This document shows positions 1 through 64,000 of a stretch of 64,000 nucleotides of DNA, in pieces (positions within the stretch are counted from its first letter, which is position 1; each line of letters opens with the position of its first letter). Origin of the DNA: a virus (lineage: Duplodnaviria > Heunggongvirae > Uroviricota > Caudoviricetes). The translations under genes were made by a program, and so were the position numbers. The DNA is taken from the IMG/VR virus record IMGVR_UViG_3300042901_002340; one strand, written 5' to 3'. The notes under the pieces were generated by a model. That model did not search any database. It was not told the DNA's origin and saw only the letters and a program-made list of their open reading frames with translations.

Positions 1-13
1 TTCCAGATAGAAA

Positions 14-142
14 TTAAAATATAAGATTATACAGCCAGGAAAATATGTTATATGCTACAATAAACATGACAGCCCACGTTATAATAGCAGTCCAATTTAA
101 GCATCTCATATTCTTTCTCTGACATTCAAATTTCTTTTTCAT
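14..142 (-). CDS. small hydrophobic peptide (42 aa, not in ORF track)
   Basis: Manual translation MKKKFECQRKNMRCLNWTAIITWAVMFIVAYNIFSWLYNLIF; starts 5 nt after the previous stop. Confidence 0.45.
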   Translation of the reverse strand: MKKKFECQRKNMRCLNWTAIITWAVMFIVAYNIFSWLYNLIF

Positions 143-147
143 AATCT

Positions 148-447
148 TTAATCTGTTACGTATTTTAAATCGTATTTTTTAGCTGCAGTTTTAAAGTGAT
201 GTGCAACAAAATCATCTATGGTTTTCCAATCTTCCATATCTCTAGCTTTTTCCCACCACAGACCCCTTATTTCATCAAGATCATCCATAGCACGTGCAAA
301 TTCAAGTACCTCCGTTGTTGATTGCTTAGCTCTATATAGAACCTCCATTGTGTAGTTCCAAACATACATAGAAGCGCTAAGATCCTCGTCCATAGCTTCA
401 CATTCTATTAATGTTTGTCCCTTAGGGTTTCTTAAAAAGTGTATCAT
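148..447 (-). CDS. hypothetical protein
   Basis: ORF coupled to the upstream gene (4-nt overlap). Confidence 0.7.
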   Translation of the reverse strand: MIHFLRNPKGQTLIECEAMDEDLSASMYVWNYTMEVLYRAKQSTTEVLEFARAMDDLDEIRGLWWEKARDMEDWKTIDDFVAHHFKTAAKKYDLKYVTD

Positions 448-788
448 ACTTTATCTATTTTTATTTTTATCCATTCGATATTTTTTCTCATCCATTTCTC
501 AGCATCCATCTCAATTTGTTCCTCGTCAGTATAGACTAACTCAGTATCCATATAATGTAGAATACCACGTGGTCCAGACATCGGCTTTACCTCAACCAGA
601 TCGAGACCAACGGTTTTTGCAAAAACCCTTTGGATTGGGAGGAATAGACTGGTATTACCTGGTTTCCATTCAATCTCAGTAACAGAACTTCTATTTTCTA
701 TATCCGAAAGATGACCCCAGTGACCCATAATCTCCTTATCCCATTTATCCCTGTCTATCTGCTTATTTGGATTCTTTCTCTTTCCCAT
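444..788 (-). CDS. small protein carrying a gp23 major-capsid-like (Gol-region-like) segment
   Basis: SLFLPIQRVFAKTVGLDLVEVKPMSGPRGILHYMD resembles the gp23 motif VRR..PNLIA.DI.GVQPM.GPTG.IF. Confidence 0.65.
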   Translation of the reverse strand: MGKRKNPNKQIDRDKWDKEIMGHWGHLSDIENRSSVTEIEWKPGNTSLFLPIQRVFAKTVGLDLVEVKPMSGPRGILHYMDTELVYTDEEQIEMDAEKWMRKNIEWIKIKIDKV

Positions 789-1173
789 CCACTCTATATT
801 TTTCCTTTACCTTATCGGAGATCGGTATAGGTTCGCCTGTTTCGTCTATCCTGACAAATTTTATATTTGTCGATAGGATTACCGATTGAGTTCCTGAATA
901 AACACTGTGTGCTCTGCACTCTAGGTATATCGTTATAGAGGTATTACCAATTTCAGCAACATTACCATATATCTTTATAAGTTGTCCCTCCTTAGCTGGT
1001 TTCTTAAAGAGACATTTGTCAATCATTATAGTAACCATTCTTGGAGAATCACAGGCTTCCATTGCATAAGCAGCACCAGAGGCATCACACCATGCTAGAA
1101 TTCGTCCACCGAATAAATTACCATGAAATCCAAGGTCAGATTTCTTTACTGGATGTGTCGATATTAGTTCCAT
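763..1173 (-). CDS. hotdog-fold acyl-CoA thioesterase (YciA-like)
   Basis: DLGFHGNLFGG.IL.W.D motif; GNTSITI; FVRIDETG.P. Confidence 0.85.
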   Translation of the reverse strand: MELISTHPVKKSDLGFHGNLFGGRILAWCDASGAAYAMEACDSPRMVTIMIDKCLFKKPAKEGQLIKIYGNVAEIGNTSITIYLECRAHSVYSGTQSVILSTNIKFVRIDETGEPIPISDKVKEKYRVDGKEKESK

Positions 1174-1466
1174 TATTTTATTTTTTGCATGTCAAATATG
1201 AAATTATTCATATTTTTACTGATTATAGTTTTTACCAACTTCTCATTAAAAGATAGGACTTCCTTGGCGTGTTTATATTCCTCACCCGTGACAAGTTTCG
1301 GATTAATACAATCCACTCTGGTATCACCCTGTGTTATGGGATAGATGTAATGTAGAACATCCTCTTGTCCAACTAGAGATTTACTTATTTCTCCCAGAAT
1401 TTCAGCCACTTTTTGCGGGCTAAGCTTACCAACGTTTATATAATGAGCTAGTATAATTTTATCCAT
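1173..1466 (-). CDS. hypothetical protein
   Basis: Coupled ORF. Confidence 0.7.
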   Translation of the reverse strand: MDKIILAHYINVGKLSPQKVAEILGEISKSLVGQEDVLHYIYPITQGDTRVDCINPKLVTGEEYKHAKEVLSFNEKLVKTIISKNMNNFIFDMQKIK

Positions 1467-1975
1467 CAGTTTACCAGATTGCCTTTTCTGACTTTAAATT
1501 TTCTTCTTTCATATATCTTATCGCCAGAAGTGATAATTATTTCATAATCACCGTCACCAATTGATGACCAAGAGTTGGCTATGTAATTTGTTGACATATA
1601 ACTATCATAATAAAAATATGTTATTCTGCAATAACCAAACATTGGACTGTTACTTATCTCATAAGAAACTTCACTATCAGCACAGCTCTCACCTTTTTTT
1701 GCCATATAGTCGCACATTATATCCTGATACATTCTTGCAAAGTCATCCTCAACTCCTCTAAATTGAGCTATACTATCGAAGTTCTCTATTCCAATAGTTA
1801 TTTTTTCACCGACGAGATAAAAATAATAATCATCGGGAAGGTTAAAGTGCATTCCGGTTTTTAGATATCCTGGTTTGGAAATTAGCCCATATTTCTTAAC
1901 ATCTATAGTGCATTTTTTCTGCGCATTGCCAATGAAAGAGATAAAAATAAAAATGAGCAATAGGAATTTTTTCAT
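1466..1975 (-). CDS. exported hypothetical protein
   Basis: Signal peptide MKKFLLLIFIFISFIGNA|Q. Confidence 0.7.
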   Translation of the reverse strand: MKKFLLLIFIFISFIGNAQKKCTIDVKKYGLISKPGYLKTGMHFNLPDDYYFYLVGEKITIGIENFDSIAQFRGVEDDFARMYQDIMCDYMAKKGESCADSEVSYEISNSPMFGYCRITYFYYDSYMSTNYIANSWSSIGDGDYEIIITSGDKIYERRKFKVRKGNLVN

Positions 1976-2005
1976 ATTTCTAACGATTTAATTATAAATT
2001 ATAGA

Positions 2006-2013
2006 CAAATATA
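2006..2013 (-). promoter_or_regulatory. Bacteroidota sigma-70 type -7 promoter element (TATATTTG)
   Basis: TAnnTTTG match with an upstream T-tract and CGA; the same context recurs 5 times upstream of gene starts. Confidence 0.65.
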
Positions 2014-2037
2014 GAAAAGATTTTCGAGAATAAAAAA

Positions 2038-2421
2038 TTATTTCTGATTTTCTTTGAAATTATATTCAAATATCTGACAATCAGGATTTAAAGTTGATAG
2101 ATCCGGATAAATCGTGTCACCCTCACTTTCGTTGTCTATTCTTGATATGTGCAGTTCAGTAAGAAGATGCGCATATTTTTCATATGTCTTTTTACCACCA
2201 ATGCACCAGTCTATACCCTCTGTTAGTATAACACCTCTCTCGTCAACGATCACAGTTCTACCTGGTAAAGGTGGCATTTTTTGAGATGTGTTATAACCAA
2301 CCAAAAGTGTACCTCCATCAGTCATCCTTTTAAAATGTTTAAGATCTTCTGAACATCTCCACGGAAGTGAATCATTTAGACCTATGTAGTTCAATTTGTT
2401 TACTGCTATTATTGCTTTCAT
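2038..2421 (-). CDS. folA: dihydrofolate reductase
   Basis: IIAV...IG...LPW...EDLKHFK..T, PLPGR, IGG motifs; close to thyA. Confidence 0.9.
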   Translation of the reverse strand: MKAIIAVNKLNYIGLNDSLPWRCSEDLKHFKRMTDGGTLLVGYNTSQKMPPLPGRTVIVDERGVILTEGIDWCIGGKKTYEKYAHLLTELHISRIDNESEGDTIYPDLSTLNPDCQIFEYNFKENQK

Positions 2422-2422
2422 T

Positions 2423-2668
2423 TTATTTTATTTTTTTAAATGTTACTCCTTTTATTACTGGGTTTGATTCCAGTTTATTTATTGCTTTGTTCCAATGTTC
2501 GACACTCAAGTTCATAGCCTCGTCTACCTGTCCACCCTCCGCAAATTCTCTAAACAATTTAGCTAGATCTATTGCTGCTGTGTAGTTATCGATGATTGAT
2601 AACATTCCACCATATGGATTGCTATTAGTGCATCTTAGTAGAAGATTTACTGTTTTTGTTAGCGTCAT
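2423..2668 (-). CDS. hypothetical protein
   Basis: Start moved to the ATG at 2668 (MTLTK), directly after the thyA stop. Confidence 0.6.
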   Translation of the reverse strand: MTLTKTVNLLLRCTNSNPYGGMLSIIDNYTAAIDLAKLFREFAEGGQVDEAMNLSVEHWNKAINKLESNPVIKGVTFKKIK

Positions 2669-2669
2669 A

Positions 2670-3959
2670 CTAATTGGAAAGTGGTGCAGAGATAGCTGAG
2701 TGTGATTGGTAGTTTTCAACCTTGAAATCCCCAATCTTTATTGACTCGATCCATTCATTAAAAACTATTTCTGATTGTTTTTCATCATTAGCGTTTTTAT
2801 ACCAATTCGAAAAATTTAATGTCGGCAACAGAAAAGGTTCTCTTGTTCGCTTTGGTATTTTATACGAATCATAATATTCACTTAGTCCCCCACCAAACGG
2901 CATCAGTTCATCAAGTGCTTTATTGTAGTTTTCTTCACCCATCGCTTGTTTTAACAATTCTGTTCTTTCCTCGTGGGTATATTCTCTTCCAATCTGTTCT
3001 TTGGCTTGTTCAATGTGGTTTAGGTATAGGTGGGTATCACCTAAATTACCAATCAACTCATCAGGAACCATATTAACTTCTTTTGCAATAATTTCTAATA
3101 GGAGCCCATAGGAAGCAATATTGAAGGGTAGTCCCAGAAAAGTATCAACACTTCGCTGATTCCAGCTTAGTGATATTTTACGAGTTGGACAACCAAGATC
3201 ATCAAGTTTTTTATTTGTTAGATTCTTGGTATATGAGAGGTCCTTACCAATAAGTTCCGCCCAATGTTGACATCTTTCATCGTTTGACATCTCCGACGTG
3301 TAAACTTGAAATCCATAGTGACAAGGAGGAAGTACCATTTGGTCTAATTCTCCAACATTCCAAGCATTAACCATTAATCGTCTTGAATCTGGATTTGTTT
3401 TAAGGTCGTTGATTAGGTTTGCGATTTGGTCTATTGCATATTCACTATAGACACCATCTATTTTTGTGTTTTGTTCATAACCCACCCATTTTCTCCATTG
3501 CTTACCATAAATAGGACCTAACTCACCCCACCTCTTAGCAAACTCATCATTTGTTTTGATTTTGTTGATGAATTCTTCTTGTGTAAGTGTTAAATACCAA
3601 TCTCCTTCTTTTTCCACACTCATATTAAGATGTCCGTGTTTTTCATGAAGATAGTCAGGTTTTTCATACATAACTACATTCAAATAATTCTTATAAGCAT
3701 CACCATCCCAAATATGACAATTATTATCAACCAAAAACTTAATATTGGTATCACCTCGTAAGAACCAAAGAAGTTCTGTTACGATCAAATCGAACTTTAT
3801 GTGTTTCGAAGTTAGCAACGGAAACCCAGTACTCATTTTATGACGTATTTGACGCCCAAATACACTAATAGTCCCGGTTCCTGTTCTGTCTTGTTTTGTT
3901 ACTCCGTTGTCAAGAATGTCTTGGAGGAGGTCAGTGTATTGTTTATCTAGATTGTTCAT
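2670..3959 (-). CDS. thyA: thymidylate synthase with in-frame insertions
   Basis: DRTGTGT, ELLWFL.GDTN, GPIYGKQWR, PDSRR, LPPCH, QRSVD.FLGLPFNIASY, DTHLY.NH. Confidence 0.97.
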   Translation of the reverse strand: MNNLDKQYTDLLQDILDNGVTKQDRTGTGTISVFGRQIRHKMSTGFPLLTSKHIKFDLIVTELLWFLRGDTNIKFLVDNNCHIWDGDAYKNYLNVVMYEKPDYLHEKHGHLNMSVEKEGDWYLTLTQEEFINKIKTNDEFAKRWGELGPIYGKQWRKWVGYEQNTKIDGVYSEYAIDQIANLINDLKTNPDSRRLMVNAWNVGELDQMVLPPCHYGFQVYTSEMSNDERCQHWAELIGKDLSYTKNLTNKKLDDLGCPTRKISLSWNQRSVDTFLGLPFNIASYGLLLEIIAKEVNMVPDELIGNLGDTHLYLNHIEQAKEQIGREYTHEERTELLKQAMGEENYNKALDELMPFGGGLSEYYDSYKIPKRTREPFLLPTLNFSNWYKNANDEKQSEIVFNEWIESIKIGDFKVENYQSHSAISAPLSN

Positions 3960-3960
3960 T

Positions 3961-4128
3961 TTATACAGTTTTATTCAGATTATCCACTACTTCACCTAAT
4001 ATTTCGAATACATGTGTTGGAAGATTTTGATGTTGTTCTTTAAGATACTCTAATAGATCTTTTAGTATTCTCGCATTTGATAGATTCTCCTGGAGTAAGT
4101 CTGTGTATTGTTTATCTAATTTATTCAT
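3961..4128 (-). CDS. 55-aa chimeric ORF beginning with the first 13 aa of ThyA
   Basis: [13 protein letters not shown] followed by unrelated ENLSNARILKDLLEYL...; manual translation. Confidence 0.55.
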   Translation of the reverse strand: MNKLDKQYTDLLQENLSNARILKDLLEYLKEQHQNLPTHVFEILGEVVDNLNKTV

Positions 4129-4270
4129 ATTTCAAAATATCTACGTAATAATTATTGGTGTCATAACCATATTTAATTCTGCTTTGTTCTGCCTCTTCTT
4201 TAGTTTTAAAAGGAGCCAAGATTACATTATGTTCTTTACTCCCGTGTGCTGGTAAGTAAAGGAAACCCAT
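4121..4270 (-). CDS. 49-aa hypothetical ORF
   Basis: [29 protein letters not shown]...; overlaps the thyA fragment in another frame. Confidence 0.4.
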
Positions 4271-4400
4271 CTTTCATATTATGTCGGATGGTATAACCAA
4301 AAATACTTCTTGTTCCTGTACCTGTACGGTCTTGTTTTGTAACACCATGTTCCAATATTGTTGCAAGAATATCCGTGTATTGTTTATCTAGTTTGTTCAT
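4236..4400 (-). pseudogene. truncated, diverged copy of the thyA 5' end (54 aa)
   Basis: [51 protein letters not shown] then TRE-stop. Confidence 0.85.
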
Positions 4401-4629
4401 TGTATTTTTTTATAAACCATTGAATTCTTGTTATTCTATAAAGATAATACAGGATTATACTCTTTTTGTTTCTTGTCCATACCCTTCTGGTACCATCCTT
4501 ATCAGAAAGCATCATATATGGGGTTGTTACTAGAACATAGGAGGAACGTAGTACTCTGGTCTTTGCTTCAACCGTCTTAGTTTCAATTTTTAAATTAATC
4601 TCTGGTATTTTATTCCCCGCATTATTCAT
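4384..4629 (-). CDS. small protein carrying a second gp23 capsid-like segment
   Basis: [24 protein letters not shown] resembles the gp23 motif E..F.I.K..V.AK(S/T)R.LKA.(Y/W). Confidence 0.55.
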
Positions 4630-4822
4630 ATTTTCTAAATATTACTACAGCCATAAGAAGCTTCTTTGGGCCATATGGATCATTACTAAAAAGTGTTGGT
4701 TCTATTAAGTGAACATCCCAGCCATCTTCCGCTTCAAGTCTCAAATAGTCAGCGAATGTCTCAGGATTTGTGTCTTGGTAATCAACTTGCCATGTAACTA
4801 TTTTTTGCTCTCTGGTTCCCAT
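4622..4822 (-). CDS. hypothetical protein
   Basis: Coupled ORF. Confidence 0.65.
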   Translation of the reverse strand: MGTREQKIVTWQVDYQDTNPETFADYLRLEAEDGWDVHLIEPTLFSNDPYGPKKLLMAVVIFRKYE

Positions 4823-5061
4823 TTTATTCCGGTTTTAATTGGTATTAATATAGCTTCCAGAGTTGCTTCAAATGCTGAGGATCTAAATATATTAGACTTA
4901 GTTTCATTAGCAGCCCCTTCGAATAATTCAATTGCAGTATCAATTCCTCTATATTGATAGATTAGCTTACCTGCGGAGGGCACAGTAATTGGCTTTGCCA
5001 ATTTGTGTTCCTCGCAGATACCATCAATTGTTTCCTTTATTCTATCCTCGTACGTTTTCAT
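4798..5061 (-). CDS. hypothetical protein
   Basis: Coupled ORF. Confidence 0.65.
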   Translation of the reverse strand: MKTYEDRIKETIDGICEEHKLAKPITVPSAGKLIYQYRGIDTAIELFEGAANETKSNIFRSSAFEATLEAILIPIKTGIKWEPESKK

Positions 5062-5063
5062 TT

Positions 5064-5336
5064 CTAGTCTTGTATTGTTCTAGGAGAGCATCCTAGATTT
5101 ATTGAATTAGTTATCATTTGTTTGGATAACTTTGTTAACCTTTTACCTTTCAAATTTGACCCCATTATGCAATCGTAATCAGACTTACTTATTGAATAGT
5201 CCATGAAATTTATCTCCTTCTGCCCTCTTTCATTTACTGTGGAGTTTTTTACCAACTCTTCAAAATCAGCAGATGGTGTTGCTGCTTTAAATAGATCAAT
5301 ATAGATCTGCCACATTATCTTTTCTTGCTTGGACAT
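5064..5336 (-). CDS. hypothetical protein
   Basis: ORF in gene run. Confidence 0.7.
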   Translation of the reverse strand: MSKQEKIMWQIYIDLFKAATPSADFEELVKNSTVNERGQKEINFMDYSISKSDYDCIMGSNLKGKRLTKLSKQMITNSINLGCSPRTIQD

Positions 5337-5342
5337 GTCAAA

Positions 5343-5702
5343 CTATTTTAAATCAAATATATCTAGATTTTTAGGAACGTAGCCAAATCTAAAATTATTT
5401 TCGTTATATGTTGCATCAGTAACTATTATACCGTCGGATGCATTAATTGCATCAACATCAATACCATTTCTAGTATTAACTGAAAGTGTTACCATCTTGT
5501 TGTTCTCGTAGGATAATCTCGATCCGTACTTATCAGTTATTAATTCCAACTGATCAGGTTCACCTAGTGATCCAACTAGACATCTTCTGCTTATTGACCA
5601 CAAACAAATCGATGGATTTTTTGTAACCCGTATCTTTTCAGGATTCACCCCAATATCGACGTACTTCTTTATAAGAGCATCATTATTTTCTTCCATCTTC
5701 AA
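5343..5702 (-). CDS. hypothetical protein
   Basis: ORF in gene run; start may be the second Met. Confidence 0.65.
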   Translation of the reverse strand: MKMEENNDALIKKYVDIGVNPEKIRVTKNPSICLWSISRRCLVGSLGEPDQLELITDKYGSRLSYENNKMVTLSVNTRNGIDVDAINASDGIIVTDATYNENNFRFGYVPKNLDIFDLK

Positions 5703-6021
5703 GTTTTTTTAAATCATCTTCTAATCTACTCATGAATGATTCATCCCCATCATCTCCTGATAGCAGCCAGTCAAGTCTTTGCATATAGATCTGTGCAATT
5801 TCTATATGCTTAAGACCTTCCTTGAACTTTTCTAACATCTCGTCGGAATACTTATAATGAAATCTATCATCAGGATATTTTTCCAGCCACTCCTCACTCA
5901 CATAGCTATATTTTAGCTCATCCTGGGTTTTTTCCTTGCCGTTCTGCTCTATAAGTTTTCTAATGTCATCCGCAACATCAGTAAATCTATATTGGAGATA
6001 TTCCCAGTGTCCTCCACTCAT
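5683..6021 (-). CDS. hypothetical phage protein (MSGG.W.Y.Q type)
   Basis: MSGGHWEYLQY ... DWLLSGDDG pattern. Confidence 0.75.
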   Translation of the reverse strand: MSGGHWEYLQYRFTDVADDIRKLIEQNGKEKTQDELKYSYVSEEWLEKYPDDRFHYKYSDEMLEKFKEGLKHIEIAQIYMQRLDWLLSGDDGDESFMSRLEDDLKKLEDGRK

Positions 6022-6027
6022 ATCTTC

Positions 6028-6459
6028 TTATATTTCGGAGATTGATACTATCCTATCTCCCGGCTGGATCTGATCAATAACCTCCAGTCCTTCCGTTACT
6101 CTACCGAAGCATGTGTGGTTACCATCCAAGTGAGCTGTGTTTTGTCTGCTGTGACAAATAAAGAACTGAGATCCACCGGTGTTTCTTCCAGCGTGTGCCA
6201 TAGAGAGAACCCCTCTGTCGTGGAATTGATTTGGTGCTGTTACCTCACAAGGGATATTGTAACCTGGTCCACCTTGTCCAGTACCTGTTGGACATCCACC
6301 TTGAATAACAAAATTAGGAATAACTCTATGGAAGTTTAATCCATTATAGAATCCTTGATTAACTAACTTTAAAAAGTTACCGGTTGTGATTGGTGTGTCG
6401 TTATCATATAGATCCACGATCATATCACCTTTGTCTGTTGAAATTTTTACTTTACTCAT
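6028..6459 (-). CDS. cyclophilin-type peptidyl-prolyl isomerase
   Basis: FHRVIPNFVIQGG, LSMAHAGRNTGGSQFFI, HLDG.HT.FG. Confidence 0.95.
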   Translation of the reverse strand: MSKVKISTDKGDMIVDLYDNDTPITTGNFLKLVNQGFYNGLNFHRVIPNFVIQGGCPTGTGQGGPGYNIPCEVTAPNQFHDRGVLSMAHAGRNTGGSQFFICHSRQNTAHLDGNHTCFGRVTEGLEVIDQIQPGDRIVSISEI

Positions 6460-6476
6460 TTTATTTGTTTATTTAA

Positions 6477-6761
6477 TTATTCTTCCTCACTTTCAAATTC
6501 ATCACCCGATTTGGAATCCTTATTGATCTCCAATTGACCACAAATTTCAAAAAGAGGTTCGAATTTTACATCATAATTCTGTGTCCATCCATTATCTTTA
6601 TCATAAATGTAGTTCTCAACACCTTTAGAGTTTTCGTGATATCTGAAGGTAACCATCTCACCATCAACTTCCGCTTCACCCTGAATCGTCTCCGCCCACC
6701 ATACCACGTCAACGTCTGTAAGTAATTTAATTTTTGCCATTTTTATTTCTTTTATAGTCAA
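6477..6761 (-). CDS. hypothetical protein
   Basis: ORF in gene run; likely start at the internal MAKIK. Confidence 0.65.
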   Translation of the reverse strand: MTIKEIKMAKIKLLTDVDVVWWAETIQGEAEVDGEMVTFRYHENSKGVENYIYDKDNGWTQNYDVKFEPLFEICGQLEINKDSKSGDEFESEEE

Positions 6762-6915
6762 TAATAATTGTCCACTTTGGCCAATTTGAATTCTCTTTGT
6801 TTTCTATTTTTTGAGAACCTATAAACTCATACCCCGATTGGGTATTGACAACTGTTTGCCAATCGAAGTTGTGATTATTCTCTCTAAAACTCACTCTTAC
6901 TGTCTCCTTATTCAT
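6727..6915 (-). CDS. hypothetical protein
   Basis: Coupled ORF. Confidence 0.6.
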   Translation of the reverse strand: MNKETVRVSFRENNHNFDWQTVVNTQSGYEFIGSQKIENKENSNWPKWTIIIDYKRNKNGKN

Positions 6916-7396
6916 TCTTCAAAGCCTCCATAAATCTAATCATTTCACCAATATCCCTATACGAATCAATAACATCATCCTTATACTTAACGCATAAAAC
7001 TGGTGGCATGCTCTTTTCTGCTATTAATTGGATGCTTTCTATGGAATGCCTGCTAAGATCATCCTCAGTTAAACCTGAAGTAAGATCAGATAATCTTTTG
7101 GTGACAACCTGAAGATCAACTATACCAATGAATAAATCTAGTTTATCTTTTCTTGGTTTAGCATCATCATTCCAGTCAGTGTATCTGTACTCCTTACCAT
7201 AACTGGTTGTCACTGAAAAATCACCCCTAGTAAATTCAAAGATCTCTAGAGAATCCCATTCGGCAATGATTTCCAAATGTTCATCCACAATAATGAAATT
7301 GTCACCATCCTCTTTTTTGTATGCTCTTACAGCATCTCCCTCGAAGTTTAATAGACCTAAATAAGGTAGTAGTCGGTCTTTTTTTGATATTTTCAT
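6908..7396 (-). CDS. hypothetical protein
   Basis: Coupled ORF. Confidence 0.7.
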   Translation of the reverse strand: MKISKKDRLLPYLGLLNFEGDAVRAYKKEDGDNFIIVDEHLEIIAEWDSLEIFEFTRGDFSVTTSYGKEYRYTDWNDDAKPRKDKLDLFIGIVDLQVVTKRLSDLTSGLTEDDLSRHSIESIQLIAEKSMPPVLCVKYKDDVIDSYRDIGEMIRFMEALKNE

Positions 7397-7644
7397 AATT
7401 CTAAATAATACATTGATTCCCTTTTACTATAACATCCACCATCTCTGCCGTCATACCATTCACCGTCGCCGATATGATAAATTGGAAATTTCTCCCCAGT
7501 CATCTCATCGAATCTCCAATCAACTTTGCCGATTGTTACGATATCAGCATTCTGCTGGGCTATCGATGTGTATCCATCCAAGAAGACTTTATCACCAACA
7601 TTTCTTAGTGGTTTAGTTGTTTCCATTGTGATCGATTTTAACAC
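7393..7644 (-). CDS. hypothetical protein
   Basis: Coupled ORF; likely start at METTK. Confidence 0.65.
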   Translation of the reverse strand: MLKSITMETTKPLRNVGDKVFLDGYTSIAQQNADIVTIGKVDWRFDEMTGEKFPIYHIGDGEWYDGRDGGCYSKRESMYYLEL

Positions 7645-8056
7645 CGTGGACCATATAATGAATCATATCTATAACTCTATCAGCAATAATTGCCGACTGT
7701 CTATGCTCTATTATACTATTAACGTGTGTGAAGTTTTCTTTTATGTGGGAAGCTAATTCTTTCTTAAGCTTCTTAGGTTTTATCTCAGAGAAATTCTTAT
7801 TCAGATCAGTGTTTCTGAATATTGGCAACCTTATTAGTTTGCAGTTTTGCGGGTTCCCGTTATATATAAAAACCGGCTCAACCTTGAGCACATCAAGTCC
7901 AAGCTCCTCTGGATCTATATCATATCTCCAAGGTTTATTAGTTTCAGTTATTTCGGAGGTGTGCTCATTTTTGTAGTTTTCGAAACCCTCTGCAAGATCG
8001 GGATCATTCCAAATTGATTTTTCACCTAATTTTTCCTTGATAATTTCACTGTTCAT
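7613..8056 (-). CDS. hypothetical protein
   Basis: First ORF of run after an AT-rich intergenic gap. Confidence 0.7.
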   Translation of the reverse strand: MNSEIIKEKLGEKSIWNDPDLAEGFENYKNEHTSEITETNKPWRYDIDPEELGLDVLKVEPVFIYNGNPQNCKLIRLPIFRNTDLNKNFSEIKPKKLKKELASHIKENFTHVNSIIEHRQSAIIADRVIDMIHYMVHGVKIDHNGNN

Positions 8057-8184
8057 ATATTTTATTTTTATAGATATACTCTCATTAATACTTAATTCAT
8101 TGTTTATTTAATCGTATATGGCTTAAAAATCATTTAGATTGAAAAGATACACATAAAAAATAAAGTCGCTTAAATAAGCTTATT

Positions 8185-8481
8185 TTAGTTCATATCAGGA
8201 CCCTCGTAATCCCATTCACAACATGGCCATTCCCTTCCCTTGCTGTCTATTGTACACCAGTGGGTTTTTCCGTCATCCAGCCATTTCCAATCAACATTTT
8301 CGACACCTTCCAAATATGGTGCATCTGGTTCCTTTAATGGAGGATGATATGCATCAGGACTGACATACCTGTGATTACAGCTACATCCTCTAGTTACGTG
8401 CTCATCACATCTTTGATAATCTCCAGGCATATAAAACCACACCGCGGGAGAATCACAATGATCACACTTTTCTATTTCCAT
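8185..8481 (-). CDS. Cys-rich hypothetical protein
   Basis: CDHC, CDEH..RGCSCN, WPCCEW. Confidence 0.7.
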   Translation of the reverse strand: MEIEKCDHCDSPAVWFYMPGDYQRCDEHVTRGCSCNHRYVSPDAYHPPLKEPDAPYLEGVENVDWKWLDDGKTHWCTIDSKGREWPCCEWDYEGPDMN

Positions 8482-8689
8482 CTACTCCGTCTTTAAAATC
8501 AATAAGTCTGTAAAGCATTCCCCTAATATTTTTTCCAAGTTCCATATCATTAGAGATCGAATCTATGTACTCTTTTGACAATTCTAAAATAATCAAATCG
8601 TCGGAGGACTTAATCGACGAATTAAAAAGATCTGGTGAGCATGATTTATAGGCTCTTCCCTCACTATCATGTGTAATATTACTTTCCAT
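8462..8689 (-). CDS. hypothetical protein
   Basis: Coupled ORF. Confidence 0.6.
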   Translation of the reverse strand: MESNITHDSEGRAYKSCSPDLFNSSIKSSDDLIILELSKEYIDSISNDMELGKNIRGMLYRLIDFKDGVDGNRKV

Positions 8690-8692
8690 TTT

Positions 8693-9175
8693 TTAGATTT
8701 TTTTATACTTCTTTCTTTTGGGTTTAAAATTTCTATCTAGCCACCATCCAAAATCACTGGTTATATTTTTTCCAGTGCAGAAATTTGTAAATTTTCCAAT
8801 TATTGAATAATCCCAATCAACATCAGCAATAAAGTTCTCCATGTAAATCCTAAGTTCTCTTAGTTCCTCTACCGTTGCTGGATCAGGTTCTGATATCTCA
8901 GTTACATAGATCATTCTATCAAATATGGTGACCCCCTCTTTTTTAGGTTCTTCCGTTATTATTTCTTGGGGTGATCTATACTCAATCGGGTTCGAGCATA
9001 GCTCTTGTATCTCAGAAAGACACTCATCAATATTATTGACTAATTCTTCATAAGTAAATACTTTGGTTCTTGCAAAATCTATCATGACCTCGAAAGCCTG
9101 TGATTTCCTAGTATCCCCACTAAGTGCTGTATAGAAAGTATACCATCTACTATTTGACCATCTTGAGTATGACAT
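8693..9175 (-). CDS. hypothetical protein
   Basis: MSYSRWSNS.WY start; ORF in gene run. Confidence 0.7.
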   Translation of the reverse strand: MSYSRWSNSRWYTFYTALSGDTRKSQAFEVMIDFARTKVFTYEELVNNIDECLSEIQELCSNPIEYRSPQEIITEEPKKEGVTIFDRMIYVTEISEPDPATVEELRELRIYMENFIADVDWDYSIIGKFTNFCTGKNITSDFGWWLDRNFKPKRKKYKKI

Positions 9176-9186
9176 CGGCTATTAGT

Positions 9187-9627
9187 TTAGATTAAATGAA
9201 GTAAAATATATGAAGCCTTATATCCTGCAAATGCACCGAGGGCGGATGGAATTGGAAAAACAATTAGTTTTCCTAGATCAGTTACATATTTGGGTCTATT
9301 TACGATTTTACCCATAAACGAATAATAAAGAAAATAACCTAATAGGACAGCAACATCGGTTCGTGTTGCTATAAAAACAACAAGCATTGCTCCAATAAAA
9401 CCAAAAACGAAATTATCCCTTATTCCTTCCCAAATTTCATAAGGTGTAGCTTTTTTATATTCACTTACAATTTTATCTATGCTTGATTTTTTATTTTTAA
9501 AATAAACATTATAAAAGGGTTTTTTGTTATTGGTAACCCTGGGTGATTTTTCAGATTCCTTCGAATCACCCATTATTTCTTTCATGTGATCATTAACTCT
9601 TCTAGTCATCGTCTTCTTCGTCTTCAT
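9187..9627 (-). CDS. membrane protein
   Basis: Three hydrophobic segments in the C-terminal half. Confidence 0.7.
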   Translation of the reverse strand: MKTKKTMTRRVNDHMKEIMGDSKESEKSPRVTNNKKPFYNVYFKNKKSSIDKIVSEYKKATPYEIWEGIRDNFVFGFIGAMLVVFIATRTDVAVLLGYFLYYSFMGKIVNRPKYVTDLGKLIVFPIPSALGAFAGYKASYILLHLI

Positions 9628-9751
9628 TTAGAAAATCCTCAGCTTTATAATCAGGAAAATTCTTATTCATATGATGTATTCCAGTAACCCATTATAGCAC
9701 AGCATCCGATAAATGCTGCAACAGCTATTACTATAAATATAATTCCCATTA

Positions 9752-10363
9752 TCAATCCCACCAGCCCTCTATCTGGGTATCCATTATTTTAAACAATAGG
9801 GATTTGGCTCTCTGATGATTCAGATGTGCCATACTCAAAGCAATCACGTGCTTATCATCTTCCCTTCCTTCTAAAGAAGTAAATCCTTCTCCCTTCATTA
9901 CCCTTTTATAAACAAGAGGATATTTTTTGAAATAATCATCATATTTTTCCCATACATTTTCACTGTTCCAAAGTGATGATCCAGGACTGTCTTCACAAGG
10001 GGTAAACCAATGTCTATCTTTGGCATAATCCATATACTCCAATGTGTAAACATCATCCTGTATATTTTGTATTAGTCTAACACAAATTCTCATGTTTCTA
10101 GCATCTTGTTGTGCTCTTGTATGAAAATCTCTTCGACCGATATAATCAGCCTGTGTAACTAACTTATGCTTCATTATCTCAAAAAGGTAATGACTATCCC
10201 AGTTACGATCTTTCCATATTACAGGAAGCCAATACCAAAGATTCTTAACCCCATTGGCAAATGTTTTATGCGCATATCTGCCATCGTGATCCCACCAAAG
10301 CCATATTCTTCTGAATACATTTGGTCTAGGTCTATTTTTCATTTCCTCAAAAAAATCTTCCAT
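9752..10363 (-). CDS. hypothetical phage protein
   Basis: W.W.PVIWKDR.WD ... GWWD C-terminus. Confidence 0.75.
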   Translation of the reverse strand: MEDFFEEMKNRPRPNVFRRIWLWWDHDGRYAHKTFANGVKNLWYWLPVIWKDRNWDSHYLFEIMKHKLVTQADYIGRRDFHTRAQQDARNMRICVRLIQNIQDDVYTLEYMDYAKDRHWFTPCEDSPGSSLWNSENVWEKYDDYFKKYPLVYKRVMKGEGFTSLEGREDDKHVIALSMAHLNHQRAKSLLFKIMDTQIEGWWD

Positions 10364-10560
10364 TATATAAACCTTAATATTAGATTAGCGCCGAAGCAAA
10401 TTAATGCTAGTATATTAACTGCTAACTGTATCTTGTACAATCTAAGTTCCTTCCTCTTATTGAAAATAAAATAAATTGTCCAGGAACCCAATAGGAATAT
10501 CCAGCCTAATATATTTAATACCAAATGTGTTGTTTCCATAGTTAATATTTTATTATGCAA
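10363..10560 (-). CDS. small two-TM membrane protein
   Basis: Two hydrophobic helices; likely start at METTH. Confidence 0.6.
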   Translation of the reverse strand: MHNKILTMETTHLVLNILGWIFLLGSWTIYFIFNKRKELRLYKIQLAVNILALICFGANLILRFI

Positions 10561-10565
10561 ATATA
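10558..10565 (-). promoter_or_regulatory. Bacteroidota sigma-70 type -7 element
   Basis: TTTTTTTTAATCGAATTTTTATAT-TATATTTG-CATAA. Confidence 0.65.
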
Positions 10566-10630
10566 ATATAAAAATTCGATTAAAAAAAATAATCAGATAT
10601 CATATTTAAAATAAAAATTATGTTCCATAA

Positions 10631-10656
10631 AAAAACCAGCTATTAAGCTGGTTTTT
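10631..10656. terminator. rho-independent terminator
   Basis: AAAAACCAGC-TATTAA-GCTGGTTTTT inverted repeat downstream of 10683..11141. Confidence 0.8.
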
Positions 10657-10682
10657 GATGTTTATTGATGTTTATTGATGGA

Positions 10683-11141
10683 TTATAGCTGCTGTTCTAA
10701 TTCCTCAGTCTCTTCCTCATCATCAGGGGTTTCTTCAGTTTCTACCTCTTCTTCCTCTTCTGTCTCACTATCTTCATTGTCTTCTTCATCATCGTATTCC
10801 TCGTCTTCGTCTTCGTCTTCATCCTCGTCTTCATCAGATTCCATAGGATATTCAAATTCACCCATCAGCCATTCAGAAACTTCCTGTACATCATCCTTGG
10901 ATGTTGCTATGTGATCAGAAGCCCAATCGTGCCCATTATTTAAAAGCTCATCAACCTTATCCGGATCCATCTTTAATATTTCCTCAACATGATGTTTTAT
11001 TGTTGCAAGATTTCTAAAGAACATGTAATGCTTTCTATCGTCACTATTGCTCTCGTTTGTTACTGCTAAAACCTCCTCGTTGTTTACGATTTCTGGTTTT
11101 TCGTTATTTTTGAATTGTTCAAATGAAGCTATTCTTTCCAT
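10683..11141 (-). CDS. putative head-internal protein with acidic tail
   Basis: N-terminal MERIASFEQF motif; ~45-residue D/E-rich C-terminus. Confidence 0.75.
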   Translation of the reverse strand: MERIASFEQFKNNEKPEIVNNEEVLAVTNESNSDDRKHYMFFRNLATIKHHVEEILKMDPDKVDELLNNGHDWASDHIATSKDDVQEVSEWLMGEFEYPMESDEDEDEDEDEDEEYDDEEDNEDSETEEEEEVETEETPDDEEETEELEQQL

Positions 11142-11160
11142 CTTTGTGTATTTTTTTTAA

Positions 11161-11170
11161 TTATATATCC
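11161..11170 (-). promoter_or_regulatory. putative late promoter GGATATATAA
   Basis: Recurrent DGATATATA motif shortly upstream of starts (13 sites). Confidence 0.6.
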
Positions 11171-11218
11171 ATATGAATTAATTTTTATTATATCGAGGTG
11201 CCTTTGTACGATATTATA

Positions 11219-12079
11219 TTAGTCTAGAGATCCGCCGCAAGTTGGGCAGAATTTCCAGTTTTGTTTTTTCATTCTAGTACCACAACCTGTACAATATGAT
11301 CTGATCTCTGATACCTCCACTGGTTTACCAGATCTTGGTAGTATTTTATATTCGGAAGTCCATGATGCATAGGAATTATAAGTTCCATTGTCATTATCAA
11401 AACTCTGGCTGGATTTACCACCTTTCTCTATTCTTCCAGTCTCTATGCTATTAGAAGATTTAGATCTTGTAGAGCTAGAATTAATATCAGATGTTGAATT
11501 ACCAAGATTTGAACAAAAATATGTGTTTGTTGTTCCACTGGTATAAGTTACATCACCTGTGGAATTTGACGTAAAGGTTGAAACCGGAGTGGAATAGTTT
11601 CCATAATCTCTAAAAAATGGAGGAGTGTTTGTTGTGAGAGTGCTGGGAAGACCCCAGGTTGTTACTGTTCCTGTATTAGTCCATGCAAAGTTTTGAAAAT
11701 ACTCAGCATGAAAATCAACTTTCAGATTACCATTTTTTGCAATTGCAGCTTTAGCCCCCGCTGTGTCTTCGACTTCATAGGTGGAGAAAACAAGTTTTTT
11801 GTTTTCGTCTATGAACCGATCAAGGAAATATCTCTGTCCAGGTTTTAAAACCAATCCAGAGGAACTAATGATTTGGCCGTTTATGTAGATCTTAGCTACA
11901 TAAGAAATTTGTGTGGGATTATAGAGCTCAATCTGAAACTCTTGTCCATCTTCCAGATAAACCTTTTCGGCTCCTGTGTTTACGTCGTAAACTTTCTGAC
12001 GATTGCTGGATACCGCGATCCAGGCTTGTGGTTTGTCAACGGAAAGTCCGCTGAGAATACCAGGTTTTTTGTTTTTCAT
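11219..12079 (-). CDS. hypothetical protein with C-terminal zinc ribbon
   Basis: CTGCG...CPTCG; S/T-rich linker; start reassigned to MKNKKPG. Confidence 0.75.
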   Translation of the reverse strand: MKNKKPGILSGLSVDKPQAWIAVSSNRQKVYDVNTGAEKVYLEDGQEFQIELYNPTQISYVAKIYINGQIISSSGLVLKPGQRYFLDRFIDENKKLVFSTYEVEDTAGAKAAIAKNGNLKVDFHAEYFQNFAWTNTGTVTTWGLPSTLTTNTPPFFRDYGNYSTPVSTFTSNSTGDVTYTSGTTNTYFCSNLGNSTSDINSSSTRSKSSNSIETGRIEKGGKSSQSFDNDNGTYNSYASWTSEYKILPRSGKPVEVSEIRSYCTGCGTRMKKQNWKFCPTCGGSLD

Positions 12080-12104
12080 TTTTACCTTATTTATTTTTTT
12101 AAAA

Positions 12105-12178
12105 TCCCATCGATGCTCATTCGAACATCTCAAAGGTCGTTAAACCCGGGACATCAAGTACTAAAGGCACCTTCAATA
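12105..12178 (-). ncRNA. candidate structured 5' leader RNA
   Basis: GC-richer island with two hairpins inside a GUCCC/GGGAU stem, and an arm complementary to the 3' UTR at 11191-11209. Confidence 0.5.
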
Positions 12179-12187
12179 CAATTGATA

Positions 12188-12197
12188 TTATATATCC
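12188..12197 (-). promoter_or_regulatory. putative late promoter GGATATATAA
   Basis: Recurrent motif. Confidence 0.6.
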
Positions 12198-12647
12198 TTA
12201 CCAGGAATCCTCATCATAATCATCATAGGAACTATAGGAATCGCTGGAGTCTTCGTCCCATTCCTCTTCCTCACCTATGAATCCTCTGTCATGTTCTTTA
12301 ATGACGCTTGACCATTCGTCACCATCCTTAAACCAAACATACGTTTGATCAGGTATTTCGCTTACCCATTCAATCTTGGAATCACTTACCCATCCTCCAG
12401 GAATAAACGAGTCTAAATTTTCAATCAGATCCTCAACCTCATTCAGTATATCATTATCGAATGGGTGATCCTCTATATAAATTTCAATATAACCATTGAA
12501 ATTTATATCCAGAGAAGCACTAAACAATGTACAGAATTTTAAGAAATCCTCATTAAGTTCCAAGCCTGATTTAATTTCATCGATCTGATCCTTAAGGAAT
12601 TTCTTATTGGAGGTTAAATCAACGGTTAAAAAATAATTACTTTTCAT
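12198..12647 (-). CDS. acidic hypothetical protein
   Basis: ORF with D/E-rich tail. Confidence 0.7.
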   Translation of the reverse strand: MKSNYFLTVDLTSNKKFLKDQIDEIKSGLELNEDFLKFCTLFSASLDINFNGYIEIYIEDHPFDNDILNEVEDLIENLDSFIPGGWVSDSKIEWVSEIPDQTYVWFKDGDEWSSVIKEHDRGFIGEEEEWDEDSSDSYSSYDDYDEDSW

Positions 12648-12708
12648 TATTTACTTTTTTTTAGTTGTATATACCAAAAAAATTATAAGTTTTATTGGAA
12701 CTATTAAA

Positions 12709-13032
12709 CTATTCTTCAGTTTTTAAACCTCTACCGAGTTCTTCCCGTTTTTCATCCGACATTGATCTGGCAAATATCCTGAGAGTTTTGCTTCCGTCCG
12801 ATGATTGGAAAGCTATTCTGCTCTCACTATTTGCCTTTAACATAAATGTTAATTCACCAGGTTCGTTCTGATCGTTGCTCCAAGCAATAACTATTGGATC
12901 CTCGTCATCGAATTGGAAACACCATTCCGCCTGATCAAAGCTTTCAATCCCTATTACTTTTTGTATTTGTTCTTCGTCCATTATGCTAAACTCGTCAGCA
13001 ACTATAAATTCTTTTTCCTCGTTGTTTTCCAT
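12709..13032 (-). CDS. hypothetical protein
   Basis: Coupled to rnhB. Confidence 0.7.
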   Translation of the reverse strand: MENNEEKEFIVADEFSIMDEEQIQKVIGIESFDQAEWCFQFDDEDPIVIAWSNDQNEPGELTFMLKANSESRIAFQSSDGSKTLRIFARSMSDEKREELGRGLKTEE

Positions 13033-13033
13033 A

Positions 13034-13621
13034 TTAAATAAAATTTTGACAGAAAGTTTTTCTGTGATGTTTAGTTATGCCAATTTCTCTTATGGCTTTT
13101 ATATGATCTGCTGTTCCGTATCCAACGTTGGTTACCCAACCATATTTGGGAAATTCATTATCCAGTGATCTCATTAATCTGTCCCTATGTACCTTAGCAA
13201 GTATTGATGCTGCTGCTATAGATTGTATCTTAGAATCACCCTTTATAACACACTCATAAGGAATTCCATTATATCCTGGGAATTTATCGCCATCAATATA
13301 TAAGAATTCAGGAACTTTACCACAACAATCAATTGCTCTTTTCATTGCAAGGAATGTTGCTTGTAGTATATTTATCCTATCAACCTCCTCCGGTGAAGCT
13401 GCTCCTATACCCCAACATATGGCATTATCCATTATTAGCTTTTCTGCTTCCTCTCTTTTTTTAAGACTTTTAATGGTCTTGCTGTCTTTTATCCTAGGAT
13501 CACTAAATCCAGGAGGCAATATAACAGCTGCTGCTACAACTGCACCCGAGAGGCACCCACGGCCAACTTCGTCCACTCCGGCTACTAATTTCAATTGAGA
13601 CACGTCTATATTATTGAACAT
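13034..13621 (-). CDS. rnhB: ribonuclease HII
   Basis: GVDEVGRG.L.G.VVAAAVIL, DSK, IDG, KGDSK..SIAAASILAKV.RD. Confidence 0.95.
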   Translation of the reverse strand: MFNNIDVSQLKLVAGVDEVGRGCLSGAVVAAAVILPPGFSDPRIKDSKTIKSLKKREEAEKLIMDNAICWGIGAASPEEVDRINILQATFLAMKRAIDCCGKVPEFLYIDGDKFPGYNGIPYECVIKGDSKIQSIAAASILAKVHRDRLMRSLDNEFPKYGWVTNVGYGTADHIKAIREIGITKHHRKTFCQNFI

Positions 13622-13629
13622 TGATTTTT

Positions 13630-15201
13630 TTATTTTAAAGTTGTGAATTCACCTTTTATGAAGTTTATATGTTGTGCCTTTCCGTCCTCATGTATGATAA
13701 CATGAGATTGAAGCCAGCCACTAGGTCCTATATTATAGTTGACCCTTAATTTTGTTGATGTACCAACGGCTAAAGCACCGTCCTTTCTACCTGGTGAATG
13801 ATAGTGGCCAACCACTATCTTCGTGTTTAATTTTCTGAATTGTATCAGAGATCCTCTAGTTCCGTTAGACCCAATATCCCCGTGCTGTCCAAGCTCCCAG
13901 CCGTTTATAACAAAACTGTCACTTCGACCCAGTGTTGTATAATTTGGGAATTTCTCATTTATAAGATATGGGATAATCCCGTTAGGTGCCTTACCTCTAA
14001 GCAATAAAGCACTATATTCCATATATTCTATGGAATTTTTCATCGTGCTTGCTTTTCTCCAATCAGTTCCCTTTAACCATCGATCCAAAAAGTCGTCATG
14101 ATTACTTCTAACTATGATTGTGTTATATTCTTTGAATGCTTCTAGTCCTTCCAACATCTCATCGACTTCTCTCTTTAAGGAATTAGTTCCATCGACTTCT
14201 CTTTGGAATTGTATGAATGGATCCTTGGATTCGTGATGGTTAATCGAAAGACCATCAAAGACATCATGTAGAACAACGTTTTCTGGATGTATAAGAGAAA
14301 ATAAATCTAAAGTCTTGCTTATCACTCTCTCGTCGTGTTGACCGTAGTGTAGGTCTCCTAGTATCGCTGCAGATACCTTCTCAATTCTTCTAACCACACC
14401 TTTTTCCTCACCAGCATTGTAGGAAACATTAAAATACAGATCGGTGAAATCCCCATGGTCATTTGCGGTAACCTGCCTAGCAAAGAATGTGTCTTTATCT
14501 TTTATCTCGATAACTACAAATCCCAGCGTGTGGTGAAATTCTCCCTTCTTTCCTGCTTTGGAATCAGTGTAGTTATTAACCGTACATGCACCTGTTGTCA
14601 TCATCATCTTGGGTAGATTACCCTCCAGTACAGGTATAGTTTCCATATGAACCTTTGGCGATCCAAAAACACATGAATTTATACCACTCATACCTTGTAA
14701 ACCTGTCATAGGATCCACAGCAGTTGGTTGTATCTTAACATCGGACATGATCCACATATGTTTATGTACCTCGTGTCTACCAGCATCCAGATACTGTTCT
14801 ATTCTCTCCGACCAGGTGTCGTAATTCCTATCAGTAAATACAGATGTTGGATTTTTATATCTTCCCGCTATTATATGGATATCAGCATTTATAAAATCAG
14901 CATAGGCTTCAATATTACCGATGAAAGTCTCATGTACAGGAGTATCGTTTTGAGCCCAGGTGATAATAAATCTTTTCCTCTTCTTATTGAATTTTCTTTC
15001 CTTAGCTTTTATAAATTGTGGGGATTCTTGTAAAGCCTTCTCTGTTATTCCCAATTTGGAAACCCATGATTGAACAGTTCTTTCAGATTTACCGAGATAG
15101 TTTTTAAGCTTTGTCATTCTATCGTCCCAAGCTAAATTTCTATCCCAATAAACATCAGAAATTGTTGTAATCTGTTCTGTAGTTAGATCTGAAAATTTCA
15201 T
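13630..15201 (-). CDS. large calcineurin-like metallophosphoesterase with N-terminal HTH-like region
   Basis: GDLH, HDVFDG, SNHD, HGD, GHYH metal motifs. Confidence 0.75.
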   Translation of the reverse strand: MKFSDLTTEQITTISDVYWDRNLAWDDRMTKLKNYLGKSERTVQSWVSKLGITEKALQESPQFIKAKERKFNKKRKRFIITWAQNDTPVHETFIGNIEAYADFINADIHIIAGRYKNPTSVFTDRNYDTWSERIEQYLDAGRHEVHKHMWIMSDVKIQPTAVDPMTGLQGMSGINSCVFGSPKVHMETIPVLEGNLPKMMMTTGACTVNNYTDSKAGKKGEFHHTLGFVVIEIKDKDTFFARQVTANDHGDFTDLYFNVSYNAGEEKGVVRRIEKVSAAILGDLHYGQHDERVISKTLDLFSLIHPENVVLHDVFDGLSINHHESKDPFIQFQREVDGTNSLKREVDEMLEGLEAFKEYNTIIVRSNHDDFLDRWLKGTDWRKASTMKNSIEYMEYSALLLRGKAPNGIIPYLINEKFPNYTTLGRSDSFVINGWELGQHGDIGSNGTRGSLIQFRKLNTKIVVGHYHSPGRKDGALAVGTSTKLRVNYNIGPSGWLQSHVIIHEDGKAQHINFIKGEFTTLK

Positions 15202-15296
15202 TAATTGTTTTTTGATGTTTAATGATATTTATATCTATCAACAAAATAAAGGTTTCAGTATTATTTCTGAAACCTTTATTTTTTATTCGGTATTTA

Positions 15297-15557
15297 TTAC
15301 GATTCCAAAATATCAACACTTTGTGGGTCTTTTTGTAGAGTCTCTTCAAGATCCTTAAAGAAATCTAGGATAAATTTACACTTTTCAAATTCCTCCGTTT
15401 GCTCATAATACCTTATCATGGATGATTCTATTTCGTCTCTTCTTGATAATATTTTTTGAGACATCATACTCTCTCTACCATAAACGATCATGCTATTATA
15501 TGCACTCTCGAATATTGCTCTCTGATCTCTACCGTTTATCTGCATTTTCATCATCAA
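15297..15557 (-). CDS. small protein with UVR-like EE(F/Y)EKC motif
   Basis: YYEQTEEFEKCKFI. Confidence 0.7.
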   Translation of the reverse strand: MMMKMQINGRDQRAIFESAYNSMIVYGRESMMSQKILSRRDEIESSMIRYYEQTEEFEKCKFILDFFKDLEETLQKDPQSVDILES

Positions 15558-15732
15558 ATTCTATTCTTAGGATATTTAAAAGATCCCTACACTTATCATA
15601 GTCTTCCAAAGTCTCAAAAGTTTTGAGACACTCCCTTATCTCTGGGATTGTCCGACCCTTCCCACTGTTACTCATTATTTCAGTATACAGTTTCAGTGAA
15701 AGATTGTATTTTTTTATATCTGAATCTTTCAT
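15529..15732 (-). CDS. small protein with UVR-like motif
   Basis: FETLEDYDKCRDL. Confidence 0.7.
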   Translation of the reverse strand: MKDSDIKKYNLSLKLYTEIMSNSGKGRTIPEIRECLKTFETLEDYDKCRDLLNILRIEFDDENADKR

Positions 15733-15738
15733 AACGAT

Positions 15739-16035
15739 TCATAATATATTTAAACCCATTATCTCAGAGCATTTTTCATACTCTTCCCTTCCCTCACACC
15801 ATCTAAGATATTCTTGCAAAAATATAGGAAATTTTTCGCTATCTATACTACACATAAATATTTGAGATGTTCCAGGATTCATTGGATCGTTATCAACCGA
15901 TGTAAAAAGTGAAGCTAAATCTCTATCTTTTGATATTGCTGATTTAACCTTGTCATAGAAAAGATCACCAAGATACGCACCGCTTTTATCCTTTATGTCT
16001 ATAAAATCTCTAAAAGAATGTGAATCTATATCCAT
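15739..16035 (-). CDS. small protein with UVR-like motif
   Basis: WCEGREEYEKCSEI; start reassigned to MDIDSH. Confidence 0.7.
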   Translation of the reverse strand: MDIDSHSFRDFIDIKDKSGAYLGDLFYDKVKSAISKDRDLASLFTSVDNDPMNPGTSQIFMCSIDSEKFPIFLQEYLRWCEGREEYEKCSEIMGLNIL

Positions 16036-16042
16036 GATATTA

Positions 16043-16450
16043 TTATCCGACCCCGAATATAACTTTACCAGCAACTGCTATGAGAGCTCCAAAAAGAATC
16101 CAAAGTGCCTGATTTACACCTTTCTTCCAGGTTTTCATTTCCTGTATATCGATGGTAAATTGCATATAATCATCATAACGATCTTGTTCCTGCATTCGGA
16201 ACCTTGTATTCTCGTTAACTTTAACTATTACGCCATCATCGGGATCTAGTAGTTTCTTCTTTATATCCGACATATCGTCCTTGATGGATTTTTGTTCTCT
16301 TTTGAGATCATCCATACTAGTTTGAAGAATCTTTATTTCCCCGTTAGGCATACTAGATTTGAGATCTTTTATCTCACCTAATATTTCCTTCATCAGAAAA
16401 GCTTGTGTTATTTCTTTTTCGTCCATAGTTACTTCCGGTTTATCGCCCAA
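16043..16450 (-). CDS. coiled-coil protein with C-terminal TM helix
   Basis: Heptad region then ALWILFGALIAVAGKVIFG; behind a GATATATA motif. Confidence 0.7.
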   Translation of the reverse strand: MGDKPEVTMDEKEITQAFLMKEILGEIKDLKSSMPNGEIKILQTSMDDLKREQKSIKDDMSDIKKKLLDPDDGVIVKVNENTRFRMQEQDRYDDYMQFTIDIQEMKTWKKGVNQALWILFGALIAVAGKVIFGVG

Positions 16451-16470
16451 TACACCAAAGTTTATTTGAA

Positions 16471-16480
16471 TTATATATCC
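16471..16480 (-). promoter_or_regulatory. putative late promoter GGATATATAA
   Basis: Recurrent motif. Confidence 0.6.
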
Positions 16481-16498
16481 AAATAATACTATATATTT

Positions 16499-16720
16499 TT
16501 AACGCAGAGTCTTATCTCTTGGAAAATCTATTATAATATCCGGAAGATCTGCGAAGACGTCAAACGCATCAGAATCGGACAAAATCTTAAAAATACCATA
16601 ATATTCATCATCAGGACCACCGAATTCATCCTCCAGGATTTCTATCCCCATTAATGAAATTATTTCACATACTCCTATATGCGACCTGGGGTCTATAGTT
16701 TTTATATAATATTCTAACAA
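16499..16720 (-). CDS. hypothetical protein
   Basis: ORF in run (TTG start). Confidence 0.55.
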   Translation of the reverse strand: MLEYYIKTIDPRSHIGVCEIISLMGIEILEDEFGGPDDEYYGIFKILSDSDAFDVFADLPDIIIDFPRDKTLR

Positions 16721-16724
16721 AATC

Positions 16725-17012
16725 TTATACGTTGTTTAATATTGCATTAGTTGGTATATCCGAATGTATGAAATAGTAAGTGTTGTCCGATTCATCAACA
16801 ACAACCATTCTGTCACCATCTGCAGATCCAATTAATCTAAGGGTTCTTCCATCGTGATTAAATTCACTTCCGAGGTGGGACTGTTCAAGTTTGGACCTCC
16901 TTATGAACTTATTCTGATTTCTTTCATAAAGTTTAGCATAGTGTTTTTTTATGCTATCTGAAGGCTCATTGATTTTTTTAAAATCTGGTCCTAATATTAT
17001 TGGGTTTTCCAT
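16725..17012 (-). CDS. hypothetical protein
   Basis: ORF in run. Confidence 0.7.
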   Translation of the reverse strand: MENPIILGPDFKKINEPSDSIKKHYAKLYERNQNKFIRRSKLEQSHLGSEFNHDGRTLRLIGSADGDRMVVVDESDNTYYFIHSDIPTNAILNNV

Positions 17013-17014
17013 AA

Positions 17015-18928
17015 TTATAGCTTTGATTGTTTTAGTATTCCTTTCTCCTTATTGAAACAGTGCAAGGAGACTATATGCATTGCAAAATATCCAGGTTTAA
17101 CATCCTTCCATCTTTCATAATCTTTGAGCTTAAGCATATCAAGAACATAGAGGAGCTTTCTACATGCCATATAAACATCATCCCTGAAGTGTCTTATATA
17201 GTCACAGGATCTAATATAATAAACAATATGGAGGTTGTCACCTCTTCTCATAAAATGATACCCTATCGTACAATTGTGAACAGTGCAGTTTGATATATTA
17301 TAGCTATTATCCTCCTCAACCTGCAGATTATAAACATCAATGCCATCAGGATTACTTATTTCATCTTTTGTATTTACACTAAATAAAACTCTATTGGAAT
17401 TAAACCATTTATGCCGGTAGATTTCCCTTTGATTTTCAACAATCTCAATATTAAAGAATTCAGAAAATAATCTTCCACCCTGGGAAAATACCAACTTATA
17501 TGTTGGATAATTTGGTTTAATTACTCTATTTAACATTTTATTAAAGTATGGCTTCCTCAGTTTAATTTTTTGCAATGAATTATAGATACCATTTCTAAAA
17601 CACATAGTTCTTAATCCCATAATGATGGAAGGTGATACCGAGGTACATTCTATATTTTTCTGATTAGGTTCGAATGAGCCATCACCCCTAGTAAATCCAA
17701 TAAGTGTTTGTAACTGAGATTTACTTGGTAATTTTAGAAATTCGATAGGTATAATTTTATTATATGAACCGCTACCAAACATATCATATAGGGTTTTTGC
17801 AAAATCAACACTATGAAAATATATTCTGATTGATTGTTCATCGTTTATTCTGATTGATCTTTTAATCTTTACCTCCCTATTGAATTCATTTCTAATTATA
17901 TTAGCGATATCATCGATGTAACCATTTCTTTCATCCTTAGTTGACATGTTAAATCTAACTGTGCATGGCTTTTTATTTCCATATCTTTTGTCAAAAATTA
18001 TATCCCCTTCGGCTAAATAGTAACCAAAGAGCCTCATAAGATCATCGGAATATTTGGATTCTGTATTATCATTTATAAAAGAATGAACCACATAATCACC
18101 AGGATTTATATCCTCAGCATTTATCCATTCCTCGATCCATTCAAACCTACTATCACTGGGTAAAAATCCTTTATTTTTAACTACCAAGAAAGGATGATCC
18201 CTAGTTGTCCTTATCTCCTGGTTTGTGTTTGAAGTTTTTATAAATATTATCTGATCGGTATATCTAGATTGGTATACTTTTTCTATATTACGGAATCTTC
18301 CATTATGTGTTATTACCTGATCCCCCACAGATGCATCTTTAATCTTTCTATAGCCAGTTGATGTTTGTATCTCTATTTCACCAGTAAAGCAGGGTACTCT
18401 TTCACCATGAACTGTACCAGTGTCTTCCGGAAACCATATAGGCAGGAATGCTTGTCTAGTAAAAGGTTCTCTCTCCATCAAATCAATAACGTCGCCAAAG
18501 TCACCATATTCGAATCTGATTCCTTCTAATGTTCTATATTCAGGATCACCGTTATCAGGATCAAGTGTTGCCATTTTAGGCCAAATCCTTTCAGGATACG
18601 TATGTGAGAATTTCTCATGTCCACCGAATTGCTCGTTGTTCTTCTGAGCAAATGGCCACCATTCGTGGGATGGTGGTGGATTCAGGGGTAGTCCACTGAC
18701 CCTCTCCTGGAAGTGATCATCAGCCCAAGGGAGATTTGGTTTAACCTCGGTTCTAAGCTCGTCCAAAGTTTCAGGAACGAAAAATTGAAAAGAATGATTC
18801 ATGGTTTCCCACATATCATCTGGCGATTCGATACCCTGCCATTTTTCAGTTTTAACTACATATCCATAATTGGATAGTCTTTCCTTTGTCCATTTTATTG
18901 CTTCGGAAGGTTTAGAGAAGGTTTTCAT
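17015..18928 (-). CDS. thymidylate-synthase-fold enzyme, dCMP hydroxymethylase/methylase-like, with intein
   Basis: Spliced extein of 264 aa: TRQA, RVP|CTIGYHF, RSCDYIRHFRDD, HIVSLH; Asp at the ThyA Asn177 position as in T4 gp42. Confidence 0.8.
   Translation of the reverse strand: MKTFSKPSEAIKWTKERLSNYGYVVKTEKWQGIESPDDMWETMNHSFQFFVPETLDELRTEVKPNLPWADDHFQERVSGLPLNPPPSHEWWPFAQKNNEQFGGHEKFSHTYPERIWPKMATLDPDNGDPEYRTLEGIRFEYGDFGDVIDLMEREPFTRQAFLPIWFPEDTGTVHGERVPCFTGEIEIQTSTGYRKIKDASVGDQVITHNGRFRNIEKVYQSRYTDQIIFIKTSNTNQEIRTTRDHPFLVVKNKGFLPSDSRFEWIEEWINAEDINPGDYVVHSFINDNTESKYSDDLMRLFGYYLAEGDIIFDKRYGNKKPCTVRFNMSTKDERNGYIDDIANIIRNEFNREVKIKRSIRINDEQSIRIYFHSVDFAKTLYDMFGSGSYNKIIPIEFLKLPSKSQLQTLIGFTRGDGSFEPNQKNIECTSVSPSIIMGLRTMCFRNGIYNSLQKIKLRKPYFNKMLNRVIKPNYPTYKLVFSQGGRLFSEFFNIEIVENQREIYRHKWFNSNRVLFSVNTKDEISNPDGIDVYNLQVEEDNSYNISNCTVHNCTIGYHFMRRGDNLHIVYYIRSCDYIRHFRDDVYMACRKLLYVLDMLKLKDYERWKDVKPGYFAMHIVSLHCFNKEKGILKQSKL
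17273..18391 (-). mobile_element. intein (373 aa) with LAGLIDADG homing endonuclease
   Basis: Starts CFTGE; block B TTRDHPFLV; GYYLAEGD and GFTRGDGS motifs; ends VYNLQVEEDNSY...VHN before Cys. Confidence 0.93.
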
Positions 18929-18987
18929 TTATGATGTTTGTCTTTTTATATGACAAAAAATCAAATAAATTTCAACGGTAATAAGAT

Positions 18988-19695
18988 TTATTCTGGAAAA
19001 ATTATCTCATTAGTAACAGGATCCCATTCGAACACAAAAGGCTTATGTGCATAGTTATAATCCTCATTGAGAACTGAGGCATTAAAGAAGTGTGTGTCGC
19101 CATCAAAAACATACCCATAGCCGGTGTGTATATGCCCACACACATGGATTTTTGGTTTTATTTCCTTTATTCTTTCCGTTAATAATTCGCACCCTAGATT
19201 CTCGTGTCTTCTTCCGTGAACTGTATCGAGATATCCAAAAGCTGGTCCATGAGTTATCAATATATCAGTGAGTTCAGGTATAGCCTCCCATTTAGACATA
19301 AGTCCAGGTCCATTTCTTGGAAGATTAAAAGCCCAGTTATAAAACCAAGGCTGCCAGGGTGAACCGTAGATACTAACGAAATTATCCTGATCACCATTTA
19401 TAAAATGGGAATCACTCTCGTCCTGTAGATATATGATATTTGGATATTCATTAACTATTATATTAGTCTCATCTGGAAAATTCTCAAAGATTCTATCGTG
19501 ATTACCAGCTATAAATATCTTGGTTTCATATTGATCCAAGGAATTGAACCATTTACAGAAATCTCGGAGTTCATCCGGTTTGTAACCTGTACCCATTATA
19601 TCGCCAGCAAAAAGAAGAAGATCCCCGCCAGGAAGATCTTCTGTTATCTGATGATGCTTGTTATGTGTATCTGATATTAATGTTATTTTTAACAT
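18988..19695 (-). CDS. metallophosphoesterase
   Basis: SDTH, AGD, IAGNHD, THGP, HVCGHIH. Confidence 0.9.
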   Translation of the reverse strand: MLKITLISDTHNKHHQITEDLPGGDLLLFAGDIMGTGYKPDELRDFCKWFNSLDQYETKIFIAGNHDRIFENFPDETNIIVNEYPNIIYLQDESDSHFINGDQDNFVSIYGSPWQPWFYNWAFNLPRNGPGLMSKWEAIPELTDILITHGPAFGYLDTVHGRRHENLGCELLTERIKEIKPKIHVCGHIHTGYGYVFDGDTHFFNASVLNEDYNYAHKPFVFEWDPVTNEIIFPE

Positions 19696-19707
19696 ATATT
19701 TATATTT

Positions 19708-20214
19708 TTATTCCATCATAGAATCCTTTAAGATCCTTGACAGTGCGCTTTCTATATTTTTTTGTGATGCATTCTTAACGGCTTCAGATCTTTTACTAAA
19801 TTCAGCATTGCTCTTCATAAATATACCATTCATACTTCTTAGAAATTCTTTATGATCCGATGCAACATCATTATCCATTACCGATATCTCATCCTCTATT
19901 CTACTAATCACATTCTTAAAAAGCTTACTCCCTATTCTCTCGTTTATGGATATATTGACAAAATTTATTCTTACTTGACCGGAAGTTAGCGCAATTACAT
20001 ACTTTTTGTCCTTAGTTTGAATTCTTATAGATTTGCTATTGACTGAATACACAACCTTATTCTCAGGATTTGAAAGTAGATTCCTTATAATAGATGTTAT
20101 CTCCCTTTCCTCCCTATTCATCTTGGGAGAAATGTAAAGTACATCTCTTTTAATAGTTCTACTAAACTTCGGAAGTATTAAACCTATTCTCTTCTTAATG
20201 TGTCTAAAGCTCAT
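19708..20214 (-). CDS. hypothetical protein
   Basis: ORF behind a TATATTTG promoter. Confidence 0.7.
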   Translation of the reverse strand: MSFRHIKKRIGLILPKFSRTIKRDVLYISPKMNREEREITSIIRNLLSNPENKVVYSVNSKSIRIQTKDKKYVIALTSGQVRINFVNISINERIGSKLFKNVISRIEDEISVMDNDVASDHKEFLRSMNGIFMKSNAEFSKRSEAVKNASQKNIESALSRILKDSMME

Positions 20215-20234
20215 CTTTTTATATTTTGGTTATG

Positions 20235-20242
20235 CAAATATA
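20235..20242 (-). promoter_or_regulatory. Bacteroidota sigma-70 type -7 element
   Basis: TATATTTG-CATAA. Confidence 0.65.
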
Positions 20243-20267
20243 AGGATAAAATTCAAAAGAAAAAAAT

Positions 20268-21005
20268 TTATTTATGATTTTTTAATATCTCCTTCATTCT
20301 TCTTGCGCATAGTAATGCATAATCCCTACCGTCCATACCATATGATCCTATAGCCCACATATCATTAACCTCTACAAGTCTTGTCAAACCCATGGAATCT
20401 ATACCAACATCAAGGGTATATGCCGAAGGGCAATCAGTATAATCTTTAACCATCATTTCAATAATATTCCAACTTATATGTTCCTTCCAAGTACCCTTAT
20501 AATGTTTAACATCATATATTTTACCGTGACTAACAAAAACTCTATATTCTGAAAGAAATTCAATAACCTCTGATTTCATCACTGGTGTATCAGGCTGGCA
20601 TTTATCAAAAATAACCATATATTCCAAGTGCTTTGGATTATCAACAACATCACCAGTAAACATCTTAATTGACTCCGCTGGTTTTACAAAATACGGGAAA
20701 TCTGTTCCTAGCTCACCAAAAGTTGTTGTCTCTATTTTTCTACCCAGATATTTCCTAAGTTGCTCTGGATATCCCAGATATTTAGGAACTGGCACCCCAC
20801 AGGCTTCAAAAAACCTCTCAGTTCCTTGCACTGAACCTATACAGATATCAGTATTGGGATCAGGATTTCTCATAACCAGTGTGTGCTCTAGATCATCACC
20901 ATCATATGGAACTATTTTATACCCCATATCAATAAGTGGTTGCTTTGCTATATAAACAAAATCGTCCAACCACTCTCCATTTATTTTTTCTAAGAATGCT
21001 TCCAT
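20268..21005 (-). CDS. ATP-grasp protein (DUF4343/R2K-like)
   Basis: FVKP...K.FTG, SEYRVFV, YTLDVG, VEVND. Confidence 0.8.
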   Translation of the reverse strand: MEAFLEKINGEWLDDFVYIAKQPLIDMGYKIVPYDGDDLEHTLVMRNPDPNTDICIGSVQGTERFFEACGVPVPKYLGYPEQLRKYLGRKIETTTFGELGTDFPYFVKPAESIKMFTGDVVDNPKHLEYMVIFDKCQPDTPVMKSEVIEFLSEYRVFVSHGKIYDVKHYKGTWKEHISWNIIEMMVKDYTDCPSAYTLDVGIDSMGLTRLVEVNDMWAIGSYGMDGRDYALLCARRMKEILKNHK

Positions 21006-21445
21006 TATTTTATTGTTATTGAAACTTCGCTTGATTCCATTACGTCATCATAGCACATCTTGTCTATTTTCATATAATAGTTTCCAGGTTTTGTGTAAAA
21101 TATCTCGAATAGTGTACTTACACTTACATTTTTTTTAGTTTTATATTTAACTGAATATAAAGTACTGAAAGCCCAAAACATGGGCAATTTATAACCATCA
21201 TATTCAAAAAATGACTGCTCTATGAGATACCCGTATTCTACCCCATTTATCACACCGATTGGAGCCTCTCTTCTCAATCGGACTCTAACATGATAGTCAT
21301 TATCAGTGGTCTCAAATAGGGAGACAGGAGTATATAGCAAAATTCTATTGGGATTATTAGAATATGATATAGATGCACCATAAACAATAGCCTTCTGTGA
21401 ATATCCTATTGATATTATAGATAGAAAAAGTATTAAAAATTTCAT
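21005..21445 (-). CDS. exported hypothetical protein
   Basis: Signal peptide MKFLILFLSIISIGYS|Q. Confidence 0.7.
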   Translation of the reverse strand: MKFLILFLSIISIGYSQKAIVYGASISYSNNPNRILLYTPVSLFETTDNDYHVRVRLRREAPIGVINGVEYGYLIEQSFFEYDGYKLPMFWAFSTLYSVKYKTKKNVSVSTLFEIFYTKPGNYYMKIDKMCYDDVMESSEVSITIK

Positions 21446-21473
21446 ATTTTATTCTTTTTAACCTGGTATAAAA

Positions 21474-21505
21474 AAAGACTCTATTAAATATCTTATAGAG
21501 TCTTT
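21474..21505. terminator. rho-independent terminator
   Basis: AAAGACTCTAT...ATAGAGTCTTT with a T-run on the minus strand. Confidence 0.7.
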
Positions 21506-21554
21506 GAGTGTAAATCAATATATTTAAAATTAAAATATTATCAAGGTTATAGTA

Positions 21555-21911
21555 TTAGCTTAATAACATCTGATCCCCACCTTTTTTATCTTTATTTTTT
21601 GGTTTTCTTCCTCTTTTAGATTTGGGTTTTACTGGCTCTATAGGGAATTCAGGTTTTTTCTTCTTTGCTGGTTTCTTCTTTTTAGGTTTTGTAACTTTCT
21701 CCACTTCATCACTCAATATTTTACTAACTAGAGAAACTGCATCTATACCGTCTTTTTCAGAATTATCCGAATCTATCTGTGATTCATCAGAATCGTCATA
21801 AAACATCTCGTCTCTTTCCTTAATTCTTTCTTTTTTAGCTTTTCTTATACCTATTACCACTATAGCAGAAGGTAATAAGATGCATAACAATAAAATAATT
21901 GCAATTTCCAT
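21555..21911 (-). CDS. membrane-anchored protein with Lys-rich tail
   Basis: N-terminal TM; KPKKKKPAKKKK. Confidence 0.7.
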   Translation of the reverse strand: MEIAIILLLCILLPSAIVVIGIRKAKKERIKERDEMFYDDSDESQIDSDNSEKDGIDAVSLVSKILSDEVEKVTKPKKKKPAKKKKPEFPIEPVKPKSKRGRKPKNKDKKGGDQMLLS

Positions 21912-21941
21912 TTTTGATTTTATTTAGTTAATTTTAATAAA

Positions 21942-21971
21942 ATTCCGGGAACCGATTAAGATTCCCGGAAT
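21942..21971 (-). terminator. terminator hairpin downstream of tmRNA
   Basis: ATTCCGGGAA-n10-TTCCCGGAAT followed by T-rich sequence. Confidence 0.75.
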
Positions 21972-21979
21972 CGTGGGTG

Positions 21980-22441
21980 TGGATCATGAGGGATTCGAAC
22001 CCTCGTGTTGTTCAGATAGCCAAAGGACTCATTTACAGGCTTAGTAACTTTTTCTAATGCTACCAAATAATTCTCTTCTTTTACGATTAAGAGTATCAAC
22101 CATCGGAACAACATGTTACGTACAATGTTTCTAAAACGGTTTTCTTTCGCCCCCTGTATAGATCTCTAGGACCTGGATGCTCAAGGTACGCCTTGACGAC
22201 GACCAAAGTCTTGAGGGAGCCACCCGGATTTTCACATTTACTTTCCTTGGTAAGTGAGACCAGGTCGACTATGCCGCTATCGCAAGCTCAGTCTTAGCTA
22301 CGGGAGTACCAAACGCGTTGATAGATTCCCAAACGTTGTTTTTGCCGTTTAAAGCGTTGTATAGGTTATTATAGAGTTTCCAATACTAACTCTGCCTGCA
22401 TCTCAAAGAACTTATTCTGCCAATCAATACCGTGATGACCC
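21980..22441 (-). ncRNA. ssrA: tmRNA (~462 nt)
   Basis: Acceptor stem GGGUCAU/AUGAUCC-A with G3.U70; T-arm GAGGG-UUCGAAU-CCCUC; tag ORF 22346-22269 after UAAAC encodes GKNNVWESINAFGTPVAKTELAIAA*; CCA not encoded. Confidence 0.92.
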
Positions 22442-22562
22442 ATGTTTAGATATTAAACTTAATTTTTTGAAATTGTTTCAATTTTTTGAAAATTATATCT
22501 TATAAATTTGAAATTTTAACTATATTCGAATATTTATCGAATATAAAAAAATTTTTAAAATT

Positions 22563-23768
22563 CTAGAACATATCTGGACTTACCCATGAAATTGGAGCAT
22601 CATTTACTTTTTTACATGCTCCACATTTAATTAAATGTTCGTTATTATCATATTTTACCTCATTTATATAATAACCCCTCATTTTAGGTCTTTCCTTAGA
22701 CAAATCTATATCGTTCAAAATTAATTTAACACTACCCTTTTCTATGGCTTTTTTTAATCTGGATCCGAATGATTCCTGATCTTTAGTGTTCCATTCGAAG
22801 CTTTTACTAGTTAGTAACTTAGATAGCGAGGAAAAACCAATATCATCTAATCCTCCCTTCCATGAAAAATCGGAATTGGTTAAGTAGAATTCATAATTAT
22901 AAATATCCTTAGCATCCTTGGTGGCATAATCTTCCAAATCCTCCCTAATCTTGCCCTTCAGTATGAAAGATAGTGGATTCTTATTTTTTATTTTCCATCC
23001 CAGATCGGTAAAACTAGAAACTGTAAATTCCATTTTTAATTGAATATCCTTACCGAATGGTCCCAAAAATTTAATCTTCAATGTATCTTCATCCCCAAAT
23101 CCACTTATCTTCATTTCTAACTTTCCTGAATAATATACATCCCTTGGTTCAGCTAATTTTTTAGGGGCTGGAATCTGATATGGCTTACAATAATAATATC
23201 CCTCTTCGGCAGAATTTGTAACATAGTTGTAAATTCCCCTAGACCCATAAACTCCAACTCCCAATTTATTAGCGGAATCAACCAGATTGTAAAGGTAATC
23301 CGCTCCGTAACAGGCAGTAAAAAAAACTTTAGTTTCTCTTGTAATTATATCCTTTGCATTTTTTAATAAATCAGTAGCATATTTTCTATTTGATTTATCA
23401 TCTTTTTGGGTGATTAGTAGATTTTTTCCATCCCCGTGTGATCCTATAACCAGTTCTTTAACTTTAATTCCCTTATTTTTAAAAGTTTTGATGGCTTCTA
23501 TTGCTTCTACCGATGATCTAAAAACCCCAGTAACCACACCTATTTTTTTAAGAAGATTTACTGCTTTTGTTTCCCATCCCTTTTTCGGGAAGATTAGTGA
23601 AACCCTGATAGGTTTTTCACCAAAAATTTTTACATACAATGAAATTAGAGCAGATAAAGGACTTAAAATTCCTACGGCTTTGGACATATTCATGAATATT
23701 CTCAAAATTTCGGAATTCTCAGACTCGTTTATTTTTTCCCAAGTTTTAAAGTTATACAATTTTTTCAT
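22563..23768 (-). CDS. DUF4347/caspase-fold-like protein with capsid-targeting-like N-terminus
   Basis: LVIGSHG...VFFTACY His/Cys pattern; start reassigned to MKKLYNFKTW. Confidence 0.6.
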   Translation of the reverse strand: MKKLYNFKTWEKINESENSEILRIFMNMSKAVGILSPLSALISLYVKIFGEKPIRVSLIFPKKGWETKAVNLLKKIGVVTGVFRSSVEAIEAIKTFKNKGIKVKELVIGSHGDGKNLLITQKDDKSNRKYATDLLKNAKDIITRETKVFFTACYGADYLYNLVDSANKLGVGVYGSRGIYNYVTNSAEEGYYYCKPYQIPAPKKLAEPRDVYYSGKLEMKISGFGDEDTLKIKFLGPFGKDIQLKMEFTVSSFTDLGWKIKNKNPLSFILKGKIREDLEDYATKDAKDIYNYEFYLTNSDFSWKGGLDDIGFSSLSKLLTSKSFEWNTKDQESFGSRLKKAIEKGSVKLILNDIDLSKERPKMRGYYINEVKYDNNEHLIKCGACKKVNDAPISWVSPDMF

Positions 23769-23772
23769 ATGA

Positions 23773-23782
23773 TTATATATCA
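23773..23782 (-). promoter_or_regulatory. putative late promoter TGATATATAA
   Basis: Recurrent motif, 4 nt before the ATG. Confidence 0.6.
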
Positions 23783-23810
23783 AAAAATTTAAAAGAATTA
23801 ACAAATTATA

Positions 23811-24740
23811 TTAATTCTCATTATATCCGGTCATGTATAATTTATTATTCATATTGACGGAATAAAGAATATCTGAACTCATATATTCCGAAGTTGATAT
23901 CAAGGATCCAAAAAATTCATCCTCAACATCCTGACTTTTCTTTATGTCATTTTTAAATCCCCATACGTGAAAAAATCCTTTATCCGCAATCTCCTCAACA
24001 TTAGAATTTTCAAATGCTGGAAGTTCTATCGGAAAATTAGTCGGCATATAATTTCCACTAATCAAAGTCCCTATATTCTTTCCTCTAGATCTACATAGTT
24101 CATAAAGAAATCTTTGTTCCGATAAAACCATATAAGAAACATTAGTAAATGCAGGATTAATCTCATATATGCTATCGATAAACTCTAAAGCCATACTTGC
24201 ATATTCTTTAGCAAAATCTATGTCATTAAAAGCAAGTAAACATGTGTTACATGCACGATCGCTCCACTCGATACCGAAATTATTAGACATATAATTTTTA
24301 TCATCAAGATATTCAACATCAGGATAGAATTTAAGATCACCCTTAATTATTCTCTCCATGTGTGTACAATAAACATCACAATCACCATATTCTATCGTAA
24401 ATCTAATTTCAGCATCAAGATCTACGAGAATAAATGGCTCATTACAATCTAATATTGCATAGAATTTTCCAGCTGCCCAAAAAACGCTAGGATCAAAATT
24501 AGTAATTTCCGGTAGAATCGGCTTGGTCTCGTCGAAATGTTTAAGTAAACCTATTTCATCATAATATGAATATGTATCAGGATCACAATAAAGAATGGGG
24601 GAAAGTCCGTTATATTTTCTAGAAAAATGTGTTGATCTTATAATCATAGCAATTTCCCATGGTCTTTTTTCGGGAACCATCTTCCCTGAATTTCTTCTTG
24701 GTGCATGCCAATCAACATATAGTGCTTTAGTTGGTTTCAT
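23811..24740 (-). CDS. DUF6734-like / GT-A-like protein
   Basis: FWAAGK, PFILVDLD (DxD), EQRFL, FFHVWG.K. Confidence 0.6.
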   Translation of the reverse strand: MKPTKALYVDWHAPRRNSGKMVPEKRPWEIAMIIRSTHFSRKYNGLSPILYCDPDTYSYYDEIGLLKHFDETKPILPEITNFDPSVFWAAGKFYAILDCNEPFILVDLDAEIRFTIEYGDCDVYCTHMERIIKGDLKFYPDVEYLDDKNYMSNNFGIEWSDRACNTCLLAFNDIDFAKEYASMALEFIDSIYEINPAFTNVSYMVLSEQRFLYELCRSRGKNIGTLISGNYMPTNFPIELPAFENSNVEEIADKGFFHVWGFKNDIKKSQDVEDEFFGSLISTSEYMSSDILYSVNMNNKLYMTGYNEN

Positions 24741-24758
24741 TGGAATTTATTTATTTCA

Positions 24759-24766
24759 CAAATATA
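24759..24766 (-). promoter_or_regulatory. Bacteroidota sigma-70 type -7 element
   Basis: TTTTTTTTTCCGA...TATATTTG. Confidence 0.65.
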
Positions 24767-24805
24767 TTAAAAAAAATCGGAAAAAAAAATATTTCCATAA
24801 AATAT

Positions 24806-25117
24806 TTACCAAAATCTTGTTAATTGGTCAATATCTCTGGATTGAAACTGTGCATCTGGGGCCATAACAACTGAAATCCCATCGGATAGCAGGTACAATT
24901 CCTCAAGATATTTAATAACGTCATTGGTTTTAGATTTATCTATTCCAGTTTGATCTATAACATCAGCTGCTAATTGATCAATTGAGGATTCAAAATTTTC
25001 GGTATCGTGAAAATTAAAATACTTCTCATATTTTTTAACCCAATCCTTGATTAGATTCATTTCACTTTCGCTAAGTCCAGCATCTTCAAATTCGGAAAAT
25101 TCCAGTATTATGGACAT
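24806..25117 (-). CDS. putative head-internal protein
   Basis: MSIILEFSEF...LSE N-terminus. Confidence 0.7.
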   Translation of the reverse strand: MSIILEFSEFEDAGLSESEMNLIKDWVKKYEKYFNFHDTENFESSIDQLAADVIDQTGIDKSKTNDVIKYLEELYLLSDGISVVMAPDAQFQSRDIDQLTRFW

Positions 25118-25140
25118 AATAATGACATTATTTTTAAGTT

Positions 25141-25154
25141 GGATATATATATTC
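25141..25154. promoter_or_regulatory. bidirectional late-type promoter GGATATATATATTC
   Basis: Near-palindromic motif between divergent genes 24806..25117 and 25176..25559. Confidence 0.55.
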
Positions 25155-25175
25155 TAATTATAAAAATTAAAAATT

Positions 25176-25559
25176 ATGAAACATTTAAAAGAGGAAGAGG
25201 AGTTTATTAATGATGATGCCTATCTATCGGATGGAGAACCAGAAGCAGAAGGGTATGAAGATTACGAAGACGACTACAACGAGGAATCTGACTATGACGA
25301 GGACGAAGATAATTCGGACTATGAAGAGGATGAAGAAATTGAAAATCCAGACGAGGAATACGAGGATGACGATGAAGTTGAAGATCCAGACGAGGAATAC
25401 GAGGATGATGAGGACTCAGAGTACGATGACGAATCTGACTATGGTGATAACTTATCCGAACCTAGTGACGCGGAAATAGAAACCGAACACCAAGAAGAAA
25501 CCCCACAATCAAACGATCGAAGGGTTTTATCTTACACAGATTTTTTTAATAAGAATTAA
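25176..25559 (+). CDS. extremely acidic protein
   Basis: About half D/E; MKHLKEEEEFIND start and RRVLSYTDFF end. Confidence 0.8.
   Translation: MKHLKEEEEFINDDAYLSDGEPEAEGYEDYEDDYNEESDYDEDEDNSDYEEDEEIENPDEEYEDDDEVEDPDEEYEDDEDSEYDDESDYGDNLSEPSDAEIETEHQEETPQSNDRRVLSYTDFFNKN
25335..25412 (+). repeat. 2 x 39-bp in-frame tandem repeat
   Basis: Encodes EIENPDEEYEDDD / EVEDPDEEYEDDE. Confidence 0.85.
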
Positions 25560-25783
25560 TCTTTAGTAGTTTTACCAAGATCTCTTCTAATTAGTGATCT
25601 AACATAGTGAGATACCGATACAGGAGCTTCACCTTTAGATAAAGCTTTTTTCGCTATCTTTCTTGTTAGATCACTTAAATCTTCACCAGAAAGCAAAACC
25701 TGGATTTTTTCGTCTTTTTCAGCACTTTCTTCACCTTCGCTTATTTTAGAACTAACTTTTCCGAACTCTTTTAAGTTTTCCAT
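25556..25783 (-). CDS. ribbon-helix-helix-like protein
   Basis: KIQVLLS...VSVSHYVRSLIRRDL. Confidence 0.6.
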   Translation of the reverse strand: MENLKEFGKVSSKISEGEESAEKDEKIQVLLSGEDLSDLTRKIAKKALSKGEAPVSVSHYVRSLIRRDLGKTTKD

Positions 25784-25788
25784 TTTAT

Positions 25789-27267
25789 TTATTTATTTTT
25801 ATTTTGAAATCTTATTCCCGCATGTGGATTTCCTTTTGCTTTCTTTAAGCTGAAACTATCCTCAGGATTTTTTGTAACTACGAATGCTTTTTCAGGATTT
25901 ACTGATAAACCAACCATTCTCATAAATTCTCTATTCACTAGGAAGGGTGTACTCTTATCTGTTCTGTCGTCTGGAGAAATCTTAACATTAGGAACTATAA
26001 CACCATTGAAATCTATGTCCATCTCAATGATAGGTCTTTTATGTTTTTTGTCACCTACCTCCGGTTCTGAATGACCAACTATTGGATTAACGAATTTCTT
26101 TTTACCTATTGTCCAATAAACTTTGCCACCTTTCTCCTCCACCTTATCCGCATGAACTGTACAAGATTTGGAACCGTTACCAGTATCAAATTTTGCTATA
26201 ATCTCTCCAACTTTTGGGATTTTTAATGTTTCAAGATAACCTATTTCCATATTTGAATATGTCCAATTTTTCTTATTCAGAATATAATCTAAAACATCAT
26301 CAACTATCGGTTTACCTATAGCTTTAGATATTCCCTCCGTTCCTGGGGAAGAATTAACCTCTAATATATAGGGTTTGTTGGTTTTTGAATCTATCATTAT
26401 GTCAACCCCACACCAGTGACATCCAACTGCACTAGCAGCTTTTATTGCTATATCGGAAAGCTCTTTCGTTATCTTGAATTTACCAACAGTTCCTCCCAGT
26501 GAGTAGTTGGTTCTAAAATCTTTTTTAACAGCACCCCTTTTCATAGTTCCAATAATGAATGAATTATTCTTATTATTATTTCTTGGATCTGGGTTAAATT
26601 TCTTAACTACCACCTGTATTCTCAGATCGTAATTGGAGTCTATCTTTTCCTGTATAAGTATCTCATTAGAAGAATCGAGTTTTCTTATGGTTTGATATAC
26701 AGATTTAAGGGAAGCATAAGAATCAACTATGGAAACTCCTATCCCTTGGGTTCCTGACAGAAGTTTCATAATAACCGGGAATTTCCCACCGATAGTTTCC
26801 AAAGCTTTGTCTAGAGAATTTTCATCAGGAACAAGAGCTGACTTAGGAACGGGAAGATCATTAGCTTCCATTATCTGTGATGTAATGAATTTATTTTCAC
26901 AAGCTTCCATAGAAGCTAAGGTATTGACTGTGAAGTATCTAGATTCCTCCAATGTTAAAAGAATCTGTCTGGTATGGGAATTTTCTAGTACCCCTCTTCG
27001 TGGTACAATGACTGTTGAATTTGGATCTATTAGAATTTTTTCCTTACCGGTTTTTAATAAATGCCCATTATAGACTTTCTCTATTATAACATTATTAACA
27101 TCAACTATGTAACATTTAATTCCCCTCTTCTTGCACTCCTTAACAAAGGATTCAGAGGTTTTACTACCTGTTACATTACCAGTAAGAACTACAACTTTTG
27201 TGTTTTCCGTTTTAGCTTCGTTAAGAAAGGAATAAAAGTCCAGTACATTGTTTGATATCATCATCAT
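25789..27267 (-). CDS. rimK: RimK-family ATP-grasp ligase fused to a RimB/retropepsin-like protease domain
   Basis: NKF.T, FPVIMK...GTQG.GV, QEKI, DLRI, FRTNYSLGG, GVDI, LEVNSSPG; C-terminal AKFDTGNG. Confidence 0.88.
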   Translation of the reverse strand: MMMISNNVLDFYSFLNEAKTENTKVVVLTGNVTGSKTSESFVKECKKRGIKCYIVDVNNVIIEKVYNGHLLKTGKEKILIDPNSTVIVPRRGVLENSHTRQILLTLEESRYFTVNTLASMEACENKFITSQIMEANDLPVPKSALVPDENSLDKALETIGGKFPVIMKLLSGTQGIGVSIVDSYASLKSVYQTIRKLDSSNEILIQEKIDSNYDLRIQVVVKKFNPDPRNNNKNNSFIIGTMKRGAVKKDFRTNYSLGGTVGKFKITKELSDIAIKAASAVGCHWCGVDIMIDSKTNKPYILEVNSSPGTEGISKAIGKPIVDDVLDYILNKKNWTYSNMEIGYLETLKIPKVGEIIAKFDTGNGSKSCTVHADKVEEKGGKVYWTIGKKKFVNPIVGHSEPEVGDKKHKRPIIEMDIDFNGVIVPNVKISPDDRTDKSTPFLVNREFMRMVGLSVNPEKAFVVTKNPEDSFSLKKAKGNPHAGIRFQNKNK

Positions 27268-27282
27268 GAATTATTTTCTTAT

Positions 27283-27292
27283 GTATATATCT
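27283..27292 (-). promoter_or_regulatory. putative late promoter AGATATATAC
   Basis: Recurrent motif. Confidence 0.6.
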
Positions 27293-27306
27293 CAGCAATA
27301 ATACAG

Positions 27307-27591
27307 TTATATAAGATCAGTTACGCTACACCTCATATATTTTTTAAGAAGTATCATATTCATAATAGACCATAGATCATCATATATTATCATCTGGTCC
27401 TCCAGAATGAAAAAATCCATAAGCTCCTTTAACCTATCAATTTTTTCATCCTCTGTCATCATTTTATCTCTTAGATACTCCACCCTATTATGTATTATAT
27501 AATTTGCTTCCTCTACAAGCAAAACTATATAATCACCAAAATCGTCGCCATCAAGATTATCAAAAAAATCTTTCATATTAAAATAGGGCAT
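27307..27591 (-). CDS. hypothetical protein
   Basis: Coupled to the polymerase C-half gene. Confidence 0.65.
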   Translation of the reverse strand: MPYFNMKDFFDNLDGDDFGDYIVLLVEEANYIIHNRVEYLRDKMMTEDEKIDRLKELMDFFILEDQMIIYDDLWSIMNMILLKKYMRCSVTDLI

Positions 27592-28723
27592 TAACCATAA
27601 ATAGATTTGGACTTATTTGATTATACCCCATAACCTCAATGAATCTATTTATTGGATCAAGTATAGTTTTTGTGAACTGTTCATCATAGTCCAAAGGAGG
27701 TGCAAATTCATAAGGGAATGTTCCCTGTGGGTATGCAAATATATTGCTATCATTGATATTTTTAGTTTTAACAAAATATAAATTAATCTTATCGCCAGCA
27801 CGAATAAGAGAATATTTTGTTTTGTATACTGAATTGTTAAGGAGATAATTATGATATCCAGATGCTCTGACGTGTATCGGGCATGCCTTAGCAACCTCGA
27901 ATGCAGTTGTATCGTTTAATATCTTATCATAGTTATTAACATTTATGGAAGCAGATATATTCTGTGGTTCTTGTAGCTTAAATTCCTTCTTGATTGATTT
28001 AAGTTCTTTCACAAATTCTCTAATATCAAAAGATCTACCCCTACTAAAGATTAACTTTGTTAAATAAATCAATTTCTCTCGGACAAATGGAGGCGTACCT
28101 CCCTTGATCATCTCAACACCAGTAAATTTAAGCTGCGAGAGTGGCTCCATATGAAGCCCTGAATCATAGACAAGATTCGCAACATATTTTTTCTTCCCGA
28201 GAAATATAGCATTTATAGCAAGAGTCTCTAGTTCAAAATCCTGATAATTTTCAGTTCCCCATTTTTTTGAATAGATATCGAAACATTTTTTAAGATAATC
28301 ATTAAGTCTATACTCGTTTATCTTAATAATTAAATCCTTTGCATCACCCGAATGATCACAAGAGTCAACGACCTCCTGGAAAGTAACATAGTTGGAGTCA
28401 GTATCACCATAAACGACCAGAGGATTAGTAACTCTTTTAACCTGGGTTAATCCAAGTTTTTCGTGTAGTTCGGTGTCAAGATGCCAATGTTCATGGAAAT
28501 ATTTATGTAATATTTTTTCCGAGTATTTGATAAGATCCTGACCCTGTAAGGTTACCGCTTCGGCAACATCCGGATTGAAACAAACAAAATAGTTGTTACC
28601 AATCGCTCCGTAGATGGAGTTCATTGTTAACTTTACAGCTTGCTCTTCGTTCTTATATTCATTCTTAAGCGCGGTGAGCCTCTCTATCTTCTGTTCAATC
28701 TCTTTAATTTCTTCTGGAGTCAT
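27578..28723 (-). CDS. family B DNA polymerase, C-terminal subunit (gp43B-like)
   Basis: Motif B KLTMNSIYG, motif C YGDTDS, KKKY, KFTGVE; lacks the exonuclease domain and motif A. Confidence 0.92.
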   Translation of the reverse strand: MTPEEIKEIEQKIERLTALKNEYKNEEQAVKLTMNSIYGAIGNNYFVCFNPDVAEAVTLQGQDLIKYSEKILHKYFHEHWHLDTELHEKLGLTQVKRVTNPLVVYGDTDSNYVTFQEVVDSCDHSGDAKDLIIKINEYRLNDYLKKCFDIYSKKWGTENYQDFELETLAINAIFLGKKKYVANLVYDSGLHMEPLSQLKFTGVEMIKGGTPPFVREKLIYLTKLIFSRGRSFDIREFVKELKSIKKEFKLQEPQNISASINVNNYDKILNDTTAFEVAKACPIHVRASGYHNYLLNNSVYKTKYSLIRAGDKINLYFVKTKNINDSNIFAYPQGTFPYEFAPPLDYDEQFTKTILDPINRFIEVMGYNQISPNLFMVNALF

Positions 28724-28733
28724 ATATTATCTA

Positions 28734-29501
28734 TTATTTTTCGACCAATCCTATTGCTATCGATGTTGCTGATTGTTCAGAAAATAAAACGAGCCTGTTA
28801 TCATGAACATAAACATCGCAAGATTCAGATTCCATGTAACCAAGCTGACTCTTATAGATATTCGCTGCTTCCTTTTCGCTATCGTCCAAAATTATCTCAC
28901 TCGATCCTATGTTTAGTTTGTAATTGAATGAGTTACCTATTGCATGAACAGTTTTTTCATCTATGTCAAAACAAAGTATCTCCTGGTTATCACTTTCCAT
29001 TCCACAAAGAGAAGCTATGGTTGTAAAGTCTGATTGATACATTTTAAAATTTACAAGACAATCCTCCTTAGAATGAACCATAGATAGTATTTTATCCTCA
29101 ACATAAGAAAGCATAGTAAGATCAGAACATCTTAATCTGATGGTTAATGCAGGGGAAACCAATCTCAATTCAGTAGAAACGCTCGAATCATCAACAGTTG
29201 CAACATCAAGTTCCAAATTAACCTCCTCCTCAGGTCTAAAATGTTTAAAAGCCTCCATCAATCTAGTAACATCATTAAGACCAATTTTAACACGATCGTG
29301 CTTTATCGAGCTCCAATCGAAATCGGTTTCAAAAACTTTATCGAGATCCAGACTGGAGTATTTCATCGTAGCTTTATCTGGTGTATGTACTTTTGAAAAA
29401 ATACTATCTGGAGTTATCTCCAGTATAACACTTTTTTCAACGGTCTTTAGTCTTTTCAAAAAGACAATTAAATTAGGTATACTTGTTATTCTTAACCTCA
29501 T
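28734..29501 (-). CDS. putative sliding clamp (gp45-like)
   Basis: 255 aa, acidic, beta-rich, directly upstream of the polymerase subunit. Confidence 0.55.
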   Translation of the reverse strand: MRLRITSIPNLIVFLKRLKTVEKSVILEITPDSIFSKVHTPDKATMKYSSLDLDKVFETDFDWSSIKHDRVKIGLNDVTRLMEAFKHFRPEEEVNLELDVATVDDSSVSTELRLVSPALTIRLRCSDLTMLSYVEDKILSMVHSKEDCLVNFKMYQSDFTTIASLCGMESDNQEILCFDIDEKTVHAIGNSFNYKLNIGSSEIILDDSEKEAANIYKSQLGYMESESCDVYVHDNRLVLFSEQSATSIAIGLVEK

Positions 29502-29522
29502 TTTTATTAAAATATTTAATTA

Positions 29523-30926
29523 TTAAAATTCCTCTTTTTCTTCCTCCCCTGTTTCTTCAAATTCATCCTCAAGAACCCTGAATATCTCTATTCCATCATC
29601 ATGTTGAGTTTCAAATAAACTATTTTGTATCTTCTTTGACGCGCCATCTCCAAGTTTCTCAACATCCAATGAAACTTTCTTATAAACTTTCTCCTGAGCG
29701 GATATAGATTTCTTAATCTTTTCAATCTCTTTTTTTATAGAGTCTATAGCTTCCTTGGTTTCCTTAATGTATTCAGGTGAAAGCTTTACTATCTCTATTC
29801 TCTGCAATCTTGAGGATACCCAAGAAGGAAAGTCCGACAAGAATTTAATTATCTCATCATTTTTTCTTTTCTTCTCAATCATAAAATTTAGAAATGTCAA
29901 TTTAGCTTCCAGAAAAGAAAGCTCCCTGATATTATCTTCATTATCTCTTACTATTCTTTTAAGTTTAACCAATTCAAGGTGCTGCTTAAAATGATCAAGA
30001 TATTCCTTAACAGATCCGAATTCCATCACATTACCATCTCTAACAAATATAACATCCTCCTTAACTATGATCTTGGTAAGCTTAGAAATATGATCCGCTA
30101 CAGAGGAGAACGTTTCAGGAGTAACATTTCCTTTTATCTGAACAGCCAATTCACATTTACTTTGAGATTTATTTTCTATTCTGTAATCATATCCGGATTT
30201 CTCCAACTTCAACTCTAGTTTATTTATAAAGCTATCATATCTCATTACTGGGGGAAGATCGAATATTCTTATTATCTTTCTTTGTGAATCGACCTCAAAA
30301 CCGCTCTCTAGCAGCCATGAATTGTCCTCATTCATATATTTGCTTATCTTTCCGCTAAAGTCCTTAAAATGGGGCTTTAAAAGCTTTGTAGAGCCCTGTA
30401 GATATTCAATTATATCCTCAAATTTTCTAGGAAGTATGTTACTTCTATATCCAACCGCTATACCAACTATATGTGTCAATAAGCCAATCGGAACTTCCAC
30501 GTGAACCCAATCATGTCCACCCTCCTCGTTCTTTTCGTTTAAGTCGGAATTTTTAGATATTATCTCTCTTATCTTTTGATTTATTTTGACAGCAGTATAT
30601 CTTGGTGCGGAAGGACTTGGGTTTACCGGAGAACCGAAAAATCCATCACCTTCCAATATACCATAAGAGCATCCAAAAGGTCTAGCCAATTTAGAAATTG
30701 CACCAGCCAAAGAGGAATCACCATGATGATATAAACCGGTTTTTATTACTTCCCCGACAAGACCAACAGTCTTACTAAATCTACTTGGAGAATTTTCCAA
30801 TATAAGCCTTTGTACGGGAGTTAGTGAATCATAGAAATTTGGTATACCTCTACTTTGCAAAACATAAAGAGCATAGGATCTATATTGAGTGTTTATTTGA
30901 TCCGTAATGGTTAAATGCTTGTTCAT
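29523..30926 (-). CDS. type II topoisomerase, breakage-reunion subunit (gp52/GyrA-like)
   Basis: RGIP..YDSL.PVQR, YHHGDSS, G.FGS, catalytic SAPRYT, GIAVGY. Confidence 0.92.
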   Translation of the reverse strand: MNKHLTITDQINTQYRSYALYVLQSRGIPNFYDSLTPVQRLILENSPSRFSKTVGLVGEVIKTGLYHHGDSSLAGAISKLARPFGCSYGILEGDGFFGSPVNPSPSAPRYTAVKINQKIREIISKNSDLNEKNEEGGHDWVHVEVPIGLLTHIVGIAVGYRSNILPRKFEDIIEYLQGSTKLLKPHFKDFSGKISKYMNEDNSWLLESGFEVDSQRKIIRIFDLPPVMRYDSFINKLELKLEKSGYDYRIENKSQSKCELAVQIKGNVTPETFSSVADHISKLTKIIVKEDVIFVRDGNVMEFGSVKEYLDHFKQHLELVKLKRIVRDNEDNIRELSFLEAKLTFLNFMIEKKRKNDEIIKFLSDFPSWVSSRLQRIEIVKLSPEYIKETKEAIDSIKKEIEKIKKSISAQEKVYKKVSLDVEKLGDGASKKIQNSLFETQHDDGIEIFRVLEDEFEETGEEEKEEF

Positions 30927-30982
30927 ATAAAGATTTTATTATTTTATGTTCATTTTTGATATTGTTTCTTAACTTTTTTAAA

Positions 30983-31324
30983 TTATTTGGAATCTTGATT
31001 TCTGTCAATCACTACAGTATTTCTACTATGTAAAAAAACAAGCAAAGATTCAATAATAACTCCGCAGGAGCTTTGCACAAACGGGAATATAAAATAATTT
31101 ACCCAAATTGGTAAGCCAAATAAGGGATCAAGATTACCCATATAATTTAAAACACCAAAAAGAAATACACCAACCCAAAATCCAAGACACCTTACACACG
31201 TCATAAGTTTGGAGATTTTTGGGCTTTTTACCAATAGATAATTTCTTATCGGATCTAGGATATCCGCATTGACTATGGTTGATGTTATACACCAACCCAC
31301 AAATACTATAAAAATTAAGTTCAT
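30983..31324 (-). CDS. DUF1360-like membrane protein
   Basis: L.TC..C.GFWVG with TM helices. Confidence 0.65.
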   Translation of the reverse strand: MNLIFIVFVGWCITSTIVNADILDPIRNYLLVKSPKISKLMTCVRCLGFWVGVFLFGVLNYMGNLDPLFGLPIWVNYFIFPFVQSSCGVIIESLLVFLHSRNTVVIDRNQDSK

Positions 31325-32358
31325 TATGAAAAGTGTTCAAGAGCTTTTATCTGCTCTTCGTTTAAATCTGTTGGTATTTTTATGTTGGCTTTAACTAATA
31401 TGTCACCACATCCAAAGCCGTTAAATTCAGGTATACCCTTACCCGGTAATCTGAAGATTCTACCTGATGAAGTCCCAGCAGGTATTCTTATTCTATATGC
31501 AGATTCTCTAAGATTACTAATTTCTATTTCTGTACCAAGACAAGCTTCCTTAAATGATATATTTGCCTCATGCACAAGATTATTACCATCTCTAGTATAA
31601 ACCGGATGTAGAAATTCATTAATGTTAACTATAAGATCGCCTGGATTGCAAGGTGACTTTATCCAATCACCCTTGCTCATAACCATATACGAAACACCAG
31701 ATATTGATCCCTTAGGTATGTTTATCTCTATTTCCTCGTCCTTCCTTATTGTTCCGCTACCGTGACAGAATGAACATTTATGTTCCGAATATTTACCACT
31801 ACCTTCACATCTATAGCAATCCTCTATAACAGACATATCACCAAAAGCATGTCTAACAGTTCTTGACTTCTTACCAAGTCCTCCACAGTCAGTACATTCT
31901 GTACTATTACCGAATTCTGATCCTGTACCATTACAATCCAAACACTGAACCGCCCTGTTGGTCCTAACTTTTTTTGTTGCTCCCGTCATCATCTCCTCGA
32001 GAGTTATTGTGACATGAACATTTATATTATTCCCCTTCCTTATTGTTTGGTTAGGTACGTGACCTCTACCTGGGCTCCAGAAGTTACCAAAATCTGCGTT
32101 CTGGAATGGATTTCCCTGATTTGTTCCCCCCCAATTAAAGCTTCCGCTAAAAGGATTTGGGTTATCATACTTTGCTTTTTTTTCCGTGTCGGAAAGTACT
32201 TCATATGCCTCATTAACCTCCTTAAATCTTGATTCAAGTTCAGGATCATTTCCGGTTTTATCCGGATGATATTTAACAGCTAATTTTCTATATGCCTTTT
32301 TTATGTCATCTGCTGTTGCATTTCTATCCAGACCCAGCGTTTTATAGTGATCAGTCAT
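31324..32358 (-). CDS. dnaJ: DnaJ chaperone
   Basis: J-domain HPD, G/F region, four CxxCxGxG repeats, GDL. Confidence 0.95.
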
Positions 32359-32704
32359 TATTCTGTATGGATTTAAAAATGTCCTTTATTTTTATGGATG
32401 CCTCACCAGGATCTATAATTCCTCTATTCTCCCACTTGACTTTAAGAGGTTCCGAAAGATTCTTTATTTCTAGACATGTTTCATAATTCTCAACTCTCTC
32501 CCAGTACTTCAGCATTCTATTTATAAATGAATCTATCTGATCCGGATTGTCGAAGACATAAACAAGATCACTCATTCTATCTCTCAGAGAATTTAAGAAT
32601 ATGTCATGTATGGATCTTTCAACGTGTTTTTTTAATATTTCATATTGAGGATGCGTTGGAAATCCACCAATGCCTTGTCCATTAAAACTAATCATTCCCA
32701 TCAC
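32351..32704 (-). CDS. small protein with UVR-like motif
   Basis: [14 protein letters not shown]. Confidence 0.65.
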
Positions 32705-32921
32705 CTTGCAATTTTTCTTTTATCTTGGAGAAAAATTCAAAATCTGATAGAAACAAAAAATCGGAAACAAGGGAATCTACCCTTTCCTTTCCAAAATTTT
32801 CTATCAAATAATTGTATTTAACTTCCCCCTCTATAACTCTATCCAAGCTATATTTTATATCAGGATTATTTACATTATTAGATAATGAATCCTCAAATTC
32901 CTGTATTACATTCTTGTTCAT
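32688..32921 (-). CDS. hypothetical protein
   Basis: Coupled ORF. Confidence 0.6.
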   Translation of the reverse strand: MNKNVIQEFEDSLSNNVNNPDIKYSLDRVIEGEVKYNYLIENFGKERVDSLVSDFLFLSDFEFFSKIKEKLQGDGND

Positions 32922-33855
32922 ATATTGGTAATTTTTTTTGCTCCATCATATCGAAATATCTCAATAGAGCTTTCTCTTTCATTTTTATTTCGAATTCTAT
33001 ATCGAATATAAGGTCATAAGTTTCGGGTCCTCTCCAAACCCAATCTGAGTGAGCAACCTCCTTAGCTGAAGCATCTTCGAATAATTTTTTAGAATCTGAA
33101 TAATGGGTTATCGCTGGTATTTCTTCAGGCCACGTTGATAAGCAAACTCTAAGTGATTCTTCTTCTGAAAGCGTCTCTGGAGGATTACATTCATTATGCA
33201 GATAATCAAACGTAACAGGTATTCCAATTTTAGAATAAACCATCCTGTGTAAGTCAACCGATGTATATTGTGACCTTTTATCATCAACCTCAACAACCAA
33301 TCTCGATCTAACAGAATCTGGTAAAAGTGAAAAGTTCTCACAGAATCTATTAGCTGCACTTTCCTTGTCTGGTTTTGTGGTATTAACGTGTATGTTTATT
33401 GGATAATAAACGGATCTATCCAATCCCATCATATCCATTATTTCACCGTGCTGCGATAATTCCTTTATAGCCTTAATGACCACATCAGGTCTTTCAGATG
33501 CAAGTACGCCATAAGGCGACGGATGGAAGGTTATTCTTTGATCCACAGATTTGGCAAATTCACCACACTCTTTTAATATCGCCAATATTTCCTCATAATC
33601 TTTAAGATGACTGATTTCATACTCAGAACACCAGGGAAACATATCACTAGACATCCTATACATTTTTATAGAATTAGCTTCGTTCCACTCCAATATGGTT
33701 TTAAGATCTTTTACATTCTGTAGTGAAAGATCTGAAACGTAATTCAATCCACGTTCAAGAAAAGTTTTCTTAACCATTCCCCTATTTGTAGTGACTTTAT
33801 TCTTACTCTCTGAGAGAGTCATGTTAATGCAGCAGTAACCTAATTTTCTATCCAT
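32893..33855 (-). CDS. uvsE: UV-damage endonuclease
   Basis: LGYCCIN, MYRMSSDMFPW, RITFHP, INIH, RLVVE.DD, FDYLH, HYS, AHSD, EIKMKE. Confidence 0.93.
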   Translation of the reverse strand: MDRKLGYCCINMTLSESKNKVTTNRGMVKKTFLERGLNYVSDLSLQNVKDLKTILEWNEANSIKMYRMSSDMFPWCSEYEISHLKDYEEILAILKECGEFAKSVDQRITFHPSPYGVLASERPDVVIKAIKELSQHGEIMDMMGLDRSVYYPINIHVNTTKPDKESAANRFCENFSLLPDSVRSRLVVEVDDKRSQYTSVDLHRMVYSKIGIPVTFDYLHNECNPPETLSEEESLRVCLSTWPEEIPAITHYSDSKKLFEDASAKEVAHSDWVWRGPETYDLIFDIEFEIKMKEKALLRYFDMMEQKKLPIYEQECNTGI

Positions 33856-33869
33856 GTTATTTTTTTATG

Positions 33870-33877
33870 CAAATATA
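33870..33877 (-). promoter_or_regulatory. Bacteroidota sigma-70 type -7 element
   Basis: TTTTTAATGTCGA...TATATTTG-CATAA. Confidence 0.65.
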
Positions 33878-33904
33878 AATTATTTATTCGACATTAAAAA
33901 ATAA

Positions 33905-35689
33905 TTACATTGAACTTAGCCATTTTTTTCTTTCACTTGACAATTTACCGAATGCCATCTCTAGGTGTTTTTTTGTTCCTGCATCTTCTCTTAAAACTGT
34001 TACCCTTCTATTACTCATTACATGATCCCAATCCTCCAAGGATAAAGATCCAAGTCCCTTAAGATATCTAACGTTATTTTTATCCCCCTTAGACTTCTTA
34101 AATTCATCAAGTGAATAATAATATTTTTTAACTCTATCTCCAACAGTTACTAGTGGGGTATCCAAGAAATGTATTCTATTCTGTTTTATCATCCATGGAA
34201 ACCACGTATAGAATAGATTTATAAGAAGTGATGTGATATGTGCACCATCAGGATCCTGGTCAGTCGCAATAACAACCTTCTCAAATGGACAAGTTAAATT
34301 CTGTCCCTCCGGATCCAGGTTTAATATCTGCATTAGCTCTAATATCTCCCTATTGTCTGATAAATCAGAAAGACTTCTAGCATTCTTTATTTTACCCTTT
34401 AGTGCATAGACACCATCCTTTTTGGGATCTCTTTTCTGCAGTATTGATCCCATCGCACTTAATCCTTCAACTATAAAAAGATTCTCAGCCCTCATAGCTG
34501 TGGGTGGAAAATACTTATTAGAATTCTTTATTCTAATACCTTTCTTCTCTTTCCTAATTTTTTTAAGTTCTGATTCCTTCCTTCTGTCATCTACCGATTT
34601 TTTAATTTTCTTGTAAACATCGCTTTTAAAGAATTTATTCAAAACTGAATCAAAGTGTCTCATTATGGTCGGTTCAACCTCTTCCCTTTTTGAAACAAAC
34701 TTCGTTTTATTCTGATCACCAAATCTAACTATACTTGGAGACATATTTAAAATGATTAGGGTGTCATAAAAATGATGACCCAAGGTATCGTCAAGTTCTA
34801 TGTTTATTTTGTCCTGTATAATCTTTTGATGTATTCCCGTACAAAGTGCACTATTAACAAAAGAAAAAGTTCCAGATTCAGGTTTTTTTTCCCATATTAG
34901 GATCTCTCCGATATTTGCTTTCGCAGACCAATCTGGTTTAAGACCTGATTGTATCGTTTCACTTTTACCATTCCATATGAATTCTATCTTGAGGGAAGCT
35001 GTTTTCTCTTCAGTTTCAAGAACTCTCTTTTTTAAACAAAGATATGATATTATGGTTGAATAGTCCCATTTTGAGTTATCAAATACGGATGAATTTGGTA
35101 TAAATGAAACTCTGGTACCAGTTTTTGTTCCCTTCTTTTTTGTAGTTATTGTTGGGGTATTTGATTTGAAAGATTTCCAGGTTTGCAGATAGGTTTCTGT
35201 CGAGTTGGTTGTTTCAATTTCGAAAGTATTGGAGAGTGCATTAACCAGAGATACACCCATACCATTAGTACCCACTATTGATTCAGCTATGTCATCATTA
35301 TCAAAATTTGATCCAGCTCTAAGCATAGAAACTGCAGTCTCTATATTTGTCAACTTACTTTTCTTGTTAATAACTGATCCGTTATTAAAGCCATCACCAG
35401 TATCAGTTATGGAAACAAGATTCTCTTTGCTATCTACTTCGACGATTATCGTCTTCATCGGCGTAGACATCCTTTTCGCTTCGTCTACGGAATTTGCAAA
35501 CACCTCATCGAACAATTTATACATTCCGATGGAATGTTCCTTATTCACTGCCTTAATGAAGCCATCGCCTATTATGGGTAATGTTTCCTCACTCTTCTTA
35601 ACAGATCCGACATACATGGTCGGTCTTTTTATGATGTGCTCAAAATCTGTAAGTACCTCTATAGTTTTATTGACCTTCTTATTATCCAT
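33905..35689 (-). CDS. type II topoisomerase ATPase/TOPRIM subunit (gp39+60/GyrB-like)
   Basis: EHIIKRP.MYVGS, E...NSVDE, DTGDG, GTNGMG, VEGLSA, TDQDPDG, YLKGLGS. Confidence 0.95.
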   Translation of the reverse strand: MDNKKVNKTIEVLTDFEHIIKRPTMYVGSVKKSEETLPIIGDGFIKAVNKEHSIGMYKLFDEVFANSVDEAKRMSTPMKTIIVEVDSKENLVSITDTGDGFNNGSVINKKSKLTNIETAVSMLRAGSNFDNDDIAESIVGTNGMGVSLVNALSNTFEIETTNSTETYLQTWKSFKSNTPTITTKKKGTKTGTRVSFIPNSSVFDNSKWDYSTIISYLCLKKRVLETEEKTASLKIEFIWNGKSETIQSGLKPDWSAKANIGEILIWEKKPESGTFSFVNSALCTGIHQKIIQDKINIELDDTLGHHFYDTLIILNMSPSIVRFGDQNKTKFVSKREEVEPTIMRHFDSVLNKFFKSDVYKKIKKSVDDRRKESELKKIRKEKKGIRIKNSNKYFPPTAMRAENLFIVEGLSAMGSILQKRDPKKDGVYALKGKIKNARSLSDLSDNREILELMQILNLDPEGQNLTCPFEKVVIATDQDPDGAHITSLLINLFYTWFPWMIKQNRIHFLDTPLVTVGDRVKKYYYSLDEFKKSKGDKNNVRYLKGLGSLSLEDWDHVMSNRRVTVLREDAGTKKHLEMAFGKLSSERKKWLSSM

Positions 35690-35740
35690 CTTTAATTTTT
35701 ATGTTTAATATTATATGCTTTTTCAAAAATTAATTTCAAT

Positions 35741-35771
35741 AAAAAACCCTCAATGTTTATTGAGGGTTTTT
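35741..35771. terminator. rho-independent terminator
   Basis: AAAAACCCTCAAT-GTTT-ATTGAGGGTTTTT. Confidence 0.85.
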
Positions 35772-35787
35772 AATTATGTTATTCGTA

Positions 35788-36324
35788 TTAAGAATAAAAA
35801 ACTTCTTCTATTTGTTTAGGTTCAATGAAAGTTGAAAAATAAGAAACTGATTCAGGGGAAGAAAAAGCTTCCTTTTTCTTGGATGAAGGTATTCCTATTA
35901 TATAATCAATACCATCTAAATTAGTAACACCAGTAACTATATACTCGCTGTCTATGAATAGATTTCTACCCTCTCCACCGTATATATTATCATCCGGTGC
36001 AACATCAGCAGCTTCAACCCTGCTACCTCTAATAGCGTATTGTTCCTTCTCTATTCTTTTTCTTTCTGCATCAAGAGTATCGATGATATGCTGAGGTGCT
36101 TTTTTTCCCTGTGTTGGTAGATCTACAATCATGCTGATTTCCTCCAACTGACCAGTTTTTTGCTGATCTAATAAATCGCTTATATATGAAAATATTTTCG
36201 TTGTTGATACCTCATCTTCAGGATCATTAGAAGGACTTCTTCTAAAATCATCGGCGTTATAAACAGGTATACCGGCCTCATCCAATCCCTCATAGGATTC
36301 AAATTCTAGTAGGTGCTTCATCAT
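35788..36324 (-). CDS. putative head-internal protein
   Basis: MKHLLEFESYEGLDE N-terminus. Confidence 0.7.
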   Translation of the reverse strand: MMKHLLEFESYEGLDEAGIPVYNADDFRRSPSNDPEDEVSTTKIFSYISDLLDQQKTGQLEEISMIVDLPTQGKKAPQHIIDTLDAERKRIEKEQYAIRGSRVEAADVAPDDNIYGGEGRNLFIDSEYIVTGVTNLDGIDYIIGIPSSKKKEAFSSPESVSYFSTFIEPKQIEEVFYS

Positions 36325-36337
36325 TTAACTTTTTATT

Positions 36338-36347
36338 CTATATATCT
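36338..36347 (-). promoter_or_regulatory. putative late promoter AGATATATAG
   Basis: Recurrent motif. Confidence 0.6.
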
Positions 36348-36356
36348 AGAATTTGA

Positions 36357-37622
36357 TTACTTTTTTTTATTGTTAGCTTTATCAGCCTCCATTTTAGTAA
36401 TCTGCGCATGCTTGGCTTTCTCGTGTGCTCCCTTTTTATAGAACTCCATATTTTTTAGTAATCTGTTTTGTTCATCACTCGGAAGAGTTTTAAAGAAAGG
36501 TGCAGTTATGATGGCATTGGTTTTTTCCATAGCTATTTCAGGATTTCCTATATAATGAGCTGCTAACGAGTACTCGTCAAGCAATCTCCATTGCCATATC
36601 TCTGCTTCTATGAAAAGTATATCCTGAGTCCCTCTAGTTTTTATTCCAATGTCTCCGTACGCAAAGGCAATAAGAAATCTTTTTTGCTCTCTATATTTCC
36701 TCATGGTGTGGAAAAGAGCCTCCAATCTAGATGGTCTATATTCCCAAGCTCTCGAATAAAGATTAGTAACTTCCTCTATAGGAGCACCCATTCTTTCCTT
36801 CATCTTAGCAATCATATACATGGAGTAGTAAACTTCCTCTTCCCAGCCACCCATGGCAATTCTCTTATTGTATGCTTCTATAGATTTTTCCAACTGATCA
36901 GAATCTCTGTAACTCTGAGCAAGATAAAACATATATCTGTCATTATCAGGTTCCTTTACAAGAGCTTCCTCTAATATTACTGCATCCTTTGAGTATTTTT
37001 CTTCCAATGAAGCGGCTCTCTTAAGAGGTGAGATATCAGCCATAACAAAGGCATTTGGAACGGGAGCTTGGTATATCTGCTCTTTTTTTTCATCCAGGTG
37101 CAGGTACTCATGCAGAACCCCCTTATATACCCAGTTCTGATCAGATTTAACAATCTGTGCTCTATGGTATTGAAGATTATTCAGCTTATATAAGATCTGA
37201 TAGCAATCGGGAAATTTGTCAAGCCCAGCAAAAGGATTAACATTTGGATTTTCCTGTATGAATGTATCATCCGCATCTATAATCCATCTATAGTCGCATT
37301 TACCCTTTGCTAAATTTAAACTTTCAGTTCTATTGACTTCAAAGTTTACCCAAGGTCTCTGGTGTAATTCTCCAGGAATTCCCAAGGATTCCATAGTTTT
37401 ATTGATAACCTCCAAGGTATTATCACTTGATCCTGTGTCTACGATGACCCAATATTTAATATACGGAGCAACCGCTCTAAGACATCTTTCCATAGTGTCT
37501 TCCTCGTCTTTTACAATCATAACCAGACAAAGGTCTATTACCTGAATGTTATTATGTACGGGTCTAGCTACATTAATCGGAGCAGCTACCTTTTTTTGTT
37601 TCTTTTTATTCTTAACAGCCAT
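36357..37622 (-). CDS. GT2 glycosyltransferase with TPR repeats
   Basis: LVMIVKDE, VDTGS.D.T, IIDADD, Y.GVLHE, FYLAQSY TPRs. Confidence 0.9.
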   Translation of the reverse strand: MAVKNKKKQKKVAAPINVARPVHNNIQVIDLCLVMIVKDEEDTMERCLRAVAPYIKYWVIVDTGSSDNTLEVINKTMESLGIPGELHQRPWVNFEVNRTESLNLAKGKCDYRWIIDADDTFIQENPNVNPFAGLDKFPDCYQILYKLNNLQYHRAQIVKSDQNWVYKGVLHEYLHLDEKKEQIYQAPVPNAFVMADISPLKRAASLEEKYSKDAVILEEALVKEPDNDRYMFYLAQSYRDSDQLEKSIEAYNKRIAMGGWEEEVYYSMYMIAKMKERMGAPIEEVTNLYSRAWEYRPSRLEALFHTMRKYREQKRFLIAFAYGDIGIKTRGTQDILFIEAEIWQWRLLDEYSLAAHYIGNPEIAMEKTNAIITAPFFKTLPSDEQNRLLKNMEFYKKGAHEKAKHAQITKMEADKANNKKK

Positions 37623-37655
37623 TTAAAACTTTTTAGTTATTATAGTTTAGTTATC

Positions 37656-38294
37656 CTATTTTGCTCCCTTTTTTTTCGATATTTTTATCGATTCAACTTC
37701 ACCGACCGGATCAAATTTTATATATGATGTATATTTTTCATCCAGTTCTCTTTTTATACCTCTTCTATTTCTACTTACGTTTATTAAAGGGATCTCATAT
37801 TTACTAAAGAATACGCCATCAAAAACCCAAACCTTAATATTAAAATATTTATTCTCATATAAACCGTAATCTACTGAGCCAATCTTCAAAAAAAATCTAC
37901 ATTCGAATATATGTTTACCTCTAAGATACAATTCAATAAATATCCAATTATTATCGTGTGGCGAAGATAATATATTCTGTCCGAAATTAACGCAATATAT
38001 TATTTTTTTACTATCAAGATCCAAAATCTTATACTCCAATCCAGCCAAATCAAATATAGATTTTATCAGCTCTGGTATATCATCAGCTTCGCTATATAGA
38101 TTCAGAAAGCAACTAAGCTCGCCGGATTCAAATTTTTTCTGACTTTTGATTTCTACCTCGTCATCCTCCCTTACCAATGAAGAAAAATAATCCAGAGAAT
38201 CATGTAATAGATTTCTCTGGATTATTTCTATATTCTTCTGCTGATTTACTTTTTCTTTTACCGATTTTACAAAATCCTCGCTAGATTTTTTCAT
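37656..38294 (-). CDS. hypothetical protein
   Basis: Coupled to adk. Confidence 0.7.
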   Translation of the reverse strand: MKKSSEDFVKSVKEKVNQQKNIEIIQRNLLHDSLDYFSSLVREDDEVEIKSQKKFESGELSCFLNLYSEADDIPELIKSIFDLAGLEYKILDLDSKKIIYCVNFGQNILSSPHDNNWIFIELYLRGKHIFECRFFLKIGSVDYGLYENKYFNIKVWVFDGVFFSKYEIPLINVSRNRRGIKRELDEKYTSYIKFDPVGEVESIKISKKKGAK

Positions 38295-38949
38295 CCTTTT
38301 TCTTTTTAATCACCTTAAGTCCTAATTTTTTTACTATAGATTTAAGTACGCCTTCCATACCAAGATCAGCATCGATTTTTATTAATTTTCTACTCTTCTT
38401 GTAAAAATCGATAAGTGGAAATGTCTTCTCGTTGTATTCGGCAAATCTTTTATCTATAACTTCATCACTAGCATCATCTTTTCTATTCTCCTTTTTAGCT
38501 CTATTTCTTATTCTTTCCTTAGCCTTATCCTCGGGAAGATCCATAAAAATTGCATGATTTAAACCAAGACCCAACTTACCAAGTAAAGAATCAAGTTTTC
38601 TTGCTTGCTTTATAGTTCTAGGATAACCGTCAAAAATTATACCCTTATTCAGATCAAGTTTTTTAAGCTCTTTTCTAAGCATTTTAAGCATCATCTCATC
38701 AGAAATGAACTTTCCACCTTCAACTATTTTTTTTAATTCCGGATCATCAGACTTTCTTATCAAATCGCCAGTAGAAATATGATTAATACCAAATTTCTCA
38801 TTTAATTGCTTCGATAAAGTTCCTTTACCCGATCCAGGAGCTCCTAGCATAACTAGTACATCGCCTTGAGAATCGGGAAGCTCTCTTTCATTTAAGAATT
38901 CGTCGAATTTTTTTACAACTTCATCACTAAACCATTTTTTGTTCTCCAT
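38281..38949 (-). CDS. adk: adenylate kinase (short LID) with N-terminal extension
   Basis: GAPGSGKGT, HISTGDLIR, DGYPRT, RKDD. Confidence 0.93.
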   Translation of the reverse strand: MENKKWFSDEVVKKFDEFLNERELPDSQGDVLVMLGAPGSGKGTLSKQLNEKFGINHISTGDLIRKSDDPELKKIVEGGKFISDEMMLKMLRKELKKLDLNKGIIFDGYPRTIKQARKLDSLLGKLGLGLNHAIFMDLPEDKAKERIRNRAKKENRKDDASDEVIDKRFAEYNEKTFPLIDFYKKSRKLIKIDADLGMEGVLKSIVKKLGLKVIKKKKDEKI

Positions 38950-38963
38950 TATAATTTATTTTT

Positions 38964-41456
38964 TTAAGAACCGCACATTTCACAATCTTCGGGATTGTCA
39001 AGGCTACAAGTAACTCCAGAAAGTACATCCTCAGCAGCTTTGCTTAATTCCTCACTAGTCATACCATTAATTGTTACATTAGCTGGTCTGGTTGTTTCAG
39101 TAGGAACTATCTTTGATTCAGATTCTTTCATTGAATTTTTAACTTTCTCCATATCTATACCAAGTCCTACGAGAGCATCAACTGCTGATTTAGTTCTTAG
39201 ATAGTACATTCCAGTTTTAAGTCCAGCTTTCCAGGAGTAAAAGTGGGCAGATGTTAGTTTTGCTGAATTCACATTCTCTATAAATAAATTTAAAGATTGG
39301 GATTGACATATAAATTTACCTCTTCCTGCCGACATATCTATAAGATCTTTTTGTTTTATCTCCCAAACAGTCTTATAAACTTCACGAATATTCTCAGGTA
39401 TTTGTTCTATAGCTTGAACTGATCCTTTATTCAGAACGATTAAATTCTTCATATCCTCGCTCCATAATCCTAATGAAATAAGATCTTTTACTAGATGCTT
39501 GTTTATTATTATAAACTCACCACTTAGAGTTCTTCTTGTGTATATATTCGAAGTGAATGGTTCAAATGCTTCATTGTTACCCATAATCTGTGCTGTTGAT
39601 GCAGTTGGCATCGGAGCTAACAATAAAGAATTTCTTGCTCCATTTTTTATAACATCCTTTCTAAGTTTAGCCCAATCCCATCTTCCAGATAATTGTTCAT
39701 CATTAAATCCCCACATATTGAATTGGAATTCACCCTTAGATAGAGGTGAACCCTGAAATGTCTCATATGCACCTTCTTTCTTAGCAAGTGACATCGAAGC
39801 GGACATTGAAGCAAAATATATTGTTTCAAATACTTCCTCGTTAATTCTTTTAGCTTCGGGAGAAGCAAAAGGAATACCGAGTATCGCAAATAAATCAGCA
39901 AGACCCTGAATACCTATACCTATTGGTCTATGTCTCATATTGGATTTTTTAGTCTCCGGAGTTGGGTAATAATTAACATCTATAACCTTATTAAGGTTAA
40001 GTGTTGTCTGATATGCAACATCATAAAGAGCCTGGTGATCCACCTCACATCTTCCCTTAGATATCTTAGAAGTTCTATTATCTGTGGATTTAAGAAATTT
40101 ATTGACAGGTATAGAAGCAAGGTTACAAACAGCTTGCTCGTCCTTATCAGTATATTCCATAATCTCCGTACATAGATTGGAACTTTTAATGGTACCTAAA
40201 TTTTTCTGGTTTGATTTTTTATTAGCAGCATCCTTGTATAAAATGTAGGGTGTACCATTCTCAATTTGTGCGTCGAGTATTCTAGTCCAAAGATCTCTAG
40301 CTTTCATTGTCTTCCTAGCTTTACCCGATGCTTCAGCAGCTTCGTATGCAGCTTCAAATTCGTCTCCGTATAATTCCCAAAGTCCAGGAACATCAGAAGG
40401 CGAGAATAAGCTCCAATGCTTGTCTTCCTCCACCCTTTTCATGAATAAATCAGGAGTCCATAATGCTAAGAAAAGATCTCTAGCTCTAAATTCCTCCTTA
40501 CCGTGATTTTTTCTAAGCTCTATAAAATCCTCGATATCAGAATGCCAAGGTTCAATATAGATAGCAAAAGATCCCTTTCTTTTACCCCCACCCTGATCAA
40601 CGTATCTAGCTGTTTCGTTAAAAACTTTAAGCATAGGAATTATTCCATTGGAAGTACCATTTGTACCTCTAATATAAGAACCAGTACCTCTCACGTTATG
40701 TACTGCAAGACCAATACCTCCTGCATTCTGAGATATAGCAGCAACATCAGAAAGGGTTTTATAAATACCAGGAATTGAATCATCCGACATCATCAATAGG
40801 AAGCATGAAGATAGTTGAGGTTTCTTTGTACCTGCATTAAATAATGTTGGTGTAGCGTGAGTCATCATGTGATTCGATAAGAGCTCATATGTTTTAATAA
40901 CACTCTTTATATCCTCACCCCATATTCCCGCGGCTACACGCATGTACATATGCTGTGGTGATTCGCAAACTTGACCATTGGTTTTAAGTAAATAGCTTTT
41001 TTCAAGTGTTCTAAATCCGAAATATTCAAAATCAAAATCCCTCTCGTGTATAATAGCGCCATCGAGTTTTTGCTTATTTTTCATAACAACCTCATAAGTA
41101 AGATCATTAATAAGACCAGCAGGTTCATTAGTTTCGGGATTTATATAGTCATAAAGGTCCTGTATAGTTTCGGAGAATTTCTTCTTTGTTGTTTTATGCA
41201 ATCTTGAAACTGCTATTCTTGATGCCAATATAGAATAATCAGGATGTCTAGGAATAAGGGAAGCTGCGGTTTCCGCTGTAAGGTTATCAAGCTCTTGAGT
41301 TGTTATACCATCATAAATACCTGCAATAACTTTCTGAGCTACTTCCATAGCGTCCACGTAATCGGTATTTAAACCATAGGTCATCTTTCTTATTCTATTC
41401 GATATCTTTTCAAATCTAACAGCCTCTCTCGAGCCATCTCTTTTAGTTACAAACAT
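38964..41456 (-). CDS. nrdA: ribonucleotide reductase class Ia alpha subunit
   Basis: ATP cone VTKRDG, ATPTLFNAG, QLSSCFL, SNLCTEI, MPTAST, TGMYYLR, C-terminal CEMC. Confidence 0.98.
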   Translation of the reverse strand: MFVTKRDGSREAVRFEKISNRIRKMTYGLNTDYVDAMEVAQKVIAGIYDGITTQELDNLTAETAASLIPRHPDYSILASRIAVSRLHKTTKKKFSETIQDLYDYINPETNEPAGLINDLTYEVVMKNKQKLDGAIIHERDFDFEYFGFRTLEKSYLLKTNGQVCESPQHMYMRVAAGIWGEDIKSVIKTYELLSNHMMTHATPTLFNAGTKKPQLSSCFLLMMSDDSIPGIYKTLSDVAAISQNAGGIGLAVHNVRGTGSYIRGTNGTSNGIIPMLKVFNETARYVDQGGGKRKGSFAIYIEPWHSDIEDFIELRKNHGKEEFRARDLFLALWTPDLFMKRVEEDKHWSLFSPSDVPGLWELYGDEFEAAYEAAEASGKARKTMKARDLWTRILDAQIENGTPYILYKDAANKKSNQKNLGTIKSSNLCTEIMEYTDKDEQAVCNLASIPVNKFLKSTDNRTSKISKGRCEVDHQALYDVAYQTTLNLNKVIDVNYYPTPETKKSNMRHRPIGIGIQGLADLFAILGIPFASPEAKRINEEVFETIYFASMSASMSLAKKEGAYETFQGSPLSKGEFQFNMWGFNDEQLSGRWDWAKLRKDVIKNGARNSLLLAPMPTASTAQIMGNNEAFEPFTSNIYTRRTLSGEFIIINKHLVKDLISLGLWSEDMKNLIVLNKGSVQAIEQIPENIREVYKTVWEIKQKDLIDMSAGRGKFICQSQSLNLFIENVNSAKLTSAHFYSWKAGLKTGMYYLRTKSAVDALVGLGIDMEKVKNSMKESESKIVPTETTRPANVTINGMTSEELSKAAEDVLSGVTCSLDNPEDCEMCGS

Positions 41457-41482
41457 ATTTTAGGTTAATTTTTTTTTAATTT

Positions 41483-42466
41483 TTAAAAGTCATCATTCAT
41501 TTCGAACGTATCTGAATTCTTATTCATTATACCAGATTTCTGATATTCACCAGTTCTTTTTTCGAAGAAATTAGTTTTTCCTTGTAAAGCAATATTCTCC
41601 ATGAAGTCAAAAGGACATGTGGAATTATAAACTTTTGAACAACCTAGATCAACCAATAGTCTATCTGCAACGAACTCGAGATATTGTTTCATAAGATCTT
41701 GGTTCATACCAATCAATCTAACAGGAAGAGATTCTGTTATAAATTCTTTCTCTATTTCTAATGCACTAGTTATTATCTCCTTTATTCTTTCCTCCGAAAC
41801 TTTATTAGCTAGGTGTTCATTGTGCAGTAATACCGCAAAATCACAATGCATACCTTCATCTCTAGAGATCAACTCATTGGAGAAACATAGACCAGGTAAT
41901 AAACCTCTCTTCTTCATCCAAAATATGGAGCAGAAAGAACCACTAAAGAATATACCCTCTACAGCAGCAAATGCAATAAGTCTCTCCTGGAAGCTTGCAT
42001 TAGATATCCAATTTAGAGCCCATTCGGCTTTCTTCTTAACTGCAGGGATCGTGTCAATCGCATTAAACAATCTATCCTTCTCAGCTGGATCCTGGATATA
42101 GGTATCAATAAGCAAAGAATAAGTTTCAGAATGGATATTCTCCATCATTATCTGAAACCCATAGAAAAATTTAGCTTCAGCATATTGAACCTCTCCAACA
42201 AAGTTTTCAGCAAGATTCTCATTAACGATACCATCTGATGCAGCAAAGAAAGCTAGCACATTCTTGATAAAGTATCTTTCATCGTCATTTAGTTTGTTTC
42301 TCCAGTCATTAAGATCCGCAGAAAGATCTATCTCCTCCGCTGTCCATATACAGGCTTCTTGTTCCTTATATCTGTTCCATATATCATGGTGTTCTATCGG
42401 AAAAATGACGAATCTGCCTGGGTTATTCGCCAAAATTGGTTCTGGTAAAGAGTATCTTCCTTCCAT
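41483..42466 (-). CDS. nrdB: ribonucleotide reductase class Ia beta subunit
   Basis: [52 protein letters not shown]. Confidence 0.98.
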
Positions 42467-42480
42467 TGTTTTAGTTTTTT

Positions 42481-42948
42481 TTAATAATTGTTTTGTTGTC
42501 TTCTCCTGTTTTCCAGGTTTTTGCTCATGTACATATTGTACATTTCAGATGGCGTCATGCCTATAGATATTGCATAATTCATAAAGAAATGAAGCATATC
42601 TATTACTTCAAATTTACATTCAAGTTGATCGTTTTGTGAAAGATCCGAGAATTTTTTCGCTCCATAAGTATCATAAGCGGATTTCCATTTTTTCCAGATC
42701 GCATTACCGTTACCATCCTTGATTCCACCCAGTGCATCGGTTGCTTCATGAATCTCATCTACCATTGCGTGAGTATTCATATGCCAAAATCCCATAACAT
42801 CCCGGAGTGTCATTTCTTCAAAGTTATAACCATAAACATTTTTCTGCGTGTCAGCCTGTAAATTCAGTATGTCCCCAAGAGTGTCACTACTTTTTGAATA
42901 GAGATCTTCTATATTTAACTCAGAGCAACTGTTGTCAATGTTAGCCAT
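42481..42948 (-). CDS. dCTPase/dUTPase, T4 gp56-like (all-alpha)
   Basis: DE..E...ALG, WKKWK, DQLE.KFE.ID..HF..N, Y..KN..N..RQ...Y as in gp56. Confidence 0.88.
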
Positions 42949-43009
42949 TTTTATTTAGTTTTTGTTAATTTTTAATTCTCATTACTAGACTCTAGATCTC
43001 CCTGGGTTT

Positions 43010-43019
43010 TTATATATCA
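43010..43019 (-). promoter_or_regulatory. putative late promoter TGATATATAA, in the loop of a long hairpin
   Basis: Recurrent motif. Confidence 0.55.
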
Positions 43020-43050
43020 ACCAGGATTCGGATCTATCGAGAGTAATACG

Positions 43051-44457
43051 TTAATTTTTTGCTTTCTCTAATTGTTTTTTTAAAACATCAATTTCTAGCT
43101 CTAATTCAAGCATTTTATCCTTGGTTTTTCTTCTCCTCGAATATAGATCCTTGATTATTATTTTAAGTATTGGGTTTTCGTCATCATTACCAAAGTAAGC
43201 TCCAGAAGCGCACTTTATCCAAGAATCCTTGGGATTCAATAGATTCTTTCCTTTATATGATTCTGGAGAAATTCCCCACTGAACCATGGCGTTAGGATAC
43301 AGAGAAGCAAAGTCATAACATGCTACCCAACCATGTAATCCCTTTATTGGGTCCTTAACATAACCACCAGCAAATTTAACATGTACCTCCTCTTTTTTCT
43401 CAGCAGTAAGAACCTGTTTTCTTTCAAGAAACTTTTTCATCATCATAACCTCAGTTGACCAGACAGGAGAAAGACATCTGTTTATTTCAACTCCCGATAT
43501 CATGGCAATCTTAAAGAAAGTTTGCATGGTCTTAAGTTTCTGGTCTATGTAATGTACAAGAGCACAATCGACAGCATTATAGTAGATAAAATCCTCGAAA
43601 TTAGATTGGTATAAATCTCTAAGTGTTCCATCATAAGCTATTTTTTTAAAACCAACCGCTTTTTCTGCAACATAATCAAGTCTATTACTTTCCTTAATCT
43701 TAATAACTCTATCCCATTTTTTATAGATTTCCAAATAGTCAAACATCAGAAGATGCTGTGGTAATTGTCCCTTTCCTATAAGTGTTTTTCCCGGAGAGAT
43801 AATCTTAGGATCTATACCGAGTCTTTTAGCTCTATTCAATAGATAGGGCCAGTCATACCCAAGCCAGTTCCATCCGGTCATTGTTGCCATCTTGGGACCA
43901 AGTTCTCTAAAGAATGTGTACATCATATCGTACTCGGTTTCAAATTGTTTATATTTGAAACTCCATTCGTCACCGGTTTTTTCGAAGTATTTGTTTATTT
44001 TATCATAGATACTTCCCTGCTGTTCAGGGGTTAGTGGATCAAGACCAAGAATTAATATCTTTCTTTTATCTGTTCCTATACCTATGGAGAGTACCCTATT
44101 TTTAGCATTTTCCGTATCAAGTGATGCTGCCTTGTCTTCCGTTATCTCAACCTCTATATCGACAAAGTATTTCTTAGGTTCTTGATATTCCCATAATGGT
44201 TTAGTTAATTCTTCAGGTGCTTCTATTAGGATCTGTGCCATCCTATATTTGTCATATCTCTCGGTCTTCACCTTTTTTATTGGTTCGCCCTTCCAGTTTG
44301 CCCATTCCTTATCTCTTTTGGGATCCCCTGGATTGCATCTTTCCCAATTAAATCTTTCTTCCTCGGGTATCGGAACACGAAGGAATGCAAGTTCCCCTTC
44401 GGGACCAAAGTGAGATACATTTAAGTAGCTTCCTTTATTCTCTATATCAATAATCAT
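43051..44457 (-). CDS. family B DNA polymerase, N-terminal subunit (exonuclease + motif A; gp43A-like)
   Basis: ExoI DIEVE, ExoII GWN...YD.PYL, ExoIII YN..D, GGYV, YDFASLYP; ends in the first fingers helix. Confidence 0.92.
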   Translation of the reverse strand: MIIDIENKGSYLNVSHFGPEGELAFLRVPIPEEERFNWERCNPGDPKRDKEWANWKGEPIKKVKTERYDKYRMAQILIEAPEELTKPLWEYQEPKKYFVDIEVEITEDKAASLDTENAKNRVLSIGIGTDKRKILILGLDPLTPEQQGSIYDKINKYFEKTGDEWSFKYKQFETEYDMMYTFFRELGPKMATMTGWNWLGYDWPYLLNRAKRLGIDPKIISPGKTLIGKGQLPQHLLMFDYLEIYKKWDRVIKIKESNRLDYVAEKAVGFKKIAYDGTLRDLYQSNFEDFIYYNAVDCALVHYIDQKLKTMQTFFKIAMISGVEINRCLSPVWSTEVMMMKKFLERKQVLTAEKKEEVHVKFAGGYVKDPIKGLHGWVACYDFASLYPNAMVQWGISPESYKGKNLLNPKDSWIKCASGAYFGNDDENPILKIIIKDLYSRRRKTKDKMLELELEIDVLKKQLEKAKN

Positions 44458-44511
44458 CCAGAAATATTTTAATGTATATGTTTTACACCATAATAAACTT
44501 ATGTTCCGGTC

Positions 44512-44521
44512 AGATATATAA
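44512..44521 (+). promoter_or_regulatory. putative late promoter AGATATATAA
   Basis: Recurrent motif, 5 nt before the ATG. Confidence 0.6.
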
Positions 44522-44526
44522 ATAAT

Positions 44527-44832
44527 ATGAAAAATTTAAAAAAATTTGAGGGTTTTATTAATGAGTGGTTGGATTCACCAGGAAGTATCGATGTTCCAGG
44601 CCAATCTTACGAGACCCGAGTAAACAGAAGAAATTATCAAACTGCAGATCCAACAATGCCCGAAACAATAGATGCAATGTATGAAGCAGCTTACTTCCAT
44701 GATTTTCTTGACGAAAGTGGAAAATCTGAAGAATTTAATAAATTTCTAGACGGAGAAAAAAAGACAGGTTCTGATATAACAGAATATCTAAAAACCGCAT
44801 TTCAGAAAAAAAATTCAAAAAAGGAATCATAA
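44527..44832 (+). CDS. putative head-internal protein
   Basis: MKNLKKFEGFINE. Confidence 0.75.
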   Translation: MKNLKKFEGFINEWLDSPGSIDVPGQSYETRVNRRNYQTADPTMPETIDAMYEAAYFHDFLDESGKSEEFNKFLDGEKKTGSDITEYLKTAFQKKNSKKES

Positions 44833-45815
44833 TGAGGAACGTACAAAAATTCAATGGTTGGGTAAACGAAGCAAGATTAACCATAAATGTTGACGTCGAA
44901 GAAATTGAGAAAATATACAAACCAGAAAATATAGTTTTTCCTAGTTTATTATTAAAATATTTCGACAATGTAAAAATAGAAGAGATCAAAAAAAATTGTG
45001 CGGATCTTCTCGCAAAAGAATATGATAATAGACTTAACGAGGAACTTAAATGGTTAAAATTTCCAGACAAAGTAGCAACTGGCTATCCCATAATGGAGGC
45101 ACATTTCAAATTTATGGGTAAATTTTATCCCCTCAACGTCGATGTTCCTGCAAATCTAAAAACTGAACAGAAAGGAAAAGAAGGAAATCAGATTTATATA
45201 CCAATAATAGAAAACATCGCAAGAAGTATAAGAATTTTCAAAGACGATGAATCACATGAGGATATTAACAAATCAATAGAATTTCATGCAGGATTAAGTA
45301 AGGTAAAATATGACGAGGAGAAGCTTAAATATATCATAACAAAGCCTAAGGACAACTACGATTATAAAATAGTTATTCAAACGGACGGTAGTGTTCTTAC
45401 AGAGGAGGAATCGAAAAAAGTACCAAAAGAAAATATAGGTATGGATAACTCCAAAATAAAAACATACAACCTTAAACAGGGTAAACCTATAAAATTCGCT
45501 TCAAAATTAGGTGAAGATGGGTTTATTACAGGTAAAGTTTTTAGAATTATAAACAAAAAATTTAAAAAGTTCGGTAGAAGTGATAATTGGGCCATCTTTG
45601 ACGACCACATAGAGATGGATCTTGAATTCGAGAGGGACGGAAAAAACCTAAAGGTTCATAAAACTTTTAAACCGGGCGACATAATTTATTTACCTCTTGG
45701 TGAAAATAAGAAATTTATAAGATGCGAGGTTGCAAAACCTTTCTATGTTGCAAACCCAGTACTTAAAGAACCAATAAATCTAAGGGTAAAAATATCAAAA
45801 CAGGACAGCATCTAA
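44832..45815 (+). CDS. putative head-internal protein
   Basis: MRNVQKFNGWVNE; TAATG coupling. Confidence 0.75.
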   Translation: MRNVQKFNGWVNEARLTINVDVEEIEKIYKPENIVFPSLLLKYFDNVKIEEIKKNCADLLAKEYDNRLNEELKWLKFPDKVATGYPIMEAHFKFMGKFYPLNVDVPANLKTEQKGKEGNQIYIPIIENIARSIRIFKDDESHEDINKSIEFHAGLSKVKYDEEKLKYIITKPKDNYDYKIVIQTDGSVLTEEESKKVPKENIGMDNSKIKTYNLKQGKPIKFASKLGEDGFITGKVFRIINKKFKKFGRSDNWAIFDDHIEMDLEFERDGKNLKVHKTFKPGDIIYLPLGENKKFIRCEVAKPFYVANPVLKEPINLRVKISKQDSI

Positions 45816-46184
45816 GTAAGCTCTAAGTTTGCTATCAGTTGGCTTTATATCGAGATTACCATTAACAAATATCTCCCAGGATTCATTACCATATATTCCT
45901 ATTCCTGGTAGTTCGGTAACTCGGGTAAAGCCTTCTTTGTATCCCTTGCTCATATCTACTATCCTTCTAGCCTTCATGTTATACAAGCCTGTTGTTTTTA
46001 TGATCGCTGCTAGACGTTCAACGTCGCAATTGATTGCAGAATGGTAATCAGGAATAAGATCAAATACGGCGTCTAAAATCGGTCGTACAGATTTATTATG
46101 GGTCTGGTTTAGAAGTATACAACAAACTAGCATCTTCCATGGATCATTAGGATAATTCTCTTGTATTAGTATTTCTCTGGTCAT
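45795..46184 (-). CDS. MBD4-like HhH DNA glycosylase
   Basis: DPWK.LV..ILLN.T, LPGIG.YG..S..IF, P.D.KL. Confidence 0.85.
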   Translation of the reverse strand: MTREILIQENYPNDPWKMLVCCILLNQTHNKSVRPILDAVFDLIPDYHSAINCDVERLAAIIKTTGLYNMKARRIVDMSKGYKEGFTRVTELPGIGIYGNESWEIFVNGNLDIKPTDSKLRAYLDAVLF

Positions 46185-46228
46185 CTTTTTAAAATTTTAT
46201 CGCAATTTAAAAAATATTTCCGGATAAA

Positions 46229-46254
46229 AAAAATCTCCAGATTGGGAGATTTTT
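46229..46254. terminator. rho-independent terminator
   Basis: AAAATCTCC-AGATTG-GGAGATTTT. Confidence 0.75.
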
Positions 46255-46726
46255 ATTTTTTCTTTTTCTTTCTATTTCTATCAACGAATTCCTTATATGA
46301 AATCATCTTCTTTTTGCCCTTTCCTTTTTTATTAGCTGCTCCCGTTCCAACAGTCAACGTGCTAAATTTGTCACCACTTCCGTTCTTTGAGTTATCATAG
46401 AAACCGGAATTTGTACCACCATTAGTAGGGGATATTGGATTTCCCATGCCACCAACATTATCTAGTGTTGCAAGTCCAGCGGCAGGAGGAGCCGATCCAC
46501 CATCCATATCCTCATCTAGTTTCTGTAAGGTAAACCCCTTGCCTTTAAGATAATCCTTTAGTTGCCATTTCTCAACACAGTAATCATTTTGGTCCAACCA
46601 ATTTTCTACACAATTACACGATTCATTACAATTACAACCATTAACGCAGGAGTCAATATTTTTTCTTTCATCTTCAATACAAACTAGATTTCTACCATTT
46701 GTACTATTACCTGTCGGATAAAACAT
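46253..46726 (-). CDS. hypothetical protein (Cys cluster, Gly-rich)
   Basis: C-terminal KMISYKEF motif. Confidence 0.7.
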   Translation of the reverse strand: MFYPTGNSTNGRNLVCIEDERKNIDSCVNGCNCNESCNCVENWLDQNDYCVEKWQLKDYLKGKGFTLQKLDEDMDGGSAPPAAGLATLDNVGGMGNPISPTNGGTNSGFYDNSKNGSGDKFSTLTVGTGAANKKGKGKKKMISYKEFVDRNRKKKKK

Positions 46727-46727
46727 A

Positions 46728-46955
46728 TTATTCTAATATTTCTTTTATATTCTTGGCAAATATTCTAACTATATTGCCAGATTCATTCTTTGTTACGTAA
46801 CCTATTATATCATTATAAGTATCATATATTGGGCTATCAATAAGTAATTTTCTTCCCATATTATCAACAATCCAAGAATTTAATATTTTACTAACTTCCT
46901 TGCTATGAGTCATGTTTCTGATCTCTGTAGCATTTGGTGATCCACATCCACACAT
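46728..46955 (-). CDS. hypothetical protein
   Basis: MCGCG start; coupled. Confidence 0.65.
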   Translation of the reverse strand: MCGCGSPNATEIRNMTHSKEVSKILNSWIVDNMGRKLLIDSPIYDTYNDIIGYVTKNESGNIVRIFAKNIKEILE

Positions 46956-46957
46956 AA

Positions 46958-47383
46958 TTATCTATAGTCTCCTCTAGCCTCTTTCCTCTTTAGATATTGC
47001 CAAAGAAAGTTTAATCCTTTAGCGTAATCCTTAGCAGATTTAAAAGGGTCCGAGAATTTTTTTATATCGTTACCGTTTCCTTCTTTTACTTCCTTGGACT
47101 TTATTGGATTATATCTCCTCACTGTACCTGAGGGATGTATGGTATAGAAAACATCACCATGCCCAAGTTCTTTTTGTTTCTTAACACTTCTCACAAACTT
47201 CATTGTGTTATTTAGCTCTTGCTGATGTGAAGTGTCCTCATCAAAACCAAGAGCCAATAGTCTTCTATACTCCCTAGATTTTCTTACCCTATCCAATTCA
47301 ATTTCTCTTCTATACTCGGTTTTATATTCATATTCAGGAGAATATGATTTAAAGTCAAGAAGATGTTTCATCTGCTTCTTCAT
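46958..47383 (-). CDS. putative head-internal protein
   Basis: MKHLLDFKSY motif near the N-terminus. Confidence 0.7.
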   Translation of the reverse strand: MKKQMKHLLDFKSYSPEYEYKTEYRREIELDRVRKSREYRRLLALGFDEDTSHQQELNNTMKFVRSVKKQKELGHGDVFYTIHPSGTVRRYNPIKSKEVKEGNGNDIKKFSDPFKSAKDYAKGLNFLWQYLKRKEARGDYR

Positions 47384-47384
47384 A

Positions 47385-47753
47385 CTATTTATCGGAAAGC
47401 CAGTCTCTATAATCTTTAAGATTCGATAGATTCTTTTTTCCTTTCTTTGTTTGTTTTGAATCTGGGTTCAAAAATGGAACTATCTTACCCGGTCCTTTAG
47501 GTTGAAATTTTGGCATTGCCGAAGATCCAATAGGTTCAAGACTAATCGGAAGATCTGCCTCATCAACATGATCCGGAAGTTTCTTATGTTTAGTCGAAGC
47601 ATAAGCTTTAAGTTCCTTCTCAGTCATACTCTTGGATAACTTAACTATTTCGTCTCTATATTTGGGATTAAGTTTGGATGGTGACAATTCACCGATCCTA
47701 ACTGCATATGCTTGTCCAAAAAGAGATTGTTGGGATTTACTAACCGCTGGCAT
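47385..47753 (-). CDS. DUF3008-like protein
   Basis: MPA.SK.QQ...G.A.A...GE; MTEKEL..YASTK.K.LP. Confidence 0.8.
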   Translation of the reverse strand: MPAVSKSQQSLFGQAYAVRIGELSPSKLNPKYRDEIVKLSKSMTEKELKAYASTKHKKLPDHVDEADLPISLEPIGSSAMPKFQPKGPGKIVPFLNPDSKQTKKGKKNLSNLKDYRDWLSDK

Positions 47754-47771
47754 ATCAATAATTTAATTTCT

Positions 47772-47781
47772 ATATATATCC
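47772..47781 (-). promoter_or_regulatory. putative late promoter GGATATATAT
   Basis: Recurrent motif. Confidence 0.6.
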
Positions 47782-47784
47782 AAC

Positions 47785-47820
47785 AAAAAAAAGGACTTAT
47801 AAATATAAGTCCTTTTTTTT
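47785..47820. terminator. rho-independent terminator
   Basis: AAAAAAAAGGACTTAT-AAAT-ATAAGTCCTTTTTTTT overlapping the stop of 47797..48057. Confidence 0.8.
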
Positions 47821-48057
47821 CTTCTGCCATTCAGAGTCTGACATTGGTTTCTTATTAAGATCCCAATTTTTATCAGGATTGATTATCTTCTTCTTACTCT
47901 TGTACCAATCTCCAAATGTCCATATAAATCTATTATATCCCTTACCTACAGTAGCAAATCCAGTGTCTCCTGGTTGTATAGCTATTGGTGATTGGGGTGG
48001 AACATAGGAATCAGTGTTTGAGGATTTAGATGGAGTCTTCATATCTTTCTTTGTCAT
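47797..48057 (-). CDS. hypothetical protein
   Basis: Coupled ORF. Confidence 0.65.
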   Translation of the reverse strand: MTKKDMKTPSKSSNTDSYVPPQSPIAIQPGDTGFATVGKGYNRFIWTFGDWYKSKKKIINPDKNWDLNKKPMSDSEWQKKKKDLYL

Positions 48058-48259
48058 AGATGACAGTTTCTATTTTTGTTTTTGTGACTTGTATCGTCTC
48101 AAAGTCTCCCAGAGTTCCCTCCATATAAGATGCAACTTTCGTTTCCACATCTAATACAGATTCCGCTGAAACTAGAAATTGTGATATAGTGTAAACCGGA
48201 TCACCGTTCTTTTTAACCTCTCCTGACTCAAATCTTACTTTTGCTAAGTAGTAGCTCAT
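48026..48259 (-). CDS. DUF4494-like protein
   Basis: Y..KV.FE....G......QFLV.A.S....E.KV pattern of the Bacteroidota DUF4494 family. Confidence 0.7.
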   Translation of the reverse strand: MSYYLAKVRFESGEVKKNGDPVYTISQFLVSAESVLDVETKVASYMEGTLGDFETIQVTKTKIETVIYDKERYEDSI

Positions 48260-48284
48260 GTTATGTTTTTTTAAAAGTTAGTAA

Positions 48285-48464
48285 TTATGCCGCTTTGTTT
48301 TTAGAATCCTGTACTTCGGTTCTTACTTCTTGTGCAAGTGCTTTTAATTCTTGCATAGCTTTTCTAACTCTAGTACCAGCTGCACTGTTACCTTTACTGA
48401 AGAATTTTTCAGCATCACCTTGTGTTTGCTCTAATAGAGCCTTGATTTGTTCGAATTTTTCCAT
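48285..48464 (-). CDS. histone H1-like protein (Hc1 family), 59 aa, missed by ORF track
   Basis: MEKFEQIKALLEQTQGDAEKFFSKGNSAAGTRVRKAMQELKALAQEVRTEVQDSKNKAA. Confidence 0.85.
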   Translation of the reverse strand: MEKFEQIKALLEQTQGDAEKFFSKGNSAAGTRVRKAMQELKALAQEVRTEVQDSKNKAA

Positions 48465-48517
48465 TTTAAATTTAATTTTAATTTATTATTATATCAATGA
48501 TTTCACAAAAAGTTCCC

Positions 48518-49063
48518 TTATCTACTTATAATTAATGATTTTTCACTTGAGCCAGTTTGAACCGACCAATTTTTGCCGAGTTGAGACACACATATCGACT
48601 TCATATACTCTATGTATTCACCCTTACCTTTATATTCCAAATTGTCTTGCAAATTATCATACATCCTTACAACCTTAGGATTGAAAGAAAGGTAATCCAG
48701 AACACATTTGAATATCTGCTCCATGAGTCTAGATAGCTCATTTCCATCAACAAGAAATTCAGAACTACTAACCGAAGGTATATCCTCCTTATCAACTGCT
48801 ATATCCTCTATAAGTTCATGGCCTATTTGGTTTATGTTAAGCACACAATAAGAATTTTTAGCACCCTCTATAGGCTCATTCTCAGAATATTTACCTATTA
48901 TAAGATGGTATCCCATTTCATGTTCCTCGTCTTCGCTATCAAGACTGAAGAAATAATGATATACATCACTTACTTTCTTCATCAGGAATGGTGATGTACC
49001 AAATCCGTCATTCTCATTAACCGGACTTGTAAATTGATCAAATGATGCAATAAACTTTTTCAT
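48518..49063 (-). CDS. putative head-internal protein
   Basis: MKKFIASFDQF...VNE. Confidence 0.7.
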   Translation of the reverse strand: MKKFIASFDQFTSPVNENDGFGTSPFLMKKVSDVYHYFFSLDSEDEEHEMGYHLIIGKYSENEPIEGAKNSYCVLNINQIGHELIEDIAVDKEDIPSVSSSEFLVDGNELSRLMEQIFKCVLDYLSFNPKVVRMYDNLQDNLEYKGKGEYIEYMKSICVSQLGKNWSVQTGSSEKSLIISR

Positions 49064-49065
49064 TT

Positions 49066-51099
49066 TTATTCTTGGTTATTTTTTTCCATTTCTTCATGAA
49101 TTTCAGATTCCGTTATAAGTTCCGAATTTTCAAATTCACCCTCGTCTTCCTCCTTAATTCCAGTACCTTTCTGTGCATCTATTAATGAATTATAAACATT
49201 GGCAACAGCCTGAGGTACAAGCTTTTTGAACCCAACATAATCTTCGGATTCTATTTTCTTTCTAACGTCACTACCACTCGACGATCTTTTAGTTTGTATT
49301 ATCTTTATATCTTCAGGGAAATCACCACCTGCCTTTTTGAGGTAGTCAGCTTGTTTATTGTAGTCCTCTATCCTATCGTCACCAGCCCCTATGGTTTTAG
49401 GAATAAATCCATGTTCCTTAGCCTTTCCGTATATAGGTCCAAGAAGACCCCTATTGACAACAAAATAACCAGAAATCTTTCCAGGATTATCTTTAACTAT
49501 TCCCTCCATATAGCGGGATATTAATTTCTCATCGTATGGGGATTTACCAGATTTATTATGTCCCGGATGAACTACAGCAATAATACTAGGCAGGTCATTC
49601 TCCTTGTATAACTGATCAACCATTTTTAAATGTCCATTATGAAAAGGTTGAAATCTACCAACAAGTAGATTAACAGGTTGGAGCTTTTTTTCTTCCTTGT
49701 CGCTGTCCTCGTTGATTTCTTTTGATTTATCTTTCTTGCTAGTGTCTATCGTTTCTAAAGCTGAAATAAATTCGTTGTAAGAATAAAAAGGATCGTCAGT
49801 ATCAGATTCCTCAGAATTATCAGATTCGCTAGTAACATAATCTATTTTCTTGGAAGATAGATTATTTTTCTTGAAATCCATAAATGATGGTATAGCTTCA
49901 GATTCCTGTATAGCGGGTTTGGTTTCCTTAGCAACAACTCTTTCTATATCGCTAACAACTATATTAAATTGATCTATTATACCAGAAGTTATTATTCCAC
50001 TGGCTCTTTTTCTTATCTTTCTAAATGAGTTAAGCATAAGTTTAAATAGGGACTCGTAGGAATCGTCGGTATCAAGATATTTAAGAACTCTTTTATCCTT
50101 TATCATATCAAGATTCAACCTAAATTCATCTTTCTTCAAGTAATCAGGCTCTTGAAAATCAGCTCCCCTGTATTTATAGGCATATTCACCTAGAAATTTA
50201 ACGAAAACGTCAGACATAAAAGAAATGTATCTCTCGTCGTCAGTATTACCCGAAACGTTAAACGACTCAACACCTTCCTCCAATATGAAATTCATAATAT
50301 CCATTATAGTAAGACCAAGAAAATCGCTAGGTTTTTCATCAGATCTTCTGCTATATTTTTCCTTTGCCATTTCCGTGAATACTGGATCCACCATCTTGGA
50401 TAATATTGGTTCCTTCCCATTATCTTCCTCACCGAATCTAAAAACTATTCCCTCTATCGGTTTATCAAGATCGTTATTAAGTGCACTAGTCTTAGCTTCT
50501 GGATTAAGAACACCAATTATGTACCTAACAAAACTTTTAGTTTTAAATTCGGAAACTAATTGATCAAAAGGAGTTCGAAGAAAATCGAGGATCTGATTTT
50601 TCTGATCCTCGGTTAGCATACCCTGGAATATTATGGGAGGTCTTTCAACACCAAGAATATCAGCCCAGTTATCAAGTTGTTCCTGATCCTGTATTGTCGA
50701 AGCTGGTTTACCATTTTCGTTTTTGGTGTGTATATATGAAAGTATCAGATTGTTCTTAGGCAATCTATCATAAGCAATCTCCACAGGTTGATTATTTGAA
50801 AAATACTCAAGACCGAATCTCCATCCTCTAGGAATCTCATTAAGTATATGCGGAGGAAGTGATTCTATATAATTTATAGGCTTCTCGTAATATTTCATAA
50901 GGGTACGATCAACAAGAGTTATTGGATATCTCTGATCTCTCTTATAAAAATTAAATCTACCAGTTTCTGAATTTCTTTCAAAAACAAAAGCAGAACCGTC
51001 CATTTTTTCATTAATGGTCACATAGGAGTTAAAGAGATTATCGATGAAATCCTTACCCTTTTTGTTATAAATATCATATAAATGACTAATCCCTGCCAT
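49066..51099 (-). CDS. fusion of an RNA-ligase-like nucleotidyltransferase and an HxGH cytidylyl/adenylyltransferase
   Basis: EKMDGS (motif I), GLEYF, EGIVFR (IV), SKMVD (V); C-terminal GRFQPFHNGH, GAGDDR, SGSDVR. Confidence 0.8.
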   Translation of the reverse strand: MAGISHLYDIYNKKGKDFIDNLFNSYVTINEKMDGSAFVFERNSETGRFNFYKRDQRYPITLVDRTLMKYYEKPINYIESLPPHILNEIPRGWRFGLEYFSNNQPVEIAYDRLPKNNLILSYIHTKNENGKPASTIQDQEQLDNWADILGVERPPIIFQGMLTEDQKNQILDFLRTPFDQLVSEFKTKSFVRYIIGVLNPEAKTSALNNDLDKPIEGIVFRFGEEDNGKEPILSKMVDPVFTEMAKEKYSRRSDEKPSDFLGLTIMDIMNFILEEGVESFNVSGNTDDERYISFMSDVFVKFLGEYAYKYRGADFQEPDYLKKDEFRLNLDMIKDKRVLKYLDTDDSYESLFKLMLNSFRKIRKRASGIITSGIIDQFNIVVSDIERVVAKETKPAIQESEAIPSFMDFKKNNLSSKKIDYVTSESDNSEESDTDDPFYSYNEFISALETIDTSKKDKSKEINEDSDKEEKKLQPVNLLVGRFQPFHNGHLKMVDQLYKENDLPSIIAVVHPGHNKSGKSPYDEKLISRYMEGIVKDNPGKISGYFVVNRGLLGPIYGKAKEHGFIPKTIGAGDDRIEDYNKQADYLKKAGGDFPEDIKIIQTKRSSSGSDVRKKIESEDYVGFKKLVPQAVANVYNSLIDAQKGTGIKEEDEGEFENSELITESEIHEEMEKNNQE

Positions 51100-51120
51100 A
51101 AGTAGCTTTTTTAATGTTTA

Positions 51121-52053
51121 TTATTGTATTCTGTTAATCTCTGTAGGTATTTCTAGTCCAACCCTCTGTAAAAATTCCACAAATCTTTCCTTTATTTCTG
51201 GTAATTTGTTTATAAGTTCAAACTCAGGAGAAGTTATTATTTTAAATAACTGTTCAAAAGTTTTAACATCATCAGTAGTATAACCTTTACCTAAAGCAAA
51301 ATCTATAAATTCCTGAGGATCATTAGTAACAAATCTTTCGCTTCCTTCTATTTTCTTAGGATTCTTTAATCTGTCTTTTATCTTCCCTCTGTAAGATTTT
51401 GTATGCCAATATAGACCATCGCTTAAAATAAGAACAGGTGTGTTATAATCCAAGACCTCACCAATTTCATTTCTCTCCATAATCTCCTTCCTTGCCGACA
51501 ATATCGCGGCTAGTAACCAGTTTCTATGTGCCGATTTATATTTACTTTCCCTCGTTTTGTAATTTGGTGAATAATATATAAAATCTGCCCATTTCATGTC
51601 TGACAGTGGTATAAGATCAAGTTGAACTAATCCATTATTCTTGTCACCATTTATTGGCCACCCCAGACTAACTATATTGAGACCCTTCAGATAATTTATC
51701 TCAGTAGTAAATCCAAGAATATCGCCAATACCATTTTTTATTTTATCGTAAATAAACCCAGAACATTCCTTTCTTTCTATCCCATTATCCAGAGAGTACC
51801 AAGTTGCATCATAACCAATATCCAAATCTCCCGATGTATCATCAGGATTTTCTTTCTTCCCTATGCTACCAATGATAACATACTGATCATTTATTTTGTT
51901 TGGGTCTATACCGATGAGAGGAAAAAGATTTTCCTGAATACTTTTTAGCGTTTCGGAAAATTCGTCCTCCCTTATTCTTCTAGAAGTTTTTATAGCTGCC
52001 CCTCCCTCGAATATTGAACTAAATCTAGCAAAATCGATAATCCTATTACTCAT
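51121..52053 (-). CDS. Pol-beta-superfamily nucleotidyltransferase
   Basis: IGSIGKK...SGDLDI and VQLDL third acidic residue. Confidence 0.75.
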   Translation of the reverse strand: MSNRIIDFARFSSIFEGGAAIKTSRRIREDEFSETLKSIQENLFPLIGIDPNKINDQYVIIGSIGKKENPDDTSGDLDIGYDATWYSLDNGIERKECSGFIYDKIKNGIGDILGFTTEINYLKGLNIVSLGWPINGDKNNGLVQLDLIPLSDMKWADFIYYSPNYKTRESKYKSAHRNWLLAAILSARKEIMERNEIGEVLDYNTPVLILSDGLYWHTKSYRGKIKDRLKNPKKIEGSERFVTNDPQEFIDFALGKGYTTDDVKTFEQLFKIITSPEFELINKLPEIKERFVEFLQRVGLEIPTEINRIQ

Positions 52054-52604
52054 TATCTTTTTTTCCTAGTTTTTTTATAATATGAATTCATTACATCCTT
52101 TAGATAATCTCTGTATATTTCCTCATCCTTGGATTTAGGATTTTGAGGTGAAAAATCATCACCAAAATATTTTTTACCTCTCAGAACACCAGACTTATAA
52201 AATTCCTCAGCATCCTGCTCAGTCACATTTTTATTCTCTATATGCTCAGCTTCCCATTTTTTAATAATCTCATCTTTTCTTCTTCTTATTTCGTCCTTGT
52301 CAAGATCCTTCCAAGATTTAGTATCTTCACCAGGGGAAAGAAAATCTATAAAGGAAGCAGTTCCTTTTGCAACAGCTCCTGTAACAACAGCAATTGCGCG
52401 GGAAGCACTTTTCATACTGGAAAGGTTAGGATCAGAATCGCTATAATAGCTGCTATATCCGCTATCACCAATACCTATCTGATTTCCAATTTTTCTAAGC
52501 CATCTTGTGAAAGATGTTTTTCCGTGAGCATCATAATATTCAGAATTTCCATATGATTCTTGGATATTAGATTTATTGAATTCATCAAAAGATTTTATAG
52601 TCAT
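52053..52604 (-). CDS. putative head-internal protein
   Basis: MTIKSFDEF...IQE. Confidence 0.7.
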   Translation of the reverse strand: MTIKSFDEFNKSNIQESYGNSEYYDAHGKTSFTRWLRKIGNQIGIGDSGYSSYYSDSDPNLSSMKSASRAIAVVTGAVAKGTASFIDFLSPGEDTKSWKDLDKDEIRRRKDEIIKKWEAEHIENKNVTEQDAEEFYKSGVLRGKKYFGDDFSPQNPKSKDEEIYRDYLKDVMNSYYKKTRKKR

Positions 52605-52621
52605 TAGTAAAAAATGTTTTT

Positions 52622-52631
52622 CTATATATCC
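52622..52631 (-). promoter_or_regulatory. putative late promoter GGATATATAG
   Basis: Recurrent motif heading the 52604-48518 operon. Confidence 0.6.
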
Positions 52632-52641
52632 TTAATATAAA

Positions 52642-53580
52642 TTAAAGTTTAACGTTGTATATCTTATATTCAAAACCTTCCTTCTTATAAATCTCTATTC
52701 TTTCGATGCTATGTTTAGCAAGATAGCTCTTATATTTTCTTGTACTAAAATCATCAACAAAATCTATGACATTAACCTTTTCCTTACCCTCCATCTTTCT
52801 CATTCCCCTACCCAAACTTTGTTTTATAAGGATTTCGCTCTTGTATGACTCGACAAGAAATATATTATGCAGATTGTTTATTGATATCCCAGTGGAGAAT
52901 GTTCCGTACGTCGCAATTAGGACCTTATTAGAGCCGATTGACATTCTTCTCTTATATTCCTCTCTCAAAGCCTCACTAGTGTCGCCATCAACATAAAACA
53001 CCTCTCTATCGCCATTTAATTCTCTGAGAAGATTCCATATCTGCTTACCGTACTCCTCCTTAACAGATTGGAATAAAACCAGGGAGTTTTTAGATGTCTT
53101 ATTTATGAATTCAGTAACATAATTCAGACGTTTTCTACTTTCAATAACTAACTTTCTTTCAAGATTATAAATCTCGTTACCTTCAACGTTATTATCACTA
53201 AGTTTAAGGTCGGCTAATTTTTCTTTATAGACAGGGTCTAACCAATCCATAGTAACTACCTTTATGGAAACAGGAGTTGCATACCCATTATCAAAAAGAA
53301 AACTGGGTGGGATCTCCATCACAAGGGGTCCAAGAAATTGTTGTATAGTCAAATAGTCAGCAGTTCCCTTTTTGGTCAGAGTTCCTGTTAATCCAAATCT
53401 CCATTTGGAATGCATACATTGGGAAACTATCTTCTTTATCGAGGTACTATTTGTATGATGACAATTACTAACAAGAATTCCATTAGCTATATAATTGTGA
53501 TTTAATCCATCATCCGATAATATCCTGAGATTGTATACATTATCCGATGTTTCTATTTTGCTAATTTTTTTTATCTTCAT
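52642..53580 (-). CDS. uvsW: UvsW-like SF2 helicase, C-terminal half, preceded by a C-intein
   Basis: 39-aa C-intein then CHH, GLTGT, ATYGTFSTGISI, QSLGRGMR, DFVDD. Confidence 0.9.
   Translation of the reverse strand: MKIKKISKIETSDNVYNLRILSDDGLNHNYIANGILVSNCHHTNSTSIKKIVSQCMHSKWRFGLTGTLTKKGTADYLTIQQFLGPLVMEIPPSFLFDNGYATPVSIKVVTMDWLDPVYKEKLADLKLSDNNVEGNEIYNLERKLVIESRKRLNYVTEFINKTSKNSLVLFQSVKEEYGKQIWNLLRELNGDREVFYVDGDTSEALREEYKRRMSIGSNKVLIATYGTFSTGISINNLHNIFLVESYKSEILIKQSLGRGMRKMEGKEKVNVIDFVDDFSTRKYKSYLAKHSIERIEIYKKEGFEYKIYNVKL
53464..53580 (-). mobile_element. split intein, C-fragment (39 aa)
   Basis: MKIKKISKI...VYNL.I....HNYIANGILVSN|C. Confidence 0.92.
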
Positions 53581-54397
53581 AATTTTTTATTTTTATAGCT
53601 TTTTCAATTCTGTTAGCTATTTTATCAGATTCTGGTTGTCCATTCAATAAATCCCTTCTATAATTAGCGGAAATCCAATTCTCGTCTATATAGTTGAATT
53701 TATACCCGTTTATTTTACACCATTCGTCTGCTGCATACATCTTATCTAAACAATCCTCCTTCTTATTACGTGGCTTAATCTCATATATTATTTTTTTATC
53801 CATATCACAAAAATCTACTATATAATTGCGTAATTTATTCTTTTTTGAATCAAGGTACTCTATTCTTATGTTCTCATATAGAAAATCGGGATTTATAATA
53901 TAAAATAAAGCTTCCCATGAGGATCTAACTTTAACTATTTTATTTTTTATTAGTACTTCTATTTTTCCACCATAGAGAGAATTATTTACACCAGGCGTAA
54001 AGATCCCACATTTTATTTTCTTTCTAACAATTGAGGATAATTTAATTTTCATTGAATTTTTACTCTCATCCGTCATTCTATGCGACGTGTTATTTAATTT
54101 CTGTTTTTCAGAAAAATCCGCATCCGCACAATTTCTGCAACAGAAATCATTAAGAATCCACTTTCTTCCTGATTTTATTTTTTTTTTATTTTTACATCCA
54201 TTAAATTTGCATATACCATTATCAGGATCACAATAGATTAATAGATCATATAATGTTTCGATGTAATAGGGAATGTCAAATAGATTTGTATTTTTGACAT
54301 TAGTAACAATCCTAGTATTAAAATCAGGGATTTCCCTAACTTTTAATATGGAGAGTCTTCTTGAATTTTCATAAAGATACAGATAAAGTGGATTCAT
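53561..54397 (-). CDS. free-standing putative homing endonuclease (TnsA/PD-(D/E)xK-like, Cys-rich N-terminus)
   Basis: RSSWE...YE...IEY......Y..DF......EIKP; lies between the two intein halves. Confidence 0.8.
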   Translation of the reverse strand: MNPLYLYLYENSRRLSILKVREIPDFNTRIVTNVKNTNLFDIPYYIETLYDLLIYCDPDNGICKFNGCKNKKKIKSGRKWILNDFCCRNCADADFSEKQKLNNTSHRMTDESKNSMKIKLSSIVRKKIKCGIFTPGVNNSLYGGKIEVLIKNKIVKVRSSWEALFYIINPDFLYENIRIEYLDSKKNKLRNYIVDFCDMDKKIIYEIKPRNKKEDCLDKMYAADEWCKINGYKFNYIDENWISANYRRDLLNGQPESDKIANRIEKAIKIKNYEDKKN

Positions 54398-54420
54398 ATG
54401 TTTGTATGATGAGGTTTGTT

Positions 54421-55431
54421 TTATATATCAAAAAGCTCATCGTAATAATTAAGAGCATCGACTCTTTTCCATTCACCATTTTTTAATTTAACCTTATGAT
54501 TTCCGGTTACCTTAAGAATCTTTCCACATTCTGTCTCTATCTTGTACATTTGTTTATCTTTATTTAGATTTTTATATACAAATTCCACGGTTCTTTTCTC
54601 CTGCCCATTAGTAATATCGTTAATAGTTAATACGGAATCTCCAATATTAACATCAGATATTTTTTTATAACCGCCATCAGCCATACTTACCAATGAATCC
54701 GGAGATAAACACTCATCTATAAATACGCAATCAACCTCGTCAAAAAAATCAGATTCTCTTTTAACCAGGGATTGGTATGTACCTATTATTATATCGCAGC
54801 CATCCTTGATCTTACTTCCACCACCTATCTGCTGAATCTTCACACCGTCTAATTTATCAAGTCCATATTCCTCAAAATCATCATTACCCTGGAATACAAG
54901 ATTGGAATTGGGTACGATCATAAGGATCTTTCTTACCATTCCTTTTGATTTTAGATATGCAAATATCATAAACGATATAAGTGTCTTACCTGATGAGGTT
55001 GCAACCTCAGAAACTGAATACCTATACCTCAATATCTTCCATGCGGTCTCTATTTGGTAATCTCTAGGCATCTTATCTGGATTACCACCTATACCCCCCT
55101 CGAAAAATTCATTAACCCACTGAGTAAATTCATCAAGCTTAACGTCGTCAGTTACGACGCTGTTTAATCCTTCTATTTTTATATCAATTCTGTATTTCTC
55201 GCCGATATCCAATAATTCCCTCCAGAGACCTATTGGAACTTTCCAGAATCCACCTCTCTTCTCTATGAAACATATAGATCCATCCCAAATCTTTTTCTTG
55301 ACTAGAGGATGGAAAAAATGATTATGTATTTTTTGAGTCAGCGAGATCTCGACTTGCTTTTTCTCAACCTCATCAAGTGCTTCCAAGAGAAGCATCCATT
55401 GATGATCATCAGTTACTCTAAATTTTAACAT
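54421..55431 (-). CDS. uvsW: UvsW-like SF2 helicase, N-terminal half, followed by an N-intein
   Basis: WDG.I, RDYQ, ATSSGKT, TYQSL, FIDE then intein. Confidence 0.9.
   Translation of the reverse strand: MLKFRVTDDHQWMLLLEALDEVEKKQVEISLTQKIHNHFFHPLVKKKIWDGSICFIEKRGGFWKVPIGLWRELLDIGEKYRIDIKIEGLNSVVTDDVKLDEFTQWVNEFFEGGIGGNPDKMPRDYQIETAWKILRYRYSVSEVATSSGKTLISFMIFAYLKSKGMVRKILMIVPNSNLVFQGNDDFEEYGLDKLDGVKIQQIGGGSKIKDGCDIIIGTYQSLVKRESDFFDEVDCVFIDECLSPDSLVSMADGGYKKISDVNIGDSVLTINDITNGQEKRTVEFVYKNLNKDKQMYKIETECGKILKVTGNHKVKLKNGEWKRVDALNYYDELFDI
54424..54711 (-). mobile_element. split intein, N-fragment (96 aa)
   Basis: CLSPDSLV.MADG..KKI.DV.IGD.V; block B VTGNHKV; ends at a stop codon. Confidence 0.92.
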
Positions 55432-55440
55432 TCTATAATT

Positions 55441-55884
55441 TTATTTTACCGTGGAACCTCTTAGGTAGTCCTCCAGAGCTATTCTCTGACGAACGCCATA
55501 AAGCATATGATCCACTGTTTGTATGGTCTGGTCTATAAACTTACGATGATTCTCCACCAATTCCATTTTTTCCGATATTTCAACCAGATCACCTTCTATC
55601 AGCAACATCTTTTCAGTTGCTCCGTATCTAACATTCATTTGTTCCGAATACTCCCTCATCTTTCTTGCTTTGTCGGACTTGTATTTGGAGCTCAGCTTGG
55701 AAACTATTCCAGCTAGCTTATAGCTATACTCCAAAAGTACTTGCCTGTAGCTGAACATGTCAACTTGAGCTTTTGCTAAGGTTTTTATATCCTTCATGTT
55801 CAATGAAAGAACCTGTATTTTTTCTTTCCATTCCTCCCTTTCGGTTTCGAAAACCTTCCCGAAATCTGTTTTTTGCTCAGACAT
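55441..55884 (-). CDS. UvsY-like recombination mediator
   Basis: Helical, ~147 aa, LIEGD ...T.D.M.YGV..RI; adjacent to uvsW. Confidence 0.6.
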   Translation of the reverse strand: MSEQKTDFGKVFETEREEWKEKIQVLSLNMKDIKTLAKAQVDMFSYRQVLLEYSYKLAGIVSKLSSKYKSDKARKMREYSEQMNVRYGATEKMLLIEGDLVEISEKMELVENHRKFIDQTIQTVDHMLYGVRQRIALEDYLRGSTVK

Positions 55885-55885
55885 A

Positions 55886-56131
55886 TTAAAATAGTTTTGG
55901 TTTGTTTTTAGATCCTCTCTTTTTGGGTAGATCTAAAACTTTAATTTCATTTTTATTTTCTACGATCTTTTTTTCAACTGGTTCATTTATTTTAGGCTCC
56001 TCAAAATCTATATCAATATTCAAAGAATCGTCACCAGAAACTATTATAGGAAATTTTATCTTAGATTTCTGATTTCTAGTTATCTCATTCTCCCAATTGT
56101 CTATTAAATTTTGCTGATCAATCTTAGTCAT
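55886..56131 (-). CDS. hypothetical protein
   Basis: Start reassigned to MTKIDQ, overlapping the primase stop. Confidence 0.6.
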   Translation of the reverse strand: MTKIDQQNLIDNWENEITRNQKSKIKFPIIVSGDDSLNIDIDFEEPKINEPVEKKIVENKNEIKVLDLPKKRGSKNKPKLF

Positions 56132-57188
56132 TGATAAAATATCTGAGGTCAAGTATATCATTCGTAAAATAGTTATCCATCCTTTTAACCTTTTTTCCAA
56201 TTGCTCTTAAGTGTATAACAAGATCATTAAGATCCCATTTTCTATTCTTGGTTATACCGTTCTCCTCGAGAAATTTACCCCAGTTAAAAACGGTCTCTCC
56301 CTTACTTAAAAGATCCATGCTTTTTCCTATTCCTGCTTTATCCCAGTCATAGAAGTATTTTTTGTTTTCGACATCAAAAGGAAATCTGTTCTCAAGCGAA
56401 CATAAACCAACAGAATTTGGCCAAAAGAAAGAATCCATTGGTCCTTCGAAAACTGTTATTTCGTGAGAGAAGTCAAGATTACCGATACCGAAAACATTTG
56501 ATATTGGATCGACATCCCTCGCTCTATCCAAAATGGATTCGTCAGTAATATTAAGTAACTTCTCGTATATTCCACTGAGCTTATAGGTTAAATATTTAGA
56601 ACTTCCTTTTATGGAGTTCATATTTCTAACCTGAAGCCCGATTATTTTCTCATCAGGAGTTAGATTGAACAGAAAGAGTCTTTCCTTTCTTGGATCCCAA
56701 GCAAATTTCATATCTGGCTTTTGGTGTCTCCTAGTAATATACCTATGTATAGAAGATCCGAAGACTTCCTGCAATCTAAGTTTTTTAATGAAATCCGCTC
56801 TAGATATTAATAGATCACTTATATCGTTATCAAAGAAATAAGTTATGTCTATCTTTCCTATGGCTGATCTTCTTTTTGTTTTATTTGTATCTATTATGGA
56901 CCTTAATTCCTCACGCTCCTCCCCACTAAATCTTGAATAGAGGGAAAAATCCTTAAAGAACGAAATTGAATCCTTGTAAATTCCACATCCACCATTATAA
57001 CATTTGTATGCCATAGTATCCATGTAGAAATTACCTCTTTTCTTTCTAGCATCATTCGAGTCTCCACAATAAGGACACGAGAAATTCAAACGATTCCCCG
57101 CTTTATAAACTATCTGTTTATTTGGATCTCTAGAAAATTCCTTTGCTAGAACGTCCCTTACTGCTCTTTCGATTTTATCTAGTTGCAT
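56124..57188 (-). CDS. DNA primase (gp61-like)
   Basis: Zn finger CPYCGDS...KCYN..C; TOPRIM FEGPMDS, DWD.AG, DLND. Confidence 0.9.
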   Translation of the reverse strand: MQLDKIERAVRDVLAKEFSRDPNKQIVYKAGNRLNFSCPYCGDSNDARKKRGNFYMDTMAYKCYNGGCGIYKDSISFFKDFSLYSRFSGEEREELRSIIDTNKTKRRSAIGKIDITYFFDNDISDLLISRADFIKKLRLQEVFGSSIHRYITRRHQKPDMKFAWDPRKERLFLFNLTPDEKIIGLQVRNMNSIKGSSKYLTYKLSGIYEKLLNITDESILDRARDVDPISNVFGIGNLDFSHEITVFEGPMDSFFWPNSVGLCSLENRFPFDVENKKYFYDWDKAGIGKSMDLLSKGETVFNWGKFLEENGITKNRKWDLNDLVIHLRAIGKKVKRMDNYFTNDILDLRYFIND

Positions 57189-57200
57189 CTTTACAAAATA

Positions 57201-57234
57201 AAAAGGGACAACTCGTCTAAGGAGATGTCCCTTT
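57201..57234. terminator. rho-independent terminator
   Basis: AAAGGGACA...TGTCCCTTT downstream of the SSB gene. Confidence 0.75.
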
Positions 57235-57245
57235 ATTTCTAATTA

Positions 57246-58226
57246 TTATAGGTCGTTATAAAGATCCTCTAATGAATTTGTTGAACTAGGAGCGCTAGTA
57301 GCTGAAGCAGCGGTATTTGCATACCCACTTACTTTAGTGTTACTAACTTCATCATATAGATCGTTAGCAGCATTACTTGTTTCTGGAGCGGGTTGTCTAG
57401 CAGGTGCTGATTGAGGAGCTGGTCTGGAAGGAGCTGAAGCAGCACCACCTAAGATTTCGTTAAGAACTCTTTGCTCTGGAACGCTGTTTCTGATAACCCC
57501 CATAACTTTCTCAGTAAGATCGTCATCCCAATCCTTATAATCAAAGCTTGTTAGATTCTTAGGTCCTTCGTTTAAATAAGCAAGAATAACCTCCATGTCC
57601 TTTTGGTTTTTCTCCATACCTTTACCATTAACCTTGATTGATGTTTTTTCACCAACGAAAGAGCAAAGGTCATAGTTATTCCACTCGCCAACTTTTCTTA
57701 CACTTACCGAAAATTCTCTTCCTTCAAAAAGATCGAAAGGATTGCAGGGAGCACCATATTCAGGTTGCAATTGAGCCTCGATCATATCGTTAAGCTTTTT
57801 ACCAAACTTGAAGATCATAATCTTCCCTTCTAATTCTGGTCTATTCTTATCTTGTACGATTTGAACTAAAGAATAGAAATCCTCCTTCCTTGCGAAGTTT
57901 TTAGATAACTCCTGATCAGCAGCAGAATGTGAATTCTTAAGTTTCCAGAATAAATCCTTTAATACCGATTTTTTACCAACAGTTGAAGGACAATCTGCAG
58001 AAAACCCGTCACCACTTACTGGATCTTTTAAATATACATAATATTTATGGATTTTTGATTTTGCTGGATTCTCCGGATTTGGTAAGAATCTAATCAATGA
58101 TTTATATACACCATCTTTACCATCCTCTGGATATGGTTTATAAAAATCATCTTTGTCTCCTCCTGTTGTTGGAACTTTTGTTACGAATGCCTCTGCATCC
58201 AAATTGAAAATGTCTAAATTACTCAT
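57246..58226 (-). CDS. single-stranded DNA-binding protein (gp32-like)
   Basis: IRFLP, PELEGKI.IFKFGKK, NPFDL.EG..F, NYD; acidic tip LEDLYNDL. Confidence 0.9.
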   Translation of the reverse strand: MSNLDIFNLDAEAFVTKVPTTGGDKDDFYKPYPEDGKDGVYKSLIRFLPNPENPAKSKIHKYYVYLKDPVSGDGFSADCPSTVGKKSVLKDLFWKLKNSHSAADQELSKNFARKEDFYSLVQIVQDKNRPELEGKIMIFKFGKKLNDMIEAQLQPEYGAPCNPFDLFEGREFSVSVRKVGEWNNYDLCSFVGEKTSIKVNGKGMEKNQKDMEVILAYLNEGPKNLTSFDYKDWDDDLTEKVMGVIRNSVPEQRVLNEILGGAASAPSRPAPQSAPARQPAPETSNAANDLYDEVSNTKVSGYANTAASATSAPSSTNSLEDLYNDL

Positions 58227-58303
58227 CTTTCTTAATTTTTTTAATTTGTTTTTTAATTTGTTTTTAATTCTTTAAATTTTACTTTTGTTTTTACTTTTGT
58301 TTC
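58227..58303 (-). promoter_or_regulatory. A-rich repetitive leader; candidate autogenous translational operator of the SSB gene
   Basis: (AAACAAAAGTAA)x2 and (AATTAAAAA)x3 directly before the ATG. Confidence 0.45.
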
Positions 58304-58459
58304 CTCTAATCTTATAATATTACATTTTTTTATTTTTATGGTGAATATCAAACAGCAAAAATACACCAGATAATTATTACCTAGTGTCAAATTGTATATG
58401 ATAAAATATTGATTGCGTGTTCTATGAATTGGGAAGACTCAGACAGAGCCAATAGGACA

Positions 58460-59182
58460 TTACCCCAATTTCTTTGTAGTTTTTTTACTTTTTGATTTTC
58501 CTTTAATAACCTCATTATTTCCTCTTAATTCCTCTTTTAAATACAAATTGACCCAAGTTGAATCGACAACGTCATCTATCGGCTTATTTATTGCCTTAGC
58601 TGGTGTTATCCATTCTGTTTTATTCTCTTCTAATATCTTACAGAATACATTTAAGTTTGTTTCATCCTCTCTTAAATTATATAAGGAGTGATATAATTCA
58701 TCCTTTTTTGCGTTACCCTTTACTGCGAATTTTTTTAAAGTTGTTGGTGAAAAAACATAAAAGTTTTCACTTCCAATTCTATCCATTATTCTTTCTCTCA
58801 GTAAGGCTGTCGCCATAGATATATCTACAAGTGAGTTGCCATTAGACGAAAAACTTAGACCCTCCATTGCTACGTGGAATGGTTCATCGCCCATAACTTC
58901 TAATATAGAACTCCAAAGAACTTCAACAACTTCTAAGAAGTAATCCATTTTTTCTCTTTCCCTAGCAGAATATTCTGTGGTAAATTCTTGTTTTTTTAAT
59001 ACCTTTATAACAAAGCTATCATCAGAATCAAGTATAAAATATGGTTTTTTCTTATTCTTTAATAAAGATTCAAACGTTCTGTCCGATCTTGAAACTGATC
59101 CCCATATATATCTATTATTCTTGAAACAGCAGAATGCGGGGGAGTTCAGAGAAAAGTCGATGCCAACGCAACGTAAATTCAT
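58460..59182 (-). CDS. RuvC-like Holliday junction resolvase
   Basis: GIDFSLNSPA, MEGLSF, P..LKKFA.KGNA.KD, DD.VDS. Confidence 0.8.
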   Translation of the reverse strand: MNLRCVGIDFSLNSPAFCCFKNNRYIWGSVSRSDRTFESLLKNKKKPYFILDSDDSFVIKVLKKQEFTTEYSAREREKMDYFLEVVEVLWSSILEVMGDEPFHVAMEGLSFSSNGNSLVDISMATALLRERIMDRIGSENFYVFSPTTLKKFAVKGNAKKDELYHSLYNLREDETNLNVFCKILEENKTEWITPAKAINKPIDDVVDSTWVNLYLKEELRGNNEVIKGKSKSKKTTKKLG

Positions 59183-59193
59183 ATAATTATTTG

Positions 59194-59430
59194 TTACTGG
59201 TTAATATCCTGTTTTTGTCCAACCGAATTTGTTGTTCCATAAACTTTAGATAATTTACCGAAACAGGTCTTAACTTGCTCCTCAGTAAGACAATCTATAA
59301 TATCGTCAAGGACTCTTCTATCGTTACCACAAGCTGCGATAAGTAGATTTTTCATATGATCTTTCTCACCATATAGCGGTTGACCATATTTTGCTTCATT
59401 TAATTCTTTTAAATCGGAGAATGTTTTCAT
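59194..59430 (-). CDS. putative head-internal protein
   Basis: MKTFSDLKELNE, the closest match to the T4 CTS. Confidence 0.7.
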   Translation of the reverse strand: MKTFSDLKELNEAKYGQPLYGEKDHMKNLLIAACGNDRRVLDDIIDCLTEEQVKTCFGKLSKVYGTTNSVGQKQDINQ

Positions 59431-59448
59431 TTTAATTTGTTTGTTTAA

Positions 59449-59458
59449 GTATATATCT
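59449..59458 (-). promoter_or_regulatory. putative late promoter AGATATATAC
   Basis: Recurrent motif. Confidence 0.6.
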
Positions 59459-60005
59459 ACTTTGCTTCCAGAACTATATCAAGATAGTTACATTTGAAAC
59501 CAAGTGTAAATGGGGTAAATTGATTTGTGTTTGATGCATAACTTAATTGTAACTCGGAATATGATGTTAATATTACTTCCTTAAATGTTACAGAAGTTAC
59601 TATATTACCTTCATTGTCCATTATTCTTAGGGGCAAATCAGGTAATCTTAACTGATCATTTTTAAAATTAAGAAAATTCAATATTGTATCCAGCATAATA
59701 AAATAGTTTATGAAACCATCAACATTTTTAAATCCAATACTAAAATCATGAGAAAATAAATCCTGGACGTTAGTTGAGCTTTTATATGATATCTTTTTTC
59801 CAAGATTTCTGATCTGCTCTACTGAGTCTATAGTCATATTAGGAAATCCTATCGTTTGTATAGTACTATTCATATAGTCATTTATATTATCAAACGGTAT
59901 TGGTTGTTTCTTAATATATGGTAAATATTTATCCACTACCTTAGGAGGAAAAAATCCTCTAGGAAAAACAAAATAAAAACTATTACCTTTTGGGTTTAAT
60001 AACAT
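59457..60005 (-). CDS. putative tail tube / tail completion (gp3/gp19-fold) protein
   Basis: IQ...FP..T, LRIMDNEG, V.F.....TS.SEL.L.Y, F...F pattern. Confidence 0.5.
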   Translation of the reverse strand: MLLNPKGNSFYFVFPRGFFPPKVVDKYLPYIKKQPIPFDNINDYMNSTIQTIGFPNMTIDSVEQIRNLGKKISYKSSTNVQDLFSHDFSIGFKNVDGFINYFIMLDTILNFLNFKNDQLRLPDLPLRIMDNEGNIVTSVTFKEVILTSYSELQLSYASNTNQFTPFTLGFKCNYLDIVLEAK

Positions 60006-60020
60006 AACAAATTATTTGAT

Positions 60021-62369
60021 TTAGAGTCCTAGTAAGTTAAGGTTTCCGAAAGAACCTCCCCTTAATTTTCTAATTGTTGCAGGTGCTAATATTCCCTTAC
60101 CTGCTTTAATTACATCATCCTTAGTGATGTTAGGATACTTAATTCTTCCAGGTTTACCAGGTCTAAGGAAATAACTAACAATAGTTCTATCTGCCCATCC
60201 AATAGCTTTATAACCTCTCATTTCTGCACTTATAGCAGCTATTTTAGCAGAACCTAATAATACCTGATTTGTTGAAGCAACTGCAGGGGTTTGTACACCA
60301 ACGGTTCCAGAAGCTCCAGGAGAAGCAGGAAGTATCGATTTTATAGACGGACTAGGTGCATTAACCTGCTCGGTTATTGGTGCTCCTGTTGATCCAGTAG
60401 ATCCAGCAGAAACAGGGACACTTGTTGATCCGGTAACTCCAGTAGAAAAATCTTCCTCACCATTCTTTTTCCAGTATCCCCAATACATAACAGAATTTGA
60501 GTTATTAACGGGGGTTAGTATATTATTATTAGCAGCGGTATTAGTGAAATTATTTGCTCCACTTATTGCATTACTTGCATCTCTTCTATCAGAAATTACA
60601 GACTCTATAGATTTCTCCAAAACGTTATTGGTTGTACCTGCATTAACCGTAATTGTACTTTTATCAGCAGCAGAAAGAGTGGTTTGATTTATAGAAACAC
60701 CATTAGTTATAAAGAATCTTCTATCGTTTATCTGTAGAATTCTAGTAGCTGCGGATTCATCAATCTTGAATGCAATTTCACCTAATGCTGGATTTGCTAT
60801 CGTGTTATCTTTAAGTGAAGGAATCTGTATTTTACCACCACTAAGATCTATAAAAGATATATTAAATTCACCGGAACTTGTGAGATCCACTGAGACAGGG
60901 TCATCTGATGGACCGCTCTTAATGAATTTGAACTTTAAATAAGTATCAAAGGGAGAAATAGCTATGGTTAATTTTCCGCTCCCCATCGCAATAGTTGTCG
61001 ATGCACCAGTATCTATTCTTAATGAATTATTACTAAAGTTAAGACTGTTCACCGAAGCAGTAACATAATTCTGATTTATAAAAACATTCGTATATTTCAC
61101 TATTTCCCTTGGTGTAGGATTATTGCTACTCATGTTTATTGTTGGTTGTGAATATATTCTGTTGTATATCTTCTGAACCTGCGGAAAATTACTTAGTTGT
61201 ATTGGTTTTATCTTTAAGCCCCATTCTGCTGGGCTAGATGATGTATATGAGGATATCCTTATCGTTCTACTCTGATCCACACTATTTATTAGCGTCATTG
61301 TGTATCTAAGGGTAAAACTAGCAGCAACAGATGCATTTCTAACTATGGGTCTGTAATAATTTGGTGAGTCATAAGCTGTTGTCTGAATAGAATCAAAATG
61401 AGATGTTCTTATTAGTGATGCACCAATCTGCTCAAGAATCTCTATTTGGTGACCGATATAATACGAATTACCAAGGGAGTTTTGGAATAATATAAAATCC
61501 TCAATAAACCCCTCATTATCAGTTGCATAGAATTCAAAAAATTCCCCCCTATCGGAAGGTCTTATTGTTGCACCTATATTAGCAAACTGATCCTCCTGTT
61601 CTAGTGAAAGTGTAGCTATCTTGGATGATTCATATCTAGCATACCCAGCATAATCAACTGTGCTTTGAACCTGCCAAGCAGATATTCTAATTGGTGAATT
61701 ATAGATGAACCCAAACCCACTATGACTTATAAGTCCAGCTAGAGTCTGTGGCTTAAATACTGAGGATGAAGCTTGATATTTATTATTCATATCCCTAAGA
61801 TTAGGAATCTTTATCTCTATGTACTTATCATAAATATTTGAACCTATGGTAACAGGACTAGGATTAAGATTATAATCATCGCTTGTTCCTTTCTTTATAA
61901 GAATTTGAGAAACAGTTACTGGAGTATTATCGACATCAGCATATTCTATCGACATTATAAGACCATCAATATTTCCAAGATTATAACCTGCTCTTATGTG
62001 ATATCTAACAGTATCATAAACAACCAAAAGATTGGATGGGAAATCTATGGGCAAATTGACAGTATTTGTTAATTCGTCTGTATAATCATTAAAAGGTATA
62101 ATGAGATTAGAATCAAGAGTAACAAAAGAGTTTTCGCTTATTCTAACGACACTGTTCTGTGTGGTATTATGAGTTATGAAATAATCCCCATTAGGGTTGA
62201 ATATTTGAACCTCACCAGATCTAAATCCATTTATAAGTTTATCGTAACCAACCGTTGATGGACCGGTATTAACAAAATATGTTTCCGGTTGTGGTTGATC
62301 CGCATACATGTATTCCATAAGTAAATATGGAGTTATCTGAACGAACTTAGAAGATGTGCTAAATGCCAT
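60021..62369 (-). CDS. large putative virion structural protein
   Basis: 782 aa, S/T/N-rich, beta-rich; structural neighbourhood. Confidence 0.6.
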   Translation of the reverse strand: MAFSTSSKFVQITPYLLMEYMYADQPQPETYFVNTGPSTVGYDKLINGFRSGEVQIFNPNGDYFITHNTTQNSVVRISENSFVTLDSNLIIPFNDYTDELTNTVNLPIDFPSNLLVVYDTVRYHIRAGYNLGNIDGLIMSIEYADVDNTPVTVSQILIKKGTSDDYNLNPSPVTIGSNIYDKYIEIKIPNLRDMNNKYQASSSVFKPQTLAGLISHSGFGFIYNSPIRISAWQVQSTVDYAGYARYESSKIATLSLEQEDQFANIGATIRPSDRGEFFEFYATDNEGFIEDFILFQNSLGNSYYIGHQIEILEQIGASLIRTSHFDSIQTTAYDSPNYYRPIVRNASVAASFTLRYTMTLINSVDQSRTIRISSYTSSSPAEWGLKIKPIQLSNFPQVQKIYNRIYSQPTINMSSNNPTPREIVKYTNVFINQNYVTASVNSLNFSNNSLRIDTGASTTIAMGSGKLTIAISPFDTYLKFKFIKSGPSDDPVSVDLTSSGEFNISFIDLSGGKIQIPSLKDNTIANPALGEIAFKIDESAATRILQINDRRFFITNGVSINQTTLSAADKSTITVNAGTTNNVLEKSIESVISDRRDASNAISGANNFTNTAANNNILTPVNNSNSVMYWGYWKKNGEEDFSTGVTGSTSVPVSAGSTGSTGAPITEQVNAPSPSIKSILPASPGASGTVGVQTPAVASTNQVLLGSAKIAAISAEMRGYKAIGWADRTIVSYFLRPGKPGRIKYPNITKDDVIKAGKGILAPATIRKLRGGSFGNLNLLGL

Positions 62370-62393
62370 TTTTGTTTTATACTTTTTTACGAA

Positions 62394-62906
62394 TTAGTTA
62401 ATAACACCAACAGATGTCAGAATAAGACCAATTATAGCTAATGAACCAAGACCTCCACCAATAATCATCTTGGTTTTCAATTTTCCTAATTGCTTATCCT
62501 TCTCGTCTATTACATCTTGTCTATTAGCCAATTGTTTTTCGAGAATGCTATTTCTTTTCATCCACCCAAGTATTTCACCCTGAAGGGACTCTATTTTTTC
62601 ATCCTTAACTAATAATTGACCCTCTTGTTTACTCACGGTTAAATTCAATTTAGCAATTACGACGTCCTTTTCCGATATAACCTTAACACACAAGTTCTCG
62701 TATTCCTTCATCTTTATATCCTGAGCTTCGAATTTCTCCAATAGATCGGAATTATTATTAAGCTTCATTGCCTGTGGTATAGTCATCACTATAACTTTCT
62801 TCCCAAGAGAATCAGTCTCAAATCTAGGGTACTTAATTTCAGGGGTTACTTGGGAAAACACACTAGTCAAAACTAGGGTCATCAAAATTGTAAAAAAACT
62901 TCTCAT
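62394..62906 (-). CDS. exported coiled-coil protein with C-terminal TM (spanin-like?)
   Basis: Signal peptide VFS|Q, coiled coil, hydrophobic C-terminus. Confidence 0.6.
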   Translation of the reverse strand: MRSFFTILMTLVLTSVFSQVTPEIKYPRFETDSLGKKVIVMTIPQAMKLNNNSDLLEKFEAQDIKMKEYENLCVKVISEKDVVIAKLNLTVSKQEGQLLVKDEKIESLQGEILGWMKRNSILEKQLANRQDVIDEKDKQLGKLKTKMIIGGGLGSLAIIGLILTSVGVIN

Positions 62907-62913
62907 TTTTATT

Positions 62914-63372
62914 TTAATTCATTTTTTTAATTAGAGCCTCTAAAAGCTCATTGTCACTCAAACTTGGTGGATTTTTCTTAAGATACTCTATCTCCCTTCT
63001 ATTCTCCGAAATTCCGGATTGAAGTTTATCCAAATCATGTTTGGATTTTTTAGCTTTATCCTCAGCTGCTTTGGTAGCAGACTTTAGTCTAGATACCTCA
63101 AGCTCTAGCTGTTTATCCCTCTTGTCGGCATCCTCGTATTTACTTTTCCAATCAGCAATCTCTGAATCAGCGGCAACTTTATCTTTTTCAAGCTTTTTAA
63201 ATTCTGTTTCCAGTTGTTTAATTTTCTCCTTCGAAACGTCGCTTCCGCCGAAAAACCACATAGAACCAAATACCATACTCATAAGAAGGAGTATGATTAT
63301 CAGGATGGTTTTAAGGTCAAATTTATCAGCGAATTTAAACTGCAGGTTAGTCGATTTTTCAGGTGTTTCCAT
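62914..63372 (-). CDS. membrane-anchored coiled-coil protein (i-spanin-like?)
   Basis: N-terminal TM then a long heptad region. Confidence 0.6.
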   Translation of the reverse strand: METPEKSTNLQFKFADKFDLKTILIIILLLMSMVFGSMWFFGGSDVSKEKIKQLETEFKKLEKDKVAADSEIADWKSKYEDADKRDKQLELEVSRLKSATKAAEDKAKKSKHDLDKLQSGISENRREIEYLKKNPPSLSDNELLEALIKKMN

Positions 63373-63619
63373 CTATAGTCTCTTTTTTCCAGGTTAGCGT
63401 AAGTGGATCTAAAGTCCCGTTACCATATTTTTGCGTTAAGTCTTTTATGAAATCTTTCTCAGAGTTTCTACATTTCTCCAATTCATTAATTAATTTACCC
63501 GATTTTTCATTCATTAATCTCATCGTGTCTTCTATTTTGAAGATGTCCTGATGAACCTTTATGAATTTTTTAGATAATCTTAATAATCTCTCTTTTTCCT
63601 GATCTGTTAGGTCTTTCAT
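63359..63619 (-). CDS. small coiled-coil protein
   Basis: L..KYG.G.LD..T motif; behind a GATATATA motif. Confidence 0.7.
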   Translation of the reverse strand: MKDLTDQEKERLLRLSKKFIKVHQDIFKIEDTMRLMNEKSGKLINELEKCRNSEKDFIKDLTQKYGNGTLDPLTLTWKKETIDGNT

Positions 63620-63633
63620 AGTTTATATTTTTA

Positions 63634-63643
63634 TTATATATCA
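63634..63643 (-). promoter_or_regulatory. putative late promoter TGATATATAA
   Basis: Recurrent motif. Confidence 0.6.
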
Positions 63644-63662
63644 AAAATTTTATTCGATGACA

Positions 63663-64000
63663 TTAACCTTGGATATCGCTATTAACTAATCCACTATTTT
63701 CTGATACGGTAGAACAATCTATCAGATAACTAAATCCTGAAGCTACTACAACAGGCGTAGGGTTAGCGAAGTTATTCGATGTTACATTAGCTCCATATAG
63801 AGTCTGAGCAAACGCAACTACTTCCTGCCCAGTGGAAAGTGAGGTTCTTATTATTCTCAACTCAGCAGAAGCACCAACGAAAACTCCGCTATTACCGCCC
63901 GATGAAACTGAAGCAAATATTCTATCACCCACCGAATAAGGCAAGGTTCCACTTCCTGAGGTTGTTCTATCAATAAGTCGATTTGTAGTTCCTGTCCCAT
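63663..64000 (-). CDS. 3' end of a S/T/G-rich putative virion/fiber protein (partial; starts outside the window)
   Basis: Frame is open from the window edge (GTGTTNRLIDRTTSGSGTLPYSVG...) to the stop at 63663. Confidence 0.65.
   Translation of the reverse strand, partial: GTGTTNRLIDRTTSGSGTLPYSVGDRIFASVSSGGNSGVFVGASAELRIIRTSLSTGQEVVAFAQTLYGANVTSNNFANPTPVVVASGFSYLIDCSTVSENSGLVNSDIQG

Follow-up and report, generated by a model that had tools for sequence, protein, structure and literature searches.

A short N-terminal peptide tag is carried by many otherwise unrelated proteins of an uncultured phage and is probably a capsid-targeting propeptide of the type of the T4 capsid targeting sequence (CTS), greatly expanded in number. 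The window, a stretch of 64,000 nucleotides, is part of a complete virus record of 430,120 bp, whose closest public counterparts, at 35–42% identity, come from uncultured huge phages. The enrichment tests were run on the 614 ORFs of the whole 430-kb record. The consensus of the tag was M-x-x-[ILV]-x-x-[FY]-x-x-[FYW], frequently followed by [IL]-N-E, and a logo over 62 N-termini showed I/L at position 4, F/Y at position 7, and F/Y/W at position 10.

In a fixed N-terminal register, the motif was counted 30 times, compared with 1.4 ± 1.2 expected from within-protein shuffles and 4.1 ± 1.8 expected from column shuffles, while 61 matches were found in any register against 12–15 expected from shuffles. 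Starts of the loose motif occurred at a rate of 14 per 1000 positions at residues 1–5 and approximately 2 per 1000 elsewhere. At a PSSM score of at least 10 bits, 40 N-terminal matches were obtained, as opposed to 10 among 108,013 internal positions. When every ATG in the six frames was scanned, 38 of the 40 matches were judged to be real gene starts from the ORF length and the small number of open codons upstream. The N-terminal enrichment was approximately 80-fold and the position was strictly N-terminal. Predicted carriers number about 41 genome-wide at strict scoring, with about 45–50 above chance and about 40–60 overall, corresponding to 7–10% of the proteome. The first-pass annotation had listed about 15–19 unrelated tagged proteins; its motif was real and far above chance, but the number, taken from the window, was an under-count.

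The same annotation had proposed that the tag also works at the C-terminus and had listed an internal copy, but function at either place was not supported. C-terminal matches to the loose regular expression were at chance level (28 seen, 22 expected, P = 0.13), and C-terminal copies at a core PSSM score of at least 9 were absent. The best C-terminal look-alike, VLSYTDFFNKN in the gene at 25176, was not significant, and the internal copy at 49066 (IPSFMDF), scoring 8.7, was one of 23 internal matches of at least 8 and was not above chance.

The tagged genes in the window are listed in Table 1. All 18 peptides quoted in the first-pass annotation were present at their genes, and the starts that it gave are the low coordinates of the genes, since most tagged genes lie on the minus strand. 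Its RimK and Adk labels were borne out by Pfam matches (RimK at 1e-34 for the ATP-grasp enzyme at 25789), while 'NTase' and 'caspase-fold' found no support in Pfam or PHROG. The protein at 10683 had no match in Pfam or PHROG. The gene at 22563 has its tagged start at the ATG of position 23768 rather than at the upstream TTG, with 13 nt from the first base of GATATATA to the ATG. A palindromic AT stretch is common to the divergent genes at 24806 and 25176.

Table 1. Genes of the window with the N-terminal tag, its weak or variant forms, and the upstream promoter motif (window coordinates).
Coordinates	Strand	Protein	Length (aa)	Tag	Promoter motif	Remark
10683..11141	-	orphan	152	MERIASFEQF...	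GATATATA at 11162-11169	
22563..23768	-	orphan	401	MKKLYNFKTWEKINE	GATATATA at 23774-23781	
24806..25117	-	orphan	103	MSIILEFSEF	AATATATA at 25146-25153	
25176..25559	+	acidic protein	127	MKHLKEEEEFIND	GATATATA at 25142-25149	degenerate N-terminal tag
25556..25783	-		75	MENLKEFGKV		loose form; second aromatic absent; doubtful member
25789..27267	-	RimK-type ATP-grasp enzyme	492	VLDFYSFLNE, residues 8-17	GATATATA at 27284-27291	
35788..36324	-	orphan	178	MMKHLLEFESY	GATATATA at 36339-36346	
38281..38949	-	adenylate kinase (Adk)	222	VKKFDEFLNE, residues 12-21		Pfam ADK
44527..44832	+		101	MKNLKKFEGFINE	GATATATA at 44513-44520	best-scoring tag of the genome
44832..45815	+	orphan	327	MRNVQKFNGWVNE		immediately downstream of 44527, same strand
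46958..47383	-	orphan	141	MKKQMKHLLDFKSY		
48518..49063	-		181	MKKFIASFDQF..VNE		weak tag; regex match only, core score 5.0
51121..52053	-		310	MSNRIIDFARFSSIFE		weak tag; 'NTase' label not confirmed
52053..52604	-		183	MTIKSFDEF..IQE	GATATATA at 52623-52630	
59194..59430	-		78	MKTFSDLKELNE	GATATATA at 59450-59457	variant tag, T4 register

After removal of the tag, the 41 best-scoring carriers gave 41 BLASTP singletons, with no pair at E 1e-3 or better, and the carriers span unrelated Pfam folds, namely, ADK, ATP-grasp, CHAP, and OmpA. On this comparison, the tag is portable, that is, one leader on otherwise unrelated proteins. In Adk, it is held in a 33-residue N-terminal extension, modelled with a pLDDT under 50 compared with 86–92 for the core, and the Pfam ADK model begins after it, at residue 34. 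It is thus barely credible that the carriers are diverged paralogues with an N-terminal domain common by descent and a tag that is not portable, even though some neighbouring tagged genes, such as the CHAP and glucosaminidase-like ones, have near-identical upstream regions and tags.

The tag of Adk was kept in approximately 117 orthologue clusters, and that of the ATP-grasp enzyme was kept together with its promoter in 22 distinct relatives, with L/I-N-E nearly invariant on the orthologues of both. In these two enzymes, the tag lies 7–11 residues in from the start, and the preceding residues vary freely in relatives. In a 149-kb distant relative, 13 of 154 genes were tagged, six of them within a run of seven adjacent genes. 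Orthologues throughout a wide clade have kept the tag.

The tagged genes were strongly linked to a promoter motif, as the first-pass annotation had noted. An exact GATATATA lay within 80 nt upstream of 23 of 42 tagged genes and 47 of 572 untagged genes (OR 13.5, P = 5e-13), and at the operon level, [GA]ATATATA stood ahead of 36 of 41 tagged and 137 of 573 untagged genes (P = 2e-16). The same motif stands ahead of the sheath, portal, protease, and fibre genes, and its common use suggests that the tagged genes are late and expressed together with the head genes. In the head module, tagged genes lie directly 3' of the capsid gene, and in relatives, they are also found between portal and protease, the place of gp67 and gp68 in T4.

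In twelve genes, only 4 nt separate GATATATA from the ATG, hinting at mRNAs that are leaderless or nearly so. This spacing and the promoter link could be read as signs that the pattern is a by-product of late expression, arising from a need of translation start or of leaderless mRNAs or from an AT-rich 5' codon bias, with no protein signal; moreover, K, N, I, and F are frequent at protein N-termini in AT-rich genomes. However, synonymous codons at the conserved tag residues followed genome usage (TTT 19 and TTC 13; GAA 9 and GAG 9), and because they vary freely, selection acts on the peptide. Column-preserving shuffles also left most of the 30 matches unaccounted for, the sheath, portal, fibre, and protease genes share the promoter without the tag, and the inward position of the tag in Adk and the ATP-grasp enzyme, behind variable residues, does not fit a start-codon effect. 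Such a by-product is therefore very improbable.

The head machinery supplied a further link. A 654-aa protein at genome positions 286176–288140 is the predicted head maturation protease (Peptidase_S77, PF03420, 34.1 bits with a cut-off of 27; phrog_207 at 1.4e-38), and it had no PDB sequence match at E 0.01. A gp23-family capsid protein, which aligns with T4 gp23 from its N-terminus (PF07068, 137 bits, 9e-41), and a gp20-family (portal) gene are also encoded. The S77 protease is fused to a 13-copy, 14-residue repeat (..I-S-Y-S-E-Y-L-A-E..), modelled at very low confidence (pLDDT approximately 25), and the repeat unit of this scaffold-like tail is the tag core, aromatic-x-x-aromatic-[ILV]-x-E. 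The pattern [FY]xx[FYW][ILV]xE was found 53 times genome-wide, of which 17 were N-terminal, 13 were in the protease protein at exact 14-residue spacing, and 23 were elsewhere, where 19 were expected. The protease-scaffold protein was also the richest in [ILVF][NSDTA]E genome-wide (23 seen, 4.4 expected, P = 4e-10). The repeat was kept in relatives whose protease protein is just 36–43% identical. In distant relatives, the scaffold repeat is Y-x-E-H, while the tags are still F-x-x-F; thus, the tag is not a strict copy of the repeat.

The first-pass proposal of a T4-like, portable, clipped tag is supported at the level of sequence by several independent lines, namely, the head genes, the common heptapeptide, the concentration of hydrophobic-x-Glu sites in the protease protein, the late promoter, the lack of paralogy, the conservation on orthologues, and the 149-kb relative, while C-terminal and internal use and NTase and caspase-fold cargo found no support. 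Under the capsid-targeting reading, the tagged proteins would be made late, and the two aromatics together with the hydrophobic residue three positions earlier probably line one side of a short helix. Through this helix, the protein would attach to the scaffold core of the prohead during assembly, and this core would include the protease-fused repeat bearing the heptapeptide of the tag. Once the shell is closed, the protease would cut after [ILV]-x-Glu, so that the scaffold repeat is chopped to short peptides and the cargo is freed from the tag. The cargo would then stay in the head with the DNA, and, by analogy with the T4 internal proteins and Alt, at least part of it may be ejected into the next host. 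Among the tagged proteins are a CHAP protein, one with an OmpA-like domain, and one with a glucosaminidase match below threshold; Pfam showed no signal-type domain on these, and T7 gp16 is an earlier case of a wall hydrolase carried in the capsid.

Several observations count against this reading. Hydrophobic-x-Glu stood exactly at tag positions 8–10 in 15 of 41 tags, while in approximately 10 of 41 none was present within 20 residues. Adk and similar housekeeping-type enzymes are unexpected as cargo, and the carrier share of the proteome is far above the handful of T4. The Y-x-E-H form of the repeat in distant relatives and the very low confidence of the repeat model also count against it.

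A role as a protease-recognition propeptide only, zymogen-like or for timing, cut by the S77 or another protease and having no part in head entry, is improbable. It fits the hydrophobic-x-Glu at or near the tag end in most carriers (ending within 20 residues after the first aromatic in approximately 28 of 41 tags) and the enrichment of such sites in the scaffold-like tail of the protease itself. However, T4 gp21 is not known to be active outside proheads, and cleavage would thus itself imply head entry. Moreover, a third of the tags had no adjacent site, and the best-conserved positions were the two aromatics and the upstream I/L rather than the cut site. In the T4 CTS, residues 4 and 7, the equivalent positions, confer targeting, while residues 8 and 10 serve processing (PMC9026906).

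The tag could also be an address to a destination other than the capsid, such as a compartment of late replication or assembly, a phage chaperone, or the periplasm by an unconventional route, and this is unlikely as well. The model shows an amphipathic, flexible tag, and the Adk gene lies directly after a ribonucleotide reductase gene in a nucleotide-metabolism operon. Some carriers would act on the cell wall (the CHAP, OmpA-like, and glucosaminidase-like proteins). On the other hand, the ATP-dependent Adk and ATP-grasp enzymes would be useless in the periplasm, and the acidic, amphipathic character of the tag is unlike Sec or Tat signals. Furthermore, the heptapeptide is common specifically to the head protease repeat and the T4 head cut sites, and tagged genes lie within the head gene cluster.

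Since the tag closely resembles the head-loading-and-clip signal of T4, the packaged proteins could probably be read from sequence. If its action is that of the T4 signal, sequence alone would be enough to list the proteins that the 430-kb clade packages and possibly injects, comprising 40–60 proteins, mostly without known function, together with adenylate kinase, the ATP-grasp ligase, and wall-acting enzymes. Such a list would name specific candidates for effectors of host takeover and anti-defence, and it would indicate that the CTS principle can extend to a tenth of a proteome. The tag would also be a small natural device for bringing foreign proteins into large capsids. The fusion of the repeat to the protease suggests a simple way of recruitment, scaffold-repeat mimicry. 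A bolder scheme is put forward only tentatively: the protease may carry its own scaffold as the 14-residue repeat, with the tag as a free-standing mimic of one unit, so that any protein gaining the approximately 10-residue tag and the GATATATA promoter would join the core during assembly and be freed by the same cut. With such plug-in delivery, each newly infected cell might receive 40–60 proteins, among them adenylate kinase, the ATP-grasp ligase, and cell-wall hydrolases, and the injected proteome of uncultured giant phages might be read in this way.

The closest known system is the T4 CTS of IPII and IPIII, with related leaders on IPI and Alt. It is removed by the gp21 protease and is likewise N-terminal, approximately 10–13 residues long, portable, and borne by late proteins; with Alt, enzyme cargo has a precedent in T4, and genes of the gp21, gp23, and gp20 families occur in this phage as in T4. 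At the level of sequence, both tags have an aromatic/hydrophobic pair three apart, with [IL]-x-Glu directly behind it in part of the tags here. In the T4 sequences checked, ipII and ipIII begin MKTYQEFIAE and gp23 is cut between FGSFLTE and A; the tag core fits both YQEFIAE and FGSFLTE, and gp21 cuts after L/I-x-E (PMC9026906). Compared with the T4 CTS, the tag here is three residues longer, carries the aromatics at positions 7 and 10 with an additional I/L at position 4, favours the ending I/L-N-E over I-A-E, and is not always at the extreme N-terminus (Adk and ATP-grasp). Its carriers number approximately 41–60, including metabolic and wall-acting enzymes, and its packaging and cleavage are predicted.

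The S77 protease domain resembles that of the T4 prohead core (gp21 with gp22, gp67, and gp68), which is broken down by cuts at many L/I-x-E sites, and its partner region, like gp22, is helical, Glu-rich, and dense in hydrophobic-x-Glu sites. The protease has an N-terminal L/I-x-E near residues 9–12, where T4 gp21 has LIE-9. In contrast to T4, protease and scaffold-like region form a single polypeptide here, and T4 gp22 is without the regular 14-residue repeat with Y-S-E-Y-L-A-E. The cut motif of phiKZ is S/A/G-x-E, unlike here, and we know of no short common N-terminal address motif reported for phiKZ, 201phi2-1, or SPN3US. These three giant phages have propeptide-bearing head, inner-body, and ejection proteins; dozens of their head proteins are processed after Glu by a gp21-related protease, and the host receives many of them by ejection (PMC9026906; PMC7411985). 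In their head genes, the divergence from T4 is far greater than in those of the present phage.

The window corresponds to the reverse strand of positions 351430–415429 of a complete, 430,120-bp virus record with direct terminal repeats and 35% G+C. The gene set comprised 614 ORFs from a simple codon-usage caller, covering 90% of the genome, with 564 of them on one strand. When public phage records were compared by head protease protein, the closest were the uncultured metagenomic huge phages LR756500–LR756504 and LR745206 (35–42% identical), and no cultured close relative was found among them. The ribonucleotide reductase gene was closest to its counterparts in Tenacibaculum and Cellulophaga phages, which points to a Bacteroidota host.

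All tag peptides quoted in the first-pass annotation were found in the sequence. Genome-wide, [ILV]xx[FY]xx[FWY] started at 14 per 1000 positions in residues 1–5, compared with approximately 2 per 1000 elsewhere. Among the 62 N-terminal matches, 33 shared the register M-x-x-[IL]-x-x-[FY]-x-x-[FYW], and preferences were observed for K/E at position 2, N/H/R at position 3, and I/L-N-E at positions 11–13. A tag PSSM, trained on 30 fixed-register cases and applied at ≥10 bits, matched 40 N-terminal positions versus 10 of 108,013 internal positions, several of the latter being mis-called starts. A six-frame scan of all ATGs also gave 40 matches, 38 of which were judged real gene starts. The 30 fixed-register matches compared with 1.4 ± 1.2 after within-protein shuffling of residues 2–16 and 4.1 ± 1.8 after shuffling within alignment columns, while 61 any-register matches were observed versus 12–15 expected. 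From the PSSM, ATG-scan, and shuffle counts, about 45–50 proteins were tagged above chance, and 41 passed a stricter core score. The earlier proposal of 15–19 tagged proteins, made at the level of the window, was too low.

At conserved tag residues, synonymous codons matched genome usage (TTT 19 and TTC 13 for Phe at position 7; GAA 9 and GAG 9 for Glu at position 8; ATA, TTA, ATT, GTA, and CTA at the I/L position), and selection therefore acts on the peptide. Codon usage and the column-preserving shuffles ruled out a nucleotide-level signal, and an expression artefact is accordingly disfavored as the source of the pattern. Descent of the carriers from a common tagged ancestor is disfavored as well, since all-against-all BLASTP of the 41 carriers without their tags returned 41 singletons at E 1e-3, which ruled out paralogy. 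The carriers that could be named have unrelated folds (Table), and the adenylate kinase (Adk) and RimK-type identities assigned earlier were upheld, while the labels "NTase" and "caspase-fold" found no support in Pfam or PHROG. The majority of carriers were orphans with no match in either database. The CHAP and glucosaminidase-like genes have near-identical tags (MERLKSFNEFINE and MENLKSFGEFINE) and upstream regions, and the two products may be hydrolases of the cell wall that are carried by the virion.

In Adk, the Pfam domain begins only at residue 34, and an AlphaFold model based on 47 orthologues gave pLDDT values of 40–50 for residues 1–30 versus 86–92 for the kinase core. This extension is kept in about 117 distinct orthologue clusters (66–99% identical), with the consensus I-K-x-F-x-x-F-[LI]-N-E-R-E-L-P-D ahead of the P-loop, and the tag Glu is the same in 116 of the 117 clusters. 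Similarly, the tag core [VIL]xx[FY]xx[FY][LI]NE of the ATP-grasp protein is conserved in 22 distinct relatives (58–99% identical), in which the residues ahead of the tag vary freely; all 22 have [GA]ATATATA 24–34 nt upstream.

The tag had also been proposed to act at C-termini and internally, and neither use stood out from background. No C-terminal copy reached a core score of ≥9, and a loose regular expression gave 28 matches versus 22 expected (P = 0.13); at a threshold of 8, there were 6 versus 1.7, so that any excess depended on the threshold. The internal copy cited for the gene at 49066 was one of about 23 internal matches at its score. This copy, IPSFMDF, lies at residue 403 in the inter-domain linker of a fusion protein (Table) and may be left over from a tagged gene that was formerly separate.

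Coordinates of selected tagged genes, promoter-like motifs, head genes, and other features (L numbers are our handles for genome loci outside the window)
Feature	Coordinates	Strand	Remarks
Adenylate kinase	window 38281–38949	-	tagged; Pfam ADK, 1e-38
RimK-type ATP-grasp	window 25789–27267	-	tagged; Pfam RimK, 1e-34
CHAP domain protein	genome 113276–114115 (L009)		tagged; Pfam
Glucosaminidase-like protein	genome 117677–118357 (L009)		tagged; weak match, below Pfam cut-off
OmpA-like peptidoglycan-binding domain protein	genome, outside window		tagged
RNA-ligase-like and cytidylyltransferase/HIGH-NTase-like fusion	window 49066–51099		677 aa; domains 26–225 and 478–515
GATATATA examples	window 23774–23781; 44513–44520		spacing to ATG
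Divergent tagged gene	window 24806–25117	-	
Divergent tagged gene	window 25176–25559	+	
Palindrome GATATATATATT	window 25142–25153		between the divergent tagged genes
Three homing-endonuclease-like genes	genome 194092–206939 (L012)		GATATATA 28 nt upstream of each
856-aa protein	genome 268251–270821 (L022:1251–3821)		putative late-promoter motif present
Head protease protein, 654 aa	genome 286176–288140 (L006:15176–17140)		S77 domain, repeat, conserved C-terminal domain

The association of tagged genes with the motif GATATATA, reported in the first-pass annotation, was confirmed. The exact 8-mer was found ≤80 nt upstream of 23 of 42 tagged versus 47 of 572 untagged genes (OR 13.5, P = 5e-13), and on allowing [GA]ATATATA and tight operons, these numbers became 36 of 41 versus 137 of 573 (P = 2e-16). 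On the main coding strand, the motif is present 70 times, versus 23 times on the opposite strand. As it precedes genes for the tail sheath, one portal, the head protease, a fiber-like protein, and several homing endonucleases, its placement fits a late promoter, for which the T4 analogue is TATAAATA. The tag is not merely a late-gene feature, because canonical late structural proteins are without it.

The spacing between GATATATA and the ATG fell into two classes genome-wide. In the short class of 12 genes, most of which are tagged, the ATG follows the motif after only 4 nt, which suggests leaderless or near-leaderless late mRNAs; in the other class, the first base of the motif lies about 22–37 nt upstream of the ATG. 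The palindrome GATATATATATT reads GATATATA on the plus strand and AATATATA on the minus strand, and looks like a late promoter that the two divergent genes share and that acts in both directions. In the L012 locus, two of the homing-endonuclease-like genes have the common start MARKEKKFHY, and the first gene matched a PHROG homing-endonuclease family (1e-39); it seems that late promoters drive homing endonuclease expression in this phage. Moreover, the minority strand had an excess of tagged genes (14 of 50 minus versus 27 of 564 plus, P = 6e-7), and these may have entered the genome as autonomous cassettes in the opposite orientation, each under its own late promoter.

The genome encodes a portal and a Gp23-family capsid protein (137 bits), whose alignment to T4 gp23 starts at residue 5. 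The capsid protein begins with MKLINE and has SLNE at residues 40–43. In the head protease protein, the Peptidase_S77/"head maturation protease" domain spans residues 21–178, and an LNE at residues 10–12 is conserved in relatives; no match was found on comparing this protein with PDB sequences. When [ILVF][NSDTA]E sites were counted without bias over all 614 proteins, it ranked first, with 23 versus 4.4 expected (P = 4e-10), owing to a tandem array at residues 298–472 of 13 units of 14 residues with the consensus N-L-D-K-x-I-S-Y-S-E-Y-L-A-E. Second, in this count as well as for [ILV]NE sites (7 versus 1.2 expected), was the 856-aa protein encoded directly upstream of the portal genes. It had no family match except a weak SH3-like one and is a candidate for a further scaffold protein or an internal protein of the head.

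Every array unit contains aromatic-x-x-aromatic-[ILV]-x-E, the core of the tag. The proteome contains 53 copies of this heptapeptide, of which 17 are at N-termini, 13 in the array, and 23 elsewhere, where 19 are expected from composition. The array and the protein layout are conserved in relatives whose protease proteins are 36–43% identical, and the protein resembles a fusion of protease and scaffold that would be cleaved to 14-mers. Only 2 units scored above the 99.9th percentile of the tag PSSM, because the Y and A of the repeat stand at positions where the PSSM favors F and N; thus, tag and repeat are similar at the level of pattern, not near-identical. Co-variation of tag and repeat was not seen in distant relatives, in which the repeat is Y-x-E-H-[VI]-A-E and the tags stay F-x-x-F. 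The AlphaFold model of the protein was set aside (mean pLDDT 43; repeat drawn as long helices at about 25). We infer that the tag would work through mimicry of this protease-fused scaffold repeat; the alternative that it is a propeptide for the protease only is disfavored.

The three genes that follow the capsid gene start with the tag variants MKIIPSFEDFEE, MTLKFKEWDHINE, and MITFNSFRLLE, and for one of them, PHROG gave a weak match to "head morphogenesis". Distant relatives have small tagged genes in the interval from portal to protease, the position occupied in T4 by core genes 67 and 68. The PSSM trained on the 430-kb genome was also applied to a fragment of 149 kb from a distant relative, whose protease protein shows 41% identity. 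There, 13 of 154 genes were tagged, with 5.6 matches per 1000 N-terminal positions versus 0.28 per 1000 internal ones, and GATATATA occurred 0 and 32 times on the two strands. Six tagged genes fell within a run of seven neighboring genes, reminiscent of the T4 internal-protein locus. An address for another cellular destination is disfavored, and the tag is probably an expanded T4-style capsid-targeting propeptide, whose carriers would be cleaved, packaged, and ejected.

The principle is already known from T4, and a review (PMC9026906) has raised the idea that with the capsid targeting sequence (CTS), T4-like phages may be able to load a variety of proteins. The present system is new in its scale, its putative enzyme cargo, its longer register, the 14-residue repeat that is fused to the protease and contains the tag heptapeptide, and its conservation over a large uncultured clade; the literature on huge phages and megaphages yielded no description of a tag of this kind. 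In the T4 record, MKTYQEFIAE starts two genes at 65.7–66.4 kb, the gp23 maturation site is FGSFLTE|A, gp24 starts with MAKINE, gp21 has LIE at residues 7–9, and gp22 is rich in [IL]xE. T4 gp21 cleaves after L/I-x-E, the internal proteins co-purify with the scaffold protein gp22, and the 10-residue CTS directs targeting mainly via residues 4 and 7 and processing via residues 8 and 10 (PMC9026906). A hydrophobic-x-Glu is absent nearby in about a third of the present tags, and, speculatively, cleavage in the MKH[IL]x[ILM]FE subclass may occur at [ILM]-F-E instead. The tag has determinants corresponding to those of the CTS, namely, aromatics at 7 and 10, I/L at 11, and Glu at 13; unlike in T4, however, these are shifted by three residues and joined by an additional I/L at position 4.

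Follow-up and report, generated by a model that had tools for sequence, protein, structure and literature searches.

Background

Pairing between the 5' and 3' ends of a message is already known from a few bacterial mRNAs. [quoted passage not shown] In icaR of Staphylococcus aureus, translation is repressed by the 3' UTR, which masks the Shine-Dalgarno region, as stated by Ruiz de los Mozos et al. (2013, PMC3868564). The hok mRNA of the hok/Sok system of plasmid R1 is characterized by the tac/fbi fold-back and by a metastable 5' structure, as summarised in PMC9841398. End pairing in bacterial and phage mRNAs has been documented for a handful of genes (these three and relatives of theirs), mostly by experiments in single organisms. 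Long-range duplexes of another kind, the stems that flank 16S and 23S rRNA and sites in phage T7 mRNA, are processed by RNase III.

The locus described here was found in a window of 64,000 nucleotides, by which the whole stretch of DNA that was analysed is meant, from a tailed-virus record (Caudoviricetes; IMG/VR record IMGVR_UViG_3300042901_002340). The complete record comprises 430,120 bp with direct terminal repeats. The window has a G+C content of 34%, and nearly every gene in it lies on one strand. A preliminary description of the window had drawn attention to a gene enclosed between two complementary arms and preceded by a folded leader, had taken these for an undescribed RNA-level cis-acting feature, and had proposed that the flanks of homologues be compared for covariation and that Rfam be searched. 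The new element is the combination of a leader that is a candidate RNA family of its own, a helix at the extreme 5' end and wide conservation in phages.

Both hbs and the phage locus have a short and probably monocistronic message whose structured 5' UTR is connected with its 3' UTR, in the phage case by prediction, through a helix of comparable size, and in both the ribosome-binding site is left free. The phage locus is unlike hbs in that the gene belongs to a phage, that the helix would take the very 5' end and stack on a three-way junction, that this helix is conserved across a large family with many versions of the arms, and that the feature is known from sequence alone. The phage ribosome-binding site lies outside the helices, unlike the masked region of icaR as that report presents it. 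The likeness to hok consists in the pairing, predicted for the phage message, of the 5' end with the 3' end in the full-length RNA and in the earlier, transient pairing of the same 5' element with nearby sequence; the closed form of hok is stable, as the phage helix is predicted to be (PMC9841398). Unlike in hok, the phage helices do not sequester the Shine-Dalgarno sequence, there is no antisense RNA, leader ORF or small toxin, the product being a soluble-looking protein of 286 amino acids, and trimming of the 3' end is not indicated. No convergent promoter-like feature, as a hok-type toxin/antisense arrangement would have, was seen in the leader. With the RNase III stems of rRNA and T7 the locus shares a long-range duplex, 23 bp in the window, that encloses a whole functional RNA; it differs in that the enclosed RNA is an mRNA and that the helix is too short in most relatives.

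Sequences compared

Related loci were fetched via the encoded protein (86 viral loci) and via the upstream neighbour of the gene (28 viral loci). A further 80 metagenome loci were fetched out of at least 483 that were detected. The leader covariance model, termed R1, was built from the viral leaders; the metagenome loci were not used in building it.

Layout of the locus and promoter-like motifs

The features of the locus, in the order of transcription and with the evidence on which each is based, are as follows.

12187..12197, minus strand: promoter-like motif GGATATATAAT, which includes GATATATA (8-mer enrichment; conservation)
12158..12182, minus strand: 5' arm of the long-range helix (sequence, folds, conservation in relatives)
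12099..12157, minus strand: three-way-junction leader (local fold, covariation, covariance model)
12148-12157 with 12099-12108, minus strand: leader stem P1 (local fold)
12134-12147, minus strand: leader hairpin P2 (local fold)
12130-12133, minus strand: leader junction UUGA (local fold)
12112-12129, minus strand: leader hairpin P3 (local fold)
12109-12111, minus strand: leader junction GAU (local fold)
12080..12098, minus strand: A-rich linker with Shine-Dalgarno-like AAGGU (12084-12088), before the ATG at 12079-12077 (folds)
11219..12079, minus strand: target ORF, 286 amino acids (ORF translation, structure model, homologues)
11187..11209, minus strand: 3' arm of the long-range helix, starting 10 nt past the stop codon (sequence, folds, conservation in close relatives)

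No 8-mer is more strongly enriched upstream of genes across the whole genome than GATATATA (73 upstream regions, 7.4-fold); the promoter named in the preliminary description is therefore a reasonable label for it as a motif, on sequence grounds. The promoter-like motif occurs in three exact copies in the window, each on the minus strand, and is without variation in five close relatives. The 3' end of GGATATATAAT lies 4 nt before the first paired base of the 5' arm. In the same genome TATATTTG is also enriched upstream of genes (64 upstream regions); it is of the TAnnTTTG type known from Bacteroidota, and the hosts of these phages are probably Bacteroidota. The next promoter motif in the window is located at 11160-11170, about 16 nt downstream of the 3' arm, with no terminator between the two, and for this reason the 3' arm may be internal to a longer transcript. 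In the family the 5' arm starts 4-8 nt past the promoter-like motif. Distant relatives, too, have such a motif immediately before the 5' arm, and in these as in many relatives the 3' arm is directly followed by an intrinsic terminator hairpin.

The three-way-junction leader

The leader that the preliminary description had proposed, a GUCCC/GGGAU stem holding the hairpins GGGUU-UAAC-GACCU and GAUGUUC-GAAU-GAGCAUC, was recovered as the same fold, with a predicted energy of -27.2 kcal/mol (z = -2.8). P1 is lengthened by UUGA/UUAA, and the 5' arm of the long-range helix adjoins P1 without a linker. In the alignment of viral leaders (n=64), 96.3% of cells are paired, versus 80% in shuffles and 34-52% in slid registers, and double changes occur at 13 of the 16 leader pairs. 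The metagenome set, whose alignment was fitted to the covariance model, has 99.1% paired and double changes at 14 of 16 pairs. At the base of P1 stands a G.U pair, without exception in the viral set and in 68 of the 71 metagenome sequences, and a U.G pair in P3 is nearly invariant in the viral alignment. The junction nucleotides and one strand of P3 are conserved in sequence beyond the needs of pairing; the P2 and P3 stems vary freely in sequence across relatives. Judged by these alignments, the leader is certainly a genuine structured RNA.

Model R1 has a single match in the phage's own genome. It matches 79 of 81 viral loci and, among the metagenome loci, 77 of 80, and each match lies directly before a gene of the target family. 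Rfam 15 gave no match to the leader at E <= 10 for the window sequence, at E <= 1 for 12 relatives or at the gathering score over the whole window, and nothing resembling a tRNA was reported by ARAGORN in the window. A ribozyme, of the hammerhead or another class, was rejected because the lengths of the junction strands (0, 4 and 3 nt) are unsuitable and Rfam has no match. The ORF can be extended upstream in frame to a TTG codon; this extension is not coding, because the loop sizes of the leader vary by non-multiples of three. The leader, about 60 nt long and absent from Rfam, is thus a candidate new RNA family. It is a module separate from the long-range helix and conserved even more widely, and it probably binds a protein or serves as a stabiliser.

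Between the leader and the coding region, the A-rich linker is found in every clade. It is unpaired in the local fold and forms a few weak pairs in the whole-transcript fold. In both folds AAGGU and the ATG lie outside the long-range and junction helices, so that the sequestration of the ribosome-binding site that defines the icaR/hok subtype of end-paired mRNAs does not occur here.

The long-range helix

On the minus strand, 12178-12158 (TATTGAAGGTGCCTTTAGTAC) is complementary to 11209-11191 (GTACAAAGGCACCTCGATA) over 19 pairs, one of them U.G (12175.11194), with two A residues bulged out (12172 and 12162). The arms are exactly those reported at the outset, and the helix is even longer, since four more pairs extend it outward (G12179.U11190, U-A, U-A and A12182-U11187) to a total of 23 bp. 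The predicted energy of the arms alone is -28.8 kcal/mol. In the partition function of a 1034-nt transcript the pairing probability is 0.88-1.0 for all pairs but one, which stands beside a bulge and has 0.50, and the duplex is present in the minimum free energy structure of a 1051-nt fold. The complementarity score is 42, compared with 17.1 +/- 3.1 and a maximum of 34 in 1000 shuffles of the 3' flank. Among the 135 genes with both intergenic regions, the target gene ranks first for the match between its upstream and downstream sequences (p = 0.004 versus mismatched partners); it is the only one of the 135 that stands out, and a genome-wide panhandle habit of the source phage was accordingly rejected. 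The gene thereby has the complementarity between 5' and 3' UTRs that is typical of end-paired mRNAs of the hbs, icaR and hok type, and its arms very probably pair in the mRNA.

Conservation and covariation of the arms

The comparison of homologues' flanks proposed in the preliminary description revealed complementary arms with compensatory changes throughout the family. The long-range helix is present in 107 of 119 distinct related loci (viral and metagenome together), in the form of 87 distinct arm-sequence pairs, and many compensatory changes must therefore have occurred. Scores of the arms with their own partners average 32.6, versus 16.0 +/- 3.2 with cross-clade partners; in 56 of 63 viral loci the score lies above the 95th percentile. 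The positions of the arms are constant, the one lying within a few bases of P1 and the other about 1-21 nt (mostly 2-11) past the stop codon. Their sequences are wholly different between clades, each with a matching 3' partner: the arm is UGUAUUGAAGGUGCCUUUAGUAC in the window and UAUACGUUAACUC in a distant clade, and further clades have CAAGUCCUUUACC, GUGAUGCCUACA, UUUAGGGUGUCUCA, GCCUUUUACCGUUU and others. Compensatory arm pairs are exemplified by GUGGUGCC/GGCACCAC versus GUGAUGCC/GGCAUCAC, and a wholly different pair by CAAGUCCUUUACC/GGUAAAGGACUUG. Direct repeats of one hairpin were considered as a source of the arms and rejected, for the 3' arm is always the complement of the loop and bulge positions of the 5' arm (GGUGCC versus GGCACC).

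In the distant clade B, 80.8% of cells are paired; shuffling the partners gives 72.4 +/- 1.5%, with none of 500 shuffles reaching the real value, and sliding the register gives 31-42%. Its double changes fall at positions flanking an almost invariant GUUAAC core, where the sets ACG/CGU, GUG/CAC and GCG/CGC replace one another. The compensatory changes expected of end-paired mRNAs are therefore present above both the shuffled and the slid controls. Most relatives have helices of 11-15 bp, as in clade B; the long helices of clade A are split by conserved bulges into segments of 4, 9-10 and 6-10 bp.

In five close relatives of the window locus the 5' arm is 100% identical, and the 3' arm has three variable positions. 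At two of them pairing is preserved, by a change from U-A to U.G and from G.U to G-C, and at the third a pair is lost. Identity to these relatives is 88-100% over the 5' arm and junction and 92-100% over the 3' arm, compared with 74-95% in the coding region and 67-80% in the rest of the 3' spacer.

In two clades the core of the helix, GGUGCC in the one and GUUAAC in the other, shows much stronger sequence conservation than pairing would demand. A protein that recognises the sequence, or a constraint on the DNA, could account for this; the helix may have a sequence-specific reader, or the first transcribed bases may be constrained. Avoidance of a restriction site was rejected as the reason for the conserved GTTAAC core, because 67 copies were seen elsewhere in clade-B loci where about 50 were expected.

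Local hairpin of the 5' arm

The 5' arm is self-complementary and in the window is predicted to form a local 9-bp hairpin of -6.7 kcal/mol. Self-complementarity is kept in the very different arms of other clades (AAGAGU...ACUCUU, CAAGUG...CACUUG and AAGCGGU...ACCGUUU). Across the family, local folding of the 5' segment has a mean z of -1.53, with 65% of loci below -1, and the complement of this segment in the 3' UTR has no such tendency (mean z = -0.22). A metastable local pairing that precedes the existence of the 3' partner, as in the hok-type fold-back, is thus predicted here as well.

Of the loci from which the long-range helix is missing, two (L186 and L194) have a stronger local 5' hairpin adjoining P1, of -9.0 and -7.8 kcal/mol, and these hairpins covary (UUAGG/CCUAA versus UUAGAG/CUCUAA). 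No compensating local 5' hairpin was found in L027, L032 and L075, which have lost the 3' arm, and the one in L051 is weak; L051 and L075 keep the sequence of the 5' arm. Replacement of a lost long-range helix by a local hairpin is thus suggestive and not a general pattern. The self-folding of the 5' arm points to a role in protecting the 5' end or in timing, and, most simply read, the 5' end would always be held in a helix, locally while the RNA is nascent and then with the 3' UTR.

Alternative explanations

Chance complementarity was considered because short inverted repeats are common in AT-rich DNA such as these spacers; it is vanishingly improbable, being refuted by the comparative data, with the top score of the genome, far above shuffles, and covariation in 107/119 loci. 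An inverted repeat acting in DNA, as the sites of an invertible segment, the ends of a mobile cassette or paired operators for a DNA-binding protein, would be in keeping with repeats that flank a whole gene, with arm pairs that are mostly pure Watson-Crick and with cores whose sequence is conserved and in part palindromic (GTTAAC; GAAAGG-TG-CCTTTC), and an RNA helix cannot be told from an inverted repeat in DNA by covariation alone. This explanation is nevertheless very unlikely. No inverted copy was found among 54 loci with a conserved upstream neighbour, all of which have the same orientation, and no empty or inverted site among the 28 loci found via the upstream neighbour, all of which carry the leader downstream in the same orientation; this argues against a DNA-level element and agrees with the earlier opinion that DNA inversion or excision was the less likely case. 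The immediate neighbours that were scanned gave no recombinase or transposase family match (the families matched were a DNA transfer protein, a glycosyltransferase and a methyltransferase, and most neighbours were without any match), and no transposase family was found in the target ORF. The locus therefore does not qualify as an insertion sequence or MITE with terminal inverted repeats, having no transposase, no empty sites and conserved upstream synteny, nor as an invertible segment, for which both orientations and a nearby recombinase would be expected among the 54 and 28 loci and their immediate neighbours. Positions of 1-nt bulges, which differ between the two arms, are conserved within clades, and they speak against recombination because recombination would homogenise the arms. 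The arms are also placed inside the transcription unit presumed from the positions of promoter-like and terminator-like motifs, and they directly adjoin a proven RNA helix. Internal G.U mismatches outnumber A.C mismatches 22:9 over all loci (nominal p = 0.03, from contexts that are not fully independent) and 11:4 in the viral loci alone (p = 0.12), and only the 5' copy folds locally, an asymmetry to be expected if G.U pairs on the sense strand matter. The feature is thus a selected RNA structure acting on its own message, as the preliminary description had supposed: the leader and the long-range pairing are both conserved with compensatory changes, and no Rfam family describes them.

At the level of RNA, the duplex could be a processing site at which the RNase III of the host cuts and frees a monocistronic mRNA from a longer transcript. 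The window helix, 23 bp with two bulges, could be a substrate, an RNase III stem having about two helical turns (roughly 20 bp or more); processing would make sense where the next gene follows without an intervening terminator, and the 5'/3' duplex of icaR is itself an RNase III substrate (PMC3868564). As the main explanation this is nonetheless decidedly unlikely, given that the cores of most relatives, those of clade B among them, measure 11-15 bp and often have a terminator of their own behind them, that conserved bulges break the long clade-A helices, and that no RNase III or dsRBD protein was found to be encoded by the phage, which leaves the host enzyme only. Excision by RNase III, suggested in the preliminary description, may be a local addition, and a family-wide role is unlikely; covalent circularisation of the mRNA, also suggested there, receives no support from the data. 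A riboswitch, another of the mechanisms listed there without a choice among them, would be a further candidate. Binding of a regulator of translation or decay to the junction, with or without the adjoining helix, is a minor possibility, and the regulator might be the zinc-ribbon protein of the gene itself. It would suit a leader that is exclusive to the target gene family, the over-conservation of the junction nucleotides, of the near-invariant G.U pair, of one P3 strand and likewise of the helix cores, and the basic zinc ribbon in which the protein ends. It sits less well with the position of the ribosome-binding site outside the structure and with the fold of the protein, for which VIA-align returned generic Ig-like beta-sandwiches alone (Z <= 6.5). 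Such binding is compatible with an RNA structure that keeps the 5' end paired.

Proposed mechanism

An RNA structure that acts on its own mRNA by keeping the 5' end paired, for stability or timing, is the best explanation, with a probability of roughly 0.6. The complementarity of the arms, its conservation with covariation, the leader fold and the exclusive association of the leader with this gene are results of the analysis; the transcript ends, the pairing in the cell and every functional consequence given below are inferred. Transcription would probably start a few bases past the GATATATA motif, and the mRNA would then begin with the 5' arm. In the nascent RNA the 5' arm would fold as a weak local hairpin stacked beside the P1-P2-P3 leader. 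Once transcribed, the segment 10 nt past the stop codon would displace this hairpin and form the far more stable 23-bp helix, which would be contiguous with P1 and would leave the coding region looped out between two stacked helices. The 5' end would then never be single-stranded, and the ribosome-binding site would remain free in the A-rich linker. The most likely effect would be to shield the message from nucleases whose action requires a free 5' end or whose cleavage sites lie in the leader, a stabilising function suggested by the likeness to hbs and hok, and the passage from nascent to full-length RNA might add a timing step.

A programmed two-state switch goes further and is unlikely. The hairpin would be the state of the nascent RNA and the panhandle that of the completed transcript, and the panhandle together with the junction would form a platform read by a phage or host factor. 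This factor might be the zinc-ribbon protein of the gene itself or the terminating ribosome, the latter being a candidate because the helix starts at the edge of the ribosome footprint. If such a switch exists, expression of the gene would be tied to whether its own mRNA is intact or complete, in a closed-loop-like control of quality or timing that is undescribed for phage mRNAs.

Apart from the switch, the protective structure is of interest for its natural variation. More than 100 phage loci from freshwater and marine samples amount to a rich natural compensatory mutagenesis. They offer a series of variants for the effect of end pairing on mRNA decay in hosts that are probably Bacteroidota, in which mRNA turnover is little studied. 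A 5' end that is paired locally and afterwards to the 3' UTR also represents a design principle, possibly applicable as a stabiliser of engineered transcripts.

The encoded protein

The structure model of the 286-residue protein comprises a beta-sandwich of approximately residues 17-126 plus strands at 212-248 (pLDDT mostly 80-94). A disordered insert rich in S, T and N occupies residues 131-209, and the C-terminus is a basic zinc ribbon with four cysteines (CxxC...CxxC). The designation as an uncharacterised Zn-ribbon protein holds in that the ribbon is C-terminal and no family could be assigned, with the reservation that the ribbon of the window copy falls below the Pfam cut-offs; it scores better in relatives. 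Beyond zinc ribbons, Pfam gave scattered weak matches in a minority of members (TssJ-like, Pam3 gp18 and CP2). There was no PHROG match for the protein, Foldseek against the PDB gave none at E <= 0.001, Atlas returned viral hypothetical clusters alone, and no longer, fused homologues were found. The family comprises 871 homologues at 95% identity and below, all of them from viruses.

Genes and terminator-like hairpin around the target gene

The target gene, the 286-aa ORF enclosed by the panhandle, is adjoined on either side by a small protein gene, and a hairpin lies farther downstream. Positions are those of the window.

12198-12647, small protein gene adjoining the target gene
10683-11141, small protein gene adjoining the target gene on the other side
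10631-10656, perfect 11-bp hairpin, AAAAACCAGC-TATT-AAGCTGGTTTTT, with an A-run and a T-run at its flanks

The products of both neighbours carry strongly acidic C-terminal tails with D/E runs, and neither was assigned to a Pfam or PHROG family. The upstream neighbour (149 aa) and the target gene kept their synteny at every one of the 28 loci that were retrieved via that neighbour. The hairpin looks like a bidirectional intrinsic terminator situated past gene 10683-11141, and it is probably the first terminator 3' of the target gene.

tRNA and tmRNA genes

No tRNA or tmRNA was detected by ARAGORN in the whole window, and an Rfam search of the window at gathering scores returned zero families; both searches included the stretch 21980-22441, for which a phage tmRNA had been proposed. 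Among the related loci carrying the target-gene family, one subclade (L035, L171, L173, L193, and L195) has a tRNA gene directly 5' of the leader, with the 5' arm of the panhandle coming within about 10-50 nt after it.

L035:649-734, tRNA (Rfam score 58 bits)

In the other four loci, GGTTCGAATCC T-arm motifs were seen 5' of the leader.

Promoter-like motifs

Across the whole phage genome (G000), window included, the motif GATATATA was enriched 5' of genes (73 upstream regions), as was a second, distinct motif, TATATTTG(C), genome-wide (64 upstream regions), which is of the Bacteroidota TAnnTTTG type. The two motifs suggest two promoter classes, one phage-specific and one host-type, and a Bacteroidota host.

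Complementary flanks elsewhere in the genome

The second-best upstream/downstream complementarity of the genome (score 35) was located outside the window, at G000:C1:154020-154400, where the flanks enclose a doubtful ORF of 67 aa. These flanks have near-identical segments of ~25 nt in common, with the palindrome ACATAGTATGT inside, and for this reason what lies there may not be a panhandle but a hairpin element that is repeated, or else a non-coding RNA.

Follow-up and report, generated by a model that had tools for sequence, protein, structure and literature searches.

In phages, a Pol-beta nucleotidyltransferase, a KxDG ligase and an HxGH adenylyltransferase were shown by sequence comparison, on the evidence of gene order and natural fusions, to be evolutionarily linked. 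In the phage analysed here (genome 430 kb, Bacteroidota-like hosts) the three are encoded in a four-gene operon that is transcribed late. The reading tentatively preferred, with considerable doubt remaining, is that the operon encodes a fill-and-seal repair and NAD+ kit that would be made late, packaged in the head after tagging, freed of its tags by a gp21-like protease and injected.

Operon layout, late promoter and linkage in relatives

All four genes are located on the minus strand of the window, that is, of the whole 64,000-nucleotide stretch analysed. Gene A (52053..52604, minus strand; 183 aa) is fast-evolving and has a basic C-terminal tail; gene B (51121..52053, minus strand; 310 aa) encodes a Pol-beta superfamily nucleotidyltransferase with family-X-like palm and thumb; gene C (49066..51099, minus strand; 677 aa) combines a ligase-like module, an acidic linker, an HxGH domain and an acidic tail; and gene D (48518..49063, minus strand; 181 aa) encodes a tag followed by a conserved DGFGT motif. 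The intergenic gaps A/B, B/C and C/D are -1, 21 and 2 nt, and no terminator-like site was found on the minus strand within the A–D cluster. Gene A had no match in Pfam, PHROG, NCBIfam or Atlas, and gene D none in Pfam, NCBIfam, Atlas or PDB profiles.

A single GATATATA box (52623..52630, minus strand) lies 18 nt upstream of the gene A ATG, in agreement with the original prediction of four co-oriented genes behind one promoter. Within the window the motif is weakly enriched (15 copies vs 7.4 expected); across the genome no other upstream 8-mer is more strongly enriched, 68 of 93 copies lying at most 70 nt before an ORF (15-fold), and elsewhere in the genome it heads genes for tail sheath, portal, head-closure, tail-fibre-like and prohead protease proteins. 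It is also present upstream of all distinct gene A homologue N-termini listed (46 variants). On the basis of its genome-wide upstream enrichment and its position before the sheath, portal and protease genes, GATATATA is the late promoter motif of this phage, as had been predicted, and the A–D operon is late-transcribed.

The order A-B-C-D was found in about 60 of 80 IMG/VR loci, and the three domain types (B-type nucleotidyltransferase, ligase and HxGH) occur together as an operon in about 60 related phage contigs and in two natural polyproteins. One of these (P0124, 1802 aa) is arranged B-ligase-HxGH-B-Nudix-B and has hydrophobic-x-E before GG ahead of each of its three B copies; the other (P0155) is arranged HxGH-B-DUF6267, with a KxDG motif in the DUF6267 part. 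Ligase-like and B genes overlap in Agrobacterium phage Atu_ph07 and Sinorhizobium phage Phosso. The gene-neighbourhood check proposed with the original prediction, comprising operon order, natural fusions and the ligase/B pair in distant jumbo phages, therefore points to a functional linkage of the three domains.

Nucleotidyl-transfer domains of genes B and C

The catalytic motif of B, GS-x12-DxD (residues 62–78; 51820..51870, minus strand), is joined by a third carboxylate, D146; an alignment of 65 sequences shows at least 90% conservation at each of the positions S63, D76, D78 and D146, so that the Asp triad is complete. The Pol-beta palm fold is present, palm and thumb resemble those of family X polymerases, the 8-kDa and fingers domains are absent, and the family to which B belongs has no Pfam model. 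B is thus a Pol-beta fold enzyme, as claimed, closest to family X polymerases; its enzymatic activity is predicted. Assignment of B to RlaP (PF10127) was rejected, as neither B nor 65 of its relatives gave a match at E 0.1, and RlaP was not found in this genome.

The ligase-like module of C (residues 1–399; 49903..51099, minus strand) has motifs I (EKMDGS, K32), III (FGLEYF, E98), IV (EGIVF, E216) and V (SKMVDP, K235) and a helical C-terminal part. All examined C homologues of at least 50% identity (55 of 57) retain motif I and its lysine, and motifs III–V do not vary in a 25-sequence alignment reaching down to about 66% identity. PF09414 scored 23.5–26 bits, below the cut-off of 27, and matched 19 of 24 C homologues (best E 1e-6, sub-threshold scores). 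RNA_ligase was the sole family matched; DNA ligase models gave no match, nor did a comparison of the module with PDB sequences. Alignment with the ligase-like protein of Atu_ph07 by hhalign gave an E value of 9e-5, and AF2 modelled the module with low reliability (pLDDT below 50). N, Q or D stands in place of the catalytic lysine in a sister clade of 35% identity and in stand-alone homologues; LR756500-type fused homologues and the stand-alone homologues of LR745206, LR756501 and LR756504 have lost the lysine and other motif residues but are still conserved as proteins. Assignment of the N-terminal part of C as a KxDG ligase-like module and putative divergent RNA_ligase member is supported at the level of sequence. 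The covalent-lysine ligase that had been predicted is accordingly retained for C as a candidate, on the strength of KxDG, motifs III–V and the sub-threshold PF09414 score, but does not extend to the 35%-identity clade.

An acidic linker (residues 400–473; 49681..49902, minus strand), which starts just after IQE|S and contains two conserved tag-like islands, is followed by the HxGH (HIGH superfamily) adenylyltransferase domain (residues 474–649; 49153..49680, minus strand), which resembles NMNAT and PPAT, and by an acidic tail after a semi-conserved IKE (residues 650–677 and stop; 49066..49152, minus strand) that is absent in some clades. The HxGH motif (HNGH) is invariant, as are R605, S608 and R613, and a second, ISxTxxR-like motif is present. 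The Rossmannoid fold claimed for this domain was recovered by PF01467 (24.5–27 bits, cut-off 21), TIGR00125 (31.7, cut-off 27.7) and an AF2 model (pLDDT 75–87) with Foldseek matches to PPAT, NadD and NMNAT (E 1e-6, TM 0.6–0.7). By fold, PPAT, NadD and NMNAT are equally near; the best sequence matches are archaeal NMNAT and NadM. By score, a NadM/archaeal NMNAT equivalog was rejected (PRK01153 38 vs 127; TIGR01527 30.7 vs 181), and only the first ~45 residues align in these comparisons. The genome encodes a NadV-like phosphoribosyltransferase (PF04095, 553 aa, 85 bits), 297 kb from C, and C carries its only PF01467 domain; in phages NadM is reported to co-occur strictly with NadV (PMC9503650). 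A role in NAD metabolism is plausible for the HxGH domain, with NMN the most likely substrate and NAD+ the most likely product. Of the predicted restoration of NAD+, the NadV-like gene and the sole HxGH domain in C speak in favour, while the NMNAT equivalog cut-offs were missed.

Tags and predicted cleavage sites

Residues 1–11 of A, B and D contain hydrophobic-xx-[FY]-xx-[FYW], and each tag then ends in hydrophobic-x-E, the predicted cut site: IQE16 in A, IFE16 in B and VNE17 in D. The predicted propeptide of A (residues 1–16, ending IQE; 52557..52604, minus strand) resembles the T4 capsid-targeting sequence (CTS), MKTYQEFIAE, which receives one cut by the head protease (PMC8442874; PMC3012670). 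That of B (residues 1–16, ending IFE before GG; 52006..52053, minus strand) is disordered in the AF2 model; across the 65-member family alignment the tag ends in hydrophobic-x-E directly before a conserved GGxA, and the homologues P0152, P0163, P0170, P0186, Atu_ph07 and Phosso begin exactly at GG, directly after the Glu position. Tags and cut sites are kept in homologues of A, B and D, the remainder of A falling to 25% identity. As the B orthologues of Atu_ph07, Phosso and Lak phages are without a tag, B-type enzymes need not be virion-borne.

Genome-wide, the tag motif was found in 78 of 669 ORFs vs ~19 expected (binomial 1.6e-25), the tagged share being put at roughly 40–78 ORFs (about 8–12%), and it is associated with GATATATA (25/69 vs 56/600; Fisher 2e-8). 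Other tagged proteins are SLT, CHAP, glucosaminidase and Tlde1 cell-wall enzymes, which are typical virion cargo, an adenylate kinase and an AAA_33 kinase. In this phage, whose head assembly is of the T4 type, a gp21-type prohead protease gene (PF03420, 34 bits) adjoins a gp23-type capsid gene (PF07068, 137 bits). Some tag-like motifs are C-terminal, and others lie within conserved regions of ligase-like proteins that stand alone.

All four genes had been described as tagged, which holds at the N-terminus for A, B and D; C has no N-terminal tag, and conserved tag-like islands are present in its linker instead. The proposed internal tag of C, IPSFMDF, is conserved, but the segment is shared by stand-alone ligase-like homologues and may therefore be part of the ligase module itself and not the remnant of a leader. 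Among the five (I/L)xE sites listed for C, IQE397–399, in an otherwise variable linker, is kept in 51 of 57 homologues (Ser is next in 50) and IKE648–650 in 35 of 57; INE, ITE and IHE showed no conservation among the 57. In two relatives C and D are naturally fused and the tag and cut site of D are kept internally. Together with the conserved IQE|S, these fusions lend support to the idea that C may be a polyprotein.

Proposed function, alternatives and known systems

Because the enzymes are tagged and late, the kit is probably injected together with the phage DNA. The tags would dock the proteins to the prohead scaffolding core and be removed by the gp21-like protease, which would also cut C after E399, and possibly after E650, so separating the ligase from the adenylyltransferase. 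Once mature, the enzymes would exit the capsid with the DNA and could for this reason act before any phage gene expression. B would then extend or fill a recessed 3'-OH end, the ligase module of C would seal the 3'-OH/5'-phosphate break, and the HxGH domain would convert NMN from the NadV-like enzyme into NAD+, countering NAD+ depletion. This fill-and-seal scheme is modelled by analogy on the RNA ligase and RlaP pair of other jumbo phages. As substrate, breaks in RNA (tRNA) are rated slightly ahead of nicks or gaps in the incoming phage DNA; against mass cleavage of tRNA, however, a few tens of enzyme copies per virion would have little effect. The resealing of anticodon-nuclease breaks, as originally predicted, was not supported, since such breaks need end healing and no end-healing kinase or phosphatase domain is encoded in the operon. 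Also counting against the kit are the missing N-terminal tag of C and the fact that a canonical RNA ligase, as well as an ATP-dependent DNA ligase, is already encoded elsewhere in this genome.

The packaged enzymes might instead act on the phage's own DNA, repairing nicks, gaps and abasic-site breaks in the 430-kb genome on entry, with the HxGH domain supplying NAD+ or another adenylylated cofactor. African swine fever virus has a comparable base-excision repair set of PolX and ligase. One DNA molecule would need few packaged enzymes, a gene for an HhH-GPD glycosylase is found 2.3 kb downstream of the operon, and helicase or primase genes adjoin the module in this phage and in Atu_ph07; but the glycosylase carries no tag, the ligase module matches RNA_ligase alone and none of the DNA ligase models, B is without 8-kDa and fingers domains, and a DNA ligase is already encoded elsewhere in the genome. 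Repair of the phage's own DNA appears unlikely. Somewhat less probable again is that the enzymes stay outside the head, in which case the N-terminal peptide would be a generic late-protein feature (for example an A/T-rich start aiding translation in a host that lacks Shine-Dalgarno sites) or a helix that docks to some other assembly, and the operon would act late in the cytoplasm, for example in tidying replicated DNA before packaging or in RNA repair. Consistent with this are the occurrence of the motif on about 8–12% of ORFs, a large share for cargo, the untagged orthologues, the C-terminal and internal tag-like motifs, and the operon neighbours, which are replication genes rather than structural genes and count against packaging. 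Yet the motif has the spacing of the T4 CTS and its end follows the T4 protease rule, homologues begin exactly after the Glu, the same tag is found on cell-wall hydrolases, the cut motif is repeated before each domain in polyproteins, and the phage encodes a matching protease.

That the ligase-like module is a nucleic-acid-end binding or structural domain, leaving only B and the HxGH domain enzymatic, would account for its sub-threshold Pfam score and for the loss of lysine and motif residues in the LR756500-type and stand-alone homologues, in which the proteins are conserved; it is improbable in view of the motif I lysine, intact at 50% identity or more (55/57), and of motifs III–V, invariant in the 25-sequence alignment. 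Highly improbable, finally, is a two-enzyme, lysine-independent ligation machine formed by the ligase–HxGH fusion. The NMNAT-like domain would directly adenylylate a 5'-phosphate nucleic-acid end, by the same chemistry as NMN + ATP -> NAD+, and the ligase-like domain would then seal it; retention of the fusion in the clade lacking the ligase lysine but having (T/H)xGH would thereby be explained.

Among the systems closest to the proposed packaged kit is that of T4, with the CTS on IPI-III (and the Alt propeptide) removed by gp21: both have a short N-terminal amphipathic peptide, two aromatics three apart and an (L/I)-x-E end. As for the T4 internal proteins, a gp21-family protease is encoded beside a gp23-type capsid gene, the promoter is late, and the cargo is variable and unrelated. 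In contrast to T4, more genes are tagged here (roughly 40–78 of 669), the predicted cargo consists of nucleotidyl-transfer enzymes, one protein is an apparent polyprotein with internal sites, and tag-like motifs are also C-terminal. The RNA ligase and RlaP pair of bacteria and jumbo phages, for which replacement of missing 3' nucleotides followed by sealing is predicted (PMC12776372; PMC7824862), likewise couples a Pol-beta nucleotidyltransferase genetically to an RNA-ligase-family enzyme; here, by contrast, B has a family X-like fold and no PF10127 match, the ligase is divergent, sub-threshold and fused to an HxGH domain, and capsid tags are present. With phage salvage by NadV (Nampt) and NadM (HIGH adenylyltransferase-Nudix) or NadR, the operon shares the NadV-like gene and the sole HIGH domain in C, and the relative P0124 also has a Nudix domain; C differs in having no Nudix or kinase partner, in its ligase fusion and late promoter, and in its distance of 297 kb from the NadV-like gene.

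Polyvalent proteins of phages and conjugative elements are enzyme arrays predicted to be packaged, peptidase-processed and delivered with DNA; in the parts of the survey consulted, the domains listed include Pol-beta nucleotidyltransferases, RNA ligases are said never to be seen with the 2H phosphoesterase domains of these proteins, and the ligase–HxGH combination was not found (Iyer, Burroughs, Anand, de Souza and Aravind 2017, PMC5512222). P0124 fits the multi-domain array pattern, whereas in the phage analysed here the array is mostly split into separate tagged genes, and processing is assigned to a T4-type head protease at hydrophobic-x-E and not to embedded peptidases. The RNA ligase and RlaP pair, NadV/NadM salvage and T4 internal proteins are known kinds of system; the new element is the cargo, namely tagged nucleotidyl-transfer enzymes.

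Operon layout, late promoter and probable host

Genes A (183 aa, 52604–52053), B (310 aa, 52053–51121), C (677 aa, 51099–49066) and D (181 aa, 49063–48518) occupy 52604–48518 on the minus strand. The arrangement proposed in the original prediction, one promoter heading four co-oriented late genes, was confirmed by the intergenic gaps of −1 (A–B), 21 (B–C) and 2 nt (C–D), by the finding of no minus-strand terminator-like sites inside A–D, and by the 8-nt motif GATATATA placed 18 nt ahead of the A start codon. Enrichment of GATATATA was weak within the window (15 copies versus 7.4); genome-wide it was the most enriched upstream 8-mer, with 68/93 copies at most 70 nt before a correctly oriented ORF and a spacing of 14–30 nt in 48 of the 69 ORFs preceded by it. 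Because of this genome-wide enrichment and the structural and protease genes located downstream (tail sheath, portal, head-closure, tail-fibre-like and prohead protease), GATATATA was assigned as a late, virion-class promoter motif. Eleven copies lie just 4 nt before an ATG, and all of these genes start with MK(R/I/N)IKTF or similar (for example, positions 100584–101210, 104366–105475, 106843–107478, 171806–172198 and 174343–174921 of the whole phage genome, G000:C1); mRNAs from these copies would be nearly leaderless, and promoter and tag seem to move together as a cassette.

The window corresponds to bases 351430–415429, read on the reverse strand, of a virus record that measures 430,120 bp and has direct terminal repeats; contigs carrying relatives of gene C were as long as 434 kb. 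No matches to the operon region were obtained by blastn against cultured and deposited phages. The genome carries a T4-type head module, in which a 654-aa ORF with a Peptidase_S77 (gp21-like) domain is directly followed by a gp23-type major capsid gene. A second upstream motif enriched genome-wide, TAtaTTTGca (TATATTTGCA), fits the −7 box (TAnnTTTG) of promoters in Bacteroidota and suggests host-sigma early promoters; together with the G+C content of 34% and an Hc1 histone-like gene, it points to a Bacteroidota host. This Hc1 gene (48285–48464, minus strand; 59-aa histone H1-like protein, PF07432, 90 bits) follows D at a distance of 53 nt, shares its orientation and is not separated from it by a terminator; its product is a phage-borne DNA compactor, and the gene possibly belongs to the A–D late transcript. 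Directly upstream of the operon (52642–55431, minus strand) a helicase is split over ORFs, with ResIII/DEAD and Hint ending one ORF, Helicase_C in another and a TnsA-like endonuclease ORF in between; a GATATATA copy at 54422–54429 overlaps the stop of the first of these helicase ORFs.

Capsid tags and predicted processing

The T4 capsid-targeting sequence MKTYQEFIAE loads whatever protein it is joined to, and the head protease cuts it a single time (PMC8442874; PMC3012670). Genes A, B and D start with hydrophobic-xx-F-xx-F followed by candidate cut-site triplets (IQE at A 14–16, IFE at B 14–16, VNE at D 15–17). Genome-wide, the motif was present within the first 10 residues of 78/669 ORFs versus ~19 expected from the internal rate, and a stricter form was associated with GATATATA (25/69 versus 56/600 ORFs, p = 2e-8). 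The strongest evidence for the putative tags is comparative. Sixty-five B-family proteins, retrieved by searching 1.8 billion cluster representatives, were aligned and showed a variable leader that always closes with hydrophobic-x-E directly before a conserved GGxA, and several family members have their start methionine exactly at the GG, as do the homologues of the distant phages Atu_ph07 (Agrobacterium) and Phosso (Sinorhizobium). Likewise, A keeps tag and promoter in related phages in which its identity has fallen to 25%, and D homologues retain hydrophobic-x-E ahead of a conserved DGFGT. For A and D themselves, ESM Atlas gave no usable matches, and a profile search of D against PDB sequences returned chance-level rows only.

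The same tag was found on the SLT, CHAP, glucosaminidase and Tlde1-like cell-wall enzymes of the genome, which are classical virion cargo, and on an adenylate kinase (38281–38949, minus strand), a 159-aa AAA_33 P-loop kinase (G000:C1:151175–151654), a RimK-like ATP-grasp enzyme and a ferritin-like protein. The AAA_33 family includes polynucleotide-kinase-type kinases, and the two tagged kinases could give the cargo set end phosphorylation and AMP recycling. Tag-like motifs were also seen at the C-termini of a DUF3008 protein (47385–47753, minus strand) and a 157-aa protein (46253–46726, minus strand); the DUF3008 homologue in the related locus LR756500 (L003:7266–7649) likewise ends in a clear tag-like sequence, and the tag may be functional at either protein end.

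All four genes had been described as tagged; this held for the N-termini of A, B and D, and C carries instead a conserved internal IPSFMDF island. The island, proposed to be an internal tag, is shared with stand-alone ligase-like homologues and therefore may be part of the ligase module. Of the five internal (I/L)xE sites proposed for C, two were conserved and the remaining three were not: IQE397–399, at the start of the otherwise variable acidic linker, was present in 51/57 homologues (Ser next in 50), and IKE648–650 in 35/57. C and D form a single ORF in two relatives, with the tag and cut site of D kept internally. The metagenomic relative P0124 (1802 aa, domain order B, KxDG ligase, HxGH, B, Nudix, B) is tagged at its N-terminus and carries hydrophobic-x-E|GG ahead of each of its three B copies. 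The conserved IQE site, the C–D fusions and the P0124 motifs support a predicted polyprotein processing. Cleavage at the predicted sites would leave A starting at S17, B at G17 and D at N18, and would release C fragments of residues 1–399 and about 400/450–650. Polyvalent proteins are the published concept for packaged arrays of many enzymes (PMC5512222).

Enzyme folds of B and C

B had no match among Pfam, PHROG and NCBIfam models, and its family comprised 513 cluster representatives at E ≤ 0.001 (309 at E ≤ 1e-10). The expected Pol-beta fold was borne out by residues S63, D76, D78 and D146 (each at least 90% conserved), by an AF2 model that was confident except for the leader (pLDDT 94), and by Foldseek matches that were weak and all from the Pol-beta superfamily; the best BFVD match was an uncharacterised Atu_ph07 protein. 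B therefore belongs to an undescribed Pol-beta family that shows features of family X, and it looks active. Identification of B as RlaP was rejected, as it had no RlaP match and none was found in the whole genome. RlaP is reported to accompany RNA ligases in jumbo phages and to put back lost 3′ nucleotides ahead of ligation (PMC7824862; PMC12776372), and since the genome has none, B may stand in for it.

Residues 26–225 of C matched RNA_ligase (PF09414) slightly under the cut-off, as did 19/24 diverse homologues. Across 25 aligned sequences, the most distant at 66% identity, motifs I (K32), III, IV and V were invariant; motif I including its lysine was kept in every homologue at least 50% identical to C. 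The KxDG ligase assignment thus stood as regards the presence and conservation of its motifs; the PF09414 score remained below the cut-off, and AF2 modelling of whole C, for which the alignment was shallow (25 sequences of at least 66% identity), yielded nothing usable for residues 1–470. Profile search of the module against PDB sequences returned only rows at chance level, and hhalign found no similarity to the canonical RNA ligase (84 bits) that the phage also encodes. The possibility that C is the phage's replicative DNA ligase was rejected, as a canonical ATP-dependent DNA ligase (PF01068) is encoded elsewhere in the genome; given both canonical enzymes, C is neither the replicative ligase nor the sole RNA ligase of the phage. 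N, Q or D takes the place of the lysine in a clade of 35% identity and in the ligase-like proteins that stand alone in three huge-phage records. In this sister clade (loci L003 = LR756500.1, L086 and L089) the C homologue has N or Q for the ligase lysine and TxGH for HxGH; A, B and D were undetectable by tblastn, and tagged genes flank the C homologue at positions as in the A–D operon.

The predicted HxGH Rossmannoid was established with confidence at C 474–649 by PF01467 and TIGR00125 above cut-offs and by Foldseek (E 1e-6: PPAT, NadD, NMNAT). Top sequence matches were archaeal NMNAT and NadM, covering approximately the first 45 residues only and far under equivalog cut-offs. The ligase–HxGH fusion is old: homologues with as little as 35% identity still carry it at full length. 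When HxGH relatives standing alone were searched for, most hits were fragments of this fusion at contig ends. NadM is reported always to co-occur with NadV (PMC9503650). The genome encodes a NadV-like phosphoribosyltransferase and no HxGH protein other than C, so that this domain is the sole candidate partner for NadV in the genome.

Linkage of the three enzyme types and implications

The A–B–C–D order was kept in ~60/80 IMG/VR loci, with a few lacking B or A, and the neighbourhood check thus bore out co-conservation. In the natural polyprotein P0155 the order is (T)xGH domain, B, DUF6267. DUF6267 (P0155 residues 530–897) contains KxDG, EG-hydrophobic and VK-x-VD motifs, because of which it resembles a ligase family that has escaped recognition; no mention of it was found in the literature searched. 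LR756500 carries, upstream of the C homologue, a tagged 421-aa protein (L003:3704–4969) with motifs akin to DUF6267 and no Pfam match. Atu_ph07 and Phosso each have a B gene that is untagged and overlaps the end of a ligase-like gene, whose product contains EKLDGS; the Atu_ph07 pair lies downstream of a primase/helicase gene, and its ligase-like protein matched the C ligase module by hhalign (E 9e-5). The pairing is not universal, because the B gene of a Lak phage is untagged and has no adjoining ligase. No biochemical study of a module of Pol-beta nucleotidyltransferase, KxDG ligase and HxGH domain was found in the literature.

Comparative sequence data give good support to late expression of the operon, to its T4-type tags and to a functional link among the enzymes; packaging, cleavage and all enzyme activities are what we infer from them. 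The operon observation was confirmed and its interpretation partly supported, with no support for a role in nucleotide signals. What is new is the cargo module, not the tag: a large unannotated Pol-beta family, a recurrent three-domain module and explicit predicted cleavage sites are defined here. If the reading is true, a widespread group of 400-kb environmental phages would deliver catalytically active nucleic-acid repair and NAD-related enzymes alongside their DNA, and these would therefore be in place before any phage gene expression; the T4 internal-protein idea would then take in repair enzymes besides inhibitors and ADP-ribosyltransferases.
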